Virus record (IMG/VR): IMGVR_UViG_2541047894_000004
Reading direction: 5' to 3' (one strand)
Source of the DNA: a virus
Lineage: Duplodnaviria > Heunggongvirae > Uroviricota > Caudoviricetes
Length of the DNA stretch: 35,499 bases
In this document: one piece after another, positions 1-35,499 of the stretch
How the letters are laid out: every line of letters starts with the position of its first letter
Numbering within the stretch: position 1 is the stretch's first letter
Made by a program: the position numbers and the translations under genes
The notes under the pieces: generated by a model
What the model was told of the DNA's origin: nothing
Database searches by the model: none
The model's input: the letters and a program-made list of their open reading frames with translations, nothing else

Positions 1-1236
1 CTACGATAACCGCGCATTCAACATAGCTACCTGTTCGTCGTTCATGTCATCAATCCACATACCGTAAATTTCATACACCATCTGCGCAGTTTCATGCCCC
101 ATCTGGCTGGCTATAAATGCCGGGTTCGCTCCTGCCGTCAACAGCCAGCAGGCAAAAGTATGTCGCGTATGGTACGGATTACGGCGGCGAATACCAGCAC
201 GTTTTACTGCTGCATTCCATCTCGCACCCAAACTGCTTACCGAGTAATAAGGTTTCTGTTTTCCGTTACACATCCTGGGCATGAAAACAAAATGCAGTTT
301 TTGCTTTTCGGTTCTGCCGTACTCCCGATGATAAAAAGTGATTTCGCTTTTGCGATGATGCCCGGTCAGTTTGTATTGCTCCTTCAGTGCTTCAAGAGCT
401 GGCTGTAGTAGTGTTACCGTCCGGATCCCCGCATTTGTTTTTGGGGGACCGAACATATCAAGTATCGTCAGGTTTCTTCTGACATTCACAATTCCCTTCT
501 CGAAATCCACATCCTCCCACGCCAGAGCTGCCAGTTCCCCGTGACGAAGCCCGGAGTAAACGGCAAATTTCCACAAGTTTTGGCTCTGTCCTTTTTCACT
601 TTCCATTAATGCATTGAATTCTGTTTTAGATAACGGGTCAGGCTTTATTCTGTTTCGCTGTAATTTTTTTACTCCTTCAAATGGTTTGGTTGATATAAAT
701 CCCGACTGATACGCAAAACGTAACAACGAACAGAGCAGGGCGATATAGTTATCAACTGTGCGCACGGTTCTTCCTTTTTTGTTGGATCTTGGATTATCCA
801 GGTAAAGCGTTTCTCCATGCAGCAGTTCATTCCGGTAGTTTAAGATATCGCTATAACGAATATGCGATATCGGGGTACTCTCACAAATTATTATCCTGAG
901 TGTTTTTAATTGTGATTTCGTTTTCTTCATTGTGTTTGTTGTTAACTCTGTCTCTTTAATTTTTGTCCAGATATCACAAAGCTCCCCGAACGTTTTTATG
1001 ACTCTCGTTGTCACCATTTTTGCCCCAGTGCTGGACTGGGGAAAACGTCTTAAATACTCAAATTCACCGGAACTGATTTCATGAACTATCAACGCTCTTA
1101 AATTCCCGGCCTTTTTAATGTTACTGTTAGTAATCTCCCAGCCTTTCAATGTTTCCCGACATCGTTTGCCTCGAAACATGAACCAGATGCGAATGTATTT
1201 ACCTCGAATCTCGACACCTGTTGGTAATTTAGACAT
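1..1236 (-). CDS. intR: Tyrosine-type site-specific integrase (IntR-like), 411 aa
   Basis: Full 411-aa ORF including stop; C-terminal HTRHTFA (HxxR) region typical of tyrosine recombinases; sits at prophage end next to xis. Confidence 0.93.
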   Translation of the reverse strand: MSKLPTGVEIRGKYIRIWFMFRGKRCRETLKGWEITNSNIKKAGNLRALIVHEISSGEFEYLRRFPQSSTGAKMVTTRVIKTFGELCDIWTKIKETELTTNTMKKTKSQLKTLRIIICESTPISHIRYSDILNYRNELLHGETLYLDNPRSNKKGRTVRTVDNYIALLCSLLRFAYQSGFISTKPFEGVKKLQRNRIKPDPLSKTEFNALMESEKGQSQNLWKFAVYSGLRHGELAALAWEDVDFEKGIVNVRRNLTILDMFGPPKTNAGIRTVTLLQPALEALKEQYKLTGHHRKSEITFYHREYGRTEKQKLHFVFMPRMCNGKQKPYYSVSSLGARWNAAVKRAGIRRRNPYHTRHTFACWLLTAGANPAFIASQMGHETAQMVYEIYGMWIDDMNDEQVAMLNARLS

Positions 1237-1237
1237 A

Positions 1238-1453
1238 TCATGAGTCTTTGATAAACTGATTTATCTTCGGATAGTTGTACCAGATAATCCCTCGCTTACT
1301 GTCTGGCTTCCCTAAAGGAGATACTCGTTTGAAGTGGAAGCCTTCCACCCAACAGTTCTGGCGGTATGCTTCAATTTGTCTGGCACCCAGACCAGTGCGA
1401 AGCATCAGGCCGTATTCAACCATCCACTCTTCATTAAAGATTACTTGTGCCAT
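1238..1453 (-). CDS. xisR: Excisionase (XisR/YdaQ-like), 71 aa from the internal ATG
   Basis: Small ORF immediately upstream of int; the ORF-track start at 1477 is TTG, the ATG at 1453 gives 71 aa ([10 protein letters not shown]...). Confidence 0.8.
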
Positions 1454-1552
1454 CGCATCACCTCTGGCAGGCGCCAATGTTAGGCTGAAATTGACGCCCG
1501 ATGTTGATTATTAATAATCAGCTATGAAGTTTTAATTTGAATACAATGCAAT

Positions 1553-1741
1553 TCACGAGGACTGAAGTTTCTCGCAATTAAAATTTATCAGTTTTACTTT
1601 CTGCTCTCTGGAAACGCCCGCTTCTTTTTTACCTGAGAGCATTTTTTCGCATTCTGATTTCGTTAGTTTAGATTTTGAATATCTTGTCCAGTTAGTAGGA
1701 GTGCCACCTTCCTTTTCAATAGTGGCGGTAATTTTATACAT
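1553..1741 (-). CDS. ydaC: Small Rac early protein (YdaC/RcbA-like); start uncertain (ATG at 1741 or 1753)
   Basis: ORF between xis and ralR; GGAGG 5 nt upstream of the ATG at 1741; that start codon overlaps the last ralR codons. Confidence 0.55.
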   Translation of the reverse strand: MYKITATIEKEGGTPTNWTRYSKSKLTKSECEKMLSGKKEAGVSREQKVKLINFNCEKLQSS

Positions 1742-1928
1742 GAACACCTCCATTATTATTTCCAGTGGTTCGTTTATTCCATCTTTCGAGTGCTTCTTTT
1801 TCACTTCCACCATAACCGGTTCGGGATTCGCATCCGTTACACTTCGCTCGGTAATATCCTGAAATGGCTTTCACCGTTACTGATGGACAACCACAAAATG
1901 GACATGGTTTAACATTGTCATATCTCAT
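1734..1928 (-). CDS. ralR: Restriction-alleviation protein Lar/RalR, 64 aa, Cys4 zinc ribbon
   Basis: MRYDNVKPCPFCGC...CNGCESRTGY with CxxC...CxxC; length and position match recalled Rac RalR. Confidence 0.88.
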   Translation of the reverse strand: MRYDNVKPCPFCGCPSVTVKAISGYYRAKCNGCESRTGYGGSEKEALERWNKRTTGNNNGGVHV

Positions 1929-1984
1929 AATTTTTCTCATAAAAAATATTTCAAGTTGGCGGTGCATTACACCGCCAGGCTGAA

Positions 1985-2530
1985 TTATTCCTCTGAATTA
2001 TCGATTACACTGTATTCCCCGGTTAATACAGAGGAATCTGCAGGATCGATTGTCAGTGGTTCCTTTTCATCCATTGATACTGCACGCTGGATCTCAATTG
2101 ATACGGGCAGATATTTGAACAGGCGACGAATAGCCGTTTTCTTTGCCATTTCTTCCCAGTGAGTTACCCACGGCCCGTTATTACCAGCTTTACTCAGGCT
2201 GCGCACCAGCTCAATCTGTTTGCGCGTCATAACTTCAAACTGAGTACCTCCGTCTTTCAGTCTTGCGACAGCATAGACGTGGGTAACCGGGGCATCTTCG
2301 TTTTCTCCCGGGCGGTGTATTAACTTTTCATCAAGGCCAAATTCGAAGCTAAACTCGTCACCTTCACGGACAACACGGGCTGACAGGCTGGCGATTTTAC
2401 CTGACTTAACGATCAGGTAGTCCAGAGTGGCACAGGTCGATTCAAAATCGTTGCTTGCCCACAGGACGACGTCAGGTTCACCGGATGATTTTTTCGCTTT
2501 CCGTAACAGGAAGAGTGGTTTTGTGCTCAT
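1985..2530 (-). CDS. recT: Truncated RecT-family annealing protein: RecE-like N-terminal 45 aa fused in frame to RecT C-terminal ~136 aa
   Basis: 181-aa ORF; C-terminal part ([31 protein letters not shown]...[35 protein letters not shown]...[12 protein letters not shown]) matches recalled RecT; N-terminal [45 protein letters not shown] matches recalled RecE start; junction near 2396. Confidence 0.7.
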
Positions 2531-2631
2531 TGTTTTTTAACCTCAACTCAGATTAAAATTCGTTTTGTTCAGTGAATGATCTTGCCGGATACACACTGTT
2601 CATAGCCTGCGCCATACGCAGGCTATTTCTT

Positions 2632-2907
2632 TCAGATTTCACCTTTTAATTTCATTGCAATCAGAGTTGCCAGAAATCCGGCTTTTTTTTCTGCGGGCAG
2701 ATTCTTTCCGATATGCACCAGGCTCATTTTTTTGACACCTTCGTGAAGTGTTTTAACGTTGCCTGATGGACCGTCGATATCAACTACAGTGAATGGGGTT
2801 TCTTTATTTTCTGTTTTAATCACGTAGCCAATACGCTTTCCTTCCAGATTAACCTCGTGAACAATGTCATCAGTAGTTACAATAGTGGTTTCATAATTAG
2901 TAATCAT
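2632..2907 (-). CDS. racC: RacC-like small protein, 91 aa
   Basis: AAGGAG 6 nt upstream of the ATG at 2907 (MITNYETTIV...); the ORF-track start at 2955 lacks an RBS. Confidence 0.78.
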   Translation of the reverse strand: MITNYETTIVTTDDIVHEVNLEGKRIGYVIKTENKETPFTVVDIDGPSGNVKTLHEGVKKMSLVHIGKNLPAEKKAGFLATLIAMKLKGEI

Positions 2908-2981
2908 GTTTTTCTCCTTAATTAAGGTTGAGCGAATCCCTGCCATTGCTGGCATGAATTCAGTTTCGCATAGTCAGTTAA

Positions 2982-3152
2982 TTAAAGTTCGTGTGCCATC
3001 TGGTCTTTTTCGGCACAGATTTCACTACAATATTTTTTCATTTCCGTCGTTGGTATAACTCCACGCATGAAATGAAGTGGTCTTTTAATGCTTTTGCTTT
3101 CTTCAACTCCTTTATTGCAAAGGTGGTAAGCACATTTTATTTTCTCAGTCAT
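2982..3152 (-). CDS. ydaE: YdaE-like Cys-rich small protein, 56 aa
   Basis: Hand-translated: [56 protein letters not shown]; its ATG overlaps the kilR stop (ATGA); below the ORF-track size cutoff. Confidence 0.65.
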   Translation of the reverse strand: MTEKIKCAYHLCNKGVEESKSIKRPLHFMRGVIPTTEMKKYCSEICAEKDQMAHEL

Positions 3153-3373
3153 CACCATGATTCCGCCTTTACAGGTAAGCCATCACGACCGAGGAAAACT
3201 TTAATCATGCAGTCAGTAATGCATGTTTTTGTGGTCAGGTTACGAATATAAAGTTTTCGCTTTTTAATATTGTTTGCCGAGGCAATATATGTCCGGCCGT
3301 TATGAAGAACATAATCACCAGGAGTCACACACTGACGTGGTATTTCATCAGTTCCGAAGTGATGAGCAATCAT
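3152..3373 (-). CDS. kilR: KilR-like cell-division inhibitor, 73 aa
   Basis: [46 protein letters not shown]... matches recalled KilR; first gene of the leftward early operon. Confidence 0.82.
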
Positions 3374-3803
3374 AATTATCTCCATTTTCACAAATGAACT
3401 TTGTTGATGCGGTGCCTGGTGCCTCCAGGTGACGTTAACCAGTTAACAATTAACGCCGGATAATCCACCCATAACTCTGATGCTTTTAACTGTTCCGCGT
3501 GCGCTTAGCCGCATTCACCGCATCACAAAATTCACTTTAAAAAGGGCGGACATCAGCCGAACTTCAAGAAAAAACTGATGCCGCCAAGGCTACACACAGC
3601 AATGTCGTTATTTACAACCGGAGGCGCACTCCCACCATTTAAATTTAACAGACAAGACCGACTCTTTATGGATACCGGAAATGCGCCTTCGTGTTGTGCC
3701 CGGTTTTATTTCACCACCTCCGGGCTTCGGTGGTCTCGGCTATACCCCTACAGCGAGAGCTTGTGTTAACATTTCAATACCCTTACAGTTGAGAGTTATT
3801 GAT

Positions 3804-4292
3804 ATGTTGGATGTATTTACTCCATTGTTGAAACTTTTTGCTAACGAGCCACTCGAAAGACTTATGTATACGATTATCATTTTTGGTCTCACTCTCTGGC
3901 TGATACCGAAAGAGTTTACTGTCGCATTCAATGCTTATACTGAAATACCTTGGCTCTTTCAGATTATCGTTTTTGCCTTTTCTTTCGTGGTCGCCATTTC
4001 CTTCTCAAGATTGCGAGCACATATTCAAAAGCATTATTCATTACTACCAGAGCAACGTGTATTGCTTCGTTTATCTGAGAAAGAAATCGCTGTATTTAAA
4101 GATTTCCTTAAAACAGGAAATCTTATTATCACTTCTCCTTGCCGTAACCCGGTTATGAAAAAATTAGAACGGAAGGGCATCATTCAACATCAGAGTGATA
4201 GCGCAAACTGTTCTTATTATCTCGTCACCGAAAAATACTCCCATTTTATGAAGTTATTCTGGAACAGCAGGAGTAGACGTTTTAATCGTTAG
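3804..4292 (+). CDS. sieB: Superinfection exclusion protein B, 162 aa
   Basis: From the ATG at 3804 (MLDVFTPLLKLFANEPLERLMYTIIIFGLTLWLIPK...), hydrophobic N-terminus; the ORF-track N-terminal extension was discarded. Confidence 0.88.
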   Translation: MLDVFTPLLKLFANEPLERLMYTIIIFGLTLWLIPKEFTVAFNAYTEIPWLFQIIVFAFSFVVAISFSRLRAHIQKHYSLLPEQRVLLRLSEKEIAVFKDFLKTGNLIITSPCRNPVMKKLERKGIIQHQSDSANCSYYLVTEKYSHFMKLFWNSRSRRFNR

Positions 4293-4455
4293 CTTACTGT
4301 GTGCTTCTCCAACCATCGGCGCGCACCAGTTTCGGTTTTAAATGTTTTGCTTTTTGTATACGTCATCGCGGTGAACGTACCGTCCTGGTTGGGTAACACG
4401 CCGCACACCAGGGATTAGTTGTTGCCGAGGTCGATTTTTTGCATTTTGGGAACTC

Positions 4456-4590
4456 TCACATCTTGTTGTTGCGGATAGAGGCTTCTGCTTGCCAGAGATC
4501 CCAGTCGTTGCTGCGTAAAGCCTGCACAGCCTGGTTGTAAGTGATACCGCAACAATCCATCAAATACTGAATTACTTCGTAATGCACCAT
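4456..4590 (-). CDS. Small prophage protein, 44 aa (YdaF/YdaG-like)
   Basis: ATG at 4590 preceded by AAGGGG; product MVHYEVIQYLMDCCGITYNQAVQALRSNDWDLWQAEASIRNNKM. Confidence 0.5.
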   Translation of the reverse strand: MVHYEVIQYLMDCCGITYNQAVQALRSNDWDLWQAEASIRNNKM

Positions 4591-4780
4591 CTTTTTTCCC
4601 CTTAACGCCGGGGGGCGGAACGTTTTATCTACTGCGCTTTGTATCAATCAACAACTGCCGTCATGTTCGTATGCCTCAGGCTGGCTACTTAGCCCTGTTC
4701 AGTGGCTGGATAACTCGAGGTATTGTCCTGCCGTTCTCCGGTGGGGCGTTGTTTGGATATGCTTATTAAACACAATTGGT

Positions 4781-4805
4781 TTTTGTGTGTCAACACAAAA
4801 TGTGT
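4781..4805. promoter_or_regulatory. Operator-like overlapping palindromes TTTTGTGT-GTCA-ACACAAAA-TGTGT downstream of racR
   Basis: Perfect inverted repeats read directly from the sequence; same ACACA/TGTGT half-site as in the racR-ydaS intergenic region. Confidence 0.45.
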
Positions 4806-4837
4806 TTTTATAGTGGCGTGTCATATGATGATGGTAC

Positions 4838-4861
4838 AAAAAAAGCCCGCCGATAGCGGGC
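4838..4861 (-). terminator. Rho-independent terminator downstream of racR
   Basis: On the minus strand: GCCCGC-tatcg-GCGGGC stem-loop followed by a U7 tract, 32 nt after the racR stop. Confidence 0.75.
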
Positions 4862-4892
4862 TGATTGGCATATTACTGTGATAGCAAGATCA

Positions 4893-5312
4893 TTACTCCG
4901 GTGGGGGGGTATCTTTAAGCCTGCCCCTCAAATATTTTTCTACATACTCGTCGATTTCTTTTAGCCGGACTTCAAATAGCTCAATCATTCGTTGTTGTTC
5001 TGAGCCCGGTAGCTGGTTAAACAACTCAAGAAGTTTTCGTTGGGATTCATTTAACCACAATTCAGAAGAGTCTTTTTCCCCAAAGAGGAGCTCAGGAGGA
5101 GATATGCCCAGTGCCTTTCCCAGGACGACAGCATCATGCACTCCAACATTTCTGCTGCCCGCCTCATAGTTACCTATACGCGATTGCGTCCATCCGCAGA
5201 TTTCAGCAAGTTTTCCTTGAGATAAACCAAGCTTCTGCCTGCGCTCTTTAAGACGCATTGCAATTTTGTCATTGAGCCTACTAGCGGCAATTTTTTCGTT
5301 TTCTTTTTCCAT
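4893..5312 (-). CDS. racR: CI-like HTH (XRE family) prophage repressor, RacR-like, 139 aa
   Basis: HTH-like stretch LGLSQGKLAEICGWTQSRIGNYEAG; divergent from a cro-like gene; RBS AAGGA upstream. Confidence 0.82.
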   Translation of the reverse strand: MEKENEKIAASRLNDKIAMRLKERRQKLGLSQGKLAEICGWTQSRIGNYEAGSRNVGVHDAVVLGKALGISPPELLFGEKDSSELWLNESQRKLLELFNQLPGSEQQRMIELFEVRLKEIDEYVEKYLRGRLKDTPPPE

Positions 5313-5323
5313 TTCGTCCTTGT

Positions 5324-5390
5324 ATCACGAATCGTGATTTATATAAAACACAAAATAGCTTGACCGTAAAACACAAGATGTGTTTAAAAT
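5324..5390. promoter_or_regulatory. Divergent promoter/operator region between racR and ydaS
   Basis: Palindromes ATCACGA-A-TCGTGAT (5324-5338) and AAACACA-AGA-TGTGTTT (5369-5385) in the 96-bp gap between divergent HTH genes. Confidence 0.5.
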
Positions 5391-5408
5391 TGTCGTCGGA
5401 GGTTTTTA

Positions 5409-5651
5409 ATGAACAAAATTTCAACATATCGAAAACAACTTGGTCTGTCTCAAAGACAACTCGCTGTTCAGCTAGGGTGGATACAAAGCCGACTAGCAAA
5501 TTACGAAGCAAACTTTCGTACCCCTGGGCTAGAGGAGTGCAGAAAAATTGTTTCCACCCTTAATCGGCTTGGTGCTCATTGTGGACTTGACGATGTATTC
5601 CCCCCAGACGGTAAGCATAGCGAAAACAGCATAGGAGCGGTTGATTCATGA
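5409..5651 (+). CDS. ydaS: Cro-like HTH protein (YdaS-like), 80 aa
   Basis: GGAGG RBS; HTH-like LGLSQRQLAVQLGWIQSRLANYEA; divergent from the repressor. Confidence 0.78.
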   Translation: MNKISTYRKQLGLSQRQLAVQLGWIQSRLANYEANFRTPGLEECRKIVSTLNRLGAHCGLDDVFPPDGKHSENSIGAVDS

Positions 5652-6070
5652 AAATCAGGCATGAGCACATCGAATCAGTGTTGTTAGCCCTGGCAGCCGA
5701 AAAAGGGCAGGCGTGGGTTGCTAACGCAATTACTGAAGAATATCTGCGCCAGGGGGGCGGCGAATTGCCCCTGGTACCAGGCAAGGACTGGAACAATCAG
5801 CAGAATATCTATCACCGTTGGTTGAAAGGTGAAACGAAAGCGCAAAGGGAAAAAATTCAGAAACTGATCCCTGCGGTTCTGGCAATTCTTCCGCGCGAGC
5901 TGCGTCACCGACTCTGCATCTTCGATACCCTGGAACGCCGTGCATTACTGGCGGCGCAGGAAGCGTTGAGTACGGCAATTGATGCGCATGATGATGCAGT
6001 CCAGGCCGTTTACCGTAAAGCATATTTCAGCGGCGGTGGGTCGCCCGGCGATTCTGTCGTAGTGCATTGA
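5648..6070 (+). CDS. ydaT: YdaT-like (CII-like) protein, 140 aa
   Basis: Start overlaps the ydaS stop (ATGA); length matches recalled YdaT; position equivalent to lambda cII. Confidence 0.75.
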   Translation: MKIRHEHIESVLLALAAEKGQAWVANAITEEYLRQGGGELPLVPGKDWNNQQNIYHRWLKGETKAQREKIQKLIPAVLAILPRELRHRLCIFDTLERRALLAAQEALSTAIDAHDDAVQAVYRKAYFSGGGSPGDSVVVH

Positions 6071-6114
6071 TTGAAATTAATCGTGCCGGACTGTTTTGTT
6101 CGGTATCAGTTAAA

Positions 6115-6558
6115 TGTAACGCTTACAGCGTTACAAGGTGAAAACAATATGGCTTCAAACTGGATAAAGCTCGAGGTTATTACGCCGGATAAGCCGGAAA
6201 TATTCAGGCTTGCTGAGATTCTGAATATTGATCCAGATGCCGCATTAGGGAAAGTCATTCGCTTCTGGGCATGGGCGGATCAACAAATGATAGACGGTAA
6301 CGCAGAGTGTAACGCTCGCGGCGTTACAAAAAGTGCAATAGATCGCATCACTTTTATGGCTGGTTTTGCTGATGCGTTAATTCAGGTTGGATGGCTGGTC
6401 GAAAATAACGGTGGGCTTTCTCTACCTAACTTTGAACGTCATAACGGAAAAAGCTCTAAAAAACGGGCGATTACAAACGAGAGGGTTACAAAAATACGCG
6501 AACTGAAACGAAAAGGTAACGCTGCCAGCGTTACACAAACGGATCAAAAAGCGTTACC
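6115..6558. repeat. Ori-like array of GTAACGC/GCGTTAC palindromes and half-sites with phased A-tracts
   Basis: Palindromes TGTAACGCT-TAC-AGCGTTACA (6115-6135), TGTAACGC-TCGCG-GCGTTACA (6308-6328), GTAACGCTG-C-CAGCGTTAC (6516-6534); half-sites at 6470, 6484, 6551; A-tracts 6440-6515; GAGGAA x3 at 6560-6577. Confidence 0.5.
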
Positions 6559-6937
6559 AGAGGAAGAGGAAGAGGAAGATATAAATACTGATCTCCCCCT
6601 AAATCCCCCTCGCCAAAAACGAGCATCTAAAAAATTCGAGCCGGAGGCTATTGAGTTGCCCGATTGGTTGCCGGAAACACTCTGGCATGAGTGGGTCCGG
6701 TTCAGGCAGGCATTGCGAAAACCGATTCGAACGGAGCAGGGCGCTAACGGGGCGATACGGGAACTGGAAAAATTCCGCCAGCAGGGTTTTACCCCTGAGC
6801 AGGTGATTCGACATAGCATCGCCAATGAATACCAGGGCTTGTTCGCGCCGAAAGGTGTTCGGCCTGAGACGTTGCTCAGACAGGTTAACACTGTCTCGTT
6901 GCCGGACAGTGCGATCCCGCCAGGCTTCAGGGGGTAA
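6149..6937 (+). CDS. ydaU: Replication initiator O-like protein (YdaU-like); start taken at the ATG at 6149 (AAGGTG RBS)
   Basis: Sits just upstream of the DnaC-like gene; carries internal palindromic repeats and an acidic EEEEEED linker as in lambda O; the ORF-track start at 6071 is TTG. Confidence 0.75.
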   Translation: MASNWIKLEVITPDKPEIFRLAEILNIDPDAALGKVIRFWAWADQQMIDGNAECNARGVTKSAIDRITFMAGFADALIQVGWLVENNGGLSLPNFERHNGKSSKKRAITNERVTKIRELKRKGNAASVTQTDQKALPEEEEEEDINTDLPLNPPRQKRASKKFEPEAIELPDWLPETLWHEWVRFRQALRKPIRTEQGANGAIRELEKFRQQGFTPEQVIRHSIANEYQGLFAPKGVRPETLLRQVNTVSLPDSAIPPGFRG

Positions 6938-6943
6938 CGAACC

Positions 6944-7690
6944 ATGAAAAATATTGCGACAGGCGGCGTTCTGGAACGCATCCGCCGACTGACCCCGCCA
7001 CATGTAACCGCCCCATTCAGAACGGTAGCGGAGTGGCGCGAGTGGCAACTTGCTGAAGGCCAGAAACGTAGCGAGGAGATCAACCGCCTGAATCGCCAGT
7101 TGCGGGTGGAAAAAATTCTGAATCGCTCAGGCATCCAGCCGTTGCACCGTAAATGCTCGTTTGCGAATTACCAGGTGCAGAACGACGGTCAGCGATACGC
7201 GTTGAGCCAGGCGAAATCTATCGCTGATGAACTGATGACCGGGTGTACAAATTTTGCGTTCAGCGGAAAACCTGGTACCGGAAAAAACCATCTGGCGGCG
7301 GCTATCGGGAATCGCCTGCTGAAAGATGGCCAGACAGTGATTGTGGTTACCGTGGCTGATGTCATGAGTGCTCTACACGCCAGCTATGACGACGGGCAAT
7401 CAGGCGAAAAATTTTTGCGGGAACTGTGCCAAGTGGATCTGCTGGTTCTTGATGAAATTGGCATTCAGCGCGAGACAAAAAACGAGCAGGTGGTGCTGCA
7501 CCAGATTGTTGATCGCCGGACAGCGTCGATGCGCAGCGTGGGGATACTGACAAACCTGAACTATGAGGCCATGAAAACATTGCTCGGCGAGCGGATTATG
7601 GATCGCATGACCATGAACGGCGGGCGATGGGTGAATTTTAACTGGGAGAGCTGGCGTCCGAATGTCGTCCAGCCAGGAATTGCGAAGTGA
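6944..7690 (+). CDS. ydaV: DnaC-like helicase loader, AAA+ ATPase (YdaV-like)
   Basis: Walker [11 protein letters not shown], Walker [10 protein letters not shown]; follows the O-like gene. Confidence 0.9.
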
Positions 7691-7712
7691 TTTTTACCGG
7701 GAGGAAATTTTA

Positions 7713-8474
7713 ATGGAAACCGTTTTTGATGCACTGAAAGCAATGGGAAAAGCCACGTCGGTAGAACTGGCTGCGCGACTTGATATCAGTCGTGAAGAAG
7801 TGCTGAATGAGCTGTGGGAACTTAAAAAGGCTGGCTTCGTTGATAAAAGCGTATACACCTGGCGTGTGGCTGATAACAACGTTCAGCAGGAACAGCCAGA
7901 GCAGGCAGAACTGCCGGAAGAAACCACCACGGCAACAGTAGCGAAAATCTCAGAGTGCGATTTAACCGCGACGATTGAACAACGTGGCCCACAAACGGCG
8001 GATGAACTGGCTACGTTTTTCGGCACCACATCACGCAAAGTGGCTTCAACGCTGGCAATGGCAATCAGCAAAGGCCGTCTGATTCGCGTTAATCAGAACG
8101 GTAAATTTCGTTACTGCATGCCGGGCGATGATTTACCAGCAGAGCCGAAAGCTGCATCGGTAACGGAAACTGATGGTAAAGCCTTTCCTCAACCAGCAGG
8201 TGTTGCGTTACCGGGACAGGAAGCTGCAACACAGGAAGATATTAAAACAGAAACTGTGGCGGACATTGTGCAGTCGTTGCCATCGTTTACCGAAACGCGA
8301 GCGGATGACCTCGTTCTGCCATCGCTGCATATGGCAAACCGCGAACTGCGTCGGGCGAAAAATCATGTCCAGAAGTGGGAGCGTGTCTGCGCCGCGCTGC
8401 GGGAGCTGAACAAGCACCGGGATATTGTTCGACAGATTACTGATTCTTCTCGCTGTGTTGCATCGGAAAAGTGA
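7713..8474 (+). CDS. Hypothetical nin-region protein, 253 aa, with two winged-helix-like repeats
   Basis: GGGAGG RBS before the ATG at 7713; internal repeat [19 protein letters not shown] / [19 protein letters not shown]; function unknown. Confidence 0.6.
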
Positions 8475-8489
8475 TTGCCGGAGGCGCTT

Positions 8490-8888
8490 ATGGCAAAAGT
8501 ATTTACACAAGAAGAGCGGGAAAAAATCAAGGGACAGGTTGTTGAGCTAGTACGCCGGAGTGGGCGCGAGACGTTACGGCAACTGGAAGCCAAGACAGGT
8601 GCGACAAGATATCTGATGAGCGTTCTCGCCAGAGAGCTGGTTGCCAGTGGCGATGTATATAACTCTGGCTACGGGTTATTCCCGTCTGAACAGGCTCGTA
8701 AGGACTGGCAAAACGCCCGCAAAAAACTCTCGAGGGCAAAGGTGAAGAAAACATCTGTGGTTGATCCGGACCTTATCTGGTCATTACCTGACGGAGAAAT
8801 ACGTCGTTATGACAGGCACCAAAACATAATTTGCTGTGAGTGCCGGAAGAGCGAAGTTATGCAGCGCATACTGGCATTTTATCAGTGA
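8490..8888 (+). CDS. Hypothetical protein, 132 aa
   Basis: GGAGG RBS; ORF with protein-like composition immediately downstream of the previous gene; function unknown. Confidence 0.55.
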   Translation: MAKVFTQEEREKIKGQVVELVRRSGRETLRQLEAKTGATRYLMSVLARELVASGDVYNSGYGLFPSEQARKDWQNARKKLSRAKVKKTSVVDPDLIWSLPDGEIRRYDRHQNIICCECRKSEVMQRILAFYQ

Positions 8889-9069
8889 AATTTTCGTTAT
8901 TTATAGACGTAACTAGATTAAAGAGCATTAGTTCAGATGTGAATTGACATTTTCACGGCACAGGATTGAGCTAGCGTGGTTGTCTGCTTTGCGTCAAAAG
9001 CAGATATTACAAGATTTAGACATCTATTCCCGATAGCCCTGCTCTGATGCTACACTCTGTGCTATTTTC

Positions 9070-9756
9070 ATGACCCCAATAAAAATATTTATGACTATTG
9101 CTGATTTCAAACGGCCTAAATTGGAGCTCCCAAACGGGGCAAACAAACTACTACTGCACTCTTGCTGTGCTCCATGTTCCGGTGAAGTGATGGAGGCGCT
9201 TCAGGCCTCGGGAATCGACTATACCATCTTTTTCTACAACCCGAACATTCATCCTCAGAAAGAGTATTTAATTCGTAAGGATGAGAATATTCGCTTTGCT
9301 GAACAACACGGCGTGCCATTTATTGATGCTGATTACGACACAGACAACTGGTTTGAACGTGCCAAAGGAATGGAATGGGAGCCCGAGAGGGGGATCCGTT
9401 GTACCATGTGTTTTGACATGCGTTTTGAGCGGACAGCGCTGTACGCTGCTGAAAATGGTTTCAGTGTGATCAGCAGTTCACTGGGCATTTCACGCTGGAA
9501 AAATATGCAGCAGGTTAACGACTGTGGGCGGCGAGCCGTCGCGCATTATCCGGGCATGGTGTACTGGGATTATAACTGGCGCAAGCAGGGCGGCTCGTCC
9601 CGCATGATTGAAATCAGCAAGCGCGAAAAATTCTATCAGCAGGAATATTGTGGCTGTGTGTATTCTCTGCGCGATACCAATCTACACCGCAAATCTCAGG
9701 GACGCCCTCTTATCAAAATTGGTCAACTCCACTACGGTAAAGAAGAGAAGGAGTGA
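9070..9756 (+). CDS. queH: QueH-like epoxyqueuosine reductase (DUF208 family)
   Basis: [20 protein letters not shown], EPERGxRC and C-terminal YCGC motifs as recalled for QueH/DUF208; own upstream region and downstream terminator. Confidence 0.72.
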
Positions 9757-9788
9757 TTTTATGGAGCACCTTTCTTATTGATTTCATA

Positions 9789-9817
9789 TTGGCGAGGTAG
9801 CGGGAGTTAAGTAAAAT
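9789..9817 (+). promoter_or_regulatory. Putative sigma70 promoter of the hok-like mRNA (TTGGCG-N17-TAAAAT)
   Basis: -35/-10 hexamers with 17-bp spacing about 6 nt upstream of GGGTGCTTGAGGCTATCTGCCTCA, which resembles the 5' end of plasmid R1 hok mRNA. Confidence 0.4.
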
Positions 9818-9884
9818 TGCTGCGGGTGCTTGAGGCTATCTGCCTCAGGCATGAACACCAAAAGGCAGATAGAGAAAAGCCCCA

Positions 9885-9950
9885 GTTAACATTACGCGTC
9901 TCTGCAAGACGCTTAACATTAATCTGAGGCTCAATCTATGCTGAACACAT
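9885..9950 (-). ncRNA. Possible Sok-like antisense RNA overlapping the mok initiation region (approximate)
   Basis: Inferred from hok/sok architecture; candidate minus-strand promoter TTGCCT-N17-TAACCT (rc of plus 9976-9981 and 9953-9958); hairpin GCGTCT/AGACGC at 9902-9918. Confidence 0.25.
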
Positions 9951-10143
9951 GCAGGTTAGCCTCTTACGTGCCGAAAGGCAAGGAGAAGCAGGCTATGAAG
10001 CAGTAAAAGGCGATGTTAATCGCCCTGATCGTCATCGGTTTAACCGTCATAGTGACGGCACTGGTAACGAGGAAAGACCTCTGCGAGGTACGAATCCGAA
10101 CCGGGCAGACGGAGGTCGCTGTCTTCACAGCTTACGAACCTGA
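9949..10143 (+). CDS. mok-like overlapping reading frame
   Basis: 64-aa ORF starting upstream of and overlapping the hok frame, as mok does in hok/sok loci. Confidence 0.4.
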   Translation: MQVSLLRAERQGEAGYEAVKGDVNRPDRHRFNRHSDGTGNEERPLRGTNPNRADGGRCLHSLRT

Positions 10144-10150
10144 GGAGTAA
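9995..10150 (+). pseudogene. hokD: Hok/Gef-family toxin gene (HokD/RelF-like) with an in-frame TAA at codon 4; 45-aa ORF possible from the internal ATG at 10013
   Basis: Reads MKQ*KAMLIALIVIGLTVIVTALVTRKDLCEVRIRTGQTEVAVFTAYEPEE; AGGAG RBS 9 nt before the ATG at 9995; the internal ATG lacks a good SD. Confidence 0.7.
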
Positions 10151-10220
10151 GAGACCGGGCGGGAGAGTAATCTCCCGCCACCTCTGATATGTCAGGCATC
10201 CTCAACGCACCCGCACTTAA

Positions 10221-10240
10221 CCCGCTTCGGCGGGTTTTTT
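10221..10240 (+). terminator. Rho-independent terminator of the hok-like transcript
   Basis: CCCGC-ttcg-GCGGG stem-loop followed by T6. Confidence 0.75.
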
Positions 10241-10358
10241 CACGTACTGTGGTTGTGAATACGATTGGTATTAGGCTATGCTAACAACATTAGCCTGACT
10301 AATTTTGTATTGACTTAATTTTTGTTAAAGAACAGGACGAAGACGTAAGGGTACACCA

Positions 10359-10538
10359 ATGAGCTACGCACTAAAAAAACACCCGCGATTGACTATTCCC
10401 CCTCGCGATAAAAGCGTTGTGGCAGCTCCGCGCCCGGCTATCGATGAAAATTGCACTCATCGTGAGCAGGTGAAAAATGCTTTCGATTTCGGTTTTTCTC
10501 GTTACGAGAAGGCAATGGAAGATCTTTCAAAAGTGTAA
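10359..10538 (+). CDS. Small protein upstream of doc, candidate antitoxin, 59 aa
   Basis: Hand-translated: MSYALKKHPRLTIPPRDKSVVAAPRPAIDENCTHREQVKNAFDFGFSRYEKAMEDLSKV; stop 10-19 nt before the doc start; no family assigned. Confidence 0.5.
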   Translation: MSYALKKHPRLTIPPRDKSVVAAPRPAIDENCTHREQVKNAFDFGFSRYEKAMEDLSKV

Positions 10539-10556
10539 TGATGGGTATTGTGCTCT

Positions 10557-11042
10557 ATGGCTGAGATTGTTGAAGGAGTGCACTACCTTTCGGTTGATGA
10601 TCTTACTGAAATTAATCGCCTTTTAATTGAGCTTCAAACACCAGATGAACCTGTTGGTGTGCTGAGTGTTGATAATTTAAGTTCTTCTCAGTCTCGTCCC
10701 AGTATGGTTCGATGGTATGAGCAAACCAACGACATGTTTGTACTGGCATCGGTATTGATTGAAAGTCTGATTCAGAATCATCCATTTGCCAATGCAAACA
10801 AGCGCACAGCAATGATGGCTGGTGCGGTTTTTTTATTGTTAAATGGATACGAATTAACCGCACCAGGCGATGAAGTTGTGGAGATGGCTGAGGGGCTGGC
10901 CTGTAAAATTTATACACGAGAAGAGCTTGAAAATTGGTTGTGTTATTGGTCTCGTGCGTATGACAGTCGGGAATTATGTAAAACAGGCGCAACTATTGTT
11001 TTGTATGAAACTATCAAGCTTAAAATAGAACAGCAAAACTAA
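10557..11042 (+). CDS. doc: Doc-family toxin (Fic/Doc fold), 161 aa
   Basis: HPFANANKR fits the Doc signature H-x-F-x-(D/N)-(A/G)-N-K-R; small gene immediately upstream; alternative TTG start at 10548. Confidence 0.78.
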   Translation: MAEIVEGVHYLSVDDLTEINRLLIELQTPDEPVGVLSVDNLSSSQSRPSMVRWYEQTNDMFVLASVLIESLIQNHPFANANKRTAMMAGAVFLLLNGYELTAPGDEVVEMAEGLACKIYTREELENWLCYWSRAYDSRELCKTGATIVLYETIKLKIEQQN

Positions 11043-11060
11043 AGATGCTTCTAATGAAAA

Positions 11061-11080
11061 CTCGCTTCGGCGGGTTTTTT
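11061..11080 (+). terminator. Rho-independent terminator after doc
   Basis: CTCGC-ttcg-GCGGG followed by T6; shares the 18-mer cgcttcggcgggtttttt with the hok terminator. Confidence 0.65.
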
Positions 11081-11265
11081 GTTGCGTGCTGAATATGCAG
11101 GGTGAAAAATAACCATATATTTGATTATATACACAGCCAAAAATAAAAGTCATTGTACCTGCACATTAAACAATCAAATATACGACGTGAAATAAATATT
11201 TTTCAGATTAATATTTTTGTCTCTATGTGGATATAACCTTTTGTACTTATAAACCTGGAGGCATC

Positions 11266-11478
11266 GTGGAAAAAATAAAGAAACTATTTAGTAGCAAATA
11301 CGCAGTCATACGTCGTGATGACCTGTCAGTTATAGTCGAAATGGATTACTTCCCTGAAACCCCAAAATCAATGATGTATCGTAATGGTCGAAAGGCAATT
11401 TTTTTACCGATGAGGGTAAGTGACATTATGGGAAATGATAAACTGCTGGATGAATTGCGAGTCAGAGCATCCTGTTAG
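11266..11478 (+). CDS. Hypothetical small protein, about 70 aa, GTG start, in an AT-rich segment
   Basis: GGAGG 4 nt upstream of the GTG at 11266; could be spurious. Confidence 0.3.
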   Translation: MEKIKKLFSSKYAVIRRDDLSVIVEMDYFPETPKSMMYRNGRKAIFLPMRVSDIMGNDKLLDELRVRASC

Positions 11479-11549
11479 TATTGGCATTAATTCTGATATA
11501 CTACATAACGGGCTGAACACCCATTCTACTGCGCCAGCGGAGAACTACG

Positions 11550-12149
11550 ATGGCGCATATACAACTGGTCAAACAAACCTCTTCCGGATTACTTCTCCCG
11601 GCGACGCCGGAGAGTTGCGATTTTCTGCATCAAATCAAAATAGGCGAGTGGATACACGCTGACTTTAAGCGTGTTCGTAACTACGCATTCCACAAGCGTT
11701 TTTTCAAACTCCTGCAACTCGGATTCGATTACTGGACTCCGGTCGGTGGGGCGATCACTCCTCGCGAACGAAAACTGGTGTCCGGTTTCGTTGATTATCT
11801 GTGTGAATCAGTAGGCCGGGAACATACGCCAGCTCTGAGCGAAGCCGCAGAGCAATATCTGAATACAGTTGCGACACGCAGAACCCGAGATACAGCATTG
11901 CTAAAGTCGTTTGAGGCTTTCCGCGAGTGGGTAACCATTCAGGCCGGATTTTACACCGAGCATATTTATCCGGACGGTAGCCGTGGGCGCAGGGCGAAAT
12001 CCATCTCGTTTGCGAATATGGACGAAACCGAGTTTCAGCAGGTTTATAAATCTGTGCTGAATGTACTGTGGAACTGGATTCTGTTCCGTAAATTTTCCTC
12101 TCCGGAACAAGTCGAAAATGTGGCCGCGCAGCTACTGGAGTTTGCGTAA
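11550..12149 (+). CDS. DUF1367-family phage protein (YbcN-like), 199 aa
   Basis: Sits upstream of the DUF1364/Q genes as in DLP12-type nin regions; family assigned from memory. Confidence 0.6.
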   Translation: MAHIQLVKQTSSGLLLPATPESCDFLHQIKIGEWIHADFKRVRNYAFHKRFFKLLQLGFDYWTPVGGAITPRERKLVSGFVDYLCESVGREHTPALSEAAEQYLNTVATRRTRDTALLKSFEAFREWVTIQAGFYTEHIYPDGSRGRRAKSISFANMDETEFQQVYKSVLNVLWNWILFRKFSSPEQVENVAAQLLEFA

Positions 12150-12439
12150 TGGTGGATTTACGTAAAGCGGCGCGGGGGCAGATGTGCACCGTCAGAATTC
12201 CTGGCTACTGCAATCACGATCCGGAAACGTCTGTGCTGGCGCATTACCGACTGGCGGGAACGTGCGGAACAGCGATAAAGCCACACGATATGCAGGCAGC
12301 GATTGCCTGTAGCTCGTGCCACGATTTAATCGACGGGCGGGTAAAAACCAGCGATTACACCAAAGAAGAATTACGCCTGATGCATGCAGAAGGTGTTTTT
12401 CGCACGCAAGAAATCTGGAGAAAGGAAGGTTATTTATGA
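12149..12439 (+). CDS. DUF1364-family Cys-rich protein (YbcO-like), 96 aa
   Basis: Start overlaps the upstream stop (TAATG); Cys-rich (C13, C21, C39, C54, C57). Confidence 0.65.
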   Translation: MVDLRKAARGQMCTVRIPGYCNHDPETSVLAHYRLAGTCGTAIKPHDMQAAIACSSCHDLIDGRVKTSDYTKEELRLMHAEGVFRTQEIWRKEGYL

Positions 12440-12972
12440 TTTACCCAACAAATACAGGCAAAAGCGGGGAACACCTTCGTCTCACCACGCTGGAAAGTGT
12501 CTGGATTCAGGGAAAACTGCGCATGTGGGGGCGCTGGTCGTATATTGGCGGCGGTAAGACGGGGAATATGTTTAACCAGTTGCTGGCGTCAAAAAAATTG
12601 ACGAAAACAGCCATCAATGAAGCCCTGCGCAGAATGAAAAAAGCGGGAATAGAGAAAGCTGAGCTGGAAGCGTTTTTGCGAGAGATGATCAACGGCAAGC
12701 AAAAGAGCTGGCTGGCGCATTGTACTGATGCAGAGGCACTAAAAATTGATAGTGTTATAGGTGAAGTTCTGGCGGATCATCCAGGACTACTAAATGTCCT
12801 GAGTCAGCGTTATGTGGGGCGAGGGATGAGTAAGAGAAGGATGGCCGAGTTATTAAACGAACAGTACCCAGAGTGGGCGTTGATTACATGCCGACGTCGT
12901 GTTGATCAGTGGTTGCGTGTTGCTGAGTTCATTTTGTATTCACCTATGAGAGAAGCGTTCGATTATGCTTAA
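12436..12972 (+). CDS. Late-gene antiterminator Q-like protein, 178 aa from the ATG at 12436
   Basis: Position immediately upstream of the late promoter/tRNA/lysis region; start overlaps the upstream stop (ATGA); AGGAAGG RBS. Confidence 0.75.
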   Translation: MIYPTNTGKSGEHLRLTTLESVWIQGKLRMWGRWSYIGGGKTGNMFNQLLASKKLTKTAINEALRRMKKAGIEKAELEAFLREMINGKQKSWLAHCTDAEALKIDSVIGEVLADHPGLLNVLSQRYVGRGMSKRRMAELLNEQYPEWALITCRRRVDQWLRVAEFILYSPMREAFDYA

Positions 12973-13068
12973 AAAATCATTGCAAAATGAGCCACAAACT
13001 GCTTCAATTTCGGTACGCTTCGCATAGCTGTATCGCGAGGCAAATTAAGCGCATGAACTTTAATACAA

Positions 13069-13088
13069 CCCGCCATTGAGCGGGTTTT
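13069..13088 (+). terminator. Terminator-like hairpin downstream of Q
   Basis: CCCGC-cattga-GCGGG followed by TTTT. Confidence 0.5.
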
Positions 13089-13227
13089 GTTGTTTCTGTG
13101 GCGTGATATCAGAAACGACATTTAATAATCGCCTTCAAAATAAATTTGTTTATACATTGTCATGTATATTTTAAGTGAAAGTGAATTATTCACATAAAAT
13201 AAAAACACATAAATAAATTTACATAAC

Positions 13228-13258
13228 TTGACGCAAAGTGTTGTTGCGATTGGAATAT
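13228..13258 (+). promoter_or_regulatory. Candidate late promoter (pR'-like); -10 not clearly resolved
   Basis: TTGACG -35-like hexamer in an AT-rich stretch downstream of Q and upstream of the tRNAs. Confidence 0.25.
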
Positions 13259-13334
13259 TAAATCGTATCATCGAAAACGGTTCTGAGGGGGAACTCTTCT
13301 TTGCTCGGTGATATCGCTCCCCTGAAGAACCAAT

Positions 13335-13410
<76 letters not shown>

Positions 13411-13413
13411 TAT

Positions 13414-13488
<75 letters not shown>

Positions 13489-13793
13489 GCATTTGAAACA
13501 AGCCTTATTGTATTGCGGCACTGGCGTATTTTTTTATTACGTGGGAGCAGGTTGTTTTGAAAAAGCATTCTGTTCTCTGGCTATGATTTGAGGCCGAGTG
13601 TAGCCTCAGTGCTGATTTTTTACGGCAGCAGAATGGTGCATTATCGGTGGAGATTTTGTATTTCCTGGCAGGGTCGGTGATGCATCATTCTGGTGTTGTA
13701 AAAGCACCGCAGAGGCGTTCCTCAGGGCGAGGGTGGTTTAAAGAGTCGGTTTAGCGGGAAACCACAGTATCCATACGGCACGGAATACTTCGG

Positions 13794-13816
13794 GAGGCAC
13801 CCGACGCCTCGGTTTT
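13794..13816 (+). terminator. Terminator-like hairpin
   Basis: GAGGC-acccgac-GCCTC followed by GGTTTT. Confidence 0.45.
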
Positions 13817-13851
13817 ATAACAATTAAATAATTCATCCCTTAATTGACCAA

Positions 13852-13876
13852 CCGCCGTATCAGGCGGTTTTTTTTA
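13852..13876 (+). terminator. Strong Rho-independent terminator (candidate tR')
   Basis: CCGCC-gtatca-GGCGG followed by T9. Confidence 0.7.
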
Positions 13877-14264
13877 TTCCTTTCTCAGGACAAAAAAATA
13901 CACGAGCATCCAGGAATACTCGTGGGACAACGTCCTTTGGATAGCAATTTGCGAGAGGGTGAAAAGTAGCGCGGTCGTCGGATTAAGACCGCGGGACAAA
14001 GTCCATGAAGAAGAATAAGTATCGGTCTCCTTCCGGAGACGAGTTGATATTACTAAGCTTTAAAAATGGTTTAAATCCTCAGATCAACCTTAATTTCAGA
14101 TAAGGTTTATTTCATTTTCTCCGCGTCACATCCGACGCACATCACATCAGATAACACCACACAAAAGGCATCTGCGGGTGTCTTTGACGGGGTGTTTTTT
14201 ACGGGCCGCTGGTGGCCATTTTTTGTTTCCATTACACAGCGCCCGCATCTGCGAGGTGGGGGTT

Positions 14265-14480
14265 ATGAAATCCATGGATAAGTTAACAACGGGTGTCGCC
14301 TATGGCACCTCCGCAGGCAGTGCTGGCTACTGGTTTTTACAGCTGCTCGATAAAGTCACGCCCTCACAGTGGGCAGCAATAGGTGTGCTGGGTAGCTTGG
14401 TATTTGGCCTGCTGACGTACCTGACAAACCTTTATTTCAAGATTAAAGAAGATAAGCGCAAGGCTGCGAGAGGTGAATAA
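14265..14480 (+). CDS. S: Class II holin, phage-21 S21-like pinholin, dual start M-K-S-M, 71 aa
   Basis: [71 protein letters not shown] closely resembles recalled S21; two TMDs; GAGGTGGGGG RBS. Confidence 0.88.
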
Positions 14481-14977
14481 TGCCTCCATCATTACGAAAA
14501 GCCGTTGCTGCTGCTATTGGTGGCGGAGCAATTGCTATAGCATCAGTGTTAATCACTGGCCCAAGTGGTAACGATGGTCTGGAAGGTGTCAGCTACATAC
14601 CATACAAAGATATTGTTGGTGTATGGACTGTATGTCACGGGCATACAGGAAAAGACATCATGCTCGGTAAAACGTATACCAAAGCAGAATGCAAAGCCCT
14701 CCTGAATAAAGACCTTGCCACGGTCGCCAGACAAATTAACCCGTACATAAAAGTTGATATACCGGAAACAACGCGCGGCGCTCTTTACTCGTTCGTTTAC
14801 AACGTGGGCGCTGGCAATTTCAGAACATCGACGCTTCTTCGCAAAATAAACCAGGGCGATATCAAAGGCGCATGTGATCAGCTACGTCGCTGGACATATG
14901 CTGGCGGTAAGCAATGGAAAGGTCTCATGACTCGTCGTGAGATTGAGCGTGAAATCTGTTTGTGGGGTCAGCAATGA
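14480..14977 (+). CDS. R: SAR endolysin (R21-like lysozyme), 165 aa
   Basis: N-terminal Gly/Ala-rich weakly hydrophobic SAR segment ([20 protein letters not shown]); start overlaps the holin stop; length matches R21. Confidence 0.88.
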
Positions 14978-15438
14978 ACAGAGTAACCGCGATTATCTCC
15001 GCTCTGGTTATCTGCATCATCGTCTGCCTGTCATGGGCTGTTAATCATTACCGTGATAATGCCATTACCTACAAAGCGCAACGCGATAATGTGAAGGAAA
15101 AACTCAACCAGGCGACCGCAATCATTACTGACATGCAGATACGCCAGCGTGATGTTGCTGCACTCGATGCAAAATACCTGAAGGAGTTAGCTGATGCGAA
15201 AGCTGAAAATGATGCTCTGCGTGATGATGTTGCCGCTGGTCGTCGTCGGTTGCACATCAAAGCAGTCTGTCCGTCCGTGCGTGAAGCCACCATCGCCTCC
15301 AGCGTGGATAATGCAGTCTCCCCCAGACTGGCAGACACCGCTGAACGGGATTATTTCACCCTCCGGGAACGACTGGTAATGATGCAGGCCCAACTTGAAG
15401 GTGCTCAGCAATACATAACCGAACAGTGTTTAAAGTAA
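14974..15438 (+). CDS. Rz: i-spanin Rz
   Basis: N-terminal TMD ([20 protein letters not shown]) followed by a coiled-coil-like region; start overlaps the endolysin stop (ATGA). Confidence 0.85.
15194..15379 (+). CDS. Rz1: o-spanin Rz1 lipoprotein embedded in Rz in the +1 frame
   Basis: Signal peptide with lipobox (LPLVVVGC), Pro-rich mature part; lies wholly inside Rz. Confidence 0.8.
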
Positions 15439-15575
15439 AATCTTAACTACAATATGATTCATTTTGATGATTGTTTCATAAGGAACAGTGAAGTAAGATC
15501 TAAGATGAGTTAAATTTTATACAGTATAATCATAATGTTGCAGCAAGGTGGTTATAATTGAAAGAATATTTAGAT

Positions 15576-17033
15576 ATGAATACATCTCATGTAAGAGTTG
15601 TTACTCATATGTGTGGGTTCCTGGTTTGGCTCTATAGTCTTTCAATGTTGCCACCAATGGTTGTAGCATTGTTTTATAAAGAAAAAAGCCTGTTCGTTTT
15701 CTTTATAACTTTCGTTATATTTTTTTGCATTGGTGGCGGAGCGTGGTATACAACTAAGAAATCTGGTATTCAATTACGTACCCGTGATGGGTTTATTATA
15801 ATTGTAATGTTTTGGATTTTGTTTTCTGTTATTAGTGCATTCCCTTTATGGATTGACTCAGAACTTAATTTAACGTTTATTGATGCTCTATTTGAAGGGG
15901 TTTCTGGAATAACAACAACAGGAGCAACTGTAATTGATGATGTTAGTTCATTACCTCGGGCATATTTGTACTATCGGTCACAGTTAAATTTTATAGGTGG
16001 CTTAGGAGTTATTGTTCTGGCGGTTGCTGTATTGCCATTATTGGGTATTGGTGGTGCAAAGCTTTATCAGTCAGAAATGCCAGGGCCATTTAAGGATGAC
16101 AAACTTACTCCCCGCCTGGCCGATACGTCACGGACACTTTGGATAACTTATTCTTTATTAGGTATTGCTTGTATTGTCTGTTATAGACTTGCAGGAATGC
16201 CTTTGTTTGATGCTATTTGTCACGGGATATCCACAGTTTCGCTTGGTGGTTTCTCAACTCATAGCGAGAGTATCGGATATTTTAATAACTATTTGGTTGA
16301 GCTGGTGGCTGGTTCTTTTTCCCTGCTATCGGCTTTCAACTTCACCCTTTGGTATATTGTTATTAGCAGGAAAACGTTAAAACCTTTAATCAGAGATATT
16401 GAACTTCGTTTCTTTCTGTTAATAGCCTTAGGGGTGATCATTGTTACCTCTTTCCAGGTCTGGCATATAGGTATGTATGACTTGCCTGGAAGTTTTATTC
16501 ATTCGTTTTTTCTTGCCAGCTCCATGCTCACTGATAATGGTTTAGCTACGCAGGATTATGCAAACTGGCCCACGCACACGATAGTGTTTTTGCTGTTGTC
16601 AAGTTTCTTTGGGGGATGTATAGGTTCAACTTGTGGTGGAATTAAGTCACTTCGATTTCTTATACTTTTCAAACAAAGCAAACACGAGATAAACCAGCTT
16701 TCTCATCCCAGAGCGTTGTTGAGTGTAAATGTAGGAGGGAAGATAGTTACAGATCGTGTAATGAGGTCTGTATGGAGTTTCTTTTTTCTTTATACTCTCT
16801 TCACGGTGTTTTTTATACTGGTGTTAAATGGTATGGGATATGATTTTCTTACATCATTTGCAACAGTGGCTGCATGTATTAATAATATGGGATTAGGTTT
16901 TGGGGCTACTGCATCGTCATTCGGAGTGCTTAATGACATTGCAAAATATTTAATGTGCATAGCTATGATTCTTGGTCGCCTTGAAATTTATCCTGTTATT
17001 ATATTGTTTTCAGGTTTTTTTTGGCGCTCCTAA
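15576..17033 (+). CDS. trkG: Potassium uptake protein TrkG (TrkH family), 485 aa
   Basis: Polytopic membrane protein; MNTSHVRVVTHMCGFLVWLYSLSMLPPMVVALFYKEKS... matches recalled Rac TrkG; AT-rich relative to its neighbours. Confidence 0.93.
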   Translation: MNTSHVRVVTHMCGFLVWLYSLSMLPPMVVALFYKEKSLFVFFITFVIFFCIGGGAWYTTKKSGIQLRTRDGFIIIVMFWILFSVISAFPLWIDSELNLTFIDALFEGVSGITTTGATVIDDVSSLPRAYLYYRSQLNFIGGLGVIVLAVAVLPLLGIGGAKLYQSEMPGPFKDDKLTPRLADTSRTLWITYSLLGIACIVCYRLAGMPLFDAICHGISTVSLGGFSTHSESIGYFNNYLVELVAGSFSLLSAFNFTLWYIVISRKTLKPLIRDIELRFFLLIALGVIIVTSFQVWHIGMYDLPGSFIHSFFLASSMLTDNGLATQDYANWPTHTIVFLLLSSFFGGCIGSTCGGIKSLRFLILFKQSKHEINQLSHPRALLSVNVGGKIVTDRVMRSVWSFFFLYTLFTVFFILVLNGMGYDFLTSFATVAACINNMGLGFGATASSFGVLNDIAKYLMCIAMILGRLEIYPVIILFSGFFWRS

Positions 17034-17170
17034 TATATGGCTGATTTATAATTGTGAGTTTAATATTATATTGACTCACTCATTGATCCAATACCTAACT
17101 TTACCAGCAACACCTCCGCCCCCAGTAGCACTGGCTGCTGGGGTGCGTTTTATTCATAAAGCAAGGCTGT

Positions 17171-17962
17171 ATGAGCGAGAAATTGAAGATCGTCTATCGC
17201 CCTTTACAAGAACTGTCTCCGTATGCACACAACGCCAGGACACACAGCCCTGAGCAGGTGGCACAACTGGTAGAAAGCATTAAGCAATTCGGCTGGACTA
17301 ATCCGGTGCTGATTGATGAAAAGGGCGAAATTATTGCTGGTCACGGTCGCGTTATGGCGGCTGAAGTGCTCAAAATGGATTCCATTCCGGTCATCGTTCT
17401 GTCTGGTTTGATGGATGATCAGAAAAAGGCGTACCGCCTGGCAGATAATCGCCTGCCGATGAATGCTGGCTGGGATGAAGATCTGTTACGGATGGAGCTG
17501 TCGGACCTAATCAATGCTGATTTTGATGTCTCCCTGACAGGCTTCAGCCCGACAGAAATTGATGAACTGTTGACGGATGTTTTGCCCGGTACAGAAAATG
17601 AGGAGGAGCCGTATACGACGAAAATTGATACGCCTGTTTATGAGCCGTCGGGCGGTAAACCGGATATCAGTGAACTGTACGACGATACGAAAACTCAGGA
17701 GCTGATCAGCCGGATACGTTCGGCGTCTCTTGAGCCTGATATTGAGAAATTCCTCCTGTGTGCGGCAGAACGTCACACGGTGTTTAATTTCAGCAGAATT
17801 GCGGACTATTACGCTCACGCCCCCGCTGAAATTCAGTGTTTTTTCGAGGAGTCGGCGCTGGTGATCATTGATTATCAGCAGGCTATTGAAAATGGATTTG
17901 TCCGGATGACGCAGCGCATGGTGGAGATCATGCATGGTGGTGAGGAGGAGGAATATGCGTGA
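17171..17962 (+). CDS. ParB-like nuclease domain (ParB/Srx fold) protein, 263 aa
   Basis: N-terminal ParB-like motifs (YAHNARTHSPEQV..., GHGRVMAA); acidic C-terminus; located upstream of terminase. Confidence 0.75.
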   Translation: MSEKLKIVYRPLQELSPYAHNARTHSPEQVAQLVESIKQFGWTNPVLIDEKGEIIAGHGRVMAAEVLKMDSIPVIVLSGLMDDQKKAYRLADNRLPMNAGWDEDLLRMELSDLINADFDVSLTGFSPTEIDELLTDVLPGTENEEEPYTTKIDTPVYEPSGGKPDISELYDDTKTQELISRIRSASLEPDIEKFLLCAAERHTVFNFSRIADYYAHAPAEIQCFFEESALVIIDYQQAIENGFVRMTQRMVEIMHGGEEEEYA

Positions 17963-18887
17963 TGATTTTTGCGCCTTTATTCTGACTCACGGGCGACCGG
18001 ACAAAGTTCTGACTTACCGGACGTTGCGTCGTGCTGGCTATACCGGGAAAATTTTTATCGTTGTTGATGATGAAGATAAGACACGGCATCAGTACATGGC
18101 TGAATTTGGTGAACAGGTGCTGGTGTTTTCCAAAGCCGATATCGCCAGTCGTTTTGACGAAGCCGATAATTTCGGTGACCGCCGCTCAATTTTTTACGCC
18201 CGTAATGCCTGTTTCGACCTGGCAAAACTGGTCGGGTGTAAATACTTCATTCAGCTCGATGATGATTATCACGAGTTCCAGTTTCGGGTGGATCGCAACT
18301 ATGACCAGGCCTATTTTCCGATAAGGAAACTGGATGCGATCCTTTCTGAAATGCTGGCGTACTACGAATCAATACCTGCTCTTTCCATCGCTATGTCGCA
18401 GGGCGGGGATTTTCTTGGTGACAATGGCGGCCATGCTTCGTGGGTAAAACGCAAGGCAATGAACAGCTTTATCTGTTCGGTTGACCGACCGTTCTCATTC
18501 ATGGGGCGCATTAACGAGGATGTGAATACGTACACGAATCTCGGTCGCCGTGGTGAATTGTTTATGACGATCGGTGCTGTCCAGTTAGGGCAGAAACAGA
18601 CGCAGAAAAACAGCGGCGGAATGACCGAGCTGTATCTGGATTCCGGAACCTACGTTAAAAGTTTTTACTCCGTCATGTATGCGCCGTCGTGCGTAAAAAT
18701 CTCACTGATGGGAGCCAGCCATAAACGCATTCACCATCAGGTCACCTGGAACAACGCTGCAGTAAAAATCCTTCACGAAAAATACAGGAAGAAGACACCC
18801 TGCATATCAATAGGGGTGACAAATGATTCCGTATTCGAAAGTCGAGTCTCTGGCAGCGTGCCGGATGACTGCACAACAAATCGCTGA
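17955..18887 (+). CDS. Hypothetical protein, about 310 aa, possible GT-A-fold nucleotide-sugar transferase
   Basis: GAGGAGGAGG RBS; KIFIVVDDEDK and QLDDDYHE motifs resemble GT-A DxD signatures; assignment is tentative. Confidence 0.55.
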   Translation: MRDDFCAFILTHGRPDKVLTYRTLRRAGYTGKIFIVVDDEDKTRHQYMAEFGEQVLVFSKADIASRFDEADNFGDRRSIFYARNACFDLAKLVGCKYFIQLDDDYHEFQFRVDRNYDQAYFPIRKLDAILSEMLAYYESIPALSIAMSQGGDFLGDNGGHASWVKRKAMNSFICSVDRPFSFMGRINEDVNTYTNLGRRGELFMTIGAVQLGQKQTQKNSGGMTELYLDSGTYVKSFYSVMYAPSCVKISLMGASHKRIHHQVTWNNAAVKILHEKYRKKTPCISIGVTNDSVFESRVSGSVPDDCTTNR

Positions 18888-19074
18888 CGTTCTGGATGTT
18901 GATCTGAACCGACTGAAAGAAAATCGGGAAGCAATGACAGATTTTTATGCGGCCATCCGTAAGGGCAGAGCGAAAGGTGAAGCCGAGTTACGGGCGGCAT
19001 TGTTTAAGCTTGCCAGAAAAGGGGATGCCTTTGCTCTGCGCGAACTACTCAGGGTGGATAAAAATCAGGACTAA
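18823..19074 (+). CDS. Hypothetical small protein, 83 aa, upstream of terS
   Basis: AGGGG RBS; overlaps the 3' end of the preceding gene by 65 nt; basic C-terminal half. Confidence 0.4.
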   Translation: MIPYSKVESLAACRMTAQQIADVLDVDLNRLKENREAMTDFYAAIRKGRAKGEAELRAALFKLARKGDAFALRELLRVDKNQD

Positions 19075-19077
19075 CTG

Positions 19078-20172
19078 ATGAGCAGACCGGACTGGGGGGC
19101 GTTGCAGCAGGAGTATATTGCTGAATACACCCGCTCCGGTATATCTCCGGTGGCATGGTGTGAAGCAAGGGGACTGAATTACGCAACAGCCCGTCGTTAC
19201 ATCAAAAAACCTCCGAAAAATGCGCAGACAGAAATGCGCAAAACTGCGCAAAAAAGTGCGCAGAAAAAATCTGCGCAGACTGCACAAAAGCGGAACGAAA
19301 AATCTCAGGAAAAAAAGCCAGTATTCGATGCGGGCCTGAATGAGGGCGACGCGGAGGAATTTTCGTTCTGTCCCGATGAATTCGGCATTTCTGACCAGCA
19401 GGCTAAGTTTGCGATGCTTGTTGCTCAGGGGAAAAAGCCGACAGAGGCGTACCGACTAGCCGGTTATGAGGGGCAAGGTGCGACAGCTAACAGCAACGCC
19501 AGTCGTATGCTTAGAAATGCCAGGGTTTTTCGCGCTATCAGCTACTTCCGCAATCAGTACCAGAAACGCTATACCGCAGACCTGGATTTACTGGTGAGTC
19601 AGTTGATGGCCATTGTCCTGGCCGACCCCAATCAGCTTGCACAATTTCGCCGTGTTAACTGCCGTTATTGCTGGGGCGAGAATCATCTCTACCAGTGGCG
19701 CGATATAGCAGAATTCGACAAGGCAGCGGCGCAGGCTTCCAGAGATGGCAAACCCGAACCGGAATATGGAGGCCTCGGCTTTGTTGATAACGCCATACCC
19801 AATCCGGACTGCCCGAAGTGCTGCGGTGAGGGAACGGGACAGCTTTATATGGCTGATACCACTCTGCTTGATGGGGATGCGCGGCAATTATATGCAGGGG
19901 CAAAACTCGGAAAATTCGGCGTTGAGATCCTGCTGGAGGATAAGGCTGCCGCCCGGCGTGAATTGTTGCGTTTGCTTTCTGCTGGTGGGGCTTTATGTGC
20001 AGATAAGCGGCTACAGGAACTGGAAATTGAACGGCGCAGAATGGAAAACCAGAAGCTGCGCAAAGAGATCGAAACGGTGGAAGATAATGAACATCCCCAG
20101 CCTGTGGCGATCAATATTAATGTGGTTGATGCCAGAGTAAGGAGTGATGAAGATGATCTCTCCGACGCTTAA
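19078..20172 (+). CDS. terS: Terminase small subunit candidate, 364 aa
   Basis: Immediately upstream of and overlapping terL; N-terminal HTH-like region; contains an internal TGCGCA repeat array. Confidence 0.65.
   Translation: MSRPDWGALQQEYIAEYTRSGISPVAWCEARGLNYATARRYIKKPPKNAQTEMRKTAQKSAQKKSAQTAQKRNEKSQEKKPVFDAGLNEGDAEEFSFCPDEFGISDQQAKFAMLVAQGKKPTEAYRLAGYEGQGATANSNASRMLRNARVFRAISYFRNQYQKRYTADLDLLVSQLMAIVLADPNQLAQFRRVNCRYCWGENHLYQWRDIAEFDKAAAQASRDGKPEPEYGGLGFVDNAIPNPDCPKCCGEGTGQLYMADTTLLDGDARQLYAGAKLGKFGVEILLEDKAAARRELLRLLSAGGALCADKRLQELEIERRRMENQKLRKEIETVEDNEHPQPVAININVVDARVRSDEDDLSDA
19221..19286 (+). repeat. Array of five TGCGCA hexamers plus one degenerate copy within terS
   Basis: TGCGCA at 19221, 19235, 19245, 19257, 19272 and TGCACA at 19281, spaced 10-15 bp; encodes the low-complexity peptide NAQTEMRKTAQKSAQKKSAQTAQK. 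Confidence 0.6.
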
Positions 20173-21454
20173 TGTGCCTCAGGCGCGATTTCTTTCAATG
20201 CCCCATAAATTTAAAGCCTATATTGCTGGTTTTGGCTCGGGCAAAACATGGGTTGGGTGTGGCGGCATATGCAAGGGGATTTGGGAGCATCCAGGTATAA
20301 ATCAGGGATATTTTGCGCCAACGTATCCCCAAATTCGCGATATTTTTTACCCTACAGTGGAAGAAGTTGCTGCTGACTGGGGATTGAACGTAAAAATTAA
20401 TGAGGGAAATAAAGAGGTTCACTTTTATTACGGACGCCAGTATCGGGGAACCACTATCTGCAGATCGATGGAGAAGCCACAAACGATCGTCGGTTTCAAA
20501 ATTGGTAATGCGCTGGTGGATGAACTGGACATTTTGCCGAAGGAAAAAGCCAGAACGGCGTGGCGCAAGATAATTGCGCGTATGCGTTATAAGATTGATG
20601 GACTTCGCAACGGTATTGACGTTACAACCACGCCGGAAGGATTCAAATTTGTCTACGAGCAGTTTGTTAAAGCCGTGCGTGAAAAAACAGAGCTGGCCTC
20701 ACTGTATGGTCTGGTGCAGGCATCTACTTTCGATAATGAAAAGAACCTGCCAGCAGATTACATTCCTTCGCTTCTTGAATCATACCCTCCAGAGCTGATT
20801 AAAGCCTATCTTCGAGGACAGTTTACTAACCTGACAAGTGGTACTGTTTACCATCAGTTTGACCGGAAACTGAATAATTGCGAAGAAGTGGAGCAGCCAG
20901 GGGAGCCGATTTATATTGGGATGGATTTTAACGTTGGAAAGATGGCGGGGATCGTCCATGTGCTGCGTTTGGGGCTTCCATGTGCGGTAACTGAAATCAT
21001 CAATGCCTACGATACGCCGGATATGATCCGCATCATTAAAGAACGCTTCTGGCTGTATGACGGGAATGATTACCGGAAAGTGAGGGAGATTTATATTTAT
21101 CCAGATGCTTCCGGAGATTCCAGAAAATCAAGTAACGCAAGTACGACGGATATAGCCCAGCTTAAGCAGGCTGGTTTTAACGTTGTGGTGAACAGCTCGA
21201 ACCCGCCAGTAAAAGATCGCGTTAACTCAATGAATGCAATGTTCTGCAATGCCAATGGTGAGCGTCGCTATAAAGTTAATGTGAAGCGTTGTCCGGTATA
21301 TGCCGAATCTCTGGAGCAACAGGTCTGGGATGATAAGGGGGAGCCTGATAAAAAATCTGGCAATGATCACCCGAATGATGCCGGAGGTTATTTCATCGTT
21401 AAGCAATTCCCTATTGTCAAACCGACCGGAAGAGTCACATCACTTCGGATTTAA
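20153..21454 (+). CDS. terL: Terminase large subunit
   Basis: Walker A-like AGFGSGKT near the N-terminus; AAGGAG RBS 8 nt before the ATG at 20153; position between terS and portal. Confidence 0.85.
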   Translation: MISPTLNVPQARFLSMPHKFKAYIAGFGSGKTWVGCGGICKGIWEHPGINQGYFAPTYPQIRDIFYPTVEEVAADWGLNVKINEGNKEVHFYYGRQYRGTTICRSMEKPQTIVGFKIGNALVDELDILPKEKARTAWRKIIARMRYKIDGLRNGIDVTTTPEGFKFVYEQFVKAVREKTELASLYGLVQASTFDNEKNLPADYIPSLLESYPPELIKAYLRGQFTNLTSGTVYHQFDRKLNNCEEVEQPGEPIYIGMDFNVGKMAGIVHVLRLGLPCAVTEIINAYDTPDMIRIIKERFWLYDGNDYRKVREIYIYPDASGDSRKSSNASTTDIAQLKQAGFNVVVNSSNPPVKDRVNSMNAMFCNANGERRYKVNVKRCPVYAESLEQQVWDDKGEPDKKSGNDHPNDAGGYFIVKQFPIVKPTGRVTSLRI

Positions 21455-21456
21455 TT

Positions 21457-22863
21457 ATGGCTGATATATCAACACCCAACCTCGACTATAACGATATGCT
21501 GGAGGCGTGGGATATTAACGACGCATTGATGGGCGGTACGCTTGAAATGCGCAGGCAGGGGGAAAATTATCTCCCCAAATGGCCTAATGAAGATGAAGAC
21601 GCTTATAAAAAACGCCTGTCTGTGGCTACGCTACTTCCTGTGTATGAAGAAAGCATCAAACAAAATATTGGGCGCATATTTGCAGAGCCGACAGTATTGA
21701 GTGAGGAAACGCCGGAAAAAATCAGGGAATATGCAGAAAATATCGACATGGAGGGGAGCCGACTGGATGTGTGGGCGCAGCAATTTTTCAGTCTCGCATT
21801 TCAGTATGGTGTGGCACATGCGCTGGTGGACTATCCACGAACGGATATGAAAGAGATTCGGACAAAAGCCGATGAAAACGCGGCCGGTGGTCGCCCGTAC
21901 GTTACGATGCTGAATCCACGCCAGGTTATTGGATGGAAATCGAAAGTTGAAAAAGGGAAAGTTGTTCTCACTGATTTGCGTATAAAAGAGGTCATCATTA
22001 TTGATGGTGATGATTTCGGGCAGAAGAAGGTGGAGCAGATCCGCCATATTATGCCCCGTCGAGTTGAAATTTATCGACGCAGCGAAGGTACTAATGGCGA
22101 ATCTGTCTGGACGCTTCATGAGTCATGGAATACCAGCCGTGATGATATTCCTCTGGTAACACTGTATACGAAGAAAACAGGGTTTATGCGTGGTACACCG
22201 CCATTGCTTAATCTTGGCTTGCTGAATATCAAGCACTGGCAAAGCCAGAGCGAGCAGGACAATATTCTTCATGTTGCCCGCGTTCCATTGCTGGTGGCCT
22301 ACGGGCTGGACAGGAATGAAGAACTGACGGTTGGTGCATCCACCGCTACGATTTTTGAGGACAGAACAAAAAATGGCCTCGAATATGTTGAACATAGTGG
22401 CGCAGCGATAGAATCTGGCGAAACATCACTTGAGAAGCTGGAAAATCAGATGCGTCATGCCGGCGCTAAACTTCTGCGGGCTGAAAATACATCCACCAAA
22501 TCTGTTGATCAGACTAATGAAGAGCGGATGCAGGAACACTCGCCGCTTTATACAATGGCGAACTCCCTCGAAGATGCCCTCGATAATATTCTCCAGATAA
22601 TGGCGGAATGGAGCGGAGAGAGTTGCGGTGGCAATGTGGATGTGCGCACTGAACTGGATGTATCTGCCCAGGTGTTTGACTCATCCTCCGCGCTGGCTGT
22701 TCAGTCATTGCGTCAGGGCGGTGATATACGTCAGATTGATGCGGTTCGGGTGTTGCAGGCGTTGAAATTTATCGATCAGGATTCCCGTCCAGAGGAAGTG
22801 ATCGATGAATTAAAAAATCAGAGTGTAATGCTGATGGAAATCAATGATGCAAACCGTGAATGA
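21457..22863 (+). CDS. Portal protein, 468 aa
   Basis: Size and position immediately after terL. Confidence 0.8.
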   Translation: MADISTPNLDYNDMLEAWDINDALMGGTLEMRRQGENYLPKWPNEDEDAYKKRLSVATLLPVYEESIKQNIGRIFAEPTVLSEETPEKIREYAENIDMEGSRLDVWAQQFFSLAFQYGVAHALVDYPRTDMKEIRTKADENAAGGRPYVTMLNPRQVIGWKSKVEKGKVVLTDLRIKEVIIIDGDDFGQKKVEQIRHIMPRRVEIYRRSEGTNGESVWTLHESWNTSRDDIPLVTLYTKKTGFMRGTPPLLNLGLLNIKHWQSQSEQDNILHVARVPLLVAYGLDRNEELTVGASTATIFEDRTKNGLEYVEHSGAAIESGETSLEKLENQMRHAGAKLLRAENTSTKSVDQTNEERMQEHSPLYTMANSLEDALDNILQIMAEWSGESCGGNVDVRTELDVSAQVFDSSSALAVQSLRQGGDIRQIDAVRVLQALKFIDQDSRPEEVIDELKNQSVMLMEINDANRE

Positions 22864-23959
22864 ACGGCTGCGTGATGAATCAATTGCTCATGCAGTCTGG
22901 ATATCCCGCTATAGCACTGGTGTGGCTGCCAGAATGGTGAAAATACTGAATGACAGCGATGCGGAGCTTACAGCTCGCCTGCTGGTAGCACTGGACAGCC
23001 TCGATCCTGGTAGTTTTACCGTTACGCGCCTGGAGTCACTTCTGGCGAGTGTCAGAGAGGTTAACCGCGCTGCTATTAACAGCATGTTTACCAGTCTCTC
23101 CGGAGAGCTGAACGAGCTGGCAATTTATGAGGCTGGTTATCAGTTAAGTCTGTTTGATTCTCTGCTACCTGATTTTGTTGCTGATGTTCACCCTCTGGTT
23201 GGTATCTCTTCTGATGCACTTTACGCCGCTGCAATGGCGCGACCATTCCAGGGACGACTGCTCAGTGAGTGGGCCTCAGATCTTGAGGCGGATCGGCTCA
23301 GACGCATAACAAATACGGTGCGTCAGGGTTTTTTGCTGGGGGATACCAATGAGCAGATCGCAAGAAAAATTCGGGGACATGTCAGTAAGGGATTTCAGGA
23401 TGGTGCATTGCAGATGAGCCGGGCTAATGCGGCCAGCATTGCAAAAACAGCGGTTGGACATCTTGCTGCTACTGCTCGTGAGAGTTTTGCACGCGCGAAT
23501 AATGATTTGATTAAGGGTAAGCAATGGTTATCAACGCTTGATAATCGTACTACGCCACAATGTCGAATCAGGGATCGCCTCAAATATACGCTGGATAATA
23601 AACCTGTAGGTCACAGCGTGCCTTATTTGCAGGGGCCGGGAAAAATTCATTTCTGCTGCCGCTCAACGGAAACGTTCATTCTGAAATCAGCGAAGGAACT
23701 GGGTATTGATGTTCGTGATATTTCCCCGGTTGAGCGGGCCAGCATGGATGGCGTGGTGGCCGGAGATACAACCTACAGGGAATGGTTTTTGCGTCAGCCT
23801 TACACCAGACAAAAACAGATTGTGGGGGAAACCCGGGCAAAGCTGATTCGGGATGGTGGTATGTCGCCAGATGAATTTTACACCGATAAAGGCGAATGGC
23901 TGACGCTGAAGCAACTCCGTGAGCGTGATGCACAGGTATTCAGAAAAGCAGGGATTTAA
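22844..23959 (+). CDS. Head morphogenesis / minor capsid protein (Mu gpF-like)
   Basis: Position after portal, overlapping its 3' end; family assignment is from general resemblance only. Confidence 0.65.
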   Translation: MMQTVNERLRDESIAHAVWISRYSTGVAARMVKILNDSDAELTARLLVALDSLDPGSFTVTRLESLLASVREVNRAAINSMFTSLSGELNELAIYEAGYQLSLFDSLLPDFVADVHPLVGISSDALYAAAMARPFQGRLLSEWASDLEADRLRRITNTVRQGFLLGDTNEQIARKIRGHVSKGFQDGALQMSRANAASIAKTAVGHLAATARESFARANNDLIKGKQWLSTLDNRTTPQCRIRDRLKYTLDNKPVGHSVPYLQGPGKIHFCCRSTETFILKSAKELGIDVRDISPVERASMDGVVAGDTTYREWFLRQPYTRQKQIVGETRAKLIRDGGMSPDEFYTDKGEWLTLKQLRERDAQVFRKAGI

Positions 23960-23979
23960 ATAAATCATTTATTACAACA

Positions 23980-24003
23980 GGCTACCTTCGGGTGGCCTTT
24001 TTT
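23980..24003 (+). terminator. Terminator-like hairpin between the head morphogenesis and scaffold genes
   Basis: GGCTACC-ttcg-GGTGGCC followed by T6. Confidence 0.55.
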
Positions 24004-24063
24004 ATTGCTGCGATCCGGATGGTGAGCAGCGTAACTGTCAGAAGACTTAAACCAGGTACTAAT

Positions 24064-24828
24064 ATGAAACTGAAAACGGTCGAGATTAACGGAAAACAAT
24101 ACGCAGAAATTGATACTGCTGGCCTGCCAGTCTATGTGCACGACGATGGTAAAGAAATCGGCTTCGATGCACCGCTGGCGACAAAAAAAATTACAGAGCT
24201 TAATGGCGAGGCAAAAAATCATCGCCTGGCTAAAGAAGCTGCAGAGGAAAAACTGGCTAAGTTTGCCGCTATCGAAGACCCGAAGAAGGCGATTGAGGCA
24301 CTGGAAATGCTGTCAAAAATCGACCAGAAAAAGCTGATCGATGCGGGACAGGTTGACCAGGTTAAGGCAGAAATTACGAAAAATTTTCAGCAGCAATTAG
24401 ATGAAGAAAAGCAACACTCTCAGATGCTGGAGAAGCAGCTTTACGATTCTATGATTGGCGGTAGTTTTGCGGGTTCAAAATATATTGCCGATAAAATTGC
24501 GATCCCGGCAGATTTATTACAAGCCCGCTTCGGACAGGCATTCAAAGTGGAAGAAGGGAAGATCGTTGCTTATGACGCTTCCGGCAACAAAATTTATTCC
24601 CGCGCGAAGCCAGGAGAACTGGCGCAGTTTGATGAGGCGCTGGAGTTCCTCGTCGAAAATTACCCTCAGAAAGACTACATCCTGAAAGCCAGTGGCAACA
24701 ATGGCTGCGGCTCCCGTCCGACACAGCATGATATTGGTCAGAAAACGATGAAACGCTCTGCTTTTGATGCACTGGATGTTGCCGGTAAGCAAAACGCACT
24801 GAAAGACGGTATCACAATCGTTGATTAA
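24064..24828 (+). CDS. Scaffolding protein candidate, 254 aa
   Basis: Acidic, Ala/Glu/Lys-rich, predicted helical; directly upstream of the coat gene. Confidence 0.55.
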   Translation: MKLKTVEINGKQYAEIDTAGLPVYVHDDGKEIGFDAPLATKKITELNGEAKNHRLAKEAAEEKLAKFAAIEDPKKAIEALEMLSKIDQKKLIDAGQVDQVKAEITKNFQQQLDEEKQHSQMLEKQLYDSMIGGSFAGSKYIADKIAIPADLLQARFGQAFKVEEGKIVAYDASGNKIYSRAKPGELAQFDEALEFLVENYPQKDYILKASGNNGCGSRPTQHDIGQKTMKRSAFDALDVAGKQNALKDGITIVD

Positions 24829-24926
24829 TACATTTGCCAGCTTCCGGATGGGAACTGGTGTCAGGGCTGGATAGCTCACTACTCAATCAATTCACAATTA
24901 CGCAAATTTTTAAGGAATATTTAATT

Positions 24927-26066
24927 ATGGCTGGAAATACCCTGACCGGGTTGATCCCGACTATTTACACCGCCCTGGATGTTGTATCCCGTGAGCAGGT
25001 AGGTTTTATCCCTGCGGTAGCAAAAAACGCAAAAGCTGACGCCGCAGCAAAAGATCAGACGGTAACCGCGCCAGTTGCGCCTGAGGCGAGAACCGAAGAT
25101 ATCGTACCGGGGCCGTCAGCTCCGAATACCGGTGATCAAAATATTGGCACTGTTGATGTGAAAATTACTAAATCCAAAATGGCACCGGTTAAATGGAATG
25201 GTGAAGAACAACTGGCTCTTGGCCCTTCAGGGACTTACAACACCATTCTGGCTGATCAGTTCAAGCAGGCTTTTCGCGCCCTTGCAAACGAGGTTGAGGC
25301 TGATCTTGGTGCGTTGTATTTCGGTGCTTCCCGCGCCGTGGGAACCGCAGGGACAACGCCGTTTGGTGTTAAAGATGATCTTTCTGATGCTGCTCTGGCT
25401 CGTCAGGTTCTGGAGGATAACGGCGCACCGACAACCGATCTGCAGATGGTGCTTGGCTCCACTGCCATTGCTAATTTGCGCGGAAAACAGTCTGTACTGT
25501 TTAAAGTGAATGAATCCGGCACTGAACAGCTACTGCGTGAGGGCGTGTTGGGGCGTCTGGAGGGATTCAATATTCACAGTTCGGCAGGTGTAAAACGAGC
25601 GCCAAAGGTTGCTGCAACTGGTTATCTCGTGAATGGCGAGAAAAAAGAAGGCGATGTTCTTATTTCCATTGATACTGGTTCGGGGAGTATTTCTGCAGGT
25701 CAGATTGTTACGTTCGTTGGCGATCCGAATCAGTATGTTGTGGCAGCAGCGACCAGCAATCTGATTACTCTTGCAGCGCCCGGACTGCGTCAGGATCTGG
25801 CCGATGATACTGCAATCACAGTTGTTGGCTCCTTTACTGCAAATATGGCGTTTGATCGCAACGCGTTTCTGCTGGCATCCCGTACTCCGGCAATGCCGGA
25901 AGGTGGCGATAATGCTGATGATGTAATGAATGTTACGGACCCGATTTCAGGGATTACGTTCCAGATTGCACTGTATCGTCAGTATCGCCAGGTGCGCTAT
26001 GAAGTTGGACTGGCATGGGGTGTTTCATCAGTGAAGCCGGCACATGGTTGTCTGATTCTTGGTTAA
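24927..26066 (+). CDS. Major capsid protein, 379 aa
   Basis: AAGGAA RBS; position after the scaffold gene; followed by a strong hairpin. Confidence 0.75.
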   Translation: MAGNTLTGLIPTIYTALDVVSREQVGFIPAVAKNAKADAAAKDQTVTAPVAPEARTEDIVPGPSAPNTGDQNIGTVDVKITKSKMAPVKWNGEEQLALGPSGTYNTILADQFKQAFRALANEVEADLGALYFGASRAVGTAGTTPFGVKDDLSDAALARQVLEDNGAPTTDLQMVLGSTAIANLRGKQSVLFKVNESGTEQLLREGVLGRLEGFNIHSSAGVKRAPKVAATGYLVNGEKKEGDVLISIDTGSGSISAGQIVTFVGDPNQYVVAAATSNLITLAAPGLRQDLADDTAITVVGSFTANMAFDRNAFLLASRTPAMPEGGDNADDVMNVTDPISGITFQIALYRQYRQVRYEVGLAWGVSSVKPAHGCLILG

Positions 26067-26076
26067 ACATTCAAAC

Positions 26077-26096
26077 GGGGCTTCGGCCCCATTTTT
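26077..26096 (+). terminator. Terminator hairpin after the major capsid gene
   Basis: GGGGC-ttcg-GCCCC followed by ATTTTT. Confidence 0.65.
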
Positions 26097-26108
26097 AATG
26101 GAGGGCAT

Positions 26109-26285
26109 ATGGCCGGATTAACTAAAGAGCAAAGAGCACAGCGTGAAGCCGCACAAAAAACGCAAATTGAGTTAGTGGTTATGGTGACCGATTATCAGAT
26201 GTTTCCCGGCGCACCAACTATCGCTAATGTTCATCCTGATGAAGTTGACAACTGGAAAGCTATGGGCTGGAAAACTCAGGAGTAA
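26109..26285 (+). CDS. Hypothetical small protein, 58 aa
   Basis: Hand-translated (MAGLTKEQRAQREAAQKTQIELVVMVTDYQMF...); GGAGGG RBS; fills the gap between coat and connector genes. Confidence 0.4.
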   Translation: MAGLTKEQRAQREAAQKTQIELVVMVTDYQMFPGAPTIANVHPDEVDNWKAMGWKTQE

Positions 26286-26288
26286 CAC

Positions 26289-26684
26289 ATGATCACTTAC
26301 GTGACCTGTGATGACGTTGATAATGCGTTTGGGAACGCCTGGACGAGTGAGAACGCTAAAAATAAAGCTGTTTTAATGGCTAATGCCTGGCTTAATGGCT
26401 TCAACCTGAAAATTAACCCATCCCGTATTCCGGAAGAGGTAAAACTTGCGGGAGCATATGCAGCCAGAATTGCCTCATTCGGTAAGTTGTTTCAGCAGAA
26501 AAATGATTCTGGCGTTGTTATCAGTAAAGCCGTGTCGGCTGACGGGGTCAGTGTATCGAAATCATTTGCTGAGTTGCCAGCAAACAGCACTGCATTGCTT
26601 GAACCCGATTTACAGCTTGCGATAGCACTGCTGAAACCGTACGGACTTAGTCGCTCACAAGTCAGGGTTGTGAGGGGGGGATAA
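26289..26684 (+). CDS. Head-tail connector / head completion protein candidate
   Basis: Position and size within a tightly coupled run of head-tail joining genes. Confidence 0.5.
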   Translation: MITYVTCDDVDNAFGNAWTSENAKNKAVLMANAWLNGFNLKINPSRIPEEVKLAGAYAARIASFGKLFQQKNDSGVVISKAVSADGVSVSKSFAELPANSTALLEPDLQLAIALLKPYGLSRSQVRVVRGG

Positions 26685-27067
26685 TGGGGCTTCGTGAAGA
26701 GATTCAGTCAGAGGTTGCCGCTGCTTTTGATGAGGATTTAGCGGACGCCGTGAGTGATTTTTCTGGTTCTTACGTTACGCACCGGCACTGGGATCCTGTG
26801 ACGGAAACTGGCGGCGAATCCACCGCAATCTATACCGGGCGAGGCGTGTTGACACGTTATAAGCTGGGCAGAATTGATGGGATTAATATTTTGCATGGTG
26901 ACCTTAAATTAACCGCTCTGGTATGCGAGGTTACGGATAAACCCGCTGTCGACCATATTATTGAGATTTATGATCCTGTATCAAGGCAGTTACAACGATA
27001 CGAGGTAATTACAGCGAGTGTAGATCCTTCCGCATCAGTTTACTCTATCCAGTTAAGGAGAGCGTAA
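26684..27067 (+). CDS. Head-tail adaptor candidate
   Basis: Start overlaps the upstream stop; position. Confidence 0.5.
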   Translation: MGLREEIQSEVAAAFDEDLADAVSDFSGSYVTHRHWDPVTETGGESTAIYTGRGVLTRYKLGRIDGINILHGDLKLTALVCEVTDKPAVDHIIEIYDPVSRQLQRYEVITASVDPSASVYSIQLRRA

Positions 27068-27448
27068 ATGGCAAAGGCATGGGATATAGAACCGTCAATA
27101 TTTGCCGGGATGATTGAGGAAGATGTGGGGCTGAAGATTCGCTACATCGCTATGCAGATTCTTACTGCTATTGATATTGCTGCTCCGGTTGATACCGGAC
27201 GTTTCAGAAATAACAACCTGGTGTCGTTACAGCATCCCGATTTTGGTATATCTGATAACGTGGATCCGAACGGTACGATTGCGGTTCAGCGTGGGATCGG
27301 GGTTATTTCGAAAGCTGCAAATTACGGAGTTATTTATATCCAGAATAACCTTCCTTATGCAGAGGCTCTTGAAAACGGTCATTCACAACAAGCGCCAACT
27401 GGCGTGTATGCCAACGCTTTTCATGGTGTTTTACAGGCTTACAAATGA
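27068..27448 (+). CDS. Tail-associated structural protein candidate
   Basis: AAGGAG RBS; position. Confidence 0.5.
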   Translation: MAKAWDIEPSIFAGMIEEDVGLKIRYIAMQILTAIDIAAPVDTGRFRNNNLVSLQHPDFGISDNVDPNGTIAVQRGIGVISKAANYGVIYIQNNLPYAEALENGHSQQAPTGVYANAFHGVLQAYK

Positions 27449-27837
27449 CGTTTACTGAAATCAGAAATACGGTTATTTCCAGAATGACGGCACAGACGAT
27501 TATTGATGGAAAAGACGTATTGTATCCGAACGGGCCAACGTTCGATCCTTCCGGTAAATTAATCTGGGCGCGGTTAAGTAATATTCCCGGGCAGGCTGGA
27601 GTTAATGAAATTGGCGCGGGGCCGGTTGTTTATCGCACGGGGATAATCATTATTCAGTTATTTGTCCCCGCAGGTTCTGGTTCAAAACTCATTACTGAGA
27701 CAGCCGATAAATTGCGGGAACTGTTTGAGTTTCAGGATGACGATCGTCTCAGTTACCAGGCTGTTTCCTCAATAGCCGTTGGCGAAAAGAATGGCTGGTT
27801 CCAGCTTAATCTTCAAATTCCATATCGCGCGCTCTAG
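27445..27837 (+). CDS. Tail completion / tail terminator candidate
   Basis: Start overlaps the upstream stop (ATGA); precedes the major tail gene. Confidence 0.5.
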   Translation: MTFTEIRNTVISRMTAQTIIDGKDVLYPNGPTFDPSGKLIWARLSNIPGQAGVNEIGAGPVVYRTGIIIIQLFVPAGSGSKLITETADKLRELFEFQDDDRLSYQAVSSIAVGEKNGWFQLNLQIPYRAL

Positions 27838-27863
27838 CGCAATTAATGACATAGGAGGCTCCT

Positions 27864-28826
27864 GTGAGTTCAGGTGCAAAGGTTATCTCGGCATTTATCC
27901 GGGAGACAGTTGCAGGCACTACGCCAGCAAGTGGTGACTGGAGTTTATTAAAACGAACAAGCTGGGGAGTAAAACCCACCCAGAATAAAGGCGAAAATAA
28001 TGAGATTGGTGGCTCCCGGATGGCTCAGGGGGCGACGCCTGGCACTGTGGATGTCGGCGGTGATGTTGGTACCAAATTTCGCTGGGGTCAACATGATGAT
28101 TTTCTTGCATCCTGTTTCGGCGCGGAATGGTCAGGCGATTCTCTGACAATGGGGAATGAGCGAATAACATTTTCTCTGGCGACCTATGCGTCCGATGTCG
28201 GAATTGCCTCTGTCGTCAGAGGAGCGCAGGTTGGCTCATGGAAAATGCAGATCCCTAACGACGGCGATATTACAGCGACCGTAACCTTTGCCGGGCTGGA
28301 CTGGGAATCAAAGGCCGATGATACGAATTTTATCAAAGGCGAACCTGTGGATAGTGCAGGAAAGCTACGTTATTCGTTTAAGGAGGTTTCAGCAGTAAGC
28401 CTGAATGGTGTTGCCGGAGGTAACGGTTTTTGTATCGACAGTTTTGATATTCAGTTCGATAACAAACTCCAGACACAGCGTTGTATCGGGACTGGCTCGC
28501 CTTATGCAGGAGCAAATATTCCGACTACTTTTACACCGTCCGGTACGGTGACGCTTTCATGGTCTAAAGCTGCGTGGGAAATCTGGAGTAAAACACTGAC
28601 TGGAGAAACAGTTCCGTTCAGCTTCACGCTTTCGAATGGAGAGGGGGCATACACTTTCAGTTTCCCGAAGGTTCAGGTGTCAGGTGAATGGCCTGATGGG
28701 GGTAATACCGACATTATCCAGGTTCAATTGAGCATTACCGCAGCAGATGAAGCACCTACGATAACCAGAAAAAAAGCCTCCCCGGCTGCCGTGATCGCAA
28801 AAGCCAGTGCTGAGGCGATTAGTTGA
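27864..28826 (+). CDS. Major tail (tube) protein, 320 aa, GTG start
   Basis: AGGAGG RBS; position immediately before the tail assembly chaperone G/GT. Confidence 0.7.
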   Translation: MSSGAKVISAFIRETVAGTTPASGDWSLLKRTSWGVKPTQNKGENNEIGGSRMAQGATPGTVDVGGDVGTKFRWGQHDDFLASCFGAEWSGDSLTMGNERITFSLATYASDVGIASVVRGAQVGSWKMQIPNDGDITATVTFAGLDWESKADDTNFIKGEPVDSAGKLRYSFKEVSAVSLNGVAGGNGFCIDSFDIQFDNKLQTQRCIGTGSPYAGANIPTTFTPSGTVTLSWSKAAWEIWSKTLTGETVPFSFTLSNGEGAYTFSFPKVQVSGEWPDGGNTDIIQVQLSITAADEAPTITRKKASPAAVIAKASAEAIS

Positions 28827-28874
28827 TTTTCCGTTATTCCCCCTGTGGTACTGCACTACAGGGGGGCGCATTGA

Positions 28875-29336
28875 ATGAGGTTATGGATGTTTATTCTTAA
28901 TCAGAAAATTATCATCGGTGGTGAACGCTGGTTTACCCCAATGAAGGACTTAAAACCTGTAGACGGGTTAAAACTGTTGGTGGCAAGCAGCGATAACGAT
29001 CAGTATCGCTCCCGTAATGCATTAATCCGTCGCCACATTGAGAAAATGGATGCCAGTTTGCACGTCGGAACGAAGGAGTTTGATATTGCAAAGGTTTCCG
29101 AGGTGGATTCTGTTGATGATTTACTCATTGATAATGCTGCTCGTTATCTGCTGAAAGACTGGAAAGGGGTTGGTGAACTGGTTGATGGTGTTGAGGTTGC
29201 ACTGGAATATACGCCAGAACGAGGGATCGCGCTGCTTAAGCAGAATCCGGAGTTGTACTGGCAGATCCTTGCAGAAGCAGCCAGCATCGCCCAGGGTAAA
29301 GAGCAGCAGAAGCAGGATACGATAAAAAAGCCATAG
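28875..29336 (+). CDS. Tail assembly chaperone G-like (start uncertain)
   Basis: Ends just after the slippery heptamer A-AAA-AAG at 29324-29330; precedes the tape measure gene. Confidence 0.7.
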   Translation: MRLWMFILNQKIIIGGERWFTPMKDLKPVDGLKLLVASSDNDQYRSRNALIRRHIEKMDASLHVGTKEFDIAKVSEVDSVDDLLIDNAARYLLKDWKGVGELVDGVEVALEYTPERGIALLKQNPELYWQILAEAASIAQGKEQQKQDTIKKP

Positions 29337-29644
29337 CCGCCCAGCGGTGGTTATCGGAGTTCGGGGGAGAAAAGGGTGAAAAGGCAAGATGGAAGCGAGA
29401 AAAACTCAGGTTGCCACCGATACCGGAACCAGAAATAGACCCGGTGCTTAAGGAATTGTTGTACGCCTATTCGGTAATATCCCGTGCCCGACGTTATGCT
29501 GGAATGACTGGGGTGCCTTTGCCTTTATCTCTGACAGAGATAAATGAATATTTAGCCACTCATCCGGTATTGATTGAGCGCGATGAATTTGAAGCAGTGA
29601 TCTTTGCACTGGATGACCAGTATTTTCAGGAGCAGTGTGTGTAG
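28875..29644 (+). CDS. Tail assembly chaperone GT-like fusion made by a -1 programmed frameshift at 29324-29330
   Basis: The -1 frame after A-AAA-AAG is open with no stop from 29330 into the 29411-29644 ORF (both positions are 2 mod 3). Confidence 0.6.
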
Positions 29645-29767
29645 TTGTTAATTACGTACACTCTGTTACAGAGATGTGATGGTGTCTTTAATTAAATCGA
29701 TGATGCTCCTGGAGAAAAGCATTGCGTGGCCTCGTAATCGCTATATCTACTATTATGTCGCCTGAAA

Positions 29768-29787
29768 CCCACTTCGGTGGGTTTTTT
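29768..29787 (+). terminator. Terminator-like hairpin upstream of the tape measure gene
   Basis: CCCAC-ttcg-GTGGG followed by T6. Confidence 0.5.
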
Positions 29788-29807
29788 GTTGTCAGGAGTT
29801 TTAATAA

Positions 29808-32800
29808 ATGGCAGAGCAAACCTCGCGTCTCGCAATAATTATTGATAGCACTGGAGCGAAAAATAATGCTGACAATCTGACCTCCTCATTAGTCAAAATG
29901 ACGCAGGCTGGGAAAACTGCTGCAAATAGCGCAGGGAAAGTGACTAAGGCAACAGAAGATGAGAAGAACGCGCTCGCAAAATTAAAAGCAGCTATTGATC
30001 CAGTTGGTGCCGCAATTGATACTGTCGGTCGACGCTATTCTGAATTAAAGAAATTTTTCGATAAAGGGCTTATTGATAAAGAAGAATATGAATTTCTTGT
30101 CCGTAAACTTAATGAAACCACAGAGGAATTGAGCGGGGTTGCGCAAGCGCAGAGAGAAGCCGAGAAGGCCGGAAAACTTGCTGCCGCCCAGCAGGAAGCG
30201 CAGGCTCAGGCCTTTCAAAGAATGCTGGACAAGATCGACCCTCTGGCTGCGGCGCTAAGAAATCTTGAACAACAGCAGGATGAACTTAATGCTGCGTTTG
30301 CATCCGGGAAAATAAATGGTTCTCAGTTTGAGAATTATAGCCGAAAAATACAGGAAACACGGCGAGAGCTTACCGGAGAGGCTCAGGCAGAGCGAGAAGC
30401 AGCAAAAGCGCATGATGAACAGGTTGTTGCTTTGCAACGTCTGATTGCTCAACTTGACCCTGTCGGAACTGCTTTTAACCGCCTGACAGAGCAGCAAAAG
30501 CAACTCAGCGAAGCAAAAGCCAAGGGGATGCTTTCTCCTGAAATGTATGAGGAGCTTTCAGGAAAACTTCGTGCTATGCGGAGTGAGCTTGAGGCTACTC
30601 AATCGCAACTAAGCAAAACCGGAATGTCGGCAAAACAAACGGCTTTTGCTATGCGCATGTTGCCTGCACAAATGACGGATATTGTTGTTGGGTTGTCCAC
30701 TGGTCAGTCGCCATTTATGGTGTTAATGCAGCAGGGCGGCCAGCTAAAAGATATGTTCGGTGGGATTGGCCCGGCAATCAAAGGTGTAGGTTCTTATGTG
30801 CTGGGATTAATTAATCCTTTTACCCTGGCCGCAGCAGCCGTTGGCGTCTTAGGGCTGGCTTACTATAAAGGCTCTCAGGAGCAGAACGAATTTAATAAAT
30901 CTCTTATTCTTACCGGAAATCAGTTGGGGACAACCAGCGGGCAATTGGCCGATATAGCTCAACGTGCCGGGAATGCGGCTGATTCGACAACTGGCGCTGC
31001 GGCGGCAGTATTAAACCAGCTTGTGCGTTCGGGAAAGGTAGCGAGCAGTTCGCTGGAGCAAGTGACGACAGCGATAGTAAAAACGAGCGAAGTAACAGGA
31101 ATATCAACCGAACAACTGGTTAATGACTTCAATGAAATTGCAAAGGATCCTGTCAGTGCTATATCAAAACTTAATGATCAGTACCATTTTCTGACACTTG
31201 CGACTTATAACCAAATTAAGGCGCTACAGGATGAAGGGAACCAGCAGGAGGCCGCCCGCATTGCGACAGAAGCATACTCATCCTCAATGATCCAGCGCAC
31301 CAACCAGATTAAAGAAAATCTTGGTTATCTTGAGACTGCATGGAAAGCTGTCGCAGACTCCGCAAAATGGGCATGGGATTCCATGCTGGATATTGGCCGT
31401 GAGGCCTCCCTTGATCAAAAAATCTCAGATGTTCTCCGTCAAATTGATGAAATAGAAAAAAATACCCGACCCGGAGTTTTCGGGTTAGGTGGCATTGGAG
31501 ATGGCGGAGCTCAAAATAAAAAGCTGGCACGATTAAAGCAGCAATTGGGCGTACTTCAAGCAGAAAAAATTGCTCAGGACGTACTAAATTCATCAATAAA
31601 CGATTACAACAAGCGACAACAGGAAGGAATTGAACTCAGACAGAGAGCAGATGCTTTTTCAAAACAATATCAGACCCGGGAGCAGCAGAGAGCTAGTGAA
31701 CTTGCAAAACTGGAAAAGCTAAAGAATCAGTATTCAAAGGAAGAATATAATAATCTTATCGCTCAAATAAATGAGCGTTACGAAGATCCAAAGCAACCAA
31801 AGGCGAAAGGTTATTCGGATGATGCTGCCCAACGAATGATTGATCATCTGAATCAACAGAATGCGTTACTAAGTTCACAAGCTGAATTGACCGTTAAATT
31901 AAGTTCCTCTGAACAGGAACTGGTTAAGTGGCGTCAGCAGATTGCCGACCTGGAGTCACGACCGTCATCGAAATTAACCCAAGAGCAGAAATCACTTCTC
32001 TTACACCGGGAAGAAATAACCGCGTTGATGGAGAAAAATGTTGCGATTGAAAAAAATAACAGGCTAATCAAAGAATCCGCCGAAATAGCCGCATGGCGTG
32101 ATTCATTGCAGGCTTCGATTGATAATCGTCAGCAGGGGTATGATATTCAGATTGCTGGTTATGGGGTTGGCGATAAAAATCAGCAACGCCAGCAGGAATT
32201 ACTGCGGATTGAACGTGAATATAACAATCAGCGTCTGCAACTTGAACGTGACTATGCAGATAAATCCCGTGGAATGTCAAATCATGTTTTTCAGGAGAAA
32301 ATGCAGGCTCTGAATGATGCTCTGGAACGAGAAAAAGAAATTGTCAGCCAGAAAAACGAGCAGCTCGATATTCTGGCAGGAGACTGGATTAGTGGTGCCT
32401 CCCAAGGATTCAATAACTGGCTGGATGACACTAAGGATATCGGTGCGCAGATAAAATCAACCACGACTCAGATGTTTGATGGGATGACCGATGCGCTAGG
32501 TGATTTTGTCACGACAGGCAAGGCAAATTTTCGTTCTTTCGCTACTTCCGTGATTTCGGATCTTAGTCGAATTGCATTAAAGGCTTCAATTACTGGGATT
32601 TTCGACAGCATTAGTAACAGTTCTTCTGGGGGTATTTTAGGAACTATCGGGAGTGCTATTAGTAAATTTATTCCGAATGCAAAGGGCGGTGTTTATGAGT
32701 CTCCGTCATTGAGTACATATTCGAACGGTATTTATGACTCCCCGCAATTTTTTGCTTTTGCAAAAGGAGCTGGTGTTTTTGGTGAGGCTGGACCGGAAGC

Positions 32801-33041
32801 TATTATGCCATTAACGCGAACTTCCGATGGTTCTCTTGGTGTCAGAGCTATTAATAGTAAAAGTGGTAATGGAGGCAGAGATATTACTTATGCCCCTGTA
32901 TACCAAATCACTATTCAAAATGACGGCCAGAATGGAGAGATTGGTCCTCAGGCAATAAAAGCACTTATGGGGATGGTTGATCAGCGGGTGCAGGGCGCTC
33001 TGTTAAATATGCGACGTGATGGAGGAATGTTAAGTGGCTAA
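29808..33041 (+). CDS. Tail tape measure protein, 1077 aa
   Basis: Size, coiled-coil-rich N-terminal half, Gly-rich C-terminal region; position after G/GT. Confidence 0.9.
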
Positions 33042-33372
33042 TACGGAAGAATTTTACTGGTTACCAGAGGATGGAATGAAAACAGAAAATAAGCCATCGA
33101 TAAAAACTGTAAGATTTGGCGATGGTTATGAACAACGAAGCCCAAACGGACTTAATCATTCTCTGCGTGTTTTTACCTGTGATTTCAGGGTTGAGGCGAA
33201 TGAACGTAATTCATTTGAACTGTTTCTGGCTCGGCATGGAGGCTATAAATCTTTTTTTTGGCGCCCGCCGGGTATTAACAGAAAAATCAGAGTGGTGTGT
33301 CGAACGTGGTCAGCGACAGAACATATCACCTATACCGATTTTTCATGTCAGTTTGACGAAGTGGTGATCTGA
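33034..33372 (+). CDS. M: Minor tail protein M (lambda gpM-like), GTG start
   Basis: [16 protein letters not shown]... aligns with recalled lambda gpM (VRFGDGYSQRAPAGLN). Confidence 0.85.
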
Positions 33373-34070
33373 TGCAGGACATACGACAGGAAACACTGAA
33401 TGAATGTATCCGTGCGGAGCAGTCGGCCAGCGTGGTGCTCTGGGAAATTGATCTGACAGAGGTCGGTGGGGAGCGTTACTTTTTCTGCAATGAGCAGAAC
33501 GAAAAAGGTGAACCGGTTACCTGGCAGGGGCGAAAGTATCAGGCGTACCCCATTCAGGGAAGCGGCTTTGAGATGAACGGTAAGGGCAGCAGCGCACGTC
33601 CCACACTTAAGGTATCAAACCTGCACGGCATGGTCACCGGGATGGCGGAAGATCTGCAGAGTCTGGTCGGCGGAACAGTGGTCCGGCGTAAGGTTTACGC
33701 CCGTTTTCTGGATGCGGTGAACTTCGTCAACGGAAACAGCGAAGCCGATCCGGAGCAGGAGGTGATCAGCCGCTGGCGCATCGAGCAGTGCAGCGAACTG
33801 AACGCGGTTAGCGCGGCCTTTGTGCTGTCCACGCCGACGGAAACGGATGGTGCTGTTTTTCCGGGGCGCATCATGCTGGCCAACACCTGCACCTGGACCT
33901 ATCGCGGTGATGAGTGCGGTTATAGCGGTCCGGCGGTCGCGGATGAATATGACCAGCCGACGTCCGATATCACGAAGGATAAATGCAGCAAATGCCTGAG
34001 TGGCTGTAAGTTCCGCAATAACGTCGGCAACTTTGGCGGCTTCCTTTCCATTAACAAACTTTCGCAGTAA
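33372..34070 (+). CDS. L: Minor tail protein L (lambda gpL-like), 232 aa
   Basis: Length and sequence resemble lambda gpL; C-terminal Cys cluster (CSKCLSGCKF). Confidence 0.88.
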   Translation: MQDIRQETLNECIRAEQSASVVLWEIDLTEVGGERYFFCNEQNEKGEPVTWQGRKYQAYPIQGSGFEMNGKGSSARPTLKVSNLHGMVTGMAEDLQSLVGGTVVRRKVYARFLDAVNFVNGNSEADPEQEVISRWRIEQCSELNAVSAAFVLSTPTETDGAVFPGRIMLANTCTWTYRGDECGYSGPAVADEYDQPTSDITKDKCSKCLSGCKFRNNVGNFGGFLSINKLSQ

Positions 34071-34075
34071 ATCCC

Positions 34076-34819
34076 ATGACAGAGACAGAATCAGCGATTC
34101 TGGCGCACGCCCGGCGATGTGCGCCAGCGGAGTCGTGCGGCTTCGTGGTGAGAACGCCGGAGGGGGAAAGATATTTTCCCTGCGTGAATATTTCCGGTGA
34201 GCCGGAGGAGTATTTCCGGATGGCTCCGGAGGACTGGCTGCAGGCAGAGATGCAGGGTGAGATTGTGGCGCTGGTCCACAGCCACCCCGGTGGTCTGCCC
34301 TGGCTGAGTGAGGCCGACCGGCGGCTGCAGGTGCAGAGTGATTTGCCGTGGTGGCTGGTCTGCCGGGGGGCGATTCACAAGTTCCGCTGTGTGCCACATC
34401 TTTCCGGGCGGCGCTTTGAGCACGGGGTGACGGACTGTTACACGCTGTTCCGGGACGCTTACCATCTGGCGGGGATTGAGATGCCGGATTTTCATCGCGG
34501 GGATGACTGGTGGCGTAACGGCCAGAATCTCTATCTTGACAATATGGAGGCGACTGGTTTTTACCGTGCCGCACTGACAGAGGCGCAGCCGGGCGATGTG
34601 CTGCTGTGCTGCTTTGGTTCATCGGTGCCGAATCATGCCGCCATTTACTGCGGCGACGGCGAGCTGCTGCACCATATTCCTGAACAACTGAGCAAACGAG
34701 AGAGGTATACCGACAAATGGCAGCGACGCACACACTCCCTCTGGCGTCACCGGGCATGGCGCGCATCTGCCTTTACGGGGATTTGCAACGATTTGGCCAC
34801 CGCATCGACCTTCGTGTGA
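34076..34819 (+). CDS. K: Tail assembly protein K (lambda gpK-like; MPN/JAB plus NlpC/P60 domains)
   Basis: HSHP JAMM-like motif and Cys/His peptidase-like region; position between L and I. Confidence 0.88.
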   Translation: MTETESAILAHARRCAPAESCGFVVRTPEGERYFPCVNISGEPEEYFRMAPEDWLQAEMQGEIVALVHSHPGGLPWLSEADRRLQVQSDLPWWLVCRGAIHKFRCVPHLSGRRFEHGVTDCYTLFRDAYHLAGIEMPDFHRGDDWWRNGQNLYLDNMEATGFYRAALTEAQPGDVLLCCFGSSVPNHAAIYCGDGELLHHIPEQLSKRERYTDKWQRRTHSLWRHRAWRASAFTGICNDLATASTFV

Positions 34820-35364
34820 AAACGGGAGCCGAAGCTATCCGGGCGCTGGCCACGCAGCTCCCGGCGTTTCGTCAGAAACTGAATGAGGGCTGGTATCAGG
34901 TGCGCATTGCCGGGCGTGATGCAGGCGAAAACGAATTATCTGCCCGTCTTAATGAGCCGCTGGCAAATGGTGCCGTGATCCACATCGTACCGCGTCTGGC
35001 GGGTGCCAAAAGTGGCGGTGTTTTTCAGGCAGTGCTGGGGGCTGCGCTGATTGCGGTGGCATGGTGGAACCCTGTGGGCTGGCTGGGTGCCGCGGCTGTA
35101 TCGGGTATGTATGCGGCAGGGGCCAGTATGATCCTGGGCGGTGTGGCGCAGATGCTGGCACCGAAAGCCAGAACTCCCCGCACACAGACAACGGATAACG
35201 GCAAACAGAACACGTATTTCTCCTCACTGGATAACATGGTTGCCCAGGGGAATGTTCTGCCCGTTCTGTACGGTGAAATGCGCGTGGGGTCACGCGTGGT
35301 ATCTCAGGAGATCAGCACGGCAGACGAAGGGGATGGTGGTCAGGTTGTGGTGATTGGTCGATGA
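34717..35364 (+). CDS. I: Tail assembly protein I (lambda gpI-like)
   Basis: MAATHTLPLASPGMARICLYGDLQRFG... and the C-terminal YFSSLDNMVAQGNVLPVLYGEMRVGSRVVSQEISTADEGDGGQVVVIGR match recalled gpI; overlaps the K 3' end as in lambda. Confidence 0.9.
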   Translation: MAATHTLPLASPGMARICLYGDLQRFGHRIDLRVKTGAEAIRALATQLPAFRQKLNEGWYQVRIAGRDAGENELSARLNEPLANGAVIHIVPRLAGAKSGGVFQAVLGAALIAVAWWNPVGWLGAAAVSGMYAAGASMILGGVAQMLAPKARTPRTQTTDNGKQNTYFSSLDNMVAQGNVLPVLYGEMRVGSRVVSQEISTADEGDGGQVVVIGR

Positions 35365-35385
35365 TGCAAAATATTTTATGTGAAA

Positions 35386-35404
35386 CCGCCTCCGGGCGGT
35401 TTTG
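35386..35404 (+). terminator. Hairpin between I and J
   Basis: CCGCC-tccg-GGCGG followed by TTTTG. Confidence 0.4.
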
Positions 35405-35424
35405 TCGTTTATGGAGCATGACGA

Positions 35425-35499
35425 ATGGGTAAAGGCAGCAGTAAGGGGCATACCCCGCGCGAAGCGAAGGACAACCTGAAGTCCACGCAGTTGCTGAGT
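35425..35499 (+). CDS. J: Host specificity / central tail fibre protein J, 5' partial (first 25 codons)
   Basis: MGKGSSKGHTPREAKDNLKSTQLLS matches the recalled start of lambda gpJ; truncated by the window end. Confidence 0.9.
   Translation, partial: MGKGSSKGHTPREAKDNLKSTQLLS

Follow-up and report, generated by a model that had tools for sequence, protein, structure and literature searches.

Full-size, and even active, Rac-like phages have already been published, among them KingRac, Sp10/CP-933R, the LT-II prophages and CDT prophages. KingRac, a phage of mouse-gut Escherichia coli of 46,834 bp (Frazao et al. 2019), took the place of the K-12 Rac prophage at ttcA and produces particles (PMC6731689). 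In E. coli O157:H7, Sp10 and CP-933R are integrated at ttcA (PMC4632033), and the LT-II prophages have been called full-sized Rac-like prophages (Jobling 2016, cited in PMC5917428). K-12 Rac (MG1655 1,411,899-1,434,958) is a heavily deleted relative of such full-size, sometimes active, phages.

The stretch analysed here (the window, 35,499 nucleotides) covers the left 35.5 kb of a Rac-like lambdoid prophage inserted at ttcA, with intR at one end and gpI at the other. It starts at the stop codon of intR and ends at tail gene I, just before gpJ; gpJ, the tail tip, the side fibres, attR and any distal cargo lie outside. The left border is visible on contig L004 (GCA_000460095.1), which is 100% identical to window 1-12530 and runs straight on into ttcA-dbpA-zntB: attL and ttcA are located immediately left of window base 1. 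Both IntR and XisR are complete, and the insertion at the 5' end of ttcA is that of Rac-like prophages. Searches with gpI and with the tape-measure protein led to relatives, not to the window's own contig. The host is an extraintestinal-type E. coli, and, as a Rac-like E. coli prophage, the element is ordinary, nearly intact and of a kind already described. Like KingRac as published, it is a full-size Rac-related lambdoid prophage at ttcA; KingRac measures 46.8 kb and produces particles. With Sp10, CP-933R and the LT-II prophages it shares the full-size Rac-like form and the carriage of toxin or other cargo, but the cargo is different and so are some of the modules. The texts consulted describe no recET deletion in these prophages.

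The features below rest on Pfam, Rfam and ARAGORN and on comparison with annotated close relatives, which also supply the names of the tape measure and gpM/L/K/I.

1-1236, minus strand: intR integrase, 100% protein identity to APEC O1 IntR
1238-1453, minus strand: xisR excisionase, 100% protein identity to APEC O1 XisR
1-1453, minus strand: integration module as a whole, 97.9% nucleotide identity to K-12
1553-1741, minus strand: rcbA-like DUF1187 gene
1557-1735, plus strand: RalA antisense sRNA (220.7 bits)
1734-1928, minus strand: ralR type I toxin
1985-2530, minus strand: recE'-'recT chimeric ORF of 181 aa (Pfam and alignment to intact RecE/RecT)
within 2632-4590, minus strand: early-left accessory genes racC-like, ydaE and kilR
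within 2632-4590: ydaF-like and ydaG-like early-left accessory genes
3804-4292, plus strand: sieB
4893-5312, minus strand: HTH repressor, in the immunity region (4893-6070)
5409-5651: Cro-like HTH protein, in the immunity region
5648-6070: YdaT/CII-like protein, in the immunity region
within 6149-8888, plus strand: replication genes and neighbours (ydaU-like initiator, DnaC-like ydaV, DUF1627 protein)
8490-8888, plus strand: DUF977 protein, stopping 6 codons early
9091-9756, plus strand: QueH (Pfam), no K-12 Rac match
9824-10000, plus strand: sok RNA, no K-12 Rac match
10013-10150, plus strand: hok, no K-12 Rac match
10359-10538, plus strand: 59-aa ORF in the cargo slot (9091-11042)
10557-11042, plus strand: Fic/Doc toxin (Pfam), no K-12 Rac match
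within 11550-12972, plus strand: DUF1367 gene and DUF1364/YbcO gene
12436-12972, plus strand: DUF1133 gene (E=7e-103), late antiterminator Q-like
13335-13488, plus strand: tRNA-Thr(TGT) and tRNA-Gly(TCC)
14265-15438, plus strand: lysis cassette with P21-type holin, lysozyme and Rz
15194-15379, plus strand: Rz1, embedded in the lysis cassette
15576-17033, plus strand: trkG potassium transporter, a cargo gene common to K-12 Rac
17171-18887, plus strand: ParB/Srx-N-domain protein, then a TAGT-family glycosyltransferase
within 19078-26066, plus strand: packaging and head genes terS, terL, DUF4055 portal and Mu-F-like minor head protein
within 19078-26066, plus strand: head genes for a DUF6651 protein and a P22-type major capsid protein
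26109-35364, plus strand: head-tail connector and tail genes, including four small ORFs and the tail terminator
27864-28826, plus strand: tail tube protein
28977-29644, plus strand: YdaY chaperone with -1 frameshift extension
29808-33041, plus strand: tape measure
downstream of the tape measure to 35364, plus strand: gpM, gpL, gpK and gpI homologues (relatives' annotation)

The product of the DUF1133 gene also reaches 28.2 bits against Phage_antitermQ (cut-off 26), and a G/GT-type slippery site was found for the frameshift of the tail chaperone. The DUF977 protein is shorter because of an SNP patch. Between the tRNAs and the holin, the spacer 13489-14264 matches the LT-IIb phage fragment KU052038 at 85.7% identity.

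Comparison of the window with MG1655 1,408,000-1,438,000 by blastn gave six collinear blocks of 91-98% identity:

window 1-2404: 97.9%
window 2395-4748: 93.7%
window 5642-6068: 93.4%, covering YdaT
window 6576-8162: 91.4%
window 14994-17424: 96.7%
window 28985-30742: 98.2%

The two elements share the integrase, the excisionase and the ttcA site, followed in the same order by ralR/RalA, racC, ydaE, kilR, sieB, ydaT, ydaU and ydaV and, further on, Rz/Rz1, trkG, ynaK, ydaY and the 5' end of the tape measure, at 91-98% nucleotide identity (93.7% over the early-left accessory region 2632-4590). K-12 Rac lacks window 8163-14993, 17425-28984 and 30743 onward (to 35499). The two internal deletions, of 6.8 kb from DUF1627 to Rz and 11.6 kb from ParB to the tail tube, are clean gaps that map exactly onto the present element; all that is distal to the tape-measure 5' end is missing as well. 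The cargo slot (QueH, hok/sok, the 59-aa ORF and Fic/Doc) has no counterpart in K-12 Rac. Only the 3' part of Rz and rzoR are kept of the K-12 lysis genes, ynaK is the 5' remnant of the ParB-like gene, ydaY is the tail assembly chaperone and ynaA the 5' end of the tape measure. This clean map of which K-12 genes (ynaK, ydaY, ynaA) are remnants of what is of reference value, even if the significance of the locus is small and mostly a matter of bookkeeping.

K-12 Rac differs in its intact recE and recT, in an IS5 in lomR and in its immunity genes. YdaT is conserved (93.4%), but no K-12 nucleotide match was obtained at window 4749-5641, and the repressor and Cro-like proteins have no significant similarity to RacR and YdaS. 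Because its immunity region is unrelated to racR/ydaS of K-12, the element is a mosaic Rac-like phage and not simply an undecayed K-12 Rac. The foreign repressor/Cro-like pair, together with a 5' part of ydaU lacking a K-12 match and several blocks only 91-94% identical where the chromosomal flank reaches 98.1%, could suggest that this is no Rac at all, but an unrelated lambdoid phage sharing merely an integrase and an attachment site. Such a reading is very improbable: with the recET segment restored, the six collinear blocks account for ~90% of the intR-ynaA part of K-12 Rac, and both internal K-12 deletions have clean junctions on the element. Where Rac ends and another phage begins is also a matter of definition.

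Three complete genomes carry prophages that are 99.7-99.9% identical across the window and agree with it in cargo and structural genes: APEC O1 (NC_008563), AHB29 (NZ_OZ547246) and DLL7555 (NZ_CP186931). The closest complete relative is AHB29, whose element of ~52.6 kb bears gpJ, lom, tail fibres and a cdtABC type IV cargo at its distal end; this cargo fits the CDT-IV lambdoid prophages of Toth et al. 2009 (cited in PMC13459982). Compared with the AHB29 copy, which bears no pseudogene flag, the window has 21 SNPs and 0 indels over 33 kb, and the packaging and head stretch 19078-26066 is identical. Apart from recE/recT, the APEC O1 annotation has 51 CDSs here, and each of them is full length in the window. 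The late regulator and the genes for lysis, packaging, head and tail shaft are all complete with respect to annotated relatives, and the nonsense codon in terS of the APEC O1 prophage is not found in the window.

These comparisons bear out most of what a sequence-only reading of the window had proposed on gene content. The alignment to K-12 Rac on which it had made synteny depend yields the six collinear blocks; QueH, hok and doc, which it held to be present here and absent from K-12 Rac, are recognised by Pfam and Rfam and fall in a blastn gap; and the retention of a Q-like gene, tRNAs, an intact lysis cassette, packaging and head genes is confirmed by Pfam, Rfam, ARAGORN and the relatives' annotation. 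Disruptive mutations of structural genes, named as possibly overlooked, are not found in the window, either against APEC O1 or against AHB29. Its full tail module holds for the tail genes through gpI; "full" goes beyond a window that ends before gpJ.

The collapse of recE-recT that it had reported is a real deletion. Relative to APEC O1, AHB29, DLL7555 and K-12, 2,857 bp are absent at window 2395-2397, and residues 1-45 of RecE are joined in frame to residues 134-269 of RecT. Exact microhomology at the junction is limited to TTT (3 bp), inside a 10-bp imperfect match. In Pfam, the chimera covers positions 1-45 of 203 of the Exonuc_VIII profile and 68-187 of 198 of RecT. Of the 866 residues of RecE only the first 45 are left, the C-terminal exonuclease region being gone; RecT has lost residues 1-133, hence profile positions 1-67. 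In the predicted chimera nothing of the RecE nuclease region remains and the RecT annealase core has lost its N-terminal third; this domain content suggests that the phage's own recombination system is dead. A single illegitimate recombination event in one small clone very probably cut out the 2,857 bp, using the 3-bp microhomology and leaving recE codon 45 in frame with codon 134 of recT. An assembly artefact, for example a collapse between repeats, has practically no likelihood: six contigs have this fusion ORF in common and come from five or more separate assemblies or sequencing runs, two Logan read assemblies among them; two of these contigs differ elsewhere by 11-12 SNPs; and 3 bp of identity offer no repeat to collapse.

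The deletion is rare. Its junction was found in none of 5,426 complete E. coli genomes, although both flanking halves are present but apart in 1,833 of them and the recET segment is kept in 1,614. In a much larger collection, the exact fusion protein occurs on the six contigs only, while 931 blocks are indexed for the exact tape-measure protein and 651 for gpI. The prophage population to which the element belongs is widespread and almost invariant, and its members normally have recE and recT intact. The carriers share an 8,016-bp chromosomal flank that is 100% identical to the recET-intact DLL7555, and in two of them (L006 and L007), leaving the deletion aside, 12.3 kb of prophage DNA shows 0-1 SNP against DLL7555. 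Because flank and prophage are nearly identical to those of recET-keeping strains and the junction is so rare, a single recent clonal deletion is indicated. The loss of recET is very probably just this, one recent deletion in one small bacterial clone, with no special evolutionary route indicated. We infer its neutrality from rarity and recency; a recent selective event in that one clone may lie behind it.

The sequence-only reading had gone further, setting opposite decay patterns in two Rac lineages down to independent domestication routes, with the present lineage possibly selected for virions or cargo rather than RecET and K-12, on this view, for keeping RecET. It is true that the gene sets retained by the two elements are complementary, the QueH, hok/sok, doc and trkG cargo is intact, and the structural genes are invariant among relatives. 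Intact structural genes are, however, what is expected of a recently active phage, and selection at the level of the host is unnecessary to explain them. A domesticated lesion would be common to the host lineage and maintained over time; the recET deletion is confined to one clone, and its nearest relatives, with identical flanks, retain recET. Other relatives of the same element have structural-gene lesions instead (the terS nonsense codon of APEC O1, a split portal, an interrupted J gene), and recE is broken elsewhere in several unrelated ways: by an internal deletion in BL21, where recT is retained, by IS600 in strain 95_0274, and in ABW_A19 by loss of all but the 5' half. These recE lesions have other breakpoints and are independent of the one in the window. 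Such deletions and scattered lesions are what random mutational decay, recent in some cases and old in others, would be expected to leave, and they are not evidence for selection. Different, independently acquired deletions thus stand from the earlier proposal; alternative domestication routes do not and are very unlikely, and selection for virions or cargo over RecET is unsupported. The K-12 Rac deletions are other and older events than the recET loss, and the two patterns very probably represent deletions that arose independently and differ greatly in age and spread rather than alternative selected routes. The K-12 junctions occur in 338 and 348 complete genomes, counts that are not natural frequencies, as the set is biased towards K-12 laboratory derivatives. 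Selection cannot be read from two decayed copies alone; that takes knowledge of how frequent each lesion is in the population and how old.

Selection could instead have acted on the phage, a cargo-laden genome exceeding the capsid limit and a loss of 2.9 kb making it packageable again. The lambdoid early-left region, in which recET lies, is dispensable in lambda. TerL is 40-44% identical to that of Jerseyvirus and Kagunavirus phages, which we take to be headful packagers, and this level of identity points tentatively to headful packaging here. The AHB29 prophage is also longer than the active KingRac (~52.6 kb vs 46.8 kb; PMC6731689). Against this, the great majority of copies keep their full length, and the carriers look like one bacterial clone and not like a spreading phage. 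Trimming to restore packageability is accordingly a most doubtful cause, and it is hardly more credible that recET was lost by adaptive trimming under a headful limit or as a costly recombination module, with a chimera that might retain some activity.

A recent clonal deletion might not silence the prophage: by analogy with lambda red mutants, induction and particle formation could still be possible in a recA+ host; if packaging is headful, the injected DNA would have to circularise via host RecA, probably less efficiently. The deletion allele is a possible natural recET-null control for the dependence of a Rac-like phage on its own recombinase, which can be tested with it at the level of induction, circularisation and lysogeny.

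Alignment of the window by blastn with positions 1,408,000-1,438,000 of MG1655 returned six collinear blocks at 91.4-98.2% identity. The element is thus syntenic with K-12 Rac, a relationship that the sequence-only reading had assumed.

Blocks shared by the window and K-12 Rac (window coordinates, content, identity to K-12)
1-2404, intR to the 3' part of recT, 97.9%
2395-4748, 5' end of recE to past sieB, 93.7%
5642-6068, ydaT, 93.4%
6576-8162, 3' part of ydaU, ydaV and 5' part of ydaW, 91.4%
14994-17424, 3' part of Rz, Rz1, trkG and ynaK, 96.7%
28985-30742, ydaY plus the tape-measure gene's 5' end (ynaA), 98.2%

Missing from K-12 are window positions 8163-14993, 17425-28984 and everything from 30743 onward (blastn); both internal gaps have clean junctions. 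The chromosomal flanks of K-12 and of the window's lineage are 98.1% identical, and some of the prophage blocks match this host-backbone similarity, others being clearly more diverged. No similarity to RacR or YdaS was detected for the repressor (4893-5312, minus strand) or the Cro-like gene (5409-5651) of the window; hence, the element belongs to the Rac-like family as a heteroimmune mosaic and is not simply K-12 Rac in undecayed form.

The window starts at the stop codon of the integrase gene (1-1236, minus strand) and ends about 60 bases short of the J gene, in a lambdoid tail cluster. Between these limits, the following genes were recognized.

Gene content of the window and means of identification
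QueH, Hok, Fic/Doc, P21-type holin, phage lysozyme and Rz: Pfam
DUF1133 protein, with a weaker match to antiterminator Q: Pfam
sok antisense RNA beside hok, and RalA beside ralR: Rfam
tRNA-Thr(TGT) and tRNA-Gly(TCC): ARAGORN
Late genes: ParB-N-domain protein, TAGT-family glycosyltransferase, small and large terminase, DUF4055 portal, Mu-F-like protein, DUF6651, P22-type coat protein, tail tube protein
Tail terminator, YdaY, 1,077-aa tape measure, and homologues of M, L, K and I: relatives' annotation together with precomputed Pfam matches

The genes that had been credited to this element (Q, the tRNAs, the lysis cassette, the packaging and head genes, QueH, hok and doc) are thus all present and apparently intact. 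For the tail, the claim of a full module stands for the tail-shaft genes through gpI; the tail tip J, lom and the fibers lie outside the window. Apart from recE and recT, all CDSs of the APEC O1 copy (51 of 51) have full-length counterparts in the window. The copy of isolate AHB29, which carries no pseudogene flag, differs from the window by 21 SNPs and no indels over 33 kb, none of the SNPs lying between ~10 and 33 kb. No hidden lesion was found in the lysis, packaging, head and tail-shaft genes of the window against these two copies, so the disruptive structural mutations that might have contradicted the reading are absent from intR to gpI. The observation is confirmed for the extent of the window, the distal tail and both att sites lying beyond it.

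Among 5,426 complete E. coli genomes searched by megablast, copies with 99.9% identity occur in DLL7555, AHB29, CH4811 and L1PEag1, and APEC O1 carries one with 99.7%. In APEC O1, AHB29 and DLL7555, ttcA adjoins the element with intR beside it, the same arrangement as in K-12 Rac. The draft contig KE701508.1 (GCA_000460095.1) equals window 1-12530 at 100% and runs on into ttcA, dbpA and zntB; this strain, or a clone-mate of it, is the probable source of the window. The AHB29 element is ~52.6 kb long, counted between attL and an attR-like repeat. Downstream of the position equivalent to the window's end, this copy (L003 29925-43417) encodes gpJ, lom, tail fibers and type IV cdtABC, as well as an alpha/beta hydrolase and a protease of the omptin family. 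The window's family is therefore the CDT-IV-carrying lambdoid prophage of extraintestinal E. coli. On its attR side (L003 44206-44665), a 121-bp copy of the ttcA-5'/int-3' region, 91.7% identical, precedes a partial integrase and a fragment of DUF1627. These are what is left of an older Rac-like prophage beside the current one, which suggests repeated occupation of ttcA.

The first 25 kb of the window match in two pieces over 27.86 kb in each near-identical copy, and 2,857 bp are absent relative to APEC O1. The collapse of recE-recT by a deletion, suspected from the beginning, is thereby verified: RecE residues 1-45 are fused in frame to RecT residues 134-269 in an ORF of 181 aa (1985-2530, minus strand). 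The junction reads GGCTGGCGATTT followed by TACCTGACTT; GGCTGACAGGCTGGCGATTTTACCTGACTTAACGATCAGG spans it. BLAST indicated a 10-bp microhomology, which was dropped; base-by-base inspection of the parental sites leaves only TTT as exact identity, within an imperfect 10-mer. The fusion covers positions 1-45 of the 203 of the Pfam profile Exonuc_VIII and 68-187 of the 198 of RecT. Nothing of the nuclease part of RecE is left and the RecT core lacks its first third, and the fusion protein would therefore be expected to have lost RecE and RecT function.

For a 301-bp probe across the junction, the 5,426 complete genomes gave no spanning match; both halves were present but apart in 1,833. In a much larger assembly collection, an exact-sequence look-up placed the exact fusion protein on six contigs (among the matches listed, three are from NCBI drafts and two from assemblies of Logan runs, with one further similar place). 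Hence, the deletion is no assembly artefact but a real, heritable change. It is nonetheless rare: for this element's exact tape-measure protein the index holds 931 blocks, and for gpI 651. The carriers share an identical 8,016-bp chromosomal flank with DLL7555, in which recET is intact, and two of them differ from it by 0-1 SNP over 12.3 kb of prophage, the deletion aside. All of this points to a single, recent loss of recET inside one clone, and what is specific to the window is only this clone-limited allele. Its sub-lineage is further marked by a tight patch of 10 SNPs at 8660-9011 (~350 bp) and one SNP at 9952, confined to the window and the matching contig KE701508.1 and absent from the other carriers and the recET-intact relatives. 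The patch looks like a short gene-conversion tract; through the stop that it creates, the DUF977 protein has 132 aa instead of 138.

The fusion ORF takes the place of recE-recT in the early gene group read leftward (minus strand), next to the immunity region, and is therefore probably not expressed in the lysogen. Growth of lambda red mutants is possible on recA+ hosts; by analogy, phage production would not necessarily cease when RecET is lost. With the large terminases of Jerseyvirus and Kagunavirus phages, which are headful packagers, the window's enzyme shares 40-44% identity. If packaging were headful here also, the injected DNA would circularize by recombination between its redundant ends, a step that without RecET would depend on host RecA, as in erf mutants of P22.

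Selection for virion production or cargo rather than for RecET had been proposed to explain the opposite decay of this element and of K-12 Rac. This proposal finds no support, as the deletion is one recent event in a clone and the lesions of the relatives are scattered. The internal junctions of K-12 Rac are spanned in 338 and 348 complete genomes, counts inflated by laboratory K-12 derivatives, although other strains are included too. In 1,614 of the 5,426 genomes, at least 80% of the stretch from ralR to racC, recE and recT included, is present, and unrelated damage to recE was found in other strains (the internal deletion of BL21, an IS600 insertion, a remnant 5' half). In APEC O1, the small terminase gene terS (L002 32941-34035), intact in the window and AHB29, has one internal stop codon, either a private lesion or an error in that genome sequence. 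Other assemblies of the element have the portal called as two genes, or J genes interrupted by several kilobases. Such scatter is expected for random mutational decay of a recently active prophage. Relief of a packaging-size problem of the ~52.6-kb element by the deletion is a speculative alternative that nothing in the analysis supports directly. The element is an ordinary member of a known prophage family with a recent private deletion.

Two further candidates for evidence were set aside. RefSeq labels the ParB-like gene of DLL7555 (L010 31028-31285) a truncated "ynaK" pseudogene, but its DNA is identical to that of the window with an intact 263-aa ORF; the call is probably an annotation artefact stemming from the short K-12 YnaK reference protein. 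Matches of the structural module in phage databases (SPF_0923 and the vB_EcoS-...R series) were not retained as evidence of viable phages, the one record inspected being a partial genome with split recE and tape-measure genes.

This class of element is already covered in published work. A passage in PMC6379469, citing Lawrence 2001, describes K-12 Rac as incomplete compared with the O157 copy. Sp10 and CP-933R, which are Rac-like prophages, are located at ttcA (PMC4632033), and KingRac, a particle-forming Rac-like phage of 46,834 bp, took the place of K-12 Rac at the ttcA site in the mouse gut (PMC6731689). The type IV cdtABC is a feature of the AHB29 copy of the present element.

Several individual loci deserve mention. 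At 17171-18887, a ParB/Srx-N-domain gene, of which K-12 ynaK is a 5' remnant, overlaps by 8 bases a gene for a TAGT-family (TET-associated, "GREB1-related") glycosyltransferase (Pfam E=6e-36). The pair lies little over 100 bp upstream of terS, with a small 69-aa ORF between, and may represent a module for DNA modification or against restriction. Neither a TET/JBP gene nor one for a cytosine methylase is present in the window, and in the literature on this gene pair only T-even-type uses of TAGT were found, with no explanation for its presence in a Rac-like phage.

The ydaY gene (28977-29644) has the slippery heptamer A AAA AAG (29324) at its end, and after a -1 shift there reading continues to 29644 through a 66-aa ORF that is annotated separately. 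It therefore looks as if YdaY were a tail assembly chaperone of the lambda G/GT type with a programmed frameshift; K-12 ydaY would be a remnant of this gene.

In the related Rac-like record ON470595 (vB_EcoS-683R6; L027 10124-14142), which has K-12-type racR immunity, the place of QueH, hok and doc is taken by a kinase fragment, an ATPase resembling FtsH and a peptidase of the S8 family. A variable cargo site, possibly for defense genes, thus lies between the replication genes and DUF1367. The ~1.3-kb spacer between the Q-like gene and the holin gene (12973-14264), the position at which Stx phages carry stx, holds only the two tRNAs and several terminator-like hairpins. A promoter/terminator scan counted seven such sites against 1.4 expected from shuffling, which has no bearing on the recET finding. 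Past the tRNAs, the spacer matches KU052038, a fragment of the LT-IIb Rac-like phage, at 85.7% identity.

Follow-up and report, generated by a model that had tools for sequence, protein, structure and literature searches.

The recE-recT locus described here has very likely been inactivated by a recent deletion, restricted to one lineage, in an otherwise full-size Rac-type lambdoid prophage next to ttcA. What the deletion leaves behind is a chimeric open reading frame (ORF) of 181 amino acids, in which the beginning of RecE runs in frame into the end of RecT. This is an ordinary, recent and rare prophage gene loss in a well-known operon, not a new kind of protein; it does offer a clean natural case of deletion at a short homology, for which a sister strain supplies the ancestral allele down to the single base.

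The fused reading frame and its junction

The window (the whole stretch of DNA analysed here, 35,499 nt) was compared with two references, K-12 Rac (L001) and a near-identical prophage of E. coli DLL7555 (L007, NZ_CP186931.1); the latter was found at 100.0% identity over 24.4 kb when positions 2600-27000 of the window served as the query. The features on which the argument turns are listed below, with the evidence for each in brackets.

1985-2530, minus strand: chimeric recE'-'recT ORF, 181 aa, ATG start (ORF list, sequence, DLL7555 comparison, Pfam)
2395-2530, minus strand: recE-derived part, recE nt 1-136, RecE residues 1-45 (136 of 136 nt identical to K-12 and DLL7555 recE)
1985-2397, minus strand: recT-derived part, recT nt 398-810, RecT residues 134-269 and the native stop codon (413 of 413 nt identical to DLL7555 recT)
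2395-2404, minus strand: deletion junction, an exact 3-nt overlap AAA (2395-2397) within an imperfect 8/10 match (base-by-base comparison)
2541-2544, minus strand: native recE Shine-Dalgarno sequence GAGG, 10 nt 5' of the ATG at 2530-2528 (read from the sequence)
2632-2907, minus strand: racC-like gene, the immediate upstream neighbour within this leftward early operon; 91 aa in the DLL7555 annotation, with the longest ORF extending to 2955 (ORF list, DLL7555 transfer, carrier gene calls)
1734-1928, minus strand: ralR, the next gene downstream, its spacing to the recT stop codon unchanged (DLL7555 transfer; Lar_restr_allev Pfam match on carrier contigs)
4893-5312, minus strand: prophage repressor-like HTH gene, 139 aa (ORF list; HTH_3/HTH_31 Pfam matches on carriers; helix-turn-helix annotation in DLL7555)

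The chimera, with a computed mass of 20.3 kDa and pI of 5.4, consists of RecE 1-45 (MSTK...VKSGK) followed by RecT 134-269 (IASLS...NSEE). Nucleotides 1-136 of its ORF are nt 1-136 of recE, and nt 134-546 are nt 398-810 of recT; all 546 of 546 bases are identical to these two DLL7555 segments, which excludes chance resemblance, and the recT part differs from K-12 recT by one mismatch. A first-pass annotation of this DNA had read the ORF as about 45 residues of RecE joined to the last ~136 of RecT, a recombination module cut down to one 181-aa chimera, and had named K-12 Rac recE-recT as the alignment on which this reading depends. That alignment returns RecE 1-45 and RecT 134-269, and the composition is exact at the level of single bases against both K-12 Rac and DLL7555. 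The same annotation supposed that frame and ribosome-binding site (RBS) had been kept; indeed, the GAGG at 2541-2544 and the recE ATG are untouched, and the Shine-Dalgarno stretch is the one found 5' of the intact recE in DLL7555.

Profile matches retell this history. The RecT profile (PF03837, E=4e-30) aligns over positions 68-187 of 198 and Exonuc_VIII (PF06630) over positions 1-45 of 203, each match being cut at the junction. By its sequence, the chimera is a descendant of a recT gene; of the Exonuc_VIII profile, it holds those first 45 positions alone. Intact RecE is matched by PF12684 at residues 615-850, and a Pfam search of the chimera finds no match to PF12684 or to PD-(D/E)XK families.

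The same locus in DLL7555 has an annotated intact recE (866 aa) and recT (269 aa). On the recE side of the junction, the window and DLL7555 are identical at 2,570 of 2,570 positions; on the recT-int side just two mismatches are seen, both inside the imperfect homology beside the junction, so that no real difference exists at window positions 1-2394 (2.4 kb) or 2395-8659 (6.3 kb). Because the flanks and both pieces are identical to DLL7555, the locus can be traced to one deletion in a DLL7555-type prophage, with the chimera unchanged since. The left 4.7 kb of the window is likewise collinear with K-12 Rac (intR, xisR, rcbA/DUF1187, ralR, recT, recE, racC, ydaE, kilR, sieB), and the sole break is one gap, the deletion itself: window 4748-2395 aligns to K-12 798-3153, and window 2404-1 to 6001-8404. 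Save for this internal loss, the order kilR-ydaE-racC-recE-recT-ralR-xisR-intR beside ttcA is held in the window and in the carrier contigs. The locus therefore resembles the E. coli Rac operon for RecE (exonuclease VIII) and RecT in its position and neighbours (the racC-like gene upstream; ralR, xisR and intR downstream, on the ttcA side), in the recE start and RBS, in the recT stop codon, and in retained segments that are 100% identical to the intact allele; unlike that operon, it is without 2,857 bp, and with them without RecE 564-866, the rest of the RecE N-terminal region and RecT 1-133.

How did the two genes come to be joined? Both breakpoints share AAA, of which one copy remains, and this triplet lies within an imperfect 8/10 match (recE TCAGGTAAAA versus recT TCTGGTCAAA); Ser-Gly is encoded just 5' of the junction in both parents (recE TCA GGT AAA A; recT TCT GGT CAA A). 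Relative to the intact allele, the missing DNA removes codons 46-866 of recE and 1-133 of recT. Its length is of the form 3n+1, which cancels the +1 frame offset of recT relative to recE, and the fusion is therefore in frame. Here, too, the first-pass annotation anticipated most of the outcome: it had put the junction around 2396, at a Ser-Gly codon pair common to the two genes, and had proposed a microhomology-mediated in-frame deletion of roughly 3 kb. The AAA falls at 2395-2397, the codon pair is present in recE and in recT, the measured loss is slightly below the estimate, and the exact triplet inside its 8/10 surroundings, with a single copy kept, is what such a deletion leaves.

When breakpoints are placed at random in recE and recT in a simulation, an exact overlap of at least 3 nt arises with P=0.056, and a best 10-nt window with at least 8 matches with P=0.004. 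The breakpoints (L007 2570 and 5427) are not brought together by any hairpin, nor by any long repeat, direct or inverted, of the ancestral recE-recT segment; a 12/12 exact repeat elsewhere in the segment was not used by the deletion. The locus thus displays the features of a short-homology (illegitimate) deletion, namely a short shared sequence at breakpoints free of long repeats and mobile elements, and the short homology fits RecA-independent illegitimate recombination, such as replication slippage. When recE-to-recT deletions are simulated, 32.7% leave an open fusion frame that reads through to the recT stop codon; with an in-frame prior of 0.327, the preserved frame needs no special explanation.

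The available data suggest the following course of events: a single illegitimate-recombination event (e.g., replication slippage) would have joined the sites that share AAA within the 8/10 match; the join removed 2,857 bp and came out in frame by chance, an outcome expected about one time in three; translation from the RBS and start codon of recE would now yield RecE(1-45)-RecT(134-269), ending at the recT stop codon; and this product, devoid of the exonuclease domain and very probably unable to anneal DNA, would leave the prophage without RecET recombination function. Fusions born of deletions have been met in this operon before: A. J. Clark's laboratory reportedly obtained sbcA-type racC'-'recE fusions from deletions in Rac. 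These fusions resemble the present allele in that a deletion in the same operon gives rise to an in-frame fusion using an upstream start, and differ from it in being laboratory-selected and in activating a functional RecE nuclease, which the natural chimera removes.

What the product keeps and loses

On the RecE side little survives. The nuclease domain occupies residues 564-866; no function has been assigned to the N-terminal region, which is dispensable for basic function (PMC11611040). Truncated RecE variants engineered for recombineering, reduced to the C-terminal nuclease domain, show that large RecE deletions still give a stable product (PMC11611040); unlike the chimera allele, which has neither, they keep the nuclease domain alongside an intact recT. 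A search of the literature on natural recET deletions in Rac prophages returned recombineering papers and no natural deletion alleles.

For the RecT side, the one solved RecT-family structure found, that of LiRecT (PDB 7UB2/7UBB), serves as a map; residues are numbered as in the LiRecT paper, which, judging from residue identities, equals the PDB chain index minus 3. The LiRecT fold runs αA-C, the β1-β2 hairpin, α2, β3, βA-B, β4, β5, αD-E and α3; its DNA groove is formed by α2, α3, the hairpin and αD/E, its N-lobe comprises residues 34-109, its upper subunit interface is provided by the N-terminal bundle, and its most conserved part is the α2-α3 interface (PMC9772228). In the alignment to 7UB2, E. 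coli I134 stands opposite LiRecT Y123, and the RecT part of the chimera aligns from there to about residue 236, a stretch that includes β3, βA-βB, β4, β5, αD/αE, α3 and part of the C-terminal tail. The chimera accordingly keeps the conserved β-β-β-α core (β3-β5 and α3), with K206, R210, N211, K215, W216 and I218 in α3, together with K191 and F194 in αD/E, the C-terminal tail and the lower subunit-interface residues.

What it is missing, unlike LiRecT, is the αA-C bundle, the β1-β2 hairpin (equivalents of V98, Y100, K101 and Q107) and α2 (Y110, K111, I114 and L118). Six of the twelve listed DNA-contact residues are gone and six are kept, and the whole upper interface is lost: with RecT 1-133 deleted, the N-terminal lobe, which clamps the annealed duplex and forms that interface, is absent. 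A complete RecT core, made up of the hairpin, α2, β3-β5 and α3, is thus not present in the chimera. The consequences can be gauged from LiRecT mutants, in which DNA binding was disrupted by K111A on its own and the interface double mutant L118A/F171A resisted purification (PMC9772228). The charge balance has shifted as well: the deleted half of RecT is basic (pI 10.0) and the retained half acidic (pI 5.0), leaving the chimera at 5.4, compared with 8.4 for RecT. Given the absence of the hairpin, α2 and the N-lobe, the K111A phenotype and the removal of the basic half, annealing has very probably been lost, by homology to the 7UB2-based map, and poor folding of the product is plausible. A single-sequence AlphaFold prediction of the chimera, run with no alignment input, has a mean pLDDT of 37.7 and a pTM of 0.29, too low to bear on its folding. 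Some residual binding activity may nevertheless linger in the retained RecT part.

When would such a product be made? The chimeric ORF belongs to the leftward early operon, downstream of the HTH gene at 4893-5312 and of a terminator-like hairpin (4862-4844), and the HTH gene presumably keeps this operon, chimera included, silent in the lysogen. Between 2530 and about 4860, a consensus scan of the minus strand finds no sigma-70-like site; promoter-like matches in total equal the shuffled expectation, and a scan of this kind is weak evidence either way. Rac recombination genes undergo zygotic induction, i.e., they are under repressor control (PMC5917428); given this control and the lack of a promoter match directly upstream in the scan, the chimera would probably be transcribed only upon prophage derepression. 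In the intergenic space between the racC-like gene and recE, a perfect 10-bp stem is present at 2602-2626 (AGCCTGCG...CGCAGGCT); it is terminator-like on the plus strand alone, antisense to the operon.

Carriers and competing explanations

Exact-match searches used a 29-mer that spans the junction, GTTAAGTCAGGTAAAATCGCCAGCCTGTC. A survey of other E. coli Rac prophages for this junction, the first-pass annotation's own proposal, turned up nothing among complete genomes (0 of 5,426), 1,839 of which hold the two pieces at separate places; the 29-mer likewise has zero exact matches in IMG/VR, JGI metagenomes and GTDB species representatives, and the junction is absent from sequenced phages. Within a collection of 15 billion proteins, the exact 181-aa protein occurs as EQW52412.1 ("exodeoxyribonuclease 8", E. 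coli UMEA 3087-1) and HAX9636479.1 ("hypothetical protein"), labels that should be replaced by recE'-'recT deletion remnant (pseudogene). The chimera protein is found, letter for letter, on about 6 contigs, from three NCBI assemblies and several sequencing runs of different projects, as compared with 581 contigs for the exact parental RecE allele and at least 1,000 for the exact RecT.

The carriers examined point back to one chromosomal and prophage background. The five carrier loci that were compared are 100% identical to the window over 2.8-3.0 kb. In the two with chromosomal flank, 8,016 bp are 100.0% identical to DLL7555, CH4811 and OZ547246, none of which has the junction (intact recET is shown directly in DLL7555); Nissle 1917, ATCC 25922 and clone D come next, at 99.9%. 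Among the carriers examined, the deletion is, on sequence evidence, a single event in one chromosomal lineage. Its recurrence in independent assemblies means that the allele is real, and its persistence for long enough to spread in a sublineage (several assemblies and projects) indicates that it does the host no strong harm. Of the 5,426 genomes, 1,636 have at least 80% of the recE-recT segment (3.4 kb) in one piece, 1,423 of these at 99% identity or more; partial recE-recT forms are a small minority across E. coli. One of the natural partial forms, in genome H91, is a 5'-truncated recE that keeps the nuclease domain together with recT. An intact recE-recT is the rule in Rac-type prophages.

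Two readings would dispense with a deletion altogether. Could the junction have arisen in sequencing or assembly, from a contig that was collapsed or chimeric? That no complete genome has it might hint at this, but the identical junction recurs in the three independent NCBI assemblies and in separately assembled runs, on contigs of up to 612 kb, and the breakpoints hold no repeat able to collapse in assembly, so the chance of an artefact is negligible. Nor is it credible that the protein is a natural full-length member of another family that merely resembles RecE and RecT: every base comes from two parental segments of an otherwise identical prophage, and both Pfam matches end at the junction. 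Independent assemblies, full nucleotide identity and the junction-cut Pfam matches effectively refute the misassembly and other-family readings.

The remaining alternatives accept the deletion and ask whether selection had a hand in it. The first-pass annotation raised the possibility of a selected remodelling of the locus rather than simple decay, and this view finds no support: about a third of simulated deletions would be in frame, the allele is rare and known from one background, the chimera has acquired no substitutions, and Rac-type prophages as a rule keep recE-recT intact. Both pieces are still identical to the intact allele, so the chimera bears no trace of purifying selection and offers no substitutions from which to estimate dN/dS. 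The loss of RecE/RecT might itself have been selected, with the chimera as an incidental scar, if it permitted escape from a retron-type abortive infection system or recombinase sensor, or from toxicity on induction. Overexpressed Rac RecE degrades msDNA and thereby triggers the retron-Sen2 and retron-Eco9 toxin systems, which the neighbouring RacC blocks (bioRxiv 10.1101/2020.06.22.160242); the prophage has kept its racC-like gene, and the allele persists in several isolates. That selected loss is decidedly unlikely follows from the scarcity of the allele (about 6 contigs, where the parental RecE allele is matched exactly on 581), from sister genomes that share prophage and flank and are without the junction, recET being intact in DLL7555, and from the single event seen. 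Alternatively, the chimera may be a working, selected protein, whose RecT C-lobe and tail would bind SSB, an exonuclease or full-length RecT-family proteins, so that it serves as a decoy or caps, in a dominant-negative manner, the annealase filaments that rival phages assemble. The RBS, start codon and reading frame have survived the deletion, the counterparts of LiRecT I126, F171, W216 and I218 at the lower subunit interface are kept, and so is the C-terminal region, which in the RecT family is believed to bind exonuclease and SSB, a role that is putative for RecT itself; set against an in-frame prior of 0.33, the lack of any selection signal in the absence of substitutions, and the rarity and single origin of the allele, these features leave a working protein highly improbable. 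Cast more broadly, the idea that the chimera is made on induction as a dominant-negative or decoy against the recombination of competing phages, or that the deletion was favoured for removing the retron-triggering activity of RecE, is very unlikely to be right.

Inactivation by a recent deletion in one lineage remains the preferred reading, and it matters little beyond correct annotation. The allele does provide a Rac-type prophage that is complete except for its natural loss of RecET, a possible control for the role of RecET in induction, recombination and defence triggering; and should the chimera be active after all, for which the chance is small, it would represent a naturally occurring annealase fragment with dominant-negative action.

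The surrounding prophage

The window as a whole (1-35499) spans the integrase-to-tail part of a Rac-type lambdoid prophage of full size that lies beside ttcA. Whereas the Rac of K-12 is a defective element of 23 kb, this prophage has replication genes, a Q-like antiterminator, lysis genes, terminase, portal, a P22-type capsid and tail genes; as in K-12 Rac, trkG lies inside the prophage (at about 15576-17033). The resemblance to K-12 ends at about 4748, and the immunity region (4749-5700) is different: a 139-aa HTH protein takes the place of the 158-aa RacR as repressor, accompanied by a divergent gene for an 80-aa Cro-like protein and a YdaT-family gene.

Several addiction modules are carried, as indicated by the genes for RalR/RalA, hok-sok and Fic/Doc. 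The RalA antitoxin sRNA (1557-1735, plus strand; Rfam RF02694, 220.7 bits) is antisense to ralR/DUF1187, the region that immediately follows the chimera, and the RalR/RalA type I toxin-antitoxin pair is intact. The sok antitoxin RNA (9824-10000, plus strand; RF01794, 118.8 bits) is followed by a Hok/Gef gene at about 10013-10150, and a death-on-curing (Fic/Doc) toxin gene is found at about 10557-11042. Between the Q-like gene and the lysis genes, the phage carries two tRNA genes of its own, for tRNA-Thr (tgt) and tRNA-Gly (tcc) (13335-13488, plus strand), and the early-right region encodes a homologue of the epoxyqueuosine reductase QueH (9091-9756, plus strand), an unusual metabolic/tRNA-modification gene for a lambdoid phage.

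The remaining differences from DLL7555 are clustered: 11 SNPs fall in 8660-9952 (the DUF977/QueH region), and about 47 substitutions together with small indels fall in 34366-35499 (tail assembly genes). Such clustering suggests that the segments at 8660-9952 and from 34366 onward may be recombination patches rather than accumulated point mutations. Finally, sieB (3681-4292, plus strand) is a 203-aa ORF when read from an upstream ATG, as it is called on some carrier contigs, and 162 aa in RefSeq, so its start assignment is inconsistent between records.

Follow-up and report, generated by a model that had tools for sequence, protein, structure and literature searches.

A probable lambda-type immunity switch with phased operators on both sides of a DicA-family repressor gene in a Rac-type prophage

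The stretch of viral DNA analysed here (35,499 nucleotides, the whole of which is called the window) carries, between ydaG and ydaT, a pair of genes encoding a repressor and a Cro-like protein. This is the synteny of a Rac-type prophage, as judged from the annotation of the APEC O1 and K-12 records. The two genes are divergent and are separated by 96 bp (5313-5408), within which three phased sites overlap elements of both a PR-like and a PRM-like promoter. The features of the region, with operators and promoters as predicted, are these:

4749..5641, unstranded: immunity cassette of 893 bp (OL/PL, terminator, repressor gene, OR and cro-like gene)
4765..4793, minus strand: PL-like leftward early promoter, with -35 TTGACA (4793-4788), a 17-bp spacer and a -10-like TTTAAT (4770-4765)
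4770..4782, unstranded: putative operator OL1, ACACA-ATT-GGTTT, centred at 4776, 23 bp from OL2, in the spacer and -10 of PL
4793..4805, unstranded: putative operator OL2, ACACA-AAA-TGTGT, an exact match centred at 4799, overlapping the -35 of PL by 1 bp
4844..4862, minus strand: predicted intrinsic terminator of the repressor transcript, before PL, with stem AGCCCGC-TAT-CGGCGGGCT and then a run of T
4893..5312, minus strand: repressor gene, 139 aa, with an XRE/lambda-CI-like HTH at the N terminus and a short conserved C-terminal helical region
5319..5327, minus strand: PRM-like extended -10, TG-A-TACAAG, ending 6 nt before the repressor ATG
5324..5338, unstranded: putative operator OR3, the palindrome ATCACGA-A-TCGTGAT, centred at 5331 (-19), overlapping the PRM-like -10
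5348..5360, unstranded: putative operator OR2, ACACA-AAA-TAGCT, centred at 5354, -42 from the repressor ATG
5360..5390, plus strand: PR-like promoter serving the cro-like gene and ydaT, with -35 TTGACC (5360-5365)
5371..5383, unstranded: putative operator OR1, ACACA-AGA-TGTGT, an exact match centred at 5377, -65 from the repressor ATG, in the spacer/-10 of PR
5409..5651, plus strand: cro-like gene, 80 aa, Pfam HTH_3 (E = 6.7e-10)
5641..5658, unstranded: inverted repeat resembling a YdaT box, TTGATT-CATGAA-AATCAG, spanning the ydaT start codon

When the region is compared by blastn with K-12 Rac, similarity extends up to position 4748 (92.7% identity) and resumes at 5642 (93.4% identity). Between these points the DNA of the cassette does not resemble that of K-12 Rac, yet Rac-homologous DNA lies on both sides, and it evidently stands as a replacement where the K-12 Rac cassette would be. 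The YdaT encoded in the window is 94% identical to that of K-12. The repeat resembling a YdaT box coincides with the right boundary of the cassette; elsewhere the box reads ATGATTCATGAAAATCAA (K-12) and TTGATT-N6-AATCAA (CP-933P) (PMC11879457, PMC9986795). Rfam and folding gave no match in the region or in the PL leader, and a search of the literature for these operator strings turned up no relevant paper.

The original prediction had called the two genes racR and ydaS. The genes are positional analogues of those two, but the proteins are not homologues by BLASTP and the names are wrong in that sense: the repressor shows no similarity to K-12 RacR (E = 3.3), and the Cro-like protein gives no alignment with K-12 YdaS. 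The repressor does align over its full length with DicA of Qin (30% identity over residues 14-131, E = 2e-15). It also resembles the N-terminal domain of lambda CI (31% identity, E = 2e-6), with similarity confined to that domain and with a recognition helix that begins QS in both proteins. Its Pfam matches are to HTH domains only (HTH_3, E = 5.5e-13). It is short, as are its homologues (122-143 aa), and it has no C-terminal S24 peptidase domain with an Ala-Gly cleavage site. Judged by sequence, it is a member of the DicA family with a lambda-CI-like HTH and is not a homologue of RacR.

The Cro-like protein, for its part, is related to the HTH of the repressor itself (45% identity, E = 2e-10) and to a solved 82-aa 'lambda repressor-like protein' (E = 8e-15), while it shows no similarity to DicC. 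The recognition helices of the two proteins in the window, WTQSRIGNYE in the repressor and WIQSRLANYE in the Cro-like protein, differ at two or three residues. Because the helices are nearly identical, shared operators for which the two proteins have different preferences are likelier than separate operators, and the two proteins probably share them. The proposal that RacR and YdaS each have operators of their own is not supported.

Three motifs had been noticed on the two sides of the repressor gene, and a reading of the sequence finds all of them in place: TTTTGTGTGTCAACACAAAATGTGT at 4781-4805, AAACACAAGATGTGTTT at 5369-5385, and the perfect 15-bp palindrome ATCACGAATCGTGAT at 5324-5338. 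The exact string ACACANNNTGTGT (ACACA-N3-TGTGT) occurs twice in the window, at 4793-4805 and 5371-5383, that is, on either side of the repressor gene. It does not occur at all in 100 dinucleotide shuffles, so the concern that it might be found at background frequency does not hold. Allowing up to one mismatch across the whole window brings in no extra site. The window has 15 AACACA hexamers, six of them within 4769-4806 and 5347-5384. The palindrome is present in a single copy, and any match to it with up to one mismatch was found in seven of the 100 shuffles.

Together with two less perfect neighbors, these motifs make up five sites of 13-17 bp with a common CAC-N5-GTG core, three to the right of the repressor gene (OR1, OR2 and OR3) and two to the left (OL1 and OL2). 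Measured upstream from the repressor ATG, the centers of OR1, OR2 and OR3 lie at 65, 42 and 19 bp (in lambda, at 66, 42 and 19), with 23 bp from each to the next. OR2 has a good distal half, while the other half, which adjoins the -35 of PR, is degenerate; overall it has three mismatches to the consensus. OR3 fits the family consensus AACACR-N3-YGTGTT at every position but the sixth from the center, where it departs symmetrically. The palindrome had originally been taken to be unrelated to the ACACA/TGTGT repeats. Its 23-bp phase with OR2, its CAC-N5-GTG core, its agreement with the consensus at all but position 6, and its location at the -19 position of lambda OR3 argue otherwise, and on these sequence features it is best described as the third right-hand operator.

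The PR-like promoter is the positional equivalent of PydaS in K-12 (cf. PMC9638921). Its -10 could be either TTTAAA at 5383-5388 (17-bp spacer) or TAAAAT at 5385-5390 (19-bp spacer). On the other strand, the PRM-like element at 5319-5327 is a probable extended -10 that would give a leaderless or nearly leaderless repressor transcript, a reading suggested by analogy with cI, paaR2 (PMC8630535) and racR (PMC9638921). Relatives keep the pattern TGnTAnnnT at this distance from the ATG, while in the window the hexamer itself, TACAAG, is a weak one. The sequence AAGGA, which resembles an SD, stands before the repressor ATG, so a leadered transcript is possible as well. TATATA/TATAAA at 5340-5347 was considered as a -10 for the repressor gene and rejected, being polymorphic in close relatives and missing from Salmonella.

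On the left side, the PL-like promoter faces ydaG, ydaF, kilR and recET. OL1 consists of one good and one degenerate half-site, with two mismatches to AACACRNNNYGTGTT. The register of OL1 and OL2 on PL is the same as that of OR1 and OR2 on PR, OL1 corresponding to OR1, and the two exact sites are each found in the same register on an outward-facing promoter of the form TTGAC(A/C)-N17-TTTAA(T/A). No third OL site was found in 23-bp phase, in a stretch that is polymorphic. The downstream repeat had at first been drawn with an additional left arm, TGTGT at 4784-4788. The conserved unit there is ACACA-AAA-TGTGT at 4793-4805 plus the half-degenerate ACACA-ATT-GGTTT at 4770-4782; the left arm is polymorphic, most close relatives lack it, and TGTGT-GTCA-ACACA was rejected as a single inverted repeat. 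A promoter scan called neither PR nor PL, its rule demanding an A at position 2 of the -10, and the hexamers TTTAAA and TTTAAT are without the usual A at that position. Both promoters were assigned instead by register, homology with K-12 and conservation.

Conservation was assessed over 107 distinct homologous intergenic regions. A perfect OR1 core at -64 to -75 from the ATG is found in 105 of them and a CAC-N5-GTG core for OR3, at -19 to -22, in 102; half-degenerate equivalents of OR2 are also present in relatives, as are equivalents of OL2, the terminator hairpin and, downstream of the repressor gene, the layout TTGACA-N17-TTTAAT/A. The outer bases of OR1 co-vary with the recognition helix of the repressor: they are AA|AA in 75 of 77 cases with the helix xQSR[IV]G, TT|CT or TT|TT with SGSSRIA, and GA|GA with [AS]TASRVG. 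Rules that would relate helix position 5 to operator position 6 (Ser to C, Gly to A) were suggestive but had several exceptions and were dropped.

Among 45 close haplotypes, all 32 arm positions are constant, compared to variation at 43 of the 114 remaining non-coding positions (p = 2.5e-6); of the 15 spacer positions, 8 vary. The pattern indicates purifying selection on the operator arms. In OL2, the CAC/GTG arms and the outer bases are invariant, variation being found in the spacer and at position ±2, and in OR1 likewise the arms are invariant and the spacer polymorphic. In OR2, 5345-5355 is invariant and the degenerate arm varies. In OL1, ACACA is invariant, and the right arm in most haplotypes is the better CGTTT. 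The arms of OR3 are invariant in all relatives with this repressor, around a center of AAT, ATT or (in Salmonella) ATG. Prophages of Salmonella encode a repressor 85-86% identical to that in the window, with unchanged operators; they also include a heteroimmune sister type in which the Cro protein is the same and the C-terminal domain is conserved. Assigning the names GfoR or GfhR to the Salmonella homologues was given up, since the sources carry only generic names. The distance between OL and OR, about 580 bp in the window, is 510-589 bp in relatives, with no common helical phase found among them.

The region probably serves a lambdoid prophage of Rac type as its immunity switch, with a cassette other than that of K-12 and with OR1-OR3 and OL1-OL2 arranged in the manner of lambda. 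A dimer of the DicA-family repressor would bind 17-bp operators with the CAC-N5-GTG core and the consensus AACAC(A/G)-N3-(T/C)GTGTT. OR1 and the weak OR2 would lie over the PR-like promoter, from which the cro-like gene and ydaT would be read. OR3 would lie over the extended -10 of the PRM-like promoter, the source of a probably leaderless repressor transcript. OL2 and OL1, past the repressor terminator, would lie over the PL-like promoter that leads to ydaG, ydaF, kilR and recET. With repressor on OR1, OR2 and OL, the early genes would be silent, and repressor on OR2, centered at -42, could activate PRM. Occupation of OR3, by the Cro-like protein or by surplus repressor, would turn off repressor synthesis. 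We infer which protein binds which site, as well as PRM activation, leaderless transcription, cooperativity and OL-OR looping. Counting against the reading as a whole, OR2 and OL1 have only one good half-site each. GfoR, grouped by Lemire et al. with DicA and RacR, is a dimer in gel filtration (PMC3121763), so higher-order cooperativity or looping is not assured; PaaR2 is reported to be an octamer (PMC8630535). The original idea that two ACACA-N3-TGTGT sites bracket the repressor gene as OR and OL fares well: it agrees with the register of the sites on promoters, with the layout in K-12 Rac and in every homologous immunity region examined, and with the purifying selection on the arms.

Might the repeats have no regulatory role, being accidents of composition (runs of CA/TG, AT-rich intergenic DNA) or scars of recombination? 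The extra TGTGT at 4784-4788 is indeed not conserved, and the bare CAC-N5-GTG core, CACNNNNNGTG, occurs window-wide at the background rate (7 observed, 6.7 expected), which is why it was rejected as a signal in itself; specificity is found only in the extended motif. That extended motif, however, occurs twice as an exact 13-mer where none is expected. The sites sit precisely on promoters in 23-bp phase, their arms are invariant around variable spacers, and over the 107 intergenic regions they co-vary with the recognition helix, so that on sequence grounds an accidental origin is effectively refuted. It is highly improbable, too, that the palindrome is something other than an operator of this pair of proteins, whether a site for YdaT (which is CII-like), a site for some regulator of the host, or a hairpin formed by the leader RNA of the repressor. 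It does lie directly upstream of the repressor start codon, and the YdaT protein of K-12 gives footprints between racR and ydaS, with no clear motif (PMC11879457). But the palindrome does not fit the YdaT box TTGATT-N6-AATCAA, for which there is a separate candidate at 5641-5658, and the -19 position, the 23-bp phasing and the core of OR3 are kept, along with the remaining operators, in 102 of 107 regions, while YdaT is nearly constant. As RNA, the palindrome has a 1-nt center and hence could form at most a 5-bp stem with a 5-nt loop, and if PRM is leaderless, then the palindrome lies outside the transcript.

More serious is the reading in which the palindrome is a dedicated Cro operator, bound preferentially or exclusively by the Cro-like protein and not by the repressor, so that the two proteins would in effect have separate sites. 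This is possible though doubtful. Compared with OR1 and OL2, OR3 has T in place of A, symmetrically, at position 6 from the center, which is where the TGnTA extended -10 has its unconstrained 'n'. Lambda Cro prefers OR3 by virtue of operator position 3, the equivalent base. In relatives, the base tracks the Cro allele: T at OR3 position 6 accompanies a Cro helix ending in LANYE in 47 of 47 cases, and C in the promoter-proximal half of OR3 accompanies one ending in [LI]SNYE in 52 of 56. Furthermore, the same Cro allele is paired also with a heteroimmune repressor, the operators then all being of TCAC type, in lineages of both E. coli and Salmonella. Against this, the association represents only three to five independent lineages and has exceptions (L018/19, L229/230 and L243), the helices of the repressor and the Cro-like protein differ at merely two or three residues, and the palindrome is just two symmetric mismatches away from the repressor consensus. 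In both CP-933P and lambda, moreover, both proteins bind all of the operators (PMC8630535). Since the base at OR3 tracks the Cro allele, OR3 may nonetheless be a site that Cro prefers. The fuller version of this idea, that it is the Cro-like protein, not the repressor, to which OR3 is tuned and that one Cro allele serves sets of AACAC type and of TTCAC/CTCAC type across E. coli and Salmonella, must be regarded as rather unlikely. If it were true, then the repressor together with OR1, OR2 and OL would alone set the specificity of immunity, and Cro could act in trans across immunity groups. A heteroimmune relative, superinfecting or induced, could then shut off the resident repressor promoter through OR3, a counterpart at the level of Cro to the antirepressor cross-talk of Gifsy phages.

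The lambda-type switch favored here can be set beside several known systems. In lambda itself the repressor and cro genes diverge, with three 17-bp CAC-N5-GTG operators between them, and past the repressor operon a leftward promoter carries a second set of operators; the lambda half-sites TATCAC and TAACAC/CAACAC match the two flavors in the window. The window differs from lambda in that its repressor, at 139 aa, has no S24 peptidase/RecA-cleavage domain, only two OL sites are recognizable, OL and OR are about 580 bp apart rather than 2.4 kb, the Cro analogue has an XRE-type HTH paralogous to that of the repressor and not the lambda Cro fold, and YdaT takes the place of CII. Qin DicA is, like the repressor in the window, short and non-cleavable, and it represses both the divergent dicCp and the downstream dicBp, the latter driving DUF1391 and kil-type early genes (PMC10448788). 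However, the sites of DicA look (in our reading of the sequence) like TTAG-N6-CTAA, unlike those in the window in both sequence and spacing, DicC is unrelated to the Cro-like protein, and the prophage backbones differ.

K-12 Rac and CP-933P offer the same slot in a Rac-type prophage, ydaG-ydaT, and their repressor genes are leaderless. K-12 Rac shares as well the architecture of promoters and operators, with inverted repeats 3 nt apart (PMC9638921); its TAGGC-N3-GCCTA operators are found at PydaS and downstream of racR (cf. PMC9638921). Within 4749-5641, no RacR operator, (T/A)TAGGC-N3-GCCTA(T/A), was found, even with two mismatches. In CP-933P, the footprints of PaaR2 and YdaS overlap, and the two proteins compete at PRM, PR and a PL (PMC8630535), on operators that consist of GTTTAGTAA repeats, unlike those in the window. 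Lemire et al. grouped DicA and RacR with homologues of gfoR/gtgR as short (~150 aa), non-cleavable repressors (PMC3121763). GfoR and GfhR of Gifsy-1 and Gifsy-3 are inactivated by antirepressors under the control of LexA, whereas nothing convincing as a LexA box or an antirepressor gene was found in the 35.5-kb window; an antirepressor gene may lie outside it.

A switch of this kind is textbook lambdoid biology, ordinary enough that a specialist would not be surprised. What it adds is a correction to the automatic equating of this locus with RacR/YdaS of K-12 and one lead, only mildly interesting, in the Cro allele common to two immunity types and the OR3 base that tracks it. Beyond that, an operator code, AACAC(A/G)-N3-(T/C)GTGTT together with an OR3 of TCAC type, can now be assigned to the DicA-family immunity type, which is common in prophages of E. 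coli, Salmonella and other Enterobacterales, and the immunity groups of Rac- and Gifsy-like prophages become predictable from sequence.

The three motifs of the original prediction lie exactly where it placed them: TTTTGTGTGTCAACACAAAATGTGT at 4781-4805, AAACACAAGATGTGTTT at 5369-5385 and ATCACGAATCGTGAT at 5324-5338. The exact pattern ACACANNNTGTGT occurs twice in the 35,499 bp of the window (4793-4805 and 5371-5383), against 0 times in 100 dinucleotide-preserving shuffles, and permitting one mismatch adds no site in the window. The palindrome at 5324-5338 occurs once, and of the window's 15 AACACA hexamers 6 lie in a pair of 38-bp stretches, one on each side of the repressor gene. The elements of the region are as follows.

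4793-4788 and 4770-4765, minus strand: putative promoter PL, TTGACA, 17-bp spacer, TTTAAT (read from both strands)
Centre 4776: OL1, putative operator, ACACA-ATT-GGTTT, in the PL spacer and -10
Centre 4799: OL2, putative operator, ACACA-AAA-TGTGT, abutting the PL -35
4844-4862, minus strand: intrinsic terminator between the repressor gene and PL
4893-5312, minus strand: repressor gene, 139 aa
Centre 5331: OR3, putative operator, the palindrome, 23 bp beyond OR2
Centre 5354: OR2, putative operator, ACACA-AAA-TAGCT, abutting the PR -35
5360-5365 (TTGACC), plus strand: putative promoter PR, 17-bp spacer, TTTAAA (read from both strands)
Centre 5377: OR1, putative operator, ACACA-AGA-TGTGT, in the PR spacer and -10
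5409-5651, plus strand: cro-like gene, 80 aa

PR and PL face outward with their sites in the same register, one in the spacer and -10 and one adjoining the -35, and the centre-to-centre distance is 23 bp for both OR1-OR2 and OL1-OL2. The proposed analogy of the ACACA/TGTGT sites to OL/OR operators is well supported. Relative to the family consensus AACACR-N3-YGTGTT, OR1 and OL2 have no mismatches, OR3 and OL1 have two (a score reached at three other sites in the window) and OR2 has three. The two mismatches of the palindrome are a symmetric pair, A to T at position 6 from the centre.

Relatives, defined by repressors of 43-86% identity, came from phages (Chris1, vB_Apl-pPE4, pAEv1818), reference genomes, homologue-encoding contigs and viral contigs, and all have the same operator/promoter layout. 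Among 107 distinct intergenic regions, a perfect-core site lies at -64 to -75 in 105 (OR1) and at -19 to -22 in 102 (OR3). The recognition helix of the repressor and the outer bases of the operators vary together: xQSR[IV]G goes with AACAC (75 of 77 regions), SGSSRIA with TTCAC or CTCAC, and [AS]TASRVG with GACAC. In pAEv1818, the OL2 position, ACACA-AAA-TGTGT in the window, is occupied by ATCACTATTCGTGAT, nearly the window palindrome, so the two motif flavours would be interchangeable members of one operator family. This, together with its 23-bp phase from OR2 and its CAC-N5-GTG form, argues against the earlier view of the palindrome as an unrelated site. Three Citrobacter loci (L004, L007, L008) have a fourth CAC-N5-GTG site, absent from the window; it covers the cro ribosome-binding site, at about -92 from the repressor ATG.

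In an alignment of 45 close haplotypes of 4591-5411, the 32 arm positions (the CAC and the outer base in each of the eight good half-sites) are all invariant, as against 43 variable positions among 114 other non-coding ones (one-sided Fisher p = 2.5e-6), while 8 of 15 central spacer positions are variable. The arms of the palindrome are invariant around a centre of AAT, ATT or, in Salmonella, ATG. The TGTGT at 4784-4788 is polymorphic and missing from most of the haplotypes, so the unit TTTTGTGT-GTCA-ACACAAAA, of which it is the left arm, was rejected as a functional one. The leader between PL and ydaG (4591-4760, minus strand, about 170 nt) is almost invariant in the 45 haplotypes and common to heteroimmune relatives. 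It has no Rfam match and an unremarkable folding energy (z = -0.13); one idea is that it acts in antitermination, through a nut-like site or a site of another kind.

The window, a Rac-type E. coli prophage, matches strain DLL7555 at 100% identity and APEC O1 at 99.9%. Of 5,426 complete genomes, only 153 contain 80% or more of the length of the region in this version. Its gene order is recE, recT ... kilR, sieB, ydaF-like, ydaG-like, repressor, cro-like, ydaT, ydaU, ydaV. DNA homology to K-12 Rac extends to 4748 and picks up again at 5642, which marks 4749-5641 as a swapped immunity cassette. The restart coincides with an inverted repeat resembling the YdaT box, TTGATT-CATGAA-AATCAG (5641-5658), over the ydaT start codon (compare ATGATTCATGAAAATCAA in K-12 and TTGATT-N6-AATCAA in CP-933P), and the box therefore marks the right edge of the cassette. 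A second mosaic patch, 6069-6575, adjoins the replication genes; there the ydaU-like gene lacks, in its 5' part, DNA similarity to K-12 Rac, between flanks 91-93% identical to it.

The names racR and ydaS, applied earlier to this pair, fit the chromosomal position but not the proteins: protein comparison found no similarity between the repressor and K-12 RacR, and neither K-12 YdaS nor DicC is related to the Cro-like protein. YdaT, unlike its cro-like neighbour, is 94% identical to its K-12 counterpart. Qin DicA is a full-length homologue of the repressor (30% identity, E = 2e-15), the N-terminal domain of lambda CI is homologous to its HTH (31%, E = 2e-6; the recognition helices start QSRIG in the repressor and QSGVG in CI), and a test for a cleavable S24 repressor was negative. 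By protein homology, the repressor belongs with the short DicA-type repressors. DicA is known to control two promoters, the divergent one and, downstream, the PL-like dicBp (PMC10448788). As to the possible DNA looping raised in the original prediction, OL-OR distances in relatives, 510-589 bp, have no shared helical phase. GfoR, which Lemire et al. class alongside DicA and RacR among the short non-cleavable repressors, behaves as a dimer (PMC3121763), and PaaR2 is an octamer (PMC8630535).

Within the first 25 residues of the repressor (5241-5312), NEKIAASRL and NDKIAMRL look like the two copies of an internal tandem duplication; in most relatives there is one copy and the protein is shorter by about 12 residues, yet OR3 is at the same distance from the ATG. 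The C-terminal 50 or so residues (4893-5050), LLELFNQLP.SEQ..MI.LFE.RLKEIDEYVEKYLRGR, are conserved across immunity types (loci L004-L023), even in L011, where the N-terminal domain is an unrelated one; the segment is a candidate module for dimerisation or for targeting by an antirepressor. Two loci, L243 and L247, carry the GW..QSR..NYE helix on repressors of 218 and 237 aa, long for a family whose members have about 125-140, which suggests that the DNA-binding module has been shuffled between short and long types.

The original prediction suggested separate operators for the two regulators. The HTH domains of the repressor and the Cro-like protein are 45% identical, however, and their recognition helices are nearly identical (GWTQSRIGNYE and GWIQSRLANYE). 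Most likely the two share one operator set, as in lambda and in CP-933P, where the PaaR2 and YdaS footprints overlap (PMC8630535), which contradicts that suggestion.

Perhaps the Cro-like protein nonetheless prefers OR3, though we think this rather doubtful. In E. coli lineages and again in Salmonella ones, a single Cro allele occurs with two heteroimmune repressor/operator sets. For E. coli, the window and phage vB_Apl-pPE4 (L005) have Cro proteins of 100% identity but repressors of 64%; for Salmonella, loci L012 and L022 have Cro proteins of 100% identity but repressors of 60%. The TCAC type is found in all operators of the sister type (SGSSRIA repressors) but only in OR3 of the window. The position-6 base of OR3 also tracks the Cro helix, Ala-type Cro occurring with T (47/47) and Ser-type with C in the promoter-proximal half (52/56), counts that are phylogenetically non-independent and have exceptions. 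A shared operator set remains the preferred reading. In the identical-Cro pairs (the window with L005, L024 and L048, E. coli type; L012 with L022), the exchange junction falls between OR1/PR and the start codon of cro, placing cro outside the immunity-specific module. The record of vB_Apl-pPE4 (PP818812.1), an Actinobacillus phage, has a cro gene identical to the window's and a PL leader nearly identical to the one in Rac-type prophages of E. coli, which is odd for a phage assigned to a Pasteurellaceae host.

K-12 Rac has the same architecture in other letters: TAGGC-N3-GCCTA adjoins the -35 and overlies the -10 of PydaS, and the arrangement recurs downstream of racR around a TTGACA-N17-TATAGT promoter. 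RacR operators were footprinted as inverted repeats 3 nt apart (PMC9638921); none of this type was found in the window cassette. The comparison gives the classical picture of heteroimmune cassettes.

The right half of OR3 in relatives is always CGTG(A/G)TA followed by A/T-rich sequence, forming an extended -10 (TGnTAnnnT) that ends 6 nt before the ATG and so implies a leaderless PRM-like promoter. Leaderless repressor transcripts are established for lambda cI, paaR2 (PMC8630535) and racR (PMC9638921). In the window, with its weak hexamer (TACAAG) and an SD-like AAGGA, we only infer that step.

The operator sequences of the window had no match in the literature searched, so their specific code appears undescribed there, whereas the kind of element, a lambda-like OL/OR switch, is thoroughly known. 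The right-hand operator centres lie at -19, -42 and -65 from the repressor ATG (5312), those of lambda OR3, OR2 and OR1 at -19, -42 and -66 from the cI ATG. Lambda operators are likewise CAC-N5-GTG, with half-sites of both flavours, TATCAC as in the palindrome and TAACAC/CAACAC as in the ACACA sites. The ensemble of ACACA/TGTGT sites and palindrome is a real, functional-looking OL/OR operator set, and by analogy the window system would work like the lambda switch, with lambda's operator geometry.

Follow-up and report, generated by a model that had tools for sequence, protein, structure and literature searches.

What is the function of the palindromes that are repeated in and just upstream of the 'ydaU-like' gene of a Rac-like prophage? 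We analysed this locus in IMG/VR record IMGVR_UViG_2541047894_000004, a Caudoviricetes stretch of 35,499 nt that is called the window here and on which all coordinates are given. A preliminary description of the window had suggested a lambdoid arrangement, in which repeats bound by the initiator lie inside the initiator gene and adjoin an easily opened region. Because the palindromes and the GAGGAA repeat next to them are conserved at the DNA level, and both accompany and co-vary with the DNA-binding domain that this gene encodes, they are most likely the initiator's own binding sites and the origin of the prophage.

The gene (6149–6937, plus strand) encodes a protein of 262 aa, the start of which (MASNWIK) was fixed by alignment of homologues. 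This protein matches PHROG 2509, 'replication initiation protein', at E 3e-89, and Pfam gave no match to it even at E ≤ 1. In its architecture it is a mosaic, with a novel N-domain joined through an acidic linker to a DnaT-like C-domain. The N-terminal domain (6149–6448, plus strand) is predicted to be winged-helix-like and DNA-binding, with helices at residues 16–25, 29–48, 61–68 and 73–80 and a β-hairpin at 84–91. The C-terminal domain (residues 170–262; 6656–6934, plus strand) is a homologue of the ssDNA-binding domain at the C-terminus of E. coli DnaT: phmmer against the PDB returned 2ru8 (E 1e-4, residues 170–262) and 9zbt (E 3e-4), and its tail NTVSLPDSAIPPGFRG is identical to NTVSEPDSQIPPGFRG of DnaT at 14 of 16 residues, both proteins ending in IPPGFRG. 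The NCBIfam DnaT model matches the window protein weakly (E 0.006, 16.3 bits vs a family cut-off of 201), and the Pfam DnaT model matches the epsilon15 relative and not the window protein. The next gene, ydaV (6944–7690, plus strand), encodes a DnaC-like helicase loader (NCBIfam PRK12377, E 5e-153; DnaC, E 2e-90; Pfam IstB_IS21) which is the presumed partner of the initiator, and the two proteins fit an initiator-plus-loader pair. Homologue searches with the N-domain returned mostly truncated, short proteins, and an exhaustive representative search was used instead; at 50% identity, the N-domain family splits into at least 6600 clusters. In some form the family is present in ~2000 of 5426 complete E. 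coli genomes and also in phages of many Proteobacteria, and its members are annotated only as 'hypothetical', 'primosomal protein I' or 'replication initiation protein'. Plasmid records with the initiator number only two, both phage-sized, and no minimal plasmid replicon is among them.

The 35.5-kb window contains 13 copies of the heptamer GTAACGC vs 3.0 expected, and 8 of these 13 lie within 6116–6557. Moreover, GTAACGC-N5-GCGTTAC occurs exactly three times in the window (6116, 6309 and 6516; 0.07 expected), a number reached in 0 of 100 shuffles, and the palindromes first noticed at 6115, 6308 and 6516 are real and all perfect (no strand is assigned to them). Palindrome 1 (6115–6135), TGTAACGC-TTACA-GCGTTACA, is non-coding and lies within the 78-nt leader between the stop of ydaT (6070) and the initiator ATG (6149). 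It abuts the Shine–Dalgarno sequence AAGGTG (6135–6140) and ends 13 nt before the ATG; the proposed overlap with the RBS thus amounts to 1 nt, and the start codon is not overlapped. Palindrome 2 (6308–6328), TGTAACGC-TCGCG-GCGTTACA, encodes C-N-A-R-G-V-T, a low-confidence loop at residues 54–60 of the N-domain, and palindrome 3 (6516–6534), GTAACGC-TGCCA-GCGTTAC, encodes G-N-A-A-S-V-T in the linker coding region. Among the extra half-sites listed at the outset, the one at 6551 is a perfect GCGTTAC (6551–6557, minus strand) located 23 nt past the right arm of palindrome 3 and encoding A-L-(P), whereas the one given as 6484 is a degenerate GGGTTAC (6483–6489, minus strand) with one mismatch to GCGTTAC, and the one at 6470 has about three mismatches and no conservation. 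At the gene position of the degenerate half-site, +335, a perfect GCGTTAC is present in five relatives (L009, L012, L014, L016 and L018). A perfect direct half-site GTAACGC (6297–6303, plus strand) is located 12 nt upstream of palindrome 2; it had been overlooked at first reading. The sites form three clusters (leader, +149 to +180 and +368 to +409; spacings 193 and 207 bp), each with one full dyad and one to two half-sites.

Repeats inside a coding sequence may be by-products of protein constraint, here of the G-N-A-x-S-V-T motif and the acidic linker, or may arise by chance, and both the NAxSVT motif and linkers of acidic or basic character are common across the initiator protein family. Against this, homologues with 59–97% amino-acid identity have invariant dyad arms but freely differing 5-nt spacers; these homologues come from Escherichia, Shigella, Rouxiella, Mixta, Erwinia, Serratia, Yersinia, Rahnella, Pantoea, Pectobacterium, Samsonia, Klebsiella and Enterobacter. 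Palindrome 2 is perfect in ~19 of 23 relatives selected by protein, again with varying spacers, and the half-site at +149 (6297 in the window) is also found in most relatives. Synonymous (third-codon) positions are conserved at 0.89–1.0 within the arms vs a background of ~0.5, and at 0.83–1.0 in CAA AAA GCG TTA CCA, which contains the 6551 half-site. The residue encoded across the arm edge varies (G, C or S) with the DNA arm unchanged, and palindrome 3 is used in two reading frames: the window gene translates it as G-N-A-A-S-V-T, TL-2011b-type genes as V-T-P-T-A-L. Palindrome 1 is non-coding in any case, and the shuffle expectation of 0.07 palindromes speaks against chance. Hence the by-product or chance reading is already contradicted, and we regard its probability as negligible.

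We then compared family loci with controls, counting at least two separated perfect palindromes with an identical 6-nt arm at −150 to +520 of the gene start. Such repeated same-arm palindromes were present in 28 of 39 non-redundant family loci vs 0 of 75 equal-sized control regions (Fisher P ~5e-18). Lambda, used as positive control, gave no match in this strict perfect-arm test, as its iterons are imperfect dyads, and the test is therefore conservative. In the inverse test, 108 of 120 IMG/VR stretches with TGTAACGC-N5-GCGTTACA contained a gene with the family N-domain, and in every one of these 108 the palindrome fell between −150 and +520 relative to the start of that gene. Both clusters inside the gene are almost universal, whereas an upstream palindrome equivalent to palindrome 1 (at −31 to −43) is present in ~11 of 19 lineages and missing from ~8. 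In the relatives, satellite half-sites recur in direct orientation 11–13 nt from the dyads, and the clusters carry these extra half-sites at one-turn spacing and in variable copy number, as in iteron arrays. These patterns of conservation show that the dyads, with satellite half-sites at a spacing of about one helical turn, are cis elements under selection at the DNA level.

Could the conserved property be a hairpin in RNA or ssDNA, serving mRNA stability, attenuation, RNase III processing or primosome assembly? As ssDNA, each palindrome folds into a hairpin of about −9 to −10 kcal/mol (z-scores −2.2 to −5.1), and palindrome 3 was flagged as terminator-like on the minus strand. However, within the subfamily the stem is invariant and carries no compensatory changes while the loops vary, which indicates sequence-specific recognition rather than structure, and hairpins would leave the unpaired direct satellite half-sites unexplained. 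We therefore consider a hairpin function very improbable.

In more distant relatives two clusters are kept in the same places and with the same geometry, but the half-sites are changed. A MAG at 47% identity has GTTGCGC-N5-GCGCAAC, and Ralstonia Raharianne has GTAGACG-N6-CGTCTAC, at +154 and +369. Salmonella epsilon15, Pseudomonas phiPSA1 and Ralstonia RPZH6 share GTCCGC-N7-GCGGAC, located at +66 and +342 to +365, and a Vibrio phage has TGTCACA-N7-TGTGACA; TAACGC is kept in Pseudomonas PAN70, Pseudomonas VW-6S and Xanthomonas CP2. In principle the sites could be recognized not by the initiator but by a host factor or by a different phage regulator (repressor, Cro/YdaS or YdaT), as the immunity genes immediately precede the module and genes for several HTH proteins are close by. 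But the half-site tracks the type of N-domain and not the host: GTCCGC is common to phages of Salmonella, Pseudomonas and Ralstonia, and two Pseudomonas phages, likewise two Ralstonia phages, have different half-sites. Moreover, the neighbouring regulators vary at loci with the same dyads. Among the loci the upstream neighbours include ydaT, methylase, KilAC, Roi and repressor genes, the downstream neighbours include DnaC-like, DnaB-like, lambda-P-like, RuvC and DUF1064 genes, and the C-domains vary too, so that the N-domain is the sole constant. As to host factors, no DnaA box with ≤1 mismatch was found in 5379–8654, and in the window as a whole such boxes are as frequent as expected by chance. 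We thus give another regulator very little credence; the co-variation shows that the dyads belong, as putative cognate sites, to the N-domain of the very initiator whose gene carries them.

The last site is followed by a homopurine tract, AGAGGAAGAGGAAGAGGAAGA (6559–6579, plus strand), of 21 nt, which contains GAGGAA three times and encodes EEEEEE. The reported GAGGAA repeat is thus real, but it had been read only as a repeat encoding an acidic linker, and the tract that contains it is a conserved flanking element. A homopurine tract follows the last site family-wide, usually as the identical AGAGAAGAGAAGAGAAGAGAAGA, and a purine run of at least 15 nt is found at +373 to +456 in 32 of 39 family loci vs 0 of 152 control segments. 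The unit is the 5-nt AGAGA, repeated four to five times, in most of the family and the 6-nt GAGGAA, repeated three times, in the window; over 23 nt, (AGAGA)4–5 is the same in phages of Salmonella, Pseudomonas, Ralstonia and Xanthomonas. The encoded peptide varies (EEEEEE, EEKRREE or EGEGEG) and the purine content is kept, and Arg codons inside the tract are AGA in 76 of 76 cases vs 43 of 470 (9%) elsewhere in the same genes, which again argues against a by-product of protein constraint. The (GAGGAA)3 of the window is the local form of an almost invariant purine tract that is found family-wide and is constrained at the nucleotide level. H-DNA, which requires a mirror repeat, was considered as the conserved property of the tract and rejected on inspection, (AGAGA)n being mirror-symmetric and the (GAGGAA)3 of the window not.

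In the nearest-neighbour profile, the least stable 30-bp duplex of the gene is at 6564–6594 (no strand assigned), and this candidate unwinding region covers the end of the purine tract and TATAAATACTGATCT; it ranks among the least stable 3.4% of the window, which is not extreme. The 21-nt purine run together with TATAAATA makes up the least stable 30-mer of the gene. The region has a GC content of 0.40–0.45, only moderately AT-rich, with a strong A-over-T skew. The bendable region of phased A-tracts that had been proposed here was not borne out: the centre spacings are 10.5, 15.5, 16, 15 and 5.5 instead of 11–13 bp, the AA/TT periodicity is not significant (uncorrected P ~0.05–0.6), and the A runs are AAA Lys codons of the conserved KSSKKRA motif.

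Taken together, we consider it probable that the region in and just upstream of the initiator gene is the replication origin of the Rac-like prophage. We infer both cognate binding and origin function from comparison of sequences, and a literature search found no report of binding or origin activity for any family member and nothing relevant on the tract, the dyad or the EEKRREE motif. In the proposed mechanism, dimers or oligomers of the winged-helix-like N-domain would bind the three site clusters, and this assembly would adjoin the homopurine tract and the short AT-rich stretch that follows, and the duplex would open there. The DnaT-like C-domain and the DnaC-like YdaV would then bring host DnaB onto the opened DNA. 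The initiator may also damp its own expression through palindrome 1 in the leader; such autoregulation is possible but accessory, because this palindrome is found in only ~11 of 19 lineages.

The dyads may also be operators only, with which the initiator represses or roadblocks its own operon, the real origin being elsewhere. In the Rep systems of pPS10, F and P1, inverted repeats are bound by Rep dimers for autorepression, and in many plasmids such repeats are operators, not origins, which counts against the origin reading; palindrome 1 lies in the leader and abuts the Shine–Dalgarno sequence, and co-variation and conservation, while they point to cognate binding, fit an operator as well as an origin. 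The dyads of the window are moreover single and ~190–210 bp apart, unlike the classical four or more tandem iterons, the flank is only moderately AT-rich, and the Rac prophage of K-12, for which oriJ is named, has a different N-domain and lacks these sites. On the other hand, a consensus scan for sigma-70-like promoters found none at, near or overlapping any dyad, palindrome 1 included, and hence no inverted repeat overlapping a rep promoter as in plasmid-type autorepression operators. The leader dyad is absent from ~8 of 19 lineages, while the two intragenic clusters are almost universal, the clusters with their one-turn half-sites and variable copy number are iteron-array-like, and autorepression gives no explanation for a nucleotide-constrained homopurine tract that always follows the last cluster, in the position of that of lambda. 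Thus we judge an exclusive operator function unlikely and retain the origin as the preferred reading.

More tentatively, the window may hold a member of an undescribed and very widespread class of phage origins that combines swappable dyads with a universal homopurine element overriding codon usage. In this class the tract itself would serve for opening or loading. One possibility is that it is a periodic single-strand binding site for the initiator; another is that it forms a stable purine-RNA:DNA hybrid (R-loop) with the initiator's own transcript, and the displaced strand would be handed to the DnaT-like domain. Through the repeats of the putative origin, the initiator also acquires variable xNAx peptide repeats. 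Apparently no origin has been described before for this non-lambda initiator family, and the cis elements are defined exactly here, as dyads in at least five specificity classes and an almost invariant homopurine tract. These elements may be used for predicting the replication compatibility of co-resident prophages, for annotating origins in thousands of phage genomes, for designing orthogonal initiator/origin pairs and for studying the targeting of a DnaT-type primosome module to one fixed site on the DNA.

A named origin for comparison is oriJ of the K-12 Rac prophage, the one Rac prophage with an origin named in the literature consulted. K-12 Rac has the same gene order (repressor, HTH, ydaT, initiator, ydaV, ydaW) and a homologous ydaV. 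However, the window gene, called ydaU in the preliminary description, is not K-12 ydaU and has only the C-terminal 124 residues in common with it (81% identity, with similarity from residue 139); K-12 YdaU has a DUF1376 N-domain (PF07120, 9e-26), and the window protein has no PF07120. In the 5 kb of K-12 Rac at MG1655 1419000–1424000 neither GTAACGC nor GCGTTAC occurs, and there is no long purine run; a different repeat, (A/G)TGTTCAAACA, is present instead, with copies at +149 and at +393 to +452. Because of the different N-domain and the absent heptamers, K-12 oriJ cannot validate the sites of the window, and 'Rac ydaU' genes, hence oriJ, are not all one element.

Other replication systems share single features with the window. 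The bacterial basal unwinding system consists of DnaA boxes and DnaA-trios, which have a 3-nt repeat unit; by analogy only, the window likewise would have duplex initiator sites followed by a short-period repeat on one strand, but its initiator is not AAA+ and the repeat unit in the family is 5–6 nt. Iteron plasmid Reps of the winged-helix RepA/pi/RepE type resemble the initiator in its predicted winged-helix-type DNA-binding fold and in repeated cognate sites beside the rep gene, with inverted repeats that could autoregulate. E. coli DnaT, of the PriA restart primosome, is homologous over the C-terminal 93 residues and is likewise paired with a DnaC-like loader; it has no sequence-specific origin-binding domain, whereas in the window the DnaT-like domain is predicted to be fused to one, a fusion by which loading of the primosome type would be targeted to a fixed site.

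An origin inside the initiator gene is the textbook arrangement of lambda. The window initiator has no Phage_rep_O domain, while lambda O itself matches Phage_rep_O (PF04492) at 6e-36, and BLASTP of the window protein against O gives E 1.3; its C-domain is DnaT-like and its partner is DnaC-like, not lambda P. The sites of the window are in two to three clusters ~200 bp apart, one of them in the leader, and no array of at least four tandem iterons at ~20–24 bp spacing was found there, whereas lambda has four tandem iterons; the tract of the window family is (GAGGAA)3 or (AGAGA)n with ~40% GC, and that of lambda is A-rich. Nevertheless, in both cases the origin, putative in the window, lies in the initiator ORF at the boundary between a DNA-binding N-domain and a loader-recruiting C-domain, with the annotated iterons at +349 to +433 nt of O and the last cluster of the window at +368 to +409. 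The dyads are alike in having 6–7-nt arms and a 5-nt spacer (the lambda iteron is TCCCTC-N5-GAGGGA-like), and in both a homopurine tract follows within ~20 nt of the last site, AAAAGAAAAAAGAAAAGA with an 18-nt run in lambda and the tract at +411 to +431 in the window. Site specificity is modular in both and changes with the N-domain, and the loader gene lies directly downstream. DNA-level conservation, co-variation with the N-domain, and a position and geometry parallel to those of lambda ori thus support the lambdoid idea of the preliminary description, and the arrangement in the window is, by analogy, a probable functional counterpart of lambda ori in gene O, built on an unrelated initiator.

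The window contains 13 copies of the heptamer GTAACGC where 3.0 would be expected, and 8 of these lie within 6116–6557. The spaced palindromes noticed in the preliminary description were borne out as three perfect copies of GTAACGC-N5-GCGTTAC (0.07 expected in the window): palindrome 1, the leader dyad (6115–6135), and the intragenic palindromes 2 (6308–6328, 193 bp from palindrome 1) and 3 (6516–6534, 207 bp from palindrome 2). Of the additional half-sites proposed there, the one at 6551–6557 is present, the one at 6484 is a one-mismatch copy (6483–6489) and the one at 6470 is not credible, while another at 6297–6303 had been overlooked. The threefold GAGGAA repeat is present inside a 21-nt homopurine run (6559–6579), and the least stable 30-mer of the initiator gene (6564–6594) lies directly past the last half-site, in a moderately AT-rich region (GC 0.40–0.45) with a strong A-over-T skew. 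A-tracts phased at 11–13 bp were not recovered: the actual spacings are 10.5, 15.5, 16, 15 and 5.5, the periodicity is not significant, and these A runs are Lys codons of a conserved KSSKKRA motif. A terminator scan flagged palindrome 3 (6516–6534) together with CTTTTCGTTT as terminator-like on the minus strand, probably an incidental effect of the dyad and of A runs that come from Lys codons.

The genes are ordered as an HTH repressor (4893–5312, minus strand), an HTH gene (5409–5651), ydaT (5648–6070), the initiator (ATG at 6149, end at 6937), DnaC-like ydaV (6944–7690) and then ydaW (DUF1627). Between the repressor and the HTH gene, where the divergent region is AT-rich, a direct repeat TAAAACACAA(A/G)AT at 5344–5356 and 5367–5379 probably represents immunity operators. 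A chromosomal prophage in E. coli DLL7555 matches positions 4800–7700 at 100% identity, and APEC O1 reaches 99.8%. DNA related to the module turns up in 1991 of the 5426 complete E. coli genomes, and at least 80% of the module is present in 123 of these. The same initiator, at 95% nucleotide identity, is found in induced Escherichia phages (ON470614 and others).

The 262-aa initiator has no Pfam match and matches PHROG 2509, ‘replication initiation protein’. Its C-domain (residues 170–262) and the C-terminal domain of E. coli DnaT are homologues that agree at 14 of 16 residues in the tail NTVS-PDS-IPPGFRG. The N-domain of the initiator is predicted to form helices and a beta-hairpin, with weak structural matches mostly to winged-helix DNA binders. 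The gene had been taken for ydaU, with the Rac origin oriJ as the counterpart of its sites, and this identification proved wrong: only residues 139–262 are common to K-12-type YdaU (81% identity), whose N-terminus is DUF1376, and no GTAACGC heptamer is found in 5 kb around ydaU in the MG1655 Rac prophage. The K-12-type gene contains a different repeat, (A/G)TGTTCAAACA, at +149, +393, +426 and +437 relative to the gene start, with an inverted copy at +452 (2357–2463 in locus L005; 2267–2577 in L115, MG1655 1419000–1424000). These relative positions equal those of the GTAACGC sites in the window, where the N-domain is unrelated, so in K-12 Rac the repeats may act as the cognate sites, perhaps oriJ. 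No origin feature is annotated around MG1655 Rac ydaU, and we found no sequence-level account of oriJ in the literature searched.

Palindromes 2 and 3 are perfect, with different spacers, in the homologues of phages TL-2011b, ZX5, BUCT554 and one Klebsiella phage, at a DNA identity of about 68–70%. Among 19 loci selected by protein out of 185,579 species genomes (Shigella, Rouxiella, Mixta, Erwinia, Serratia, Winslowiella, Yersinia, Rahnella, Pantoea, Pectobacterium and Samsonia), the same dyads stand at about −31 to −43, +149 to +161 and +358 to +413, the leader dyad in about 11 of 19 lineages and both intragenic dyads in nearly all. A coding artefact is an unlikely source of the dyads, because one copy is non-coding, synonymous sites are conserved (third-codon conservation is 0.89–1.0 within the arms vs about 0.5 elsewhere), and palindrome 3 is read in two frames: the window has G-N-A-A-S-V-T, and TL-2011b-type genes, shifted by one frame, have V-T-P-T-A-L. 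Synonymous sites of CAA AAA GCG TTA CCA GAG GAA GAG GAA are almost invariant (0.69–1.0, mostly 1.0), and the residue across the arm edge varies (G/C/S) over a constant DNA arm. Hairpin function is likewise unlikely, since the arms are invariant and show no compensatory change. In dyad 2, the right half-site codes for S/G-V-T immediately N-terminal to helix 61–68 of the putative DNA-binding domain, and thus the coding sequence of this domain includes its own presumed target. Additional half-sites have a 12-nt period and a variable copy number, giving xNAx peptide repeats (for example SNAKGNAKSNAHSVT and GNAEGNAEGNAKVT) that grow and shrink among lineages (loci L012 and L015, +368 to +427; proteins P0165, P0137 and P0094).

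The N-domain family comprises 6621 clusters at E<1e-3, and its more distant members have two clusters at equivalent positions with changed half-sites: GTTGCGC-N5-GCGCAAC plus a third half-site at +430 in a MAG (47% identity to the window N-domain), GTAGACG-N6-CGTCTAC at +154 and +369 in Ralstonia phage Raharianne (40%), GTCCGC-N7-GCGGAC at +66 and +342 to +365 in epsilon15, phiPSA1 and RPZH6 (32–34%), and TGTCACA-N7-TGTGACA at +358 in a Vibrio phage (about 50%); CP2, PAN70 and VW-6S (44–49%) keep a TAACGC dyad at +149/150. The typical cluster is an array of direct-direct-inverted-inverted half-sites 11–13 nt apart, and within a 3.3-kb locus nearly every copy is confined to −150 to +520. An unbiased search, asking for two or more separate perfect palindromes with a common 6-nt arm, picked out 28 of 39 non-redundant loci and 0 of 75 control regions (P about 5e-18). 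The half-site follows the type of protein and not the host: GTCCGC is common to three host genera, and half-sites differ between two Pseudomonas phages and between two Ralstonia phages. This co-variation with the N-domain makes it unlikely that the dyads are sites for a host factor or another regulator. C-domains and flanking genes vary between loci; the N-domain is fused to a DnaT-like IPPGFRG tail in some and to an unrelated tail in others (L109 of epsilon15, 1501–2178; L002; L023), and is followed by DnaC-like, DnaB-like or lambda-P-like partners or by no loader gene.

A family gene is present in 108 of the 120 IMG/VR stretches holding TGTAACGC-N5-GCGTTACA, and in all 108 the palindrome falls between −150 and +520, with peaks at −34, +138 to +164 and +342 to +389. 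No family N-domain gene was detected in the other 12 (among them L311 5109, L291 2999, L227 762, L239 5614 and L252 10150), of which L228 is merely a Rac-like copy severed by the contig end; in several, further GTAACGC half-sites adjoin the palindrome. Palindromes in such stretches may belong to other initiators that escaped detection or to intergenic origins.

Purines run uninterrupted for at least 15 nt at +373 to +456 in 32 of 39 loci vs 0 of 152 control segments, and this tract is located at the junction of the N- and C-domain modules. Most family members share the identical 23 nt AGAGAAGAGAAGAGAAGAGAAGA here, in loci of GC 0.49–0.65; Rac-like genes have (GAGGAA)3–4 instead. The encoded peptide varies (EEEEEE, EEKRREE, EGEGEG) with purine content kept, and Arg codons in the tract are AGA in 76 of 76 cases vs 9% elsewhere in the same genes, so the constraint acts on the nucleic acid; codons flanking the tract on both sides vary synonymously. 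This unexpectedly invariant tract is the most interesting lead.

Overall, nucleotide-level selection acts on the dyads and the purine tract as cis elements, and both are tied to the N-domain of the same gene. Their reality as a feature is well supported, and we infer that they form an origin: the N-domain would bind the dyads, the complex would promote opening at or beside the purine tract, and the DnaT-like C-domain with DnaC-like YdaV could load DnaB. The leader dyad may contribute autoregulation; that the dyads function as operators only is a possible but less likely alternative. No promoter overlaps them, nor are DnaA boxes found nearby. The origin proposed in the preliminary description appears largely right as to repeats in an initiator gene, apart from its A-tracts and its ydaU/oriJ identification. 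The initiator family is large and its origin seems undescribed so far, while the element itself is of a known type. In the lambda record, four iterons are annotated at +349 to +433 of O, each a TCCCTC-N5-GAGGGA-type dyad, and are followed by AAAAGAAAAAAGAAAAGA. The two systems are alike in where the sites lie within the gene, in the geometry of the dyads and in the purine tract, whereas the proteins are unrelated, and the four iterons of lambda are in tandem while the sites in the window form dispersed clusters.

What the first reader, a model, noticed from the sequence alone, without database searches (positions are those of the whole stretch)
9070..9756. Prophage-borne QueH-like epoxyqueuosine reductase as a tRNA-modification moron
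The protein carries the DUF208/QueH hallmarks as I recall them ([20 protein letters not shown], EPERGxRC, YCGC). E. coli normally performs the oQ-to-Q step with the cobalamin-dependent QueG; QueH is the non-orthologous, cobalamin-independent replacement. A QueH carried as lysogenic cargo could make queuosine formation independent of B12 availability and so alter decoding of NAU/NAC codons, or relate to phage 7-deazaguanine biology. The gene sits between its own promoter-like region with a hairpin (8990-9010) and the hok locus.
Basis: partly seen in the sequence, partly recalled or inferred. Interest (0 to 1): 0.6.

Follow-up and report, generated by a model that had tools for sequence, protein, structure and literature searches.

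The report
Prophage copy of QueH tRNA enzyme
A Rac-type E. coli prophage carries an intact, strongly conserved copy of QueH, the vitamin-B12-independent enzyme for the last step of queuosine tRNA modification; databases already name the gene correctly, but its effect on the host is untested.

Summary
ORF 9070-9756 (+) exists, carries all four quoted motifs, and matches Pfam QueH end to end (220.6 bits; cut-off 23.5). It also matches the Thermotoga maritima QueH crystal structure in sequence and in predicted fold. The real start is probably the second ATG (9091; 221 aa).

The gene is not new. RefSeq calls the identical protein "epoxyqueuosine reductase QueH", and 995 of 5426 complete E. coli genomes carry it. 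All 5426 also carry queG, so QueH is a second isozyme, not a replacement.

- It lies in a cargo slot of Rac-like and Qin-like lambdoid prophages, usually after a DUF977 gene and before hok/sok.
- Its nearest relatives (80-86% identical) are single chromosomal queH genes of Erwinia, Photorhabdus and Providencia.
- Prophage alleles show dN/dS of 0.02-0.08.
- A TGCTACACT motif about 34 nt upstream is conserved and is shared with Erwinia.
- K-12 and BL21(DE3) both lost the gene by deletion.

B12-independent queuosine formation in lysogens is plausible but unproven. I found no link to 7-deazaguanine DNA modification. Interest is modest.

The parts
9091..9756 (+). queH coding sequence from the probable true start codon (221 aa plus stop)
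   Evidence: Pfam QueH 220.6 bits. RefSeq WP_021554705.1 starts here. Orthologues align from this Met. dN/dS among prophage alleles is 0.02-0.08.
9070..9090 (+). In-frame upstream extension of the maximal ORF, probably 5' UTR rather than coding
   Evidence: The first ATG is ATT in allele TUM14759. These 7 codons change amino acids between the window and HannyBb, MTPIKIF versus MNLINTF.
9163..9177 (+). CCAPC motif: Cys25, Cys26 and Cys29 in 221-aa numbering
   Evidence: Cys25 and Cys26 are invariant in 9 of 9 diverse QueH sequences, including T. maritima. Cys29 aligns with T. maritima Asp13 and is Cys in all 8 non-Thermotoga sequences.
9400..9411 (+). CxxC motif: Cys104 and Cys107
   Evidence: Invariant in all aligned QueH sequences.
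9649..9657 (+). CGC motif: Cys187 and Cys189
   Evidence: Invariant in all aligned QueH sequences.
9019..9090 (+). Conserved 5' flank that travels with the gene (smallest shared cassette)
   Evidence: Upstream homology persists to about -72 even in the 16 IMG/VR loci whose further upstream DNA is unrelated.
9048..9056 (+). TGCTACACT, a candidate extended -10 promoter element 34 nt before ATG 9091
   Evidence: TGCTACAC sits at -34 in 78 of 79 IMG/VR loci and in all six aligned alleles. It also lies 31 nt before the chromosomal Erwinia queH start. Promoter activity is inferred, not shown, and the consensus scan did not call it.
8983..9006 (+).
   Evidence: -15.2 kcal/mol, z -4.2 in this window. 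The ST131/O157 allele folds at -6.8 kcal/mol, z -0.5. The intact form is present in only 8 of 79 IMG/VR loci.
8475..8888 (+). DUF977 gene, the usual upstream neighbour
   Evidence: Pfam DUF977 100.6 bits. It lies upstream of queH in 71 of 78 IMG/VR loci with enough sequence.
9824..10150 (+). hok/sok type I toxin-antitoxin locus, the usual downstream neighbour and a separate module
   Evidence: Rfam sok 118.8 bits and Pfam HOK_GEF 76.6 bits. hok lies within 1.5 kb downstream in 63 of 76 loci. It is separated from queH by a 400-bp insert in HannyBb and replaced by a restriction-modification system in an O157:H7 strain.

Best explanation
The gene encodes a genuine QueH, the cobalamin-independent iron-sulfur epoxyqueuosine reductase. 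QueH converts epoxyqueuosine (oQ) to queuosine (Q) at position 34 of tRNA-Asp, -Asn, -His and -Tyr.

Inferred history and function:
- The gene was captured, together with about 70 nt of its own 5' flank, from the chromosome of another member of the Enterobacterales.
- It now sits in the accessory-gene slot between the replication genes and the Q-antiterminator region of Rac-like and Qin-like lambdoid prophages.
- Every E. coli already has the cobamide-dependent QueG and cannot make B12 itself. The most likely contribution is therefore a second route to Q that works when cobamides are unavailable, conditions under which strains without QueH accumulate oQ.

Shown: family membership, intact catalytic cysteines, prophage location, co-occurrence with queG, origin from chromosomal homologues, and strong purifying selection.
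Inferred: enzymatic activity in E. coli, transcription from the conserved TGCTACACT motif in the repressed prophage, and any fitness benefit.
For: Family membership:
- Pfam QueH 220.6 bits, full length.
- PDB T. maritima QueH at E 5e-22.
- The AlphaFold model (pLDDT 80, pTM 0.81) has QueH structures as its five best Foldseek hits, at E 2.6e-11 to 6.7e-10 with TM 0.78-0.79 normalised by target length. The next hits are at about 1e-5.
- Six cysteines are invariant across diverse QueH sequences.

Origin:
- The nearest relatives are 80-86% identical.
- They sit alone in ordinary chromosomal contexts in Erwinia (between purL and glrK), Photorhabdus, Ewingella, Providencia, Pantoea and Gibbsiella.

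Selection: dN/dS is 0.019-0.078 with dS up to 0.45 among prophage alleles. All 79 IMG/VR copies examined have an intact 221-aa ORF.

Distribution: 995 of 5426 complete E. coli genomes carry queH. All 5426 carry queG.

Possible promoter: TGCTACAC is kept at -34 in 78 of 79 loci and recurs at -31 in Erwinia.

Physiology: E. coli grown in M9 accumulates oQ because the medium lacks B12 (PMC7026641).
Against: - No experiment shows activity of this allele or its expression in a lysogen.
- The promoter scan did not call a sigma-70 promoter, and the -35 region is poor (my own reading of the sequence).
- No terminator follows the gene.
- The gene lies in the same orientation as the early-right operon, so it could be transcribed only on induction.
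- No clear phenotype distinguishes oQ from Q. In one study, deleting queG did not change the growth of a delta-metE strain with cobalamin or pseudocobalamin (PMC11841063).
- NCBIfam has no model that hits the protein.
- K-12 and BL21(DE3) lost the gene without obvious harm.
Confidence: 0.6

Rival explanations
1. QueH is a lytic-cycle helper. It is transcribed with the early-right operon after induction and keeps host tRNAs fully Q-modified so that phage late genes are translated efficiently. It has no role in the lysogen.
For: The gene is on the same strand as, and directly downstream of, the replication genes, with no predicted terminator before it. The prophage late genes use NAU codons somewhat more often (0.71) than two host chromosome samples (0.54 and 0.64).
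Against: The conserved private 5' flank and TGCTACACT motif, shared with a chromosomal orthologue, argue for autonomous transcription. The enzyme would matter only in B12-poor cells, and a decoding difference between oQ and Q is not known. The codon-usage difference is small and tracks AT content. Many carriers appear to be defective prophages yet keep an intact gene under strong purifying selection.
Confidence: 0.2
2. QueH is a neutral passenger that hitch-hikes in a cargo hot spot next to addiction modules (hok/sok, Doc) and has no selected function in E. coli.
For: The slot holds varied cargo: hok/sok, a Doc toxin, an NgoMIV-type restriction-modification system, and DUF1971. K-12 and BL21(DE3) lost the gene. 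All hosts already have queG.
Against: dN/dS is 0.02-0.08 at dS up to 0.45. All catalytic cysteines are kept, and 79 of 79 ORFs are intact across 17 nucleotide alleles. This is not the pattern of a decaying passenger.
Confidence: 0.08
3. QueH changes the modification state of the four Q-tRNAs to influence a conflict system, for example sensitivity to anticodon nucleases or to superinfecting phages. It would then act as a defence or counter-defence gene.
For: The neighbourhood is rich in conflict genes: sieB, hok/sok, Doc, and a restriction-modification system in other alleles. From general knowledge, some anticodon nucleases such as colicin E5 target exactly the Q-tRNAs. A 2026 preprint links Q to phage resistance in Shewanella (listed; not read).
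Against: No PADLOC model matches the protein. Its sequence is an ordinary housekeeping-type QueH with no added domain. No evidence shows that oQ versus Q alters nuclease sensitivity.
Confidence: 0.06
4. QueH acts on 7-deazaguanine bases in phage DNA rather than on tRNA.
For: Phages are known to place 7-deazaguanines in DNA (PMC6884629).
Against: Pfam scans of the window's large ORFs found no DpdA/TGT-like transglycosylase and no FolE, QueD, QueE or QueC. That paper states that no QueA, QueG or QueH homologues occurred in the DpdA viruses it analysed. An oQ-type DNA base would also need QueA chemistry on DNA, which is unknown.
Confidence: 0.02

Closest known systems
QueH (DUF208, PF02677), epoxyqueuosine reductase; structural reference T. 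maritima QueH (PDB 7LC5, 7LC7, 9DEU)
   Same: Full-length profile match, same predicted fold, and the same six invariant cysteines (CC, CxxC, CGC).
   Different: About 30% identity to the T. maritima enzyme. It has Cys where T. maritima has Asp13, the residue mutated in PDB entry 9DCO; Cys is the norm in the other 8 sequences compared. It also has about 19 extra N-terminal and 25 basic C-terminal residues, which are shared with chromosomal enterobacterial QueH.
Chromosomal QueH of Enterobacterales (Erwinia, Photorhabdus, Providencia, Ewingella, Pantoea, Gibbsiella)
   Same: 80-86% identical in protein, same length, and a stand-alone gene. Erwinia shares the TGCTACACT motif upstream.
   Different: Those genes sit among housekeeping genes. 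This one sits inside lambdoid prophages of a species whose own oQ reductase is QueG.
QueG (E. coli yjeS), cobalamin- and [4Fe-4S]-dependent epoxyqueuosine reductase
   Same: Catalyses the same reaction, oQ-tRNA to Q-tRNA (PMC5372724).
   Different: Unrelated family that needs a cobamide (PMC4646009). It is core in E. coli, 5426 of 5426 genomes, whereas queH is accessory, 995 of 5426.
Lambdoid prophage morons and lysogenic-conversion genes
   Same: An accessory gene of non-phage origin, present or absent among otherwise homologous prophages, sitting in a variable cargo slot with a candidate promoter of its own.
   Different: No terminator of its own, no clear compositional difference (GC 48.5% versus 46.9% for the window), and expression in the lysogen not shown.
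Phage 7-deazaguanine DNA-modification clusters (DpdA with FolE, QueC, QueD, QueE)
   Same: Both are phage-borne genes taken from the queuosine pathway.
   Different: Those clusters make preQ0-type bases and insert them into DNA, and they lack QueA, QueG and QueH (PMC6884629). This prophage carries only the last tRNA-specific step and no DpdA.

Membership tests
QueH (PF02677/DUF208) epoxyqueuosine reductase | Significant, essentially full-length match to the family profile | tested here: met
   220.6 bits against a cut-off of 23.5, profile positions 1-174 of 175.
QueH (PF02677/DUF208) epoxyqueuosine reductase | Homology in sequence and fold to the crystallised T. maritima QueH | tested here: met
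   phmmer E 5.2e-22 over residues 27-203. The five best Foldseek hits of the model are all QueH entries, at E 2.6e-11 to 6.7e-10 and TM 0.78-0.79 normalised by target length.
QueH (PF02677/DUF208) epoxyqueuosine reductase | Conserved cysteines expected to hold the [4Fe-4S] cluster and the adjacent metal (CC, CxxC, CGC) | tested here: met
   Cys25, 26, 104, 107, 187 and 189 are invariant in 9 diverse sequences and in 26 close homologues. Which cysteine binds which metal rests on my recollection of the structure paper, which was not held.
QueH (PF02677/DUF208) epoxyqueuosine reductase | Residue equivalent to T. maritima Asp13 (mutated in PDB 9DCO) | tested here: inconclusive
   It is Cys29 here, as in all 8 non-Thermotoga sequences aligned, so Cys appears to be the family norm. 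Its functional equivalence to Asp was not tested.
QueH (PF02677/DUF208) epoxyqueuosine reductase | Cobalamin-independent conversion of oQ-tRNA to Q-tRNA | not testable with these tools
   Needs complementation of a delta-queG strain and LC-MS of tRNA nucleosides.
Moron / lysogenic-conversion gene of a lambdoid prophage | Present or absent among otherwise homologous prophages; non-phage origin | tested here: met
   995 of 5426 genomes have queH, while 5425 of 5426 match some part of the surrounding 8 kb. BL21(DE3) and K-12 Rac lack it through deletions. The closest homologues are chromosomal.
Moron / lysogenic-conversion gene of a lambdoid prophage | Own promoter | tested here: inconclusive
   TGCTACACT at -34 is conserved in 78 of 79 loci and shared with Erwinia. 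The consensus scan does not call a promoter, and there are no transcript data.
Moron / lysogenic-conversion gene of a lambdoid prophage | Own terminator | tested here: not met
   No terminator-like site lies between the queH stop (9756) and the hok promoter region.
Moron / lysogenic-conversion gene of a lambdoid prophage | Expressed from the repressed prophage and changes the host phenotype | not testable with these tools
   Needs RNA-seq or 5'-RACE and Q/oQ measurement in lysogens.
Phage 7-deazaguanine DNA-modification system | DpdA/TGT-like transglycosylase and preQ0 synthesis genes in the same element | tested here: not met
   None appears among the Pfam hits for the window's ORFs of 90 aa or more, nor in the RefSeq annotation of near-identical prophages.
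Known anti-phage defence systems (PADLOC) | Match to a defence-system protein model | tested here: not met
   No PADLOC family matches QueH.

The most novel reading that the evidence does not exclude
Lambdoid prophages carry out lysogenic conversion of the host's tRNA modification state. By supplying QueH from a promoter captured along with the gene, they make completion of queuosine independent of cobamide supply in about one in five E. coli strains, including ST131, O157:H7, O104:H4 and APEC lineages. The strong purifying selection on the gene would then mean that Q versus oQ has a fitness consequence, for the lysogen or the phage, that has so far gone unnoticed. One reason it could go unnoticed is that both standard laboratory strains, K-12 and BL21(DE3), have deleted the gene.
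Probability: 0.3. Interest if true: 0.55.

Novelty: already known. Interest (0 to 1): 0.35.

Why it matters
If the prophage QueH is active in lysogens, 'E. coli needs B12 to finish queuosine' holds only for strains without the gene, and those include the common laboratory strains. tRNA modification profiles, and any phenotype that depends on Q versus oQ, would then differ between wild and laboratory E. coli for a prophage-borne reason.

The strong purifying selection also offers a way into an open question: does the epoxide-to-alkene step matter at all? E. coli B (queH present) and BL21(DE3) (queH deleted) form a ready-made near-isogenic pair to test it.

As a database object the gene is ordinary and already correctly named.

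Tried and rejected
- **Riboswitch or other known RNA in the conserved 5' flank.** An Rfam scan of 8700-10500 at permissive E-value found nothing upstream of queH. It found only sok/hok and a weak isrK-like terminator downstream. Folding 8960-9100 is not better than shuffles (z -0.87).
- **The hairpin as a regulatory element.** Rejected because it is not conserved.
- **NCBIfam.** No model hits the protein, so the RefSeq name must come from another rule. This is not evidence against membership.
- **PADLOC.** No hit.
- **Phage genome collection.**
  - Only one isolated phage carries the gene: Escherichia phage HannyBb, which annotates it as hypothetical.
  - The 'Acinetobacter phage MD-2021a' hits are bacterial chromosome contigs filed as phage.
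  - The Staphylococcus and Listeria 'phage' hits are unverified records.
  - None of these counts as evidence for phage carriage outside E. coli.
- **Literature.** None found a paper describing prophage-borne QueH in E. coli. The key QueH papers (Zallot 2017; the 2021 structure paper) and Frey 1988 and Miles 2011 are not held, so a mention there cannot be excluded.
- **NAU/NAC codon usage of prophage genes.** There is a small excess in late genes, but it is not decisive.
- **Not run.** A check that the chromosomal QueH carriers lack QueG. The genome scan returns at most 80 loci and cannot show absence.

Full report
**1. The observation**

The ORF listing reports an ORF at 9070-9756 on the + strand, 228 aa with an ATG start.

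| Motif | Residues |
|---|---|
| [11 protein letters not shown] | 27-37 |
| FFYNPNIHP | 54-62 |
| EPERGIRC | 104-111 |
| YCGC | 193-196 |

**2. Family assignment**

- Pfam gives a single hit, PF02677 QueH, at 220.6 bits (gathering cut-off 23.5). It covers profile positions 1-174 of 175.
- A sequence search of the PDB finds only T. maritima QueH (7LC5 and its mutants), at E 5e-22 over residues 27-203.
- An AlphaFold2 model built on 26 homologues has mean pLDDT 80 and pTM 0.81.
- The five best Foldseek matches of that model in the PDB are all QueH entries (E 2.6e-11 to 6.7e-10; TM 0.78-0.79 normalised by target length).
- The next matches, at about 1e-5, are other members of the adenine-nucleotide alpha-hydrolase-like fold, such as TtuA and argininosuccinate synthetase.
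- I aligned nine diverse QueH sequences: T. maritima, a Staphylococcus contig, three gut-metagenome contigs, an Acinetobacter contig, Erwinia, Photorhabdus and this protein. Six cysteines are invariant: Cys25, 26, 104, 107, 187 and 189 in 221-aa numbering.
- The position of T. maritima Asp13 is Cys in all eight non-Thermotoga sequences. That residue was important enough to be crystallised as a D13N mutant. CCAPC is therefore the family norm and this protein is typical.
- NCBIfam has no model that hits it. PHROGs places it in phrog_3217, 'unknown function'. PADLOC has nothing.

**3. The true start codon**

Three lines of evidence point to the second ATG at 9091 (221 aa):

- RefSeq annotates the identical gene from that ATG.
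- The first ATG is ATT in the divergent allele TUM14759. The seven extra codons differ in amino acids between this window and phage HannyBb.
- Chromosomal orthologues align from the second Met.

**4. Already known at the database level**

- The 687-bp ORF matches 995 of 5426 complete E. coli genomes. In 985 of them the match covers at least 80% of the ORF.
- Under every listed match RefSeq annotates 'epoxyqueuosine reductase QueH'; in E. coli 042 and APEC O1 the protein is WP_021554705.1.
- IMG/VR holds at least 191 viral or prophage contigs encoding close relatives.
- The phage genome collection has only one isolated phage with the gene, Escherichia phage HannyBb, which annotates it as hypothetical.
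- The other 'phage' hits are unverified records. Two are demonstrably bacterial chromosome contigs mislabelled as phage.

**5. Genomic context**

The window is a Rac-family lambdoid prophage. Its gene order, left to right, is:

1. integrase
2. a RecE::RecT deletion fusion
3. sieB
4. repressor and cro-like genes
5. ydaT
6. replication genes, including a DnaC/IstB-like ATPase
7. DUF1627
8. DUF977
9. queH
10. hok/sok
11. a small ORF followed by a Doc/Fic toxin
12. DUF1367, YbcO and a Q-antiterminator-like DUF1133
13. tRNA-Thr and tRNA-Gly
14. lysis genes
15. trkG
16. a ParB_N and TAGT-like pair
17. terminase, head and tail genes

The same queH cassette occurs in Qin/DicB-type prophages of ST131, O157:H7 and E. 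coli B. There too it follows DUF977.

| Neighbour (79 IMG/VR loci examined) | Loci |
|---|---|
| DUF977 upstream | 71 of 78 with enough sequence |
| hok within 1.5 kb downstream | 63 of 76 with enough sequence |

The downstream neighbour can also be a restriction-modification system or a DUF1971 gene. In HannyBb a 400-bp insert separates queH from hok. So queH is an independent module in a cargo hot spot, not part of hok/sok.

**6. Relation to the host pathway**

queG DNA is present in all 5426 complete E. coli genomes. Every QueH carrier therefore has both enzymes. QueH is redundant on paper but differs in cofactor:

- QueG needs a cobamide plus two [4Fe-4S] clusters (PMC4646009).
- QueH is a non-orthologous replacement (PMC5372724). 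From my own recollection of Zallot et al. 2017, which is not held, no cobalamin was found with it, and A. baylyi was described as one of the few organisms with both enzymes.

**7. Origin**

The closest non-E. coli relatives are 80-86% identical. The six loci fetched (Erwinia, Photorhabdus, Ewingella, Providencia, Pantoea, Gibbsiella) are stand-alone genes in ordinary chromosomal neighbourhoods. The Erwinia gene, for example, lies between purL and glrK. The prophage gene is thus a fairly recent capture of an enterobacterial housekeeping queH, with no added or lost domains.

**8. Selection**

I made pairwise Nei-Gojobori estimates among six prophage alleles: this window, HannyBb, E. coli B, ST131, O157 and TUM14759. 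dN/dS is 0.019-0.078, with dS up to 0.45. All 79 IMG/VR copies have an intact 221-aa ORF, across 17 nucleotide alleles but only 5 protein alleles. This is the signature of an enzyme in use, not a decaying passenger.

**9. Control region**

The consensus scan finds no sigma-70 promoter upstream of the gene on the + strand and no terminator around it.

The hairpin is not a conserved feature:

- It is strong in this window (8983-9006; -15.2 kcal/mol, z -4.2).
- Two non-compensatory substitutions abolish it in the commonest allele (-6.8 kcal/mol, z -0.5).
- Among the 79 IMG/VR loci, the intact form is in 8, the disrupted form in 55, and unrelated sequence occupies the site in 16.

What is conserved is the proximal 70 nt or so, and above all the block CTCTGATGCTACAC:

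- TGCTACAC lies 34 nt before ATG 9091 in 78 of 79 loci.
- It survives in TUM14759, where the rest of the flank is scrambled.
- TGCTACACT also lies 31 nt before the start of the chromosomal Erwinia queH.

TGnTAnnnT is the form of an extended -10 element. I infer that the gene was captured with its own promoter. This is inference only. The -35 region is poor, the motif ends in A rather than T in TUM14759, and there are no transcript data. No Shine-Dalgarno sequence precedes ATG 9091 in either the prophage or the Erwinia gene.

**10. Rivals**

- **Lytic-cycle helper.** Cannot be excluded. The gene is co-oriented with the early-right operon and no terminator precedes it. Late genes are slightly NAU-rich: 0.71 against 0.54 and 0.64 in two host samples.
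- **Neutral passenger.** Contradicted by the selection data.
- **DNA-modification role.** Lacks every required partner. It also runs against the published statement that the DpdA viruses analysed lacked QueA, QueG and QueH (PMC6884629).
- **Conflict-system role through tRNA state.** Pure speculation. Only the neighbourhood supports it.

**11. Why E. coli is regarded as QueG-only**

- K-12's Rac prophage has a deletion running from inside the DUF1627 gene (ydaW) to the Rz remnant. It removes the whole DUF977-queH-hok segment.
- BL21(DE3)'s Qin prophage has a clean deletion of about 1.36 kb relative to an E. coli B derivative. It removes the 3' end of DUF977 and all of queH, and the flanks are identical.

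Both standard laboratory strains therefore lack the gene.

**12. Verdict**

- The finding is real and the family call is right. The gene is already correctly named in RefSeq in about a thousand complete genomes, so the object itself is already known.
- What the searchable literature does not describe is its status as widespread, strongly conserved prophage cargo sitting alongside a core queG, and what that does to Q versus oQ in wild E. coli.
- This is a testable but modestly surprising hypothesis. Its weak point is that no phenotype is known to separate oQ from Q.
- Interest: 0.35.

Noticed in passing
window 10002-10004 (within the hok reading frame starting at 9993): The fourth codon of hok is TAA here, but CAA in HannyBb and E. 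coli B. Hok can therefore only be made from the internal ATG at 10013 (45 aa). RefSeq annotates that shorter Hok in APEC O1. It is unknown whether the toxin and its mok/sok control still work.
   Followed up: partly
window 17171-17962 and 17934-18887 (+): A ParB_N-domain protein is followed by a protein matching PF20691 'TET-associated glycosyltransferase' (124.6 bits), just upstream of the small terminase. RefSeq calls the second one hypothetical. This may be a DNA-modification or packaging-associated pair conserved in Rac-like prophages; K-12's ynaK is the ParB-like remnant.
   Followed up: no
window 1985-2530 (-): A 181-aa ORF joins the first 45 residues of exonuclease VIII (RecE) to RecT residues 68-187. 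This is an internal recE-recT deletion, so this prophage has lost its recombination module.
   Followed up: partly
L014 (BL21(DE3) NC_012971.2 1591224-1591484) versus L009 (E. coli B-RalR): BL21(DE3) lacks queH because of a clean deletion of about 1.36 kb in its Qin prophage. The deletion also removes the end of the DUF977 gene and a methyltransferase fragment. The flanks are 100% identical to an E. coli B derivative that keeps queH, which gives a natural near-isogenic pair.
   Followed up: yes
L104 (K-12 MG1655 Rac, NC_000913.3 1422752-1423644): K-12 Rac goes from a truncated DUF1627 gene (ydaW) straight to the rzpR pseudogene. The DUF977-queH-hok-Doc-Q-tRNA-holin segment seen in this window is deleted in K-12.
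   Followed up: partly
L015 (CAKLQH020000001.1, 'Acinetobacter phage MD-2021a', 328 kb): This record in the phage collection is a bacterial chromosome contig carrying soxR, tadA, cynX and a gntR regulator. Its QueH (78% identical) is annotated 'putative prophage protein'. It should not be counted as a phage-borne QueH.
   Followed up: yes
window 10359-10538 and 10548-11042 (+): A 59-aa ORF with no Pfam hit is followed by a Fic/Doc-family toxin (45.3 bits). This looks like a Phd/Doc-like toxin-antitoxin pair inserted between hok and the DUF1367 gene. It is absent from the E. coli 042 version of the prophage.
   Followed up: no
window 13335-13410 and 13414-13488 (+): The prophage carries tRNA-Thr(UGU) and tRNA-Gly(UCC). 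Neither is a queuosine-bearing tRNA, so they are unrelated to QueH. The ST131 version adds a tRNA-Ile.
   Followed up: no
L029, L032, L036, L038 groups (IMG/VR), about 75-95 nt upstream of queH: In 16 of 79 loci the DNA upstream of the conserved 72-nt flank is unrelated. It contains a GC-rich inverted repeat (CCGCCCGAAAGGGCGGGG), which shows that the queH cassette has been recombined into at least three different upstream contexts.
   Followed up: partly

What the first reader, a model, noticed from the sequence alone, without database searches (positions are those of the whole stretch)
9789..10240. hok/mok/sok-type type I toxin locus in which hok carries a stop at codon 4
The locus has the hallmarks of a hok family module: a promoter, a 5' leader resembling the R1 hok mRNA start (GCTTGAGGCTATCTGCCTCA), an overlapping mok-like frame (9949-10143), a Hok reading frame nearly identical to recalled HokD/RelF, and a terminator. 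Codon 4 is TAA where HokD has Gln (CAA). Translation from the original start would stop after MKQ; the ATG at 10013 could still give a 45-aa peptide with the whole transmembrane toxin core but has no SD. This looks like a toxin disarmed by a single point mutation yet kept otherwise intact, with possible residual or conditional activity.
Basis: partly seen in the sequence, partly recalled or inferred. Interest (0 to 1): 0.5.

Follow-up and report, generated by a model that had tools for sequence, protein, structure and literature searches.

The report
Prophage hok toxin gene with stop codon
This is an ordinary hok/sok toxin-antitoxin locus of an E. coli Rac-like prophage in which the toxin gene has recently been knocked out by a stop at codon 4; the same rare allele is already present and annotated in public genomes.

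Summary
[quoted passage not shown] It has a promoter, a leader matching Rfam sok, predicted 5'-3' (tac/fbi) pairing, an antisense Sok gene and a terminator. Codon 4 of hok is TAA where intact relatives have CAA.

The allele is real and rare. The same TAA version occurs in 7 of 5,426 complete E. coli genomes, always in a lambdoid prophage and mostly in the same Rac-type one. Its 45-aa remnant is recorded on 287 public contigs and is annotated by RefSeq as a Hok/Gef family protein (WP_000903685.1). About 4,300 records carry the intact type.

- The conserved mok start is ATG 9938, in frame with hok, so the same TAA truncates it too. ORF 9949-10143 is open only because of a SNP at 9952 not seen in the other carriers examined.
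- The allele also carries Cys15Gly and a 1-nt insertion in the Sok hairpin loop. An intact Gly15/CAA intermediate exists.
- Other hokD-type copies carry independent lesions, both in codons 1-6 and elsewhere.

Best reading: a young, lineage-restricted loss-of-function allele. Residual toxin from Met7, by reinitiation 6 nt after the stop, is possible but untested. The remnant lacks the N-terminal basic residues found in all non-degenerate relatives sampled. Low novelty.

The parts
9789..9817 (+). hok mRNA promoter: -35 TTGGCG (9789-9794), 17-nt spacer, -10 TAAAAT (9812-9817)
   Evidence: Consensus scan, 9 of 12 matches. It sits 7 nt upstream of the start of the Rfam leader match at 9824.
9824..10000 (+). 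hok mRNA 5' leader, including the mok translation initiation region and the Sok target
   Evidence: Rfam RF01794 'sok', 118.8 bits (gathering score 59), E=1.1e-26, full model 1-157. The match is on the + strand, so it covers the sense leader.
9824..9835 (+). 5' element GGGUGCUUGAGG (tac-like) predicted to pair with the 3' fbi-like element
   Evidence: In the MFE fold of 9824-10235, 9824-9835 pairs with 10200-10212. Energy is -174.3 kcal/mol, z = -8.6 against shuffles. The pairing is kept in all single-mutation revertants.
10200..10212 (+). 3' fold-back (fbi-like) element CCUCAACGCACCC
   Evidence: Pairs with the 5' end in the MFE structure. The sequence is invariant in the alignments of relatives.
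9875..9946 (-). Sok antisense RNA gene (72 nt), complementary to the mok SD and start codon
   Evidence: The sokW misc_RNA annotated in phage 933W maps to these coordinates through the alignment. It folds as a 14-nt single-stranded 5' tail, a long hairpin and a U tail: -30.8 kcal/mol, z = -5.9.
9953..9981 (-). Putative Sok promoter: -35 TTGCCT (9981-9976), 17-nt spacer, -10 TAACCT (9958-9953)
   Evidence: Read directly from the sequence. The spacing places +1 at 9946, the annotated 5' end of sokW. It falls below the threshold of the consensus scan, so it is inferred, not detected.
9901..9901 (+). 1-nt T insertion in the apical loop/stem of the Sok terminator hairpin (and of the complementary hok mRNA hairpin)
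   Evidence: Present in the window and in the APEC O1-type alleles. Absent from the intact K56-43 allele and from the Gly15/CAA intermediate L017.
9926..10006 (+). mokW-type frame: SD GAGG 9926-9929, ATG 9938, in frame with hok, now ending at the same TAA (22-aa ORF 9938-10006)
   Evidence: ORF list. The 933W mokW CDS maps to 9938-10150. In at least 108 of 111 IMG/VR leaders the mok ATG lies 57 nt upstream of the hok ATG, in frame. 70-aa products are common in the protein database.
9952..9952 (+). SNP not seen in the other carriers examined: C here, T in all of them
   Evidence: It is the only difference from 6 of the 7 sampled TAA-allele loci over 501 nt. It is synonymous in the mokW frame (TGT>TGC) and removes the TAG that otherwise closes frame 1 after ATG 9949. 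One of about 111 IMG/VR leaders also has C.
9949..10143 (+). 64-aa ORF in the classical (out-of-frame) Mok frame, open only in this window
   Evidence: ORF list. It shares its C-terminal ~50 aa with the annotated 68-aa Mok of phage Rac 442/2. Weak Pfam DUF5431 hit, E=0.0056, below the cut-off. No SD upstream. The exact protein is absent from the 15-billion-protein collection.
9980..9997 (+). hok SD (AAGGAG 9980-9985) and hok start codon ATG 9995-9997
   Evidence: Direct reading. Invariant in the alignments.
10004..10006 (+). Premature stop TAA at hok codon 4 (CAA in intact alleles)
   Evidence: The identical allele is in 7 complete genomes. In the predicted fold the change turns a C-G pair with G10118 into U-G without altering the architecture.
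10013..10150 (+). Remnant 45-aa Hok ORF starting at Met7
   Evidence: ORF list. Pfam HOK_GEF E=1.1e-21, profile positions 2-42 of 42. Annotated by PGAP as WP_000903685.1 'Hok/Gef family protein'. The exact protein is on 287 contigs.
10037..10039 (+). Codon 15 GGT (Gly) in place of the usual TGT (Cys) in the transmembrane segment
   Evidence: All 110 intact IMG/VR copies have Cys. In 50%-identity cluster representatives the position is Cys in 35 of 48, with one natural Gly. An intact 51-aa Gly15 protein exists on 2 contigs.
10220..10240 (+). Intrinsic terminator: ACCCGC-TTCG-GCGGGT followed by a T run
   Evidence: Direct reading. It forms the last hairpin in the MFE fold. It was not flagged by the consensus terminator scan.

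Best explanation
[quoted passage not shown] It sits in the accessory region (queH - hok - phd/doc-like pair) of a Rac-type lambdoid prophage of E. coli integrated next to ttcA.

In intact relatives the module works as follows. A stable hok mRNA is held closed by pairing of its 5' end with a 3' fold-back element. The short antisense Sok RNA pairs with the mok ribosome-binding site and blocks mok translation, and through it hok translation. When Sok is lost, the membrane toxin Hok is made.

Here a single C>T transition turned hok codon 4 (CAA) into TAA. In this subfamily the mok start (ATG 9938) is in frame with hok. The same stop therefore ends both reading frames, leaving only a 22-aa and a 3-aa peptide.

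The allele is a recent, rare, lineage-restricted loss-of-function variant, that is, a young pseudogene. It arose on a backbone that had already acquired Cys15Gly. It is inherited with the prophage and occasionally recombines into another lambdoid prophage. The promoter, leader, Sok gene, fold-back element and terminator look intact because too little time has passed for them to decay.

Shown here: the sequence features, their homology and the population distribution. Inferred: transcription of both RNAs, loss of toxicity, and the order of the mutations.
For: Family identity:
- Rfam sok hit at 118.8 bits and Pfam HOK_GEF.
- 94-96% DNA identity to the annotated hokW/mokW/sokW locus of phage 933W and to other phage hok loci.
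- HokW-SokW was shown experimentally to be a working type I TA that assists lysis and phage release (PMC8621323).

Stop codon:
- TAA here against CAA in relatives.

Rare and clonal distribution:
- Exactly 7 of 5,426 complete genomes have the 66-nt TAA+GGT stretch at 100% identity, against about 4,300 records with the intact type.
- At least six of the seven carry it in the same prophage at ttcA/intR, with 99.4-99.9% identity over 25 kb.
- Six of the seven sampled carriers differ from the window by only the 9952 SNP over 501 nt.
- Only 1 IMG/VR contig carries the allele.

Stepwise history on one backbone:
- K56-43 has TGT and CAA.
- L017 has GGT and CAA in the same queH-hok-Fic context.
- The APEC O1 type adds the T at 9901 and the TAA.
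- The window adds 9952 T>C.

General background of hok decay:
- Independent lesions in other hokD-type copies: start loss ATG>ACG, amber at codon 3, the same ochre at codon 4 on another backbone, and a -1 frameshift. Each is rare in complete genomes.
- Q38 stop in one IMG/VR copy.
- Many frameshift or fusion derivatives with breakpoints all along the ORF among 50%-identity cluster representatives.
- Published estimates: 2.6% of unique hok CDS carry internal stops (bioRxiv 10.1101/2025.08.07.668861), and chromosomal hok loci of K-12 are inactivated by IS elements, point mutation or rearrangement (Pedersen and Gerdes 1999, as cited in PMC8309996).

Likely loss of function of the remnant:
- It lacks any Lys or Arg before the transmembrane segment. 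All non-degenerate family representatives sampled have one in the first 8 residues (45 of 48; the 3 exceptions are N-terminally frameshifted forms).
Against: - Loss of toxicity is not demonstrated. The 45-aa ORF from ATG 10013 keeps 41 of 42 Pfam profile positions. It begins 6 nt after the stop, a distance at which termination-reinitiation can still work in E. coli (PMC10666635).
- Several independent lesions that all spare the Met7 ORF could hint at selection for an attenuated toxin. That sample, however, was conditioned on the Met7 ORF being present.
- Cys15Gly cannot be counted as a second inactivating hit. R1 Hok C16A stays toxic on overexpression (bioRxiv 10.1101/2025.08.07.668861), and one natural homologue has Gly at this position.
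- No expression data were available for either RNA.
Confidence: 0.8

Rival explanations
1. Attenuated but active toxin. Ribosomes that start at the mok ATG (9938) or the hok ATG (9995) terminate at TAA 10004-10006 and reinitiate at ATG 10013. This produces a 45-aa Hok with the whole transmembrane and periplasmic core. The locus would then remain a weaker or conditional toxin-antitoxin system still controlled by Sok.
For: - The stop-to-start spacing is 6 nt. Distances of -8 to +10 nt are treated as compatible with termination-reinitiation in E. coli (PMC10666635).
- The Pfam domain is retained almost completely.
- PGAP calls the ORF a Hok/Gef family protein.
- At least four other kinds of lesion in codons 1-6 also leave this ORF open.
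- R1 Hok tolerates alanine at the conserved Cys (bioRxiv 10.1101/2025.08.07.668861).
Against: - There is no usable SD: AAGG ends only 2 nt before the ATG.
- The remnant has no basic residue ahead of the transmembrane helix, and TRKD follows it. By the positive-inside rule this favours inverted topology. All non-degenerate representatives keep an N-terminal Lys or Arg.
- The recurrence of N-terminal lesions was found by a look-up conditioned on this ORF. Lesions elsewhere in the gene are also common.
- All the lesion alleles are rare.
- The allele is too young to show any selection.
Confidence: 0.12
2. Orphan antitoxin. With the toxin dead, the retained Sok RNA is the useful part. It would neutralise hok mRNAs with a matching leader from co-resident or incoming hokW/hokD-bearing prophages, acting as anti-addiction or as interference with the lysis help of a superinfecting phage.
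For: - The Sok gene, its inferred promoter and its fold are intact.
- E. coli genomes carry a median of 2, and up to 10, places matching this locus.
- HokW contributes to phage release in Sp5 (PMC8621323), so a matching Sok could in principle interfere.
Against: - The segment targeted by the Sok 5' tail (mok codons 2-5) is the most variable part of the leader among copies, with 10 or more versions in 111 loci. Cross-protection would reach only a minority of copies.
- There is no sign that the allele has spread (7 of 5,426 genomes).
- An intact Sok is equally expected for a young pseudogene.
- No expression data.
Confidence: 0.06
3. The stop is normal for this gene (a different gene structure), or the product is completed by suppression, readthrough or RNA editing.
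For: The prophage carries two tRNA genes. hokD-type mRNAs are known targets of TadA A-to-I editing at a TACG motif (bioRxiv 10.1101/2025.08.07.668861; PMC5630033).
Against: - Intact homologues have CAA at this codon in 110 of 112 IMG/VR loci and in about 4,300 genome records.
- The phage tRNAs are Thr(UGU) and Gly(UCC), not suppressors.
- The stop context GUAAAAG has no TACG editing motif. Editing UAA to a sense codon would also need two A-to-I events.
Confidence: 0.01
4. Sequencing or assembly error in the window.
For: None beyond the fact that it is a single-base difference from the common allele.
Against: The identical allele occurs in 7 independent complete genomes. It is also found in one IMG/VR contig and on 287 contigs in the protein-to-contig index.
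Confidence: 0.01

Closest known systems
hokW-mokW-sokW of Shiga-toxin phages 933W / Sakai prophage 5 (annotated in AF125520; function shown by Takada et al. 2021, PMC8621323)
   Same: About 94% DNA identity over the whole locus. The layout is the same: leader, Sok on the opposite strand over the mok start, mok ATG 57 nt upstream of and in frame with hok, a 51-aa Hok, and a fold-back element. Both lie in the accessory region of a lambdoid prophage.
   Different: HokW is intact and toxic and contributes to lysis and phage release. Here codon 4 is a stop, codon 15 is Gly, and the C-terminus is of the HokD type (FTAYEPEE rather than FVDYESEK). 933W also lacks the terminal hairpin sequence seen here.
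hokD (relF) of the E. coli K-12 Qin prophage
   Same: The protein is the same apart from the stop and Gly15 (49 of 51 codons). PGAP names the intact allele in the same prophage context HokD, WP_000813254.1.
   Different: In the relBE-hokD arrangement (seen in L010 and L016) the leader, mok and sok are replaced by relBE, and the toxin ORF is intact. Here it is the reverse: the regulatory RNA elements are complete and the toxin ORF is broken.
hok/mok/sok (parB) of plasmid R1
   Same: Same family (Pfam HOK_GEF, Rfam sok) and the same logic: 5'-3' fold-back, antisense RNA over the mok initiation region, and hok translation dependent on mok (established knowledge, summarised in PMC8309996 and PMC8621323).
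   Different: In R1, mok overlaps hok out of frame. Here the conserved mok start is in frame with hok. HokW has only 44% protein identity to R1 Hok (PMC8621323). This locus is prophage-borne rather than plasmid-borne, and its toxin is truncated.
Inactivated chromosomal hok loci of E. coli (Pedersen and Gerdes 1999, as cited in PMC8309996) and the 'degenerated' hok CDS of the Escalera-Maurer et al. catalogue (bioRxiv 10.1101/2025.08.07.668861)
   Same: A hok locus disabled by mutation while much of the locus remains recognisable. Internal stops are reported in 2.6% of unique hok CDS.
   Different: The K-12 cases cited are IS insertions, a rearrangement and point mutation. This one is a clean nonsense mutation at codon 4 that also cuts the in-frame mok. 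I found no paper that describes this particular allele.

Membership tests
[quoted passage not shown] | Small ORF with the Hok/Gef domain (single transmembrane helix plus periplasmic tail) | tested here: met
   Pfam PF01848 HOK_GEF: E=1.1e-21 for the 45-aa remnant (profile 2-42 of 42) and E=1.2e-23 for the 51-aa intact HokD sequence, i.e. the frame with codons 4 and 15 restored to Gln and Cys.
[quoted passage not shown] | Toxin ORF open from its canonical start codon | tested here: not met
   TAA at codon 4, 10004-10006. The locus is a member by descent, but its toxin gene is interrupted.
[quoted passage not shown] | Conserved hok mRNA leader / Sok target structure | tested here: met
   Rfam RF01794, 118.8 bits against a gathering score of 59, full-length match at 9824-10000.
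[quoted passage not shown] | Long-range pairing of the mRNA 5' end (tac) with a 3' fold-back inhibition element (fbi) | tested here: met
   In the MFE structure 9824-9835 pairs with 10200-10212, z = -8.6. The pairing is stable to reverting each mutation. This is an in-silico test only.
[quoted passage not shown] | cis-encoded antisense Sok RNA covering the mok initiation region, with its own promoter and terminator hairpin | tested here: met
   The homologue of the annotated sokW maps to 9946-9875 and has a 5' tail plus hairpin plus U-tail fold. The promoter TTGCCT-17-TAACCT was read from the sequence and falls below the scan threshold. Expression is not testable here.
[quoted passage not shown] | mok reading frame whose translation is required for hok translation | tested here: inconclusive
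   The conserved SD and ATG 9938 are present, but in frame with hok (the mokW type) and cut by the same TAA. Translational coupling itself cannot be tested with these tools.
[quoted passage not shown] | Toxicity of the product and its neutralisation by Sok | not testable with these tools
   Shown for the intact relative HokW-SokW (PMC8621323) and for HokD on overexpression (bioRxiv 10.1101/2025.08.07.668861). Not shown for this allele.
HokD / HokW subfamily | Near-identity to HokD/HokW protein and locus DNA | tested here: met
   49 of 51 codons match WP_000813254.1. The DNA is 99.2% identical to intact hokD loci in the same prophage and 94-96% identical to phage hokW-type loci. NCBIfam Hok models score below their cut-offs even for the intact sequence, so this rests on identity, not on a curated model.
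HokD / HokW subfamily | N-terminal basic residues (MKQQK) ahead of the transmembrane helix | tested here: not met
   They are encoded before or around the stop, so the only long ORF starts at Met7 without them. 45 of 48 family representatives have K or R in this segment, and the 3 exceptions are N-terminally frameshifted.

The most novel reading that the evidence does not exclude
The Met7 ORF is translated by termination-reinitiation 6 nt after the premature stop. It would yield a weakened or conditionally active 45-aa Hok still governed by Sok. The repeated, independent lesions in hok codons 1-6 (start loss, amber 3, ochre 4 on two backbones, -1 frameshift) would then reflect recurrent selection to turn the prophage toxin down rather than off.
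Probability: 0.07. Interest if true: 0.5.

Novelty: already known. Interest (0 to 1): 0.13.

Why it matters
It matters little beyond annotation. The case shows that a 45-aa 'Hok/Gef family protein' in RefSeq (WP_000903685.1, and the Cys version on 624 contigs) is the remnant of an interrupted hokD-type gene, not a distinct short toxin. It also shows that in this prophage subfamily the mok start is in frame with hok, so one nonsense mutation removes both products. If the remnant proved to be made and active, it would be a simple natural example of toxin attenuation through reinitiation. Nothing found here argues for that over ordinary gene decay.

Tried and rejected
- The consensus terminator scan found nothing in 9700-10350, although a textbook hairpin plus T run lies at 10220-10240. 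I relied on direct reading and the fold.
- The consensus promoter scan did not find the Sok promoter on the minus strand. It was placed by homology to sokW and by spacing.
- I first took Cys15Gly for a second inactivating hit at an invariant residue. I rejected this. The position is Cys in only 35 of 48 representatives, one natural homologue has Gly, and R1 C16A is still toxic (bioRxiv 10.1101/2025.08.07.668861).
- I considered that lesions are concentrated in codons 1-6. I rejected this as evidence of selection because the look-up was conditioned on the 45-aa ORF. Cluster representatives show frameshifts and fusions all along the gene, and an unconditioned IMG/VR sample gave one Q38 stop and one disruption but no N-terminal lesion.
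- Suppressor tRNA idea: the two prophage tRNAs are Thr(UGU) and Gly(UCC).
- RNA-level effect of the nonsense mutation: it only changes a predicted C-G pair to U-G, and the MFE architecture is unchanged.
- The genome-contig scan gave just 10 stretches, several in evidently contaminated MAGs, and added little.
- NCBIfam has no Hok model that reaches its cut-off even for intact HokD.
- One literature search failed on a syntax error.
Full report
**Observation.** On the + strand the hok frame reads ATG 9995, AAG, CAG, TAA 10004-10006, AAG, GCG. ATG 10013 then opens a 45-aa ORF that ends at 10150. Read through the stop, the frame is MKQ*KAMLIALIVIGLTVIVTALVTRKDLCEVRIRTGQTEVAVFTAYEPEE. It matches the 51-aa protein that PGAP names HokD (WP_000813254.1) at every codon except codon 4 (stop for Gln) and codon 15 (Gly for Cys).

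**Identity of the locus.** Rfam places the hok leader/Sok family RF01794 at 9824-10000 with 118.8 bits against a gathering score of 59. A sigma-70-like promoter, TTGGCG-17-TAAAAT, ends at 9817, seven bases before that match begins. The MFE fold of 9824-10235 pairs the 5' end (9824-9835) with 10200-10212. This is the tac/fbi closure typical of hok mRNAs, and the fold is far more stable than shuffled sequence (z = -8.6). The transcript ends in a hairpin plus T run at 10220-10240.

Phage 933W has an annotated hokW/mokW/sokW locus that is about 94% identical. Through the alignment, its sokW maps to window 9946-9875 on the minus strand. That 72-nt RNA folds into a single-stranded 5' tail, a long hairpin and a U tail. 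It covers the mok SD (GAGG 9926-9929) and start codon (ATG 9938). The intact HokW-SokW pair has been shown to be a working type I system that helps lysis and phage release after mitomycin C (PMC8621323).

**Context.** The window is a Rac-type lambdoid prophage. The closest complete genomes (99.4-99.9% over 25 kb) show intR next to ttcA, then ralR/RalA, recET, kilR, sieB, a repressor region, ydaV, DUF1627, DUF977, queH, hok, a 59-aa ORF plus a Fic/Doc toxin, the Q region, two tRNAs, lysis genes, trkG and the terminase. The hok locus therefore sits among other accessory and addiction-type genes.

**The mok frame.** It shares about 50 C-terminal residues with the annotated Mok of phage Rac 442/2, which has an extra T in its leader. 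It also gives a weak, sub-threshold DUF5431 hit.

Its start codon, however, is not conserved. In six of the seven other TAA-allele loci examined, the only difference from the window over 501 nt is T instead of C at 9952, so the frame reads ATG-TAG there. The same is true of all but one of about 111 IMG/VR leaders.

The conserved start is ATG 9938, 57 nt upstream of and in frame with hok. That is how 933W annotates mokW. It also explains why 70-aa 'Hok family toxin' entries are so common in the protein database. In that frame the 9952 change is synonymous (TGT>TGC). One consequence follows: the TAA at hok codon 4 also terminates the mokW-type frame, leaving a 22-aa ORF (9938-10006).

**Distribution.**
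- A 66-nt query across the stop and codon 15 is matched at 100% in exactly 7 of 5,426 complete E. coli genomes.
- The next-best records in that search are at 97.0%, the two-mismatch intact type. About 4,300 records fall in that band.
- All seven are annotated with the 45-aa ORF as 'Hok/Gef family protein', WP_000903685.1.
- The exact 45-aa protein is recorded on 287 contigs. All seven distinct places sampled share the hok, 59-aa ORF and Fic/Doc downstream context. Six also share the queH side. The seventh, a second copy in strain AH19B041, lies in another lambdoid prophage and has a recombination breakpoint in the leader.
- IMG/VR holds one contig with the allele.

The allele is therefore real, but rare and essentially clonal.

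**History of the allele.** On the same backbone, strain K56-43 has TGT at codon 15 and CAA at codon 4. Locus L017, in the same queH-hok-Fic context, has GGT and CAA and encodes an intact 51-aa Gly15 HokD that is known from only two contigs. The APEC O1-type allele adds a T at 9901 and the TAA. The window adds 9952 T>C.

The T insertion lies at the tip of the Sok terminator hairpin and appears to extend the stem. In the predicted mRNA fold the nonsense change only converts a C-G pair to U-G. Gly15 should not be counted as a second knockout, for three reasons. The position is Cys in 35 of 48 diverse representatives. One natural homologue has Gly there. Hok R1 C16A remains toxic on overexpression (bioRxiv 10.1101/2025.08.07.668861).

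**Background of hok decay.** Looking up the Cys version of the 45-aa ORF (624 contigs) revealed other, independent lesions in hokD-type copies:
- ATG>ACG start loss;
- CAG>TAG at codon 3;
- the same CAA>TAA on a different backbone;
- a -1 frameshift in the A run of codons 4-5.

Each is rare in complete genomes, at 5-6, 2-3 and at most 1 records for the three alleles I queried.

That sample is biased, because it was selected for the Met7 ORF. Two less biased views show that decay is not confined to the N-terminus. Among 112 scorable IMG/VR loci fetched by a leader pattern, 110 were intact, one had a Q38 stop and one was disrupted right after the leader. Among 50%-identity cluster representatives there are many HokD derivatives that switch frame or fuse to other sequence, with breakpoints all along the ORF.

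This agrees with published figures. Internal stops occur in 2.6% of unique hok CDS (bioRxiv 10.1101/2025.08.07.668861), and several K-12 chromosomal hok loci are known to be inactivated (Pedersen and Gerdes 1999, as cited in PMC8309996).

**Possible residual activity.** In favour of it, the Met7 ORF keeps 41 of 42 Pfam profile positions. It also starts 6 nt after the stop, a spacing at which termination-reinitiation still operates in E. coli (PMC10666635). The absence of an SD is therefore not decisive.

Against it, the remnant has no Lys or Arg ahead of the transmembrane helix, while TRKD follows the helix. Every non-degenerate representative of the family keeps an N-terminal basic residue (45 of 48, with the three exceptions all N-terminally frameshifted). 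By the positive-inside rule (my inference), the truncated peptide would insert poorly or in the wrong orientation, and the C-terminal domain normally acts in the periplasm (PMC8309996).

Carriers differ by 0-1 bases per 501 nt, so the data cannot show selection for or against the remnant. Suppression is unlikely. The two prophage tRNAs are Thr(UGU) and Gly(UCC), and the stop context lacks the TACG motif used by TadA editing.

**Verdict.** The locus is an ordinary member of the hokW/hokD subfamily carrying a young, rare nonsense allele that is already present and annotated in public genomes. The assignment of the mok frame and the phrase 'otherwise intact' need correction. Interest is low. The only reading with some novelty, a reinitiated and attenuated toxin, is possible but unsupported.

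Noticed in passing
window 2395-2401: Junction of a deletion of about 2.85 kb relative to the closest complete genomes (DLL7555 locus L004, 3402-6251). It removes the 3' part of recT and most of recE. The blast pieces overlap by 7 nt, which suggests a short direct repeat at the junction.
   Followed up: partly
window 1557-1735 (+): RalA antitoxin sRNA, Rfam RF02694 at 220.7 bits, lies next to ralR on the opposite strand. This is a second type I toxin-antitoxin system in the same prophage.
   Followed up: no
window 10359-11042 (+): Immediately downstream of hok there is a 59-aa ORF followed by a 164-aa Fic/Doc ORF. PGAP names the latter 'type II toxin-antitoxin system death-on-curing family toxin'. 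The pair looks like a phd/doc-like module, so three TA-type modules sit in one prophage.
   Followed up: no
window 9941-9952, and loci L018-L137: Among about 111 hokW/hokD-type leaders from IMG/VR the sequence is almost invariant except for mok codons 2-5, which come in 10 or more versions. That is the segment bound by the single-stranded 5' tail of Sok. The pattern looks like diversification of Sok/target specificity between co-resident copies.
   Followed up: partly
window 9949-10143 and 9952: A T>C change not seen in the other carriers examined turns ATG-TAG into ATG-CAG and opens a 64-aa ORF in the classical Mok frame. The exact protein is absent from the 15-billion-protein collection. In the predicted fold the change also weakens a local hairpin over the mok start. 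It lies just downstream of the inferred Sok -10 box.
   Followed up: partly
L142 (strain AH19B041, CP196316.1 3956825-3961962) compared with window 9780-9880: The same strain carries the TAA/Gly15 allele twice. The second copy is in another lambdoid prophage with different upstream genes and a different promoter and early leader. This points to a recombination breakpoint inside the hok leader.
   Followed up: partly
L016 and L017: The rare Gly15 substitution with an intact codon 4 occurs in two different contexts: relBE-hokD (L016) and queH-hok-doc (L017). This suggests gene conversion between hokD copies rather than two independent mutations.
   Followed up: no
window 10133-10136: The TACG motif at the Tyr47 codon is retained in the remnant ORF. 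This is the TadA A-to-I editing site reported to recode Tyr to Cys in hokC/D/E mRNAs (bioRxiv 10.1101/2025.08.07.668861).
   Followed up: no
window 13335-13488: Two prophage-borne tRNA genes, Thr(UGU) and Gly(UCC), lie between the Q region and the lysis genes.
   Followed up: yes
L147, L150, L151, L155 (genome contigs): Near-identical E. coli hokD-type loci turn up in records labelled Xanthomonas pisi, 'Candidatus Scatousia', Haemophilus sp. MAG and Veillonella parvula MAG. A phage record labelled Actinobacillus phage vB_Apl-pPE4 also matches at 95.9%. These are most likely contamination or mis-binning of E. coli prophage DNA.
   Followed up: no

Follow-up and report, generated by a model that had tools for sequence, protein, structure and literature searches.

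The window analysed here, a stretch of 35,499 nucleotides from a member of the Caudoviricetes, contains a gene for a Doc-family toxin that is immediately preceded by a gene of only 59 codons. The initial annotation placed this small gene in the position of an antitoxin gene and assigned it to no family. This raises the question whether it is a real gene, whether its product is the antitoxin of Doc, how a Doc module is controlled without an autorepressor and what role the conserved N-terminal peptide of the small protein plays. In the best explanation overall, to which we assign a probability of about three in four, the locus encodes a type II Doc toxin-antitoxin pair in which the antitoxin consists of a neutralisation tail without a head, and the whole unit is a self-contained moron of temperate phages, an accessory cassette that brings its own signals for transcription.

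The locus and its boundaries

At this locus the window is 100% identical to a Rac-like prophage found in E. coli APEC O1. The module is located between replication genes and DUF1367/YbcO/DUF1133 genes, which corresponds to the nin region, and directly downstream of a hok/sok module. This location had been recognised initially, and the Pfam HOK_GEF match, the Rfam sok match and the gene context agree with it. The features of the locus are as follows.

9824..10000, + strand: sok antisense and hok mRNA leader region of the adjacent type I toxin module (match to Rfam RF01794 sok with 118.8 bits, gathering score 59)
10013..10150, + strand: Hok/Gef toxin ORF, 45 aa (Pfam HOK_GEF, E 1.1e-21; PGAP "Hok/Gef family protein")
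10223..10240, + strand: exact 18-bp direct repeat CGCTTCGGCGGGTTTTTT, left copy and left cassette boundary (repeat search, hairpin fold, empty-site alignment)
10241..10358, + strand: 118-nt cassette leader (candidate sigma-70 promoter and Shine-Dalgarno-like AAGGG)
10359..10538, + strand: 59-aa partner gene, proposed head-less antitoxin (ORF, dN/dS, synteny with Doc)
10359..10457, + strand: partner residues 1-33, proline-rich segment (conservation, dN/dS, model, hhalign)
10458..10535, + strand: partner residues 34-59 (HREQVKNAFDFGFSRYEKAMEDLSKV), proposed Doc-neutralising tail, predicted kinked helix (dN/dS, hhalign, model)
10557..11042, + strand: Doc-family toxin gene, 161 aa (Pfam Fic, TIGR01550, phrog_577, predicted fold)
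10779..10805, + strand: Doc catalytic motif HPFANANKR, residues 75-83 (read from the sequence)
11056..11085, + strand: intrinsic terminator of the cassette and right boundary, with the right copy of the 18-bp repeat at 11063-11080 (hairpin and U-tract, end of homology, empty site)

The cassette is a discrete unit of 840 bp (10241-11080). Its flanking direct repeat has two matches in the window and none in 100 shuffles, and the left copy coincides with the U-tract of the hok terminator and the 3' half of its hairpin (10219-10236). The empty site is found as a single contiguous match in 131 E. coli genomes, and homology to more than 40 other prophage contigs stops at 11078-11084. A consensus scan for promoters and terminators gave no entries in the cassette; the hairpin terminators are evident on folding instead. 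The terminator that the initial annotation had attributed to the module was found in this way: the RNA folds into a hairpin (11056-11079; -14.9 kcal/mol, z -2.45) with a U-tract behind it. The cassette is atypical in composition, with a GC content of 0.40-0.43 compared to about 0.50 in the flanks. It is also a discrete insertion that brings a terminator of its own and shows presence/absence polymorphism, and in all of these characteristics it corresponds to a moron. The same pair is present at unrelated sites in different phages: in Pseudomonas phages Sirocco and LPPA56 it adjoins the integrase, in L092 it is flanked by minor-tail genes and in L088 it is next to a baseplate hub. A megablast search of the INPHARED phage collection with the cassette gave no match, and tblastn matched three phages.

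The toxin

The downstream gene encodes a Doc protein by sequence, motif and fold, as had been proposed from its HPFANANKR signature. It scores 45.3 bits against Pfam Fic PF02661 (cut-off 24) and 120.7 bits against TIGR01550 DOC_P1 (cut-off 38.65), and it belongs to phrog_577, "Doc-like toxin", in PHROGs. The signature matches the Doc-type active-site motif HxFx(D/N)(A/G)NKR, and His75, Phe77, Asn79, Asn81, Lys82 and Arg83 are invariant among 22 Doc homologues. The nearest solved relative is Doc from E. faecalis (9VZC, E 6.4e-14).

For structure prediction with AlphaFold, partner and Doc were modelled as one chain, using the natural in-frame translation with stop codons as X. The model obtained with 34 close homologues was poor (pLDDT 51). 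With 119 more diverse Doc sequences Doc was predicted confidently, with pLDDT values of 90-98 over its core. In Foldseek this model superimposes on P1 Doc (3DD7_A) with a target-normalised TM score of 0.91 and an rmsd of 1.7 Å over 125 columns. A C-terminal extension of about 30 residues carries a conserved WLCYWSRxYDSRxLC motif.

The toxin has already been annotated in public records, and standard pipelines report such loci as orphan Doc toxins, because the partner has no curated family.

The partner is a conserved gene that is strictly paired with Doc

Neither the single sequence nor the profile of the partner has a match in Pfam, NCBIfam, PADLOC or PDB, which bears out the initial view of an unclassified family; the profile search suggested at that time matched Doc to PF02661 and the partner to no antitoxin family. 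The best PDB match, ribosomal protein S25 (E 0.4), is not meaningful. The only family match is phrog_2208, "unknown function", the NCBI label is "hypothetical", and a literature search on protein accessions and the tail motif did not find the partner family described.

Nevertheless, the partner is not a chance ORF, since its median dN/dS is 0.105 in frame, whereas the two alternative frames give values of 1.9 and 2.5. Purifying selection is strongest in the C-terminal part (0.045 for residues 34-59 versus 0.215 for residues 1-33). A Doc gene is located directly downstream in all 111 partner homologues, of which 109 were scored automatically and two had been flagged as "lone" although they also have Doc; the 111 homologues span Gammaproteobacteria and temperate phages. 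Conversely, the partner is present at each of 25 genome loci with this Doc subfamily (Enterobacterales, Pseudomonas, Halomonadaceae and Gilliamella), and it lies immediately upstream of Doc in 80 viral contigs as well. The exact partner sequence occurs on at least 1,000 public contigs. The partner stop codon precedes a conserved motif around residue 7 of Doc by 23-45 nt. Such a small co-oriented gene upstream of the toxin gene in a conserved pair is the arrangement of type II systems.

The ORFs themselves are as initially described, with a gap then given as 10-19 nt: it measures 18 nt to the Doc ATG (the PGAP start, 161 aa) and 9 nt to a TTG at 10548 (164 aa). As both ORFs are in the same frame here, separated by TAA TGA and five codons, a read-through or fusion protein was considered. 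This reading was rejected, as the two genes do not keep a constant relative frame across 67 unique pairs (36 in frame, 27 in +1 and 4 in +2).

An HMM search of 1.84 billion representative proteins returned 36 matches, which are small stand-alone proteins except for one chance hit to a repetitive protein of 1,274 aa. Family members have 38-95 aa; a longer, domain-bearing relative of the partner was not found in this set.

A putative neutralisation tail without a head

Only the last ~20 residues of the partner resemble known proteins. With hhalign they match the tails of MazE/AbrB-type Doc antitoxins (probability 88%, P 3e-6) and, more weakly, those of Phd/YefM-type antitoxins (P 4e-4). The initial impression that the partner is unlike Phd thus applies to the head, as the partner lacks the DNA-binding part of Phd, and does not extend to the tail. 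Across these comparisons the probabilities are 82-88%, i.e. not above 95%, and the similarity spans about 20 residues. Control comparisons (reversed and 30 column-shuffled) reached scores of at most 15.8 and P values not below 0.0095, compared to a score of 28.8 for the real comparison. The matched tails belong to antitoxins with PF04014 or PF02604 heads that are encoded upstream of distant Docs, and when the partner HMM was run against 9,444 ORFs, the best matches outside the family were all such antitoxin tails.

The segment has the form that characterises these tails, a C-terminal amphipathic kinked helix of about 20-26 residues ending in ...RY..A(L/M)..L(A/S)K. In the model, helices are predicted for residues 34-43 and 46-58, with a kink at Phe44-Gly45 that coincides with the boundary of the two tail segments of E. 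faecalis Phd (PMC13034048); the model does not place these helices on Doc with confidence. A C-terminal tail alone is able to bind and inhibit Doc: a peptide of Salmonella Phd residues 52-73 binds Doc with a Kd of 73 pM (PMC9207808), and when fused to SUMO, Phd-C neutralises Doc in vivo (PMC10440598). On the basis of these sequence comparisons, the partner is best described as a putative head-less Doc antitoxin and not as an unrelated protein.

The N-terminal segment is family-specific and proline-rich, with the motif (R)LxIPxRDKSxVAxP(R/K)P, in which at least 90% of 38 diverse members keep Ile13, Pro14 and Arg16. Residues 1-33 show no secondary structure in the model (pLDDT 41-58) and are probably disordered. 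No DNA-binding domain was detected in the partner by Pfam, NCBIfam, PDB or hhalign, and the protein has neither the Phd/YefM fold (PF02604) nor the swapped hairpin of PF04014. A DNA-binding, autorepressing antitoxin, which is typical but not universal for type II systems, is therefore not what the partner resembles. A full-length hhalign comparison had suggested that the N-terminal half is the remnant of an AbrB domain. This was rejected, since the N-terminal half alone has no similarity to the AbrB head (P 0.31); the same holds for the Phd head (P 0.46).

Expression and possible autoregulation

The leader contains a candidate sigma-70 promoter, presumably a weak one, with a -35 element TTGTGA (10253-10258), an 18-nt spacer and a -10 element TATGCT (10277-10282). 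It is absent from the scan list because its score of 8 out of 12 is below the threshold of 9. The pattern TTGT(G/A)A-18 nt-TAT(G/C)CT is kept in both of two otherwise divergent leader variants. A Shine-Dalgarno-like AAGGG is located 9-13 nt ahead of the partner ATG. The operon is probably transcribed from this promoter, and additionally it may be reached by read-through from phage early transcription.

Since the partner has no DNA-binding domain, classical autorepression of the operon by the partner is improbable. An alternative reading is nevertheless a conventional autoregulated pair, in which the basic, proline-rich N-terminus would repress the operon by binding to an operator within the leader. 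This might be achieved, for example, by beta-ribbon pairing in a Doc2:partner2 complex, and Phd from E. faecalis does drive Doc dimerisation (PMC13034048). The N-terminal segment is conserved and under selection. Palindromes upstream of the partner are more common in related loci than expected by chance (11 of 35 groups at P<=0.1), and some overlap strong promoters, as in a Providencia example, TTGACT...TAATGTAGCTTAACTTACATTA...TATAAT; some DNA-binding regulation could exist after all. However, these palindromes are wholly different between lineages while the N-terminal motif is constant, the best inverted repeat in this window does not reach significance (P 0.3), a DNA-binding fold could not be detected and the model shows coil. 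Hence, we consider autoregulation unlikely, although it is the strongest of the alternatives.

Other explanations

A less probable alternative is that the cassette acts during the lytic cycle and does not mainly serve the lysogen for addiction or defence: antiterminated early transcripts would make Doc, which damps host translation, and the partner would time or buffer its action. As the cassette follows a terminator in the early, nin-type region, N-type antitermination would express it, and in other phages it is found inside tail operons. Moreover, the Doc site of EF-Tu is phosphorylated during P1vir infection (PMC13645617). The phage itself, however, needs EF-Tu. In addition, the terminator of its own, the candidate promoter, the low GC content and the indel behaviour are hallmarks of morons and typical of genes expressed in the lysogen, and the position beside int/att in Pseudomonas phages is a classic one for lysogenic conversion.

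That the partner is not an inhibitor but a chaperone, activator or specificity factor of Doc, or an unrelated co-transcribed protein, is very improbable. Its helices are not confidently docked on Doc in the model (pLDDT 47-67 for the helices and 41-67 for the partner as a whole, which had no alignment depth). The homology of its tail to known neutralising tails argues against this reading, as do a gene order and tight spacing that are typical of antitoxin-toxin operons; furthermore, Doc without neutralisation would be lethal, yet the pair is present on at least 1,000 contigs. Finally, a decayed remnant, with genes for a truncated antitoxin and an inactive Doc that are subject to drift in a defective prophage, can practically be dismissed: the host element is Rac-like and probably defective and the antitoxin lacks a head, but selection on the partner is strongly purifying, the 59-aa architecture is kept from Escherichia to Pseudomonas and Halomonas, including isolated viable phages, and the catalytic residues are invariant.

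Proposed mechanism and implications

For the head-less antitoxin cassette we propose the following mechanism. By homology with Doc from P1 and Salmonella, the toxin would phosphorylate EF-Tu at Thr382/383, with the result that translation stops. The largely disordered 59-residue partner would serve as antitoxin. Its C-terminal 26 residues would fold as a kinked helix on Doc and neutralise it in the manner of Phd and MazE-type tails. The N-terminal segment may function as a sensor or degron, or it may contact Doc at a second site. One specific version, which we regard as a tentative suggestion with the odds against it, is that this segment replaces the missing head as a degron or trigger-sensing element that sets the lifetime of the antitoxin. 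If so, the cassette would be a switch without transcriptional regulation, controlled at the protein level only; phage infection or proteolytic stress would free Doc and result in abortive infection or prophage addiction, and the combination of a Phd-C-like tail with a sensor or degron peptide would represent a new antitoxin architecture.

Despite its abundance in public contigs, the partner is labelled as hypothetical and belongs to no curated family. Its assignment as a natural stand-alone tail that would neutralise Doc completes the annotation of a toxin-antitoxin pair that is common in prophages of E. coli, Salmonella, Providencia, Serratia, Yersinia and Pseudomonas aeruginosa. The family also offers a natural test of the concept that antitoxins are exchangeable linear neutralisation motifs with optional heads, and the partner could serve as a minimal natural template for Doc-inhibiting peptides.

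Comparison with known systems

Doc antitoxins with MazE/AbrB heads are known from "mazE-doc" systems, e.g. TasA-TasB (PMC1626090), and from the E. faecalis Phd-Doc pair (9VZC, PMC13034048). The E. faecalis toxin is the closest solved relative of the present Doc. As with the antitoxin genes of these systems, the partner gene is located directly upstream of the toxin gene. The C-terminal ~20 residues of the partner match the MazE-type tails, and residues 34-58 align without gaps to residues 54-78 of EFPhd (PMC13034048), with the predicted kink at the same place. In contrast to these antitoxins, the partner has no PF04014 domain and carries a proline-rich segment of 33 residues instead, and the toxin differs from mazE-doc toxins in its C-terminal extension.

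With Phd-Doc from P1 and Salmonella (3K33, 3DD7; PMC9207808) the locus shares the Doc fold, the kinase motif and the location on a prophage, at a sequence identity of about 20% between the Doc proteins. Phd of these systems neutralises by a C-terminal helix that folds on binding, and the same is proposed for the partner tail. The hot-spot spacing of Salmonella Phd residues 56-70, F-x3-M-x2-H-x3-L-x2-L, is mirrored by Phe42, Phe46, Tyr49, Met53 and Leu56 of the partner (PMC9207808). Unlike Phd, the partner has no PF02604 head, and the similarity between the tails is weak. P1 Phd represses its own operon via conditional cooperativity, a mechanism for which the present locus shows no equivalent.

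A short Doc-neutralising element that is independent of its fusion partner is also known from Panacea-fused Phd-C, and antitoxins consisting of a neutralisation domain only are stated to exist in the paper on that system. In contrast to Phd-C, which is unstable alone, the partner is a natural stand-alone protein with a conserved N-terminal extension.

In YhfG-Fic and VbhA-VbhT, a tiny antitoxin (55-62 aa) without a DNA-binding domain is likewise encoded upstream of a Fic-fold toxin. YhfG and VbhA inhibit by an alpha-inh helix, (S/T)xxxE(G/N), that blocks positioning of the ATP gamma-phosphate. Such a mechanism was rejected for the partner, because the motif is absent by inspection and no Pfam family match was found; in addition, the toxin here is a Doc-type kinase and not an AMPylating Fic protein. 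Overall, the cassette is best read as a modest variation on a well-known type of toxin-antitoxin system, and its new feature is an antitoxin tail without a DNA-binding head.

Genomic setting of the partner–doc pair

The toxin gene doc and the small gene preceding it, whose product is referred to as the partner, are arranged as follows:

10359–10538, same strand as doc: partner ORF, 59 codons
10557–11042, same strand as the partner: doc ORF, 161 codons, starting 18 nt past the partner ORF

The Rac-like prophage of E. coli APEC O1 is 100% identical to this stretch of the window. Its NCBI pipeline annotation names the partner 'hypothetical protein' and Doc 'type II toxin-antitoxin system death-on-curing family toxin'. 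The genes are ordered queH, hok, 59-aa gene, doc, a small hypothetical gene, DUF1367, DUF1364/YbcO, DUF1133, tRNAs and lysis genes. This is a nin-equivalent early region, as proposed in the initial annotation, and the claimed position directly downstream of hok is borne out by a Pfam HOK_GEF match and an Rfam sok model hit of 118.8 bits in the adjoining module. The pair was found in 168 of 5,426 complete E. coli genomes and is chromosomal in all of them.

Just 5' of hok, the prophage early region contains a complete epoxyqueuosine reductase gene, queH (9070–9756; Pfam QueH, E 1.9e-65), which looks like a phage-carried auxiliary tRNA-modification gene. In the sibling prophage of E. coli SJ7 (locus L002, 1811–3305) the slot of queH, upstream of hokD, is occupied by a divergent serine/threonine kinase and PP2C phosphatase gene pair. 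Accessory or defence genes may therefore vary at this position.

In other phages the pair occupies quite different positions, which is the behaviour of a moron. Two isolated Pseudomonas phages, Sirocco (Peduoviridae) and LPPA56, have it after the integrase gene, adjoining the attachment site; in L092 it is flanked by lambda-like minor-tail and tail-assembly genes, and in L088 it lies next to a baseplate hub.

Cassette boundaries and leader

An exact 18-bp direct repeat, CGCTTCGGCGGGTTTTTT, is present at 10223–10240 and 11063–11080 and nowhere else in the window; two matches were reached in 0 of 100 shuffles. The copies belong to the hok and doc terminators, each of which folds as a hairpin followed by a U-tract. 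A consensus terminator scan of 9700–11600 returned no sites. This negative should not be trusted here, since both terminators (10219–10240 and 11056–11080) are clear on folding; they also coincide with homology boundaries. Thus, the module does possess its own terminator at 11056–11080, as had been claimed.

An artificial 'empty site' query, 9950–10240 joined to 11081–11380, gave a single contiguous match of 96–97% identity in 131 E. coli genomes, O157:H7 and O55:H7 strains among them. The junction in STEC308 consists of exactly the left flank, one repeat copy and the right flank. Therefore, the partner–doc unit is a discrete 840-bp indel (10241–11080), comprising a 118-nt leader, two genes and one terminator copy. 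Its GC content is 0.40–0.43 versus about 0.50 in the flanks. Homology to most E. coli-type prophage contigs spans from about 9800 to 11078–11084, which means that the cassette is usually accompanied by hok; in a few contigs the shared part begins only at the partner ATG.

The small ORF that follows the doc terminator and precedes the DUF1367 gene (11227–11478, PGAP start 11266; phrog_1813, unknown function) is a unit separate from the cassette, because it is also present at empty sites. Nowhere else in the region is the DNA as rich in AT as here (GC 0.33–0.36). Near the ORF, a good promoter-like site (ATGACT-18-TATAAT, 10/12) on the minus strand at 11153–11124 points leftwards.

Two divergent leader versions both retain TTGT(G/A)A, 18 nt and TAT(G/C)CT. 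The corresponding -35 (10253–10258) and -10 (10277–10282) elements form a candidate sigma-70 promoter that scores 8/12, just below the threshold of the scan tool. In related loci, inverted repeats occur ahead of the partner start more often than expected by chance (P ≤ 0.1 against shuffles in 11 of 35 sequence groups, about 3.5 expected). Some overlap strong promoters, and they differ completely between lineages; in the window, no significant inverted repeat was found upstream of the partner. Lineage-specific palindromes, located at most 130 nt upstream of the partner start in ten homologous loci (L003, L008, L009, L010, L011, L016, L018, L024, L085 and L092), include GGATGTA..TACATCC, TAATGAAAG..CTTTCATTA, GTTTGACA..TGTCAAAC and ATAGCTTAAGCTAT. 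They could represent operators or hairpins at the mRNA 5' end.

Doc toxin

Assignment of the 161-aa protein to the Doc family, made originally from the motif HPFANANKR, is confirmed by HMM search: both Pfam Fic (45.3 bits, curated threshold 24) and TIGR01550 DOC_P1 (120.7 bits, threshold 38.65) are passed. The motif spans residues 75–83 and its key residues are invariant among 22 homologues. The nearest solved relative is Doc from Enterococcus faecalis (PDB entry 9VZC, E 6.4e-14). In a predicted structure built on 119 homologues the core has a pLDDT of 90–98, and superposition with P1 Doc gives a target-normalised TM-score of 0.91 and an rmsd of 1.7 Å. The protein extends about 30 residues beyond the C-terminus of P1 Doc. 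In this extension (10920–11042, Doc residues ~122–161) a conserved stretch, WLCYWSRxYDSRxLC, precedes a variable predicted helix, which P1 Doc lacks. A contact between the extension and the N-terminal segment of the partner is one possibility. Phosphorylation of EF-Tu Thr382 is established for P1 and Salmonella Doc (PMC9207808, and Castro-Roa et al. 2013 cited therein); by homology, the present Doc would phosphorylate the same residue. A subfamily member from Pseudomonas syringae (protein P0196) is publicly named 'N-acetylglucosamine-6-phosphate deacetylase', evidently an annotation error.

The partner as a real gene paired with Doc

The partner has no match in Pfam, NCBIfam, PADLOC or PDB. 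Its sole database match is PHROG 2208 ('unknown function'), in agreement with its description as a small protein of unclassified family. The exact sequence occurs on at least 1,000 contigs, with public names that are all 'hypothetical' or 'bacteriophage protein'. Nevertheless, the partner is a real gene. Pairwise comparison of 45 unique 59-codon alleles gives a median dN/dS of 0.105 in frame versus 1.9 and 2.5 in the alternative frames; it is 0.215 for codons 1–33 and 0.045 for codons 34–59.

When 1.84 billion representative proteins were searched exhaustively with the partner profile, 36 matches were obtained, 35 of them stand-alone proteins of 38–95 aa; the remaining one, a repetitive 1,274-aa protein, is a chance hit. 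The family is therefore without longer, domain-bearing members. The Doc profile retrieved 25 genome loci (from Providencia, Serratia, Yersinia, Morganella, Xenorhabdus, Citrobacter, Kluyvera, Hafnia, Proteus, Arsenophonus, Gilliamella, Pseudomonas, Stutzerimonas, Halomonas and others). In these, no Doc of the subfamily lacks a partner homologue as its immediate upstream neighbour. Conversely, Doc lies directly downstream of every partner in 80 partner-recovered viral contigs, and of 111/111 partner homologues overall. Two partners flagged as lacking Doc were ORF-calling artefacts. A conserved motif near Doc residue 7 follows the partner stop codon at a distance of 23–45 nt. Both genes share a frame in the window, but a read-through fusion is ruled out because their relative frame varies among loci (36, 27 and 4).

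Similarity of the partner tail to Doc antitoxins

Antitoxins upstream of more distant Docs, in genomes and viral contigs, carry an N-terminal DNA-binding head of the MazE/AbrB (PF04014) or Phd/YefM (PF02604) type. Both types share a similar C-terminal tail, ...(R/K)(Y/R)..A(L/F)..LA(K/E); the partner ends in ...SRYEKAMEDLSKV.

Profile comparisons (hhalign) of the partner family with Doc antitoxins
Whole partner vs 33 MazE-type antitoxins: probability 82–84%, P 1e-5, score 28.8
Controls, reversed and 30 column-shuffled templates: P ≥ 0.0095, score ≤ 15.8
Residues 33–59 vs MazE-type tails: probability 88%, P 3e-6
Residues 33–59 vs Phd-type tails: P 4e-4
Residues 1–32 vs MazE-type: P 0.31
Residues 1–32 vs Phd-type: P 0.46

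The split comparisons place the entire similarity signal in the last ~20 residues of the partner. Hence, the initial impression that the partner is unlike Phd holds for residues 1–32 (P 0.46) but not for the tail (P 4e-4). When the partner HMM was run against the full set of 9,444 ORFs from the loci examined, the best matches outside the family were the C-terminal tails of eight AbrB-type antitoxins (E 1.5e-4 to 0.04), whose genes adjoin distant Docs. By inspection, partner residues 34–58 align without gaps to E. faecalis Phd 54–78 (HQKKLQQMMEN / SKQKHNELYKELVT), the segment seen on Doc in 9VZC (PMC13034048). The hot spots of Salmonella Phd (F56, M60, H63, L67 and L70; PMC9207808) have counterparts in F42, F46, Y49, M53 and L56, with a common spacing of i, i+4, i+7, i+11, i+14. 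The low-confidence AlphaFold model of the partner (pLDDT 41–67) shows coil for residues 1–33 and helices 34–43 and 46–58; the predicted kink at F44–G45 would coincide with the boundary between the two E. faecalis Phd tail peptides. The model resolves no confident interface between partner and Doc.

Residues 1–33 carry the family-wide motif (R)LxIPxRDKSxVAxP(R/K)P and are under purifying selection; I13, P14 and R16 are retained by at least 90% of the 38 diverse members compared. No relatives of this half were detectable. The idea that it derives from the second AbrB hairpin as a remnant failed the split hhalign test. The inhibitory motif (S/T)xxxE(G/N) of the class I Fic antitoxins YhfG/VbhA is absent from the partner.

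In viral contig L147, beside a different distant Doc lineage, the last 52 residues (MQKSAQTMPKYAEKPVVVRAPLEARPQPETDRKALRDVISDRYSKSLEYLAR) of the upstream ORF (1257–1496) likewise have no Pfam head and show a proline-rich segment followed by a comparable tail. Doc antitoxins without a head may thus have more than one origin.

Proposed function and comparison with Phd–Doc

Judged by its sequence, the partner corresponds to the tail of a Doc antitoxin and lacks a head. Most likely, Doc is a translation-blocking kinase and the 59-aa protein its antitoxin, acting via a C-terminal helix that folds onto Doc. A neutralising tail can be sufficient alone, since 22 residues of Salmonella Phd, supplied as a peptide, bind Doc (Kd 73 pM) and inhibit it (PMC9207808), and Phd-C stabilised by SUMO neutralises a Doc in vivo (PMC10440598). 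Antitoxins made of a neutralisation domain only are said to exist (PMC10440598). The cassette would be expressed from a weak constitutive promoter and by phage read-through. It may serve in prophage maintenance, in defence against other phages or during the lytic cycle. Classical Phd–Doc employs autorepression and conditional cooperativity, both of which are unlikely here because the DNA-binding head is missing; the excess of inverted repeats in related loci qualifies this view. The partner probably represents an unannotated antitoxin family, and the module is not a new kind of system. The unusual feature is the head-less form with a conserved N-terminal peptide, fixed in nature and spread through gammaproteobacterial temperate phages.
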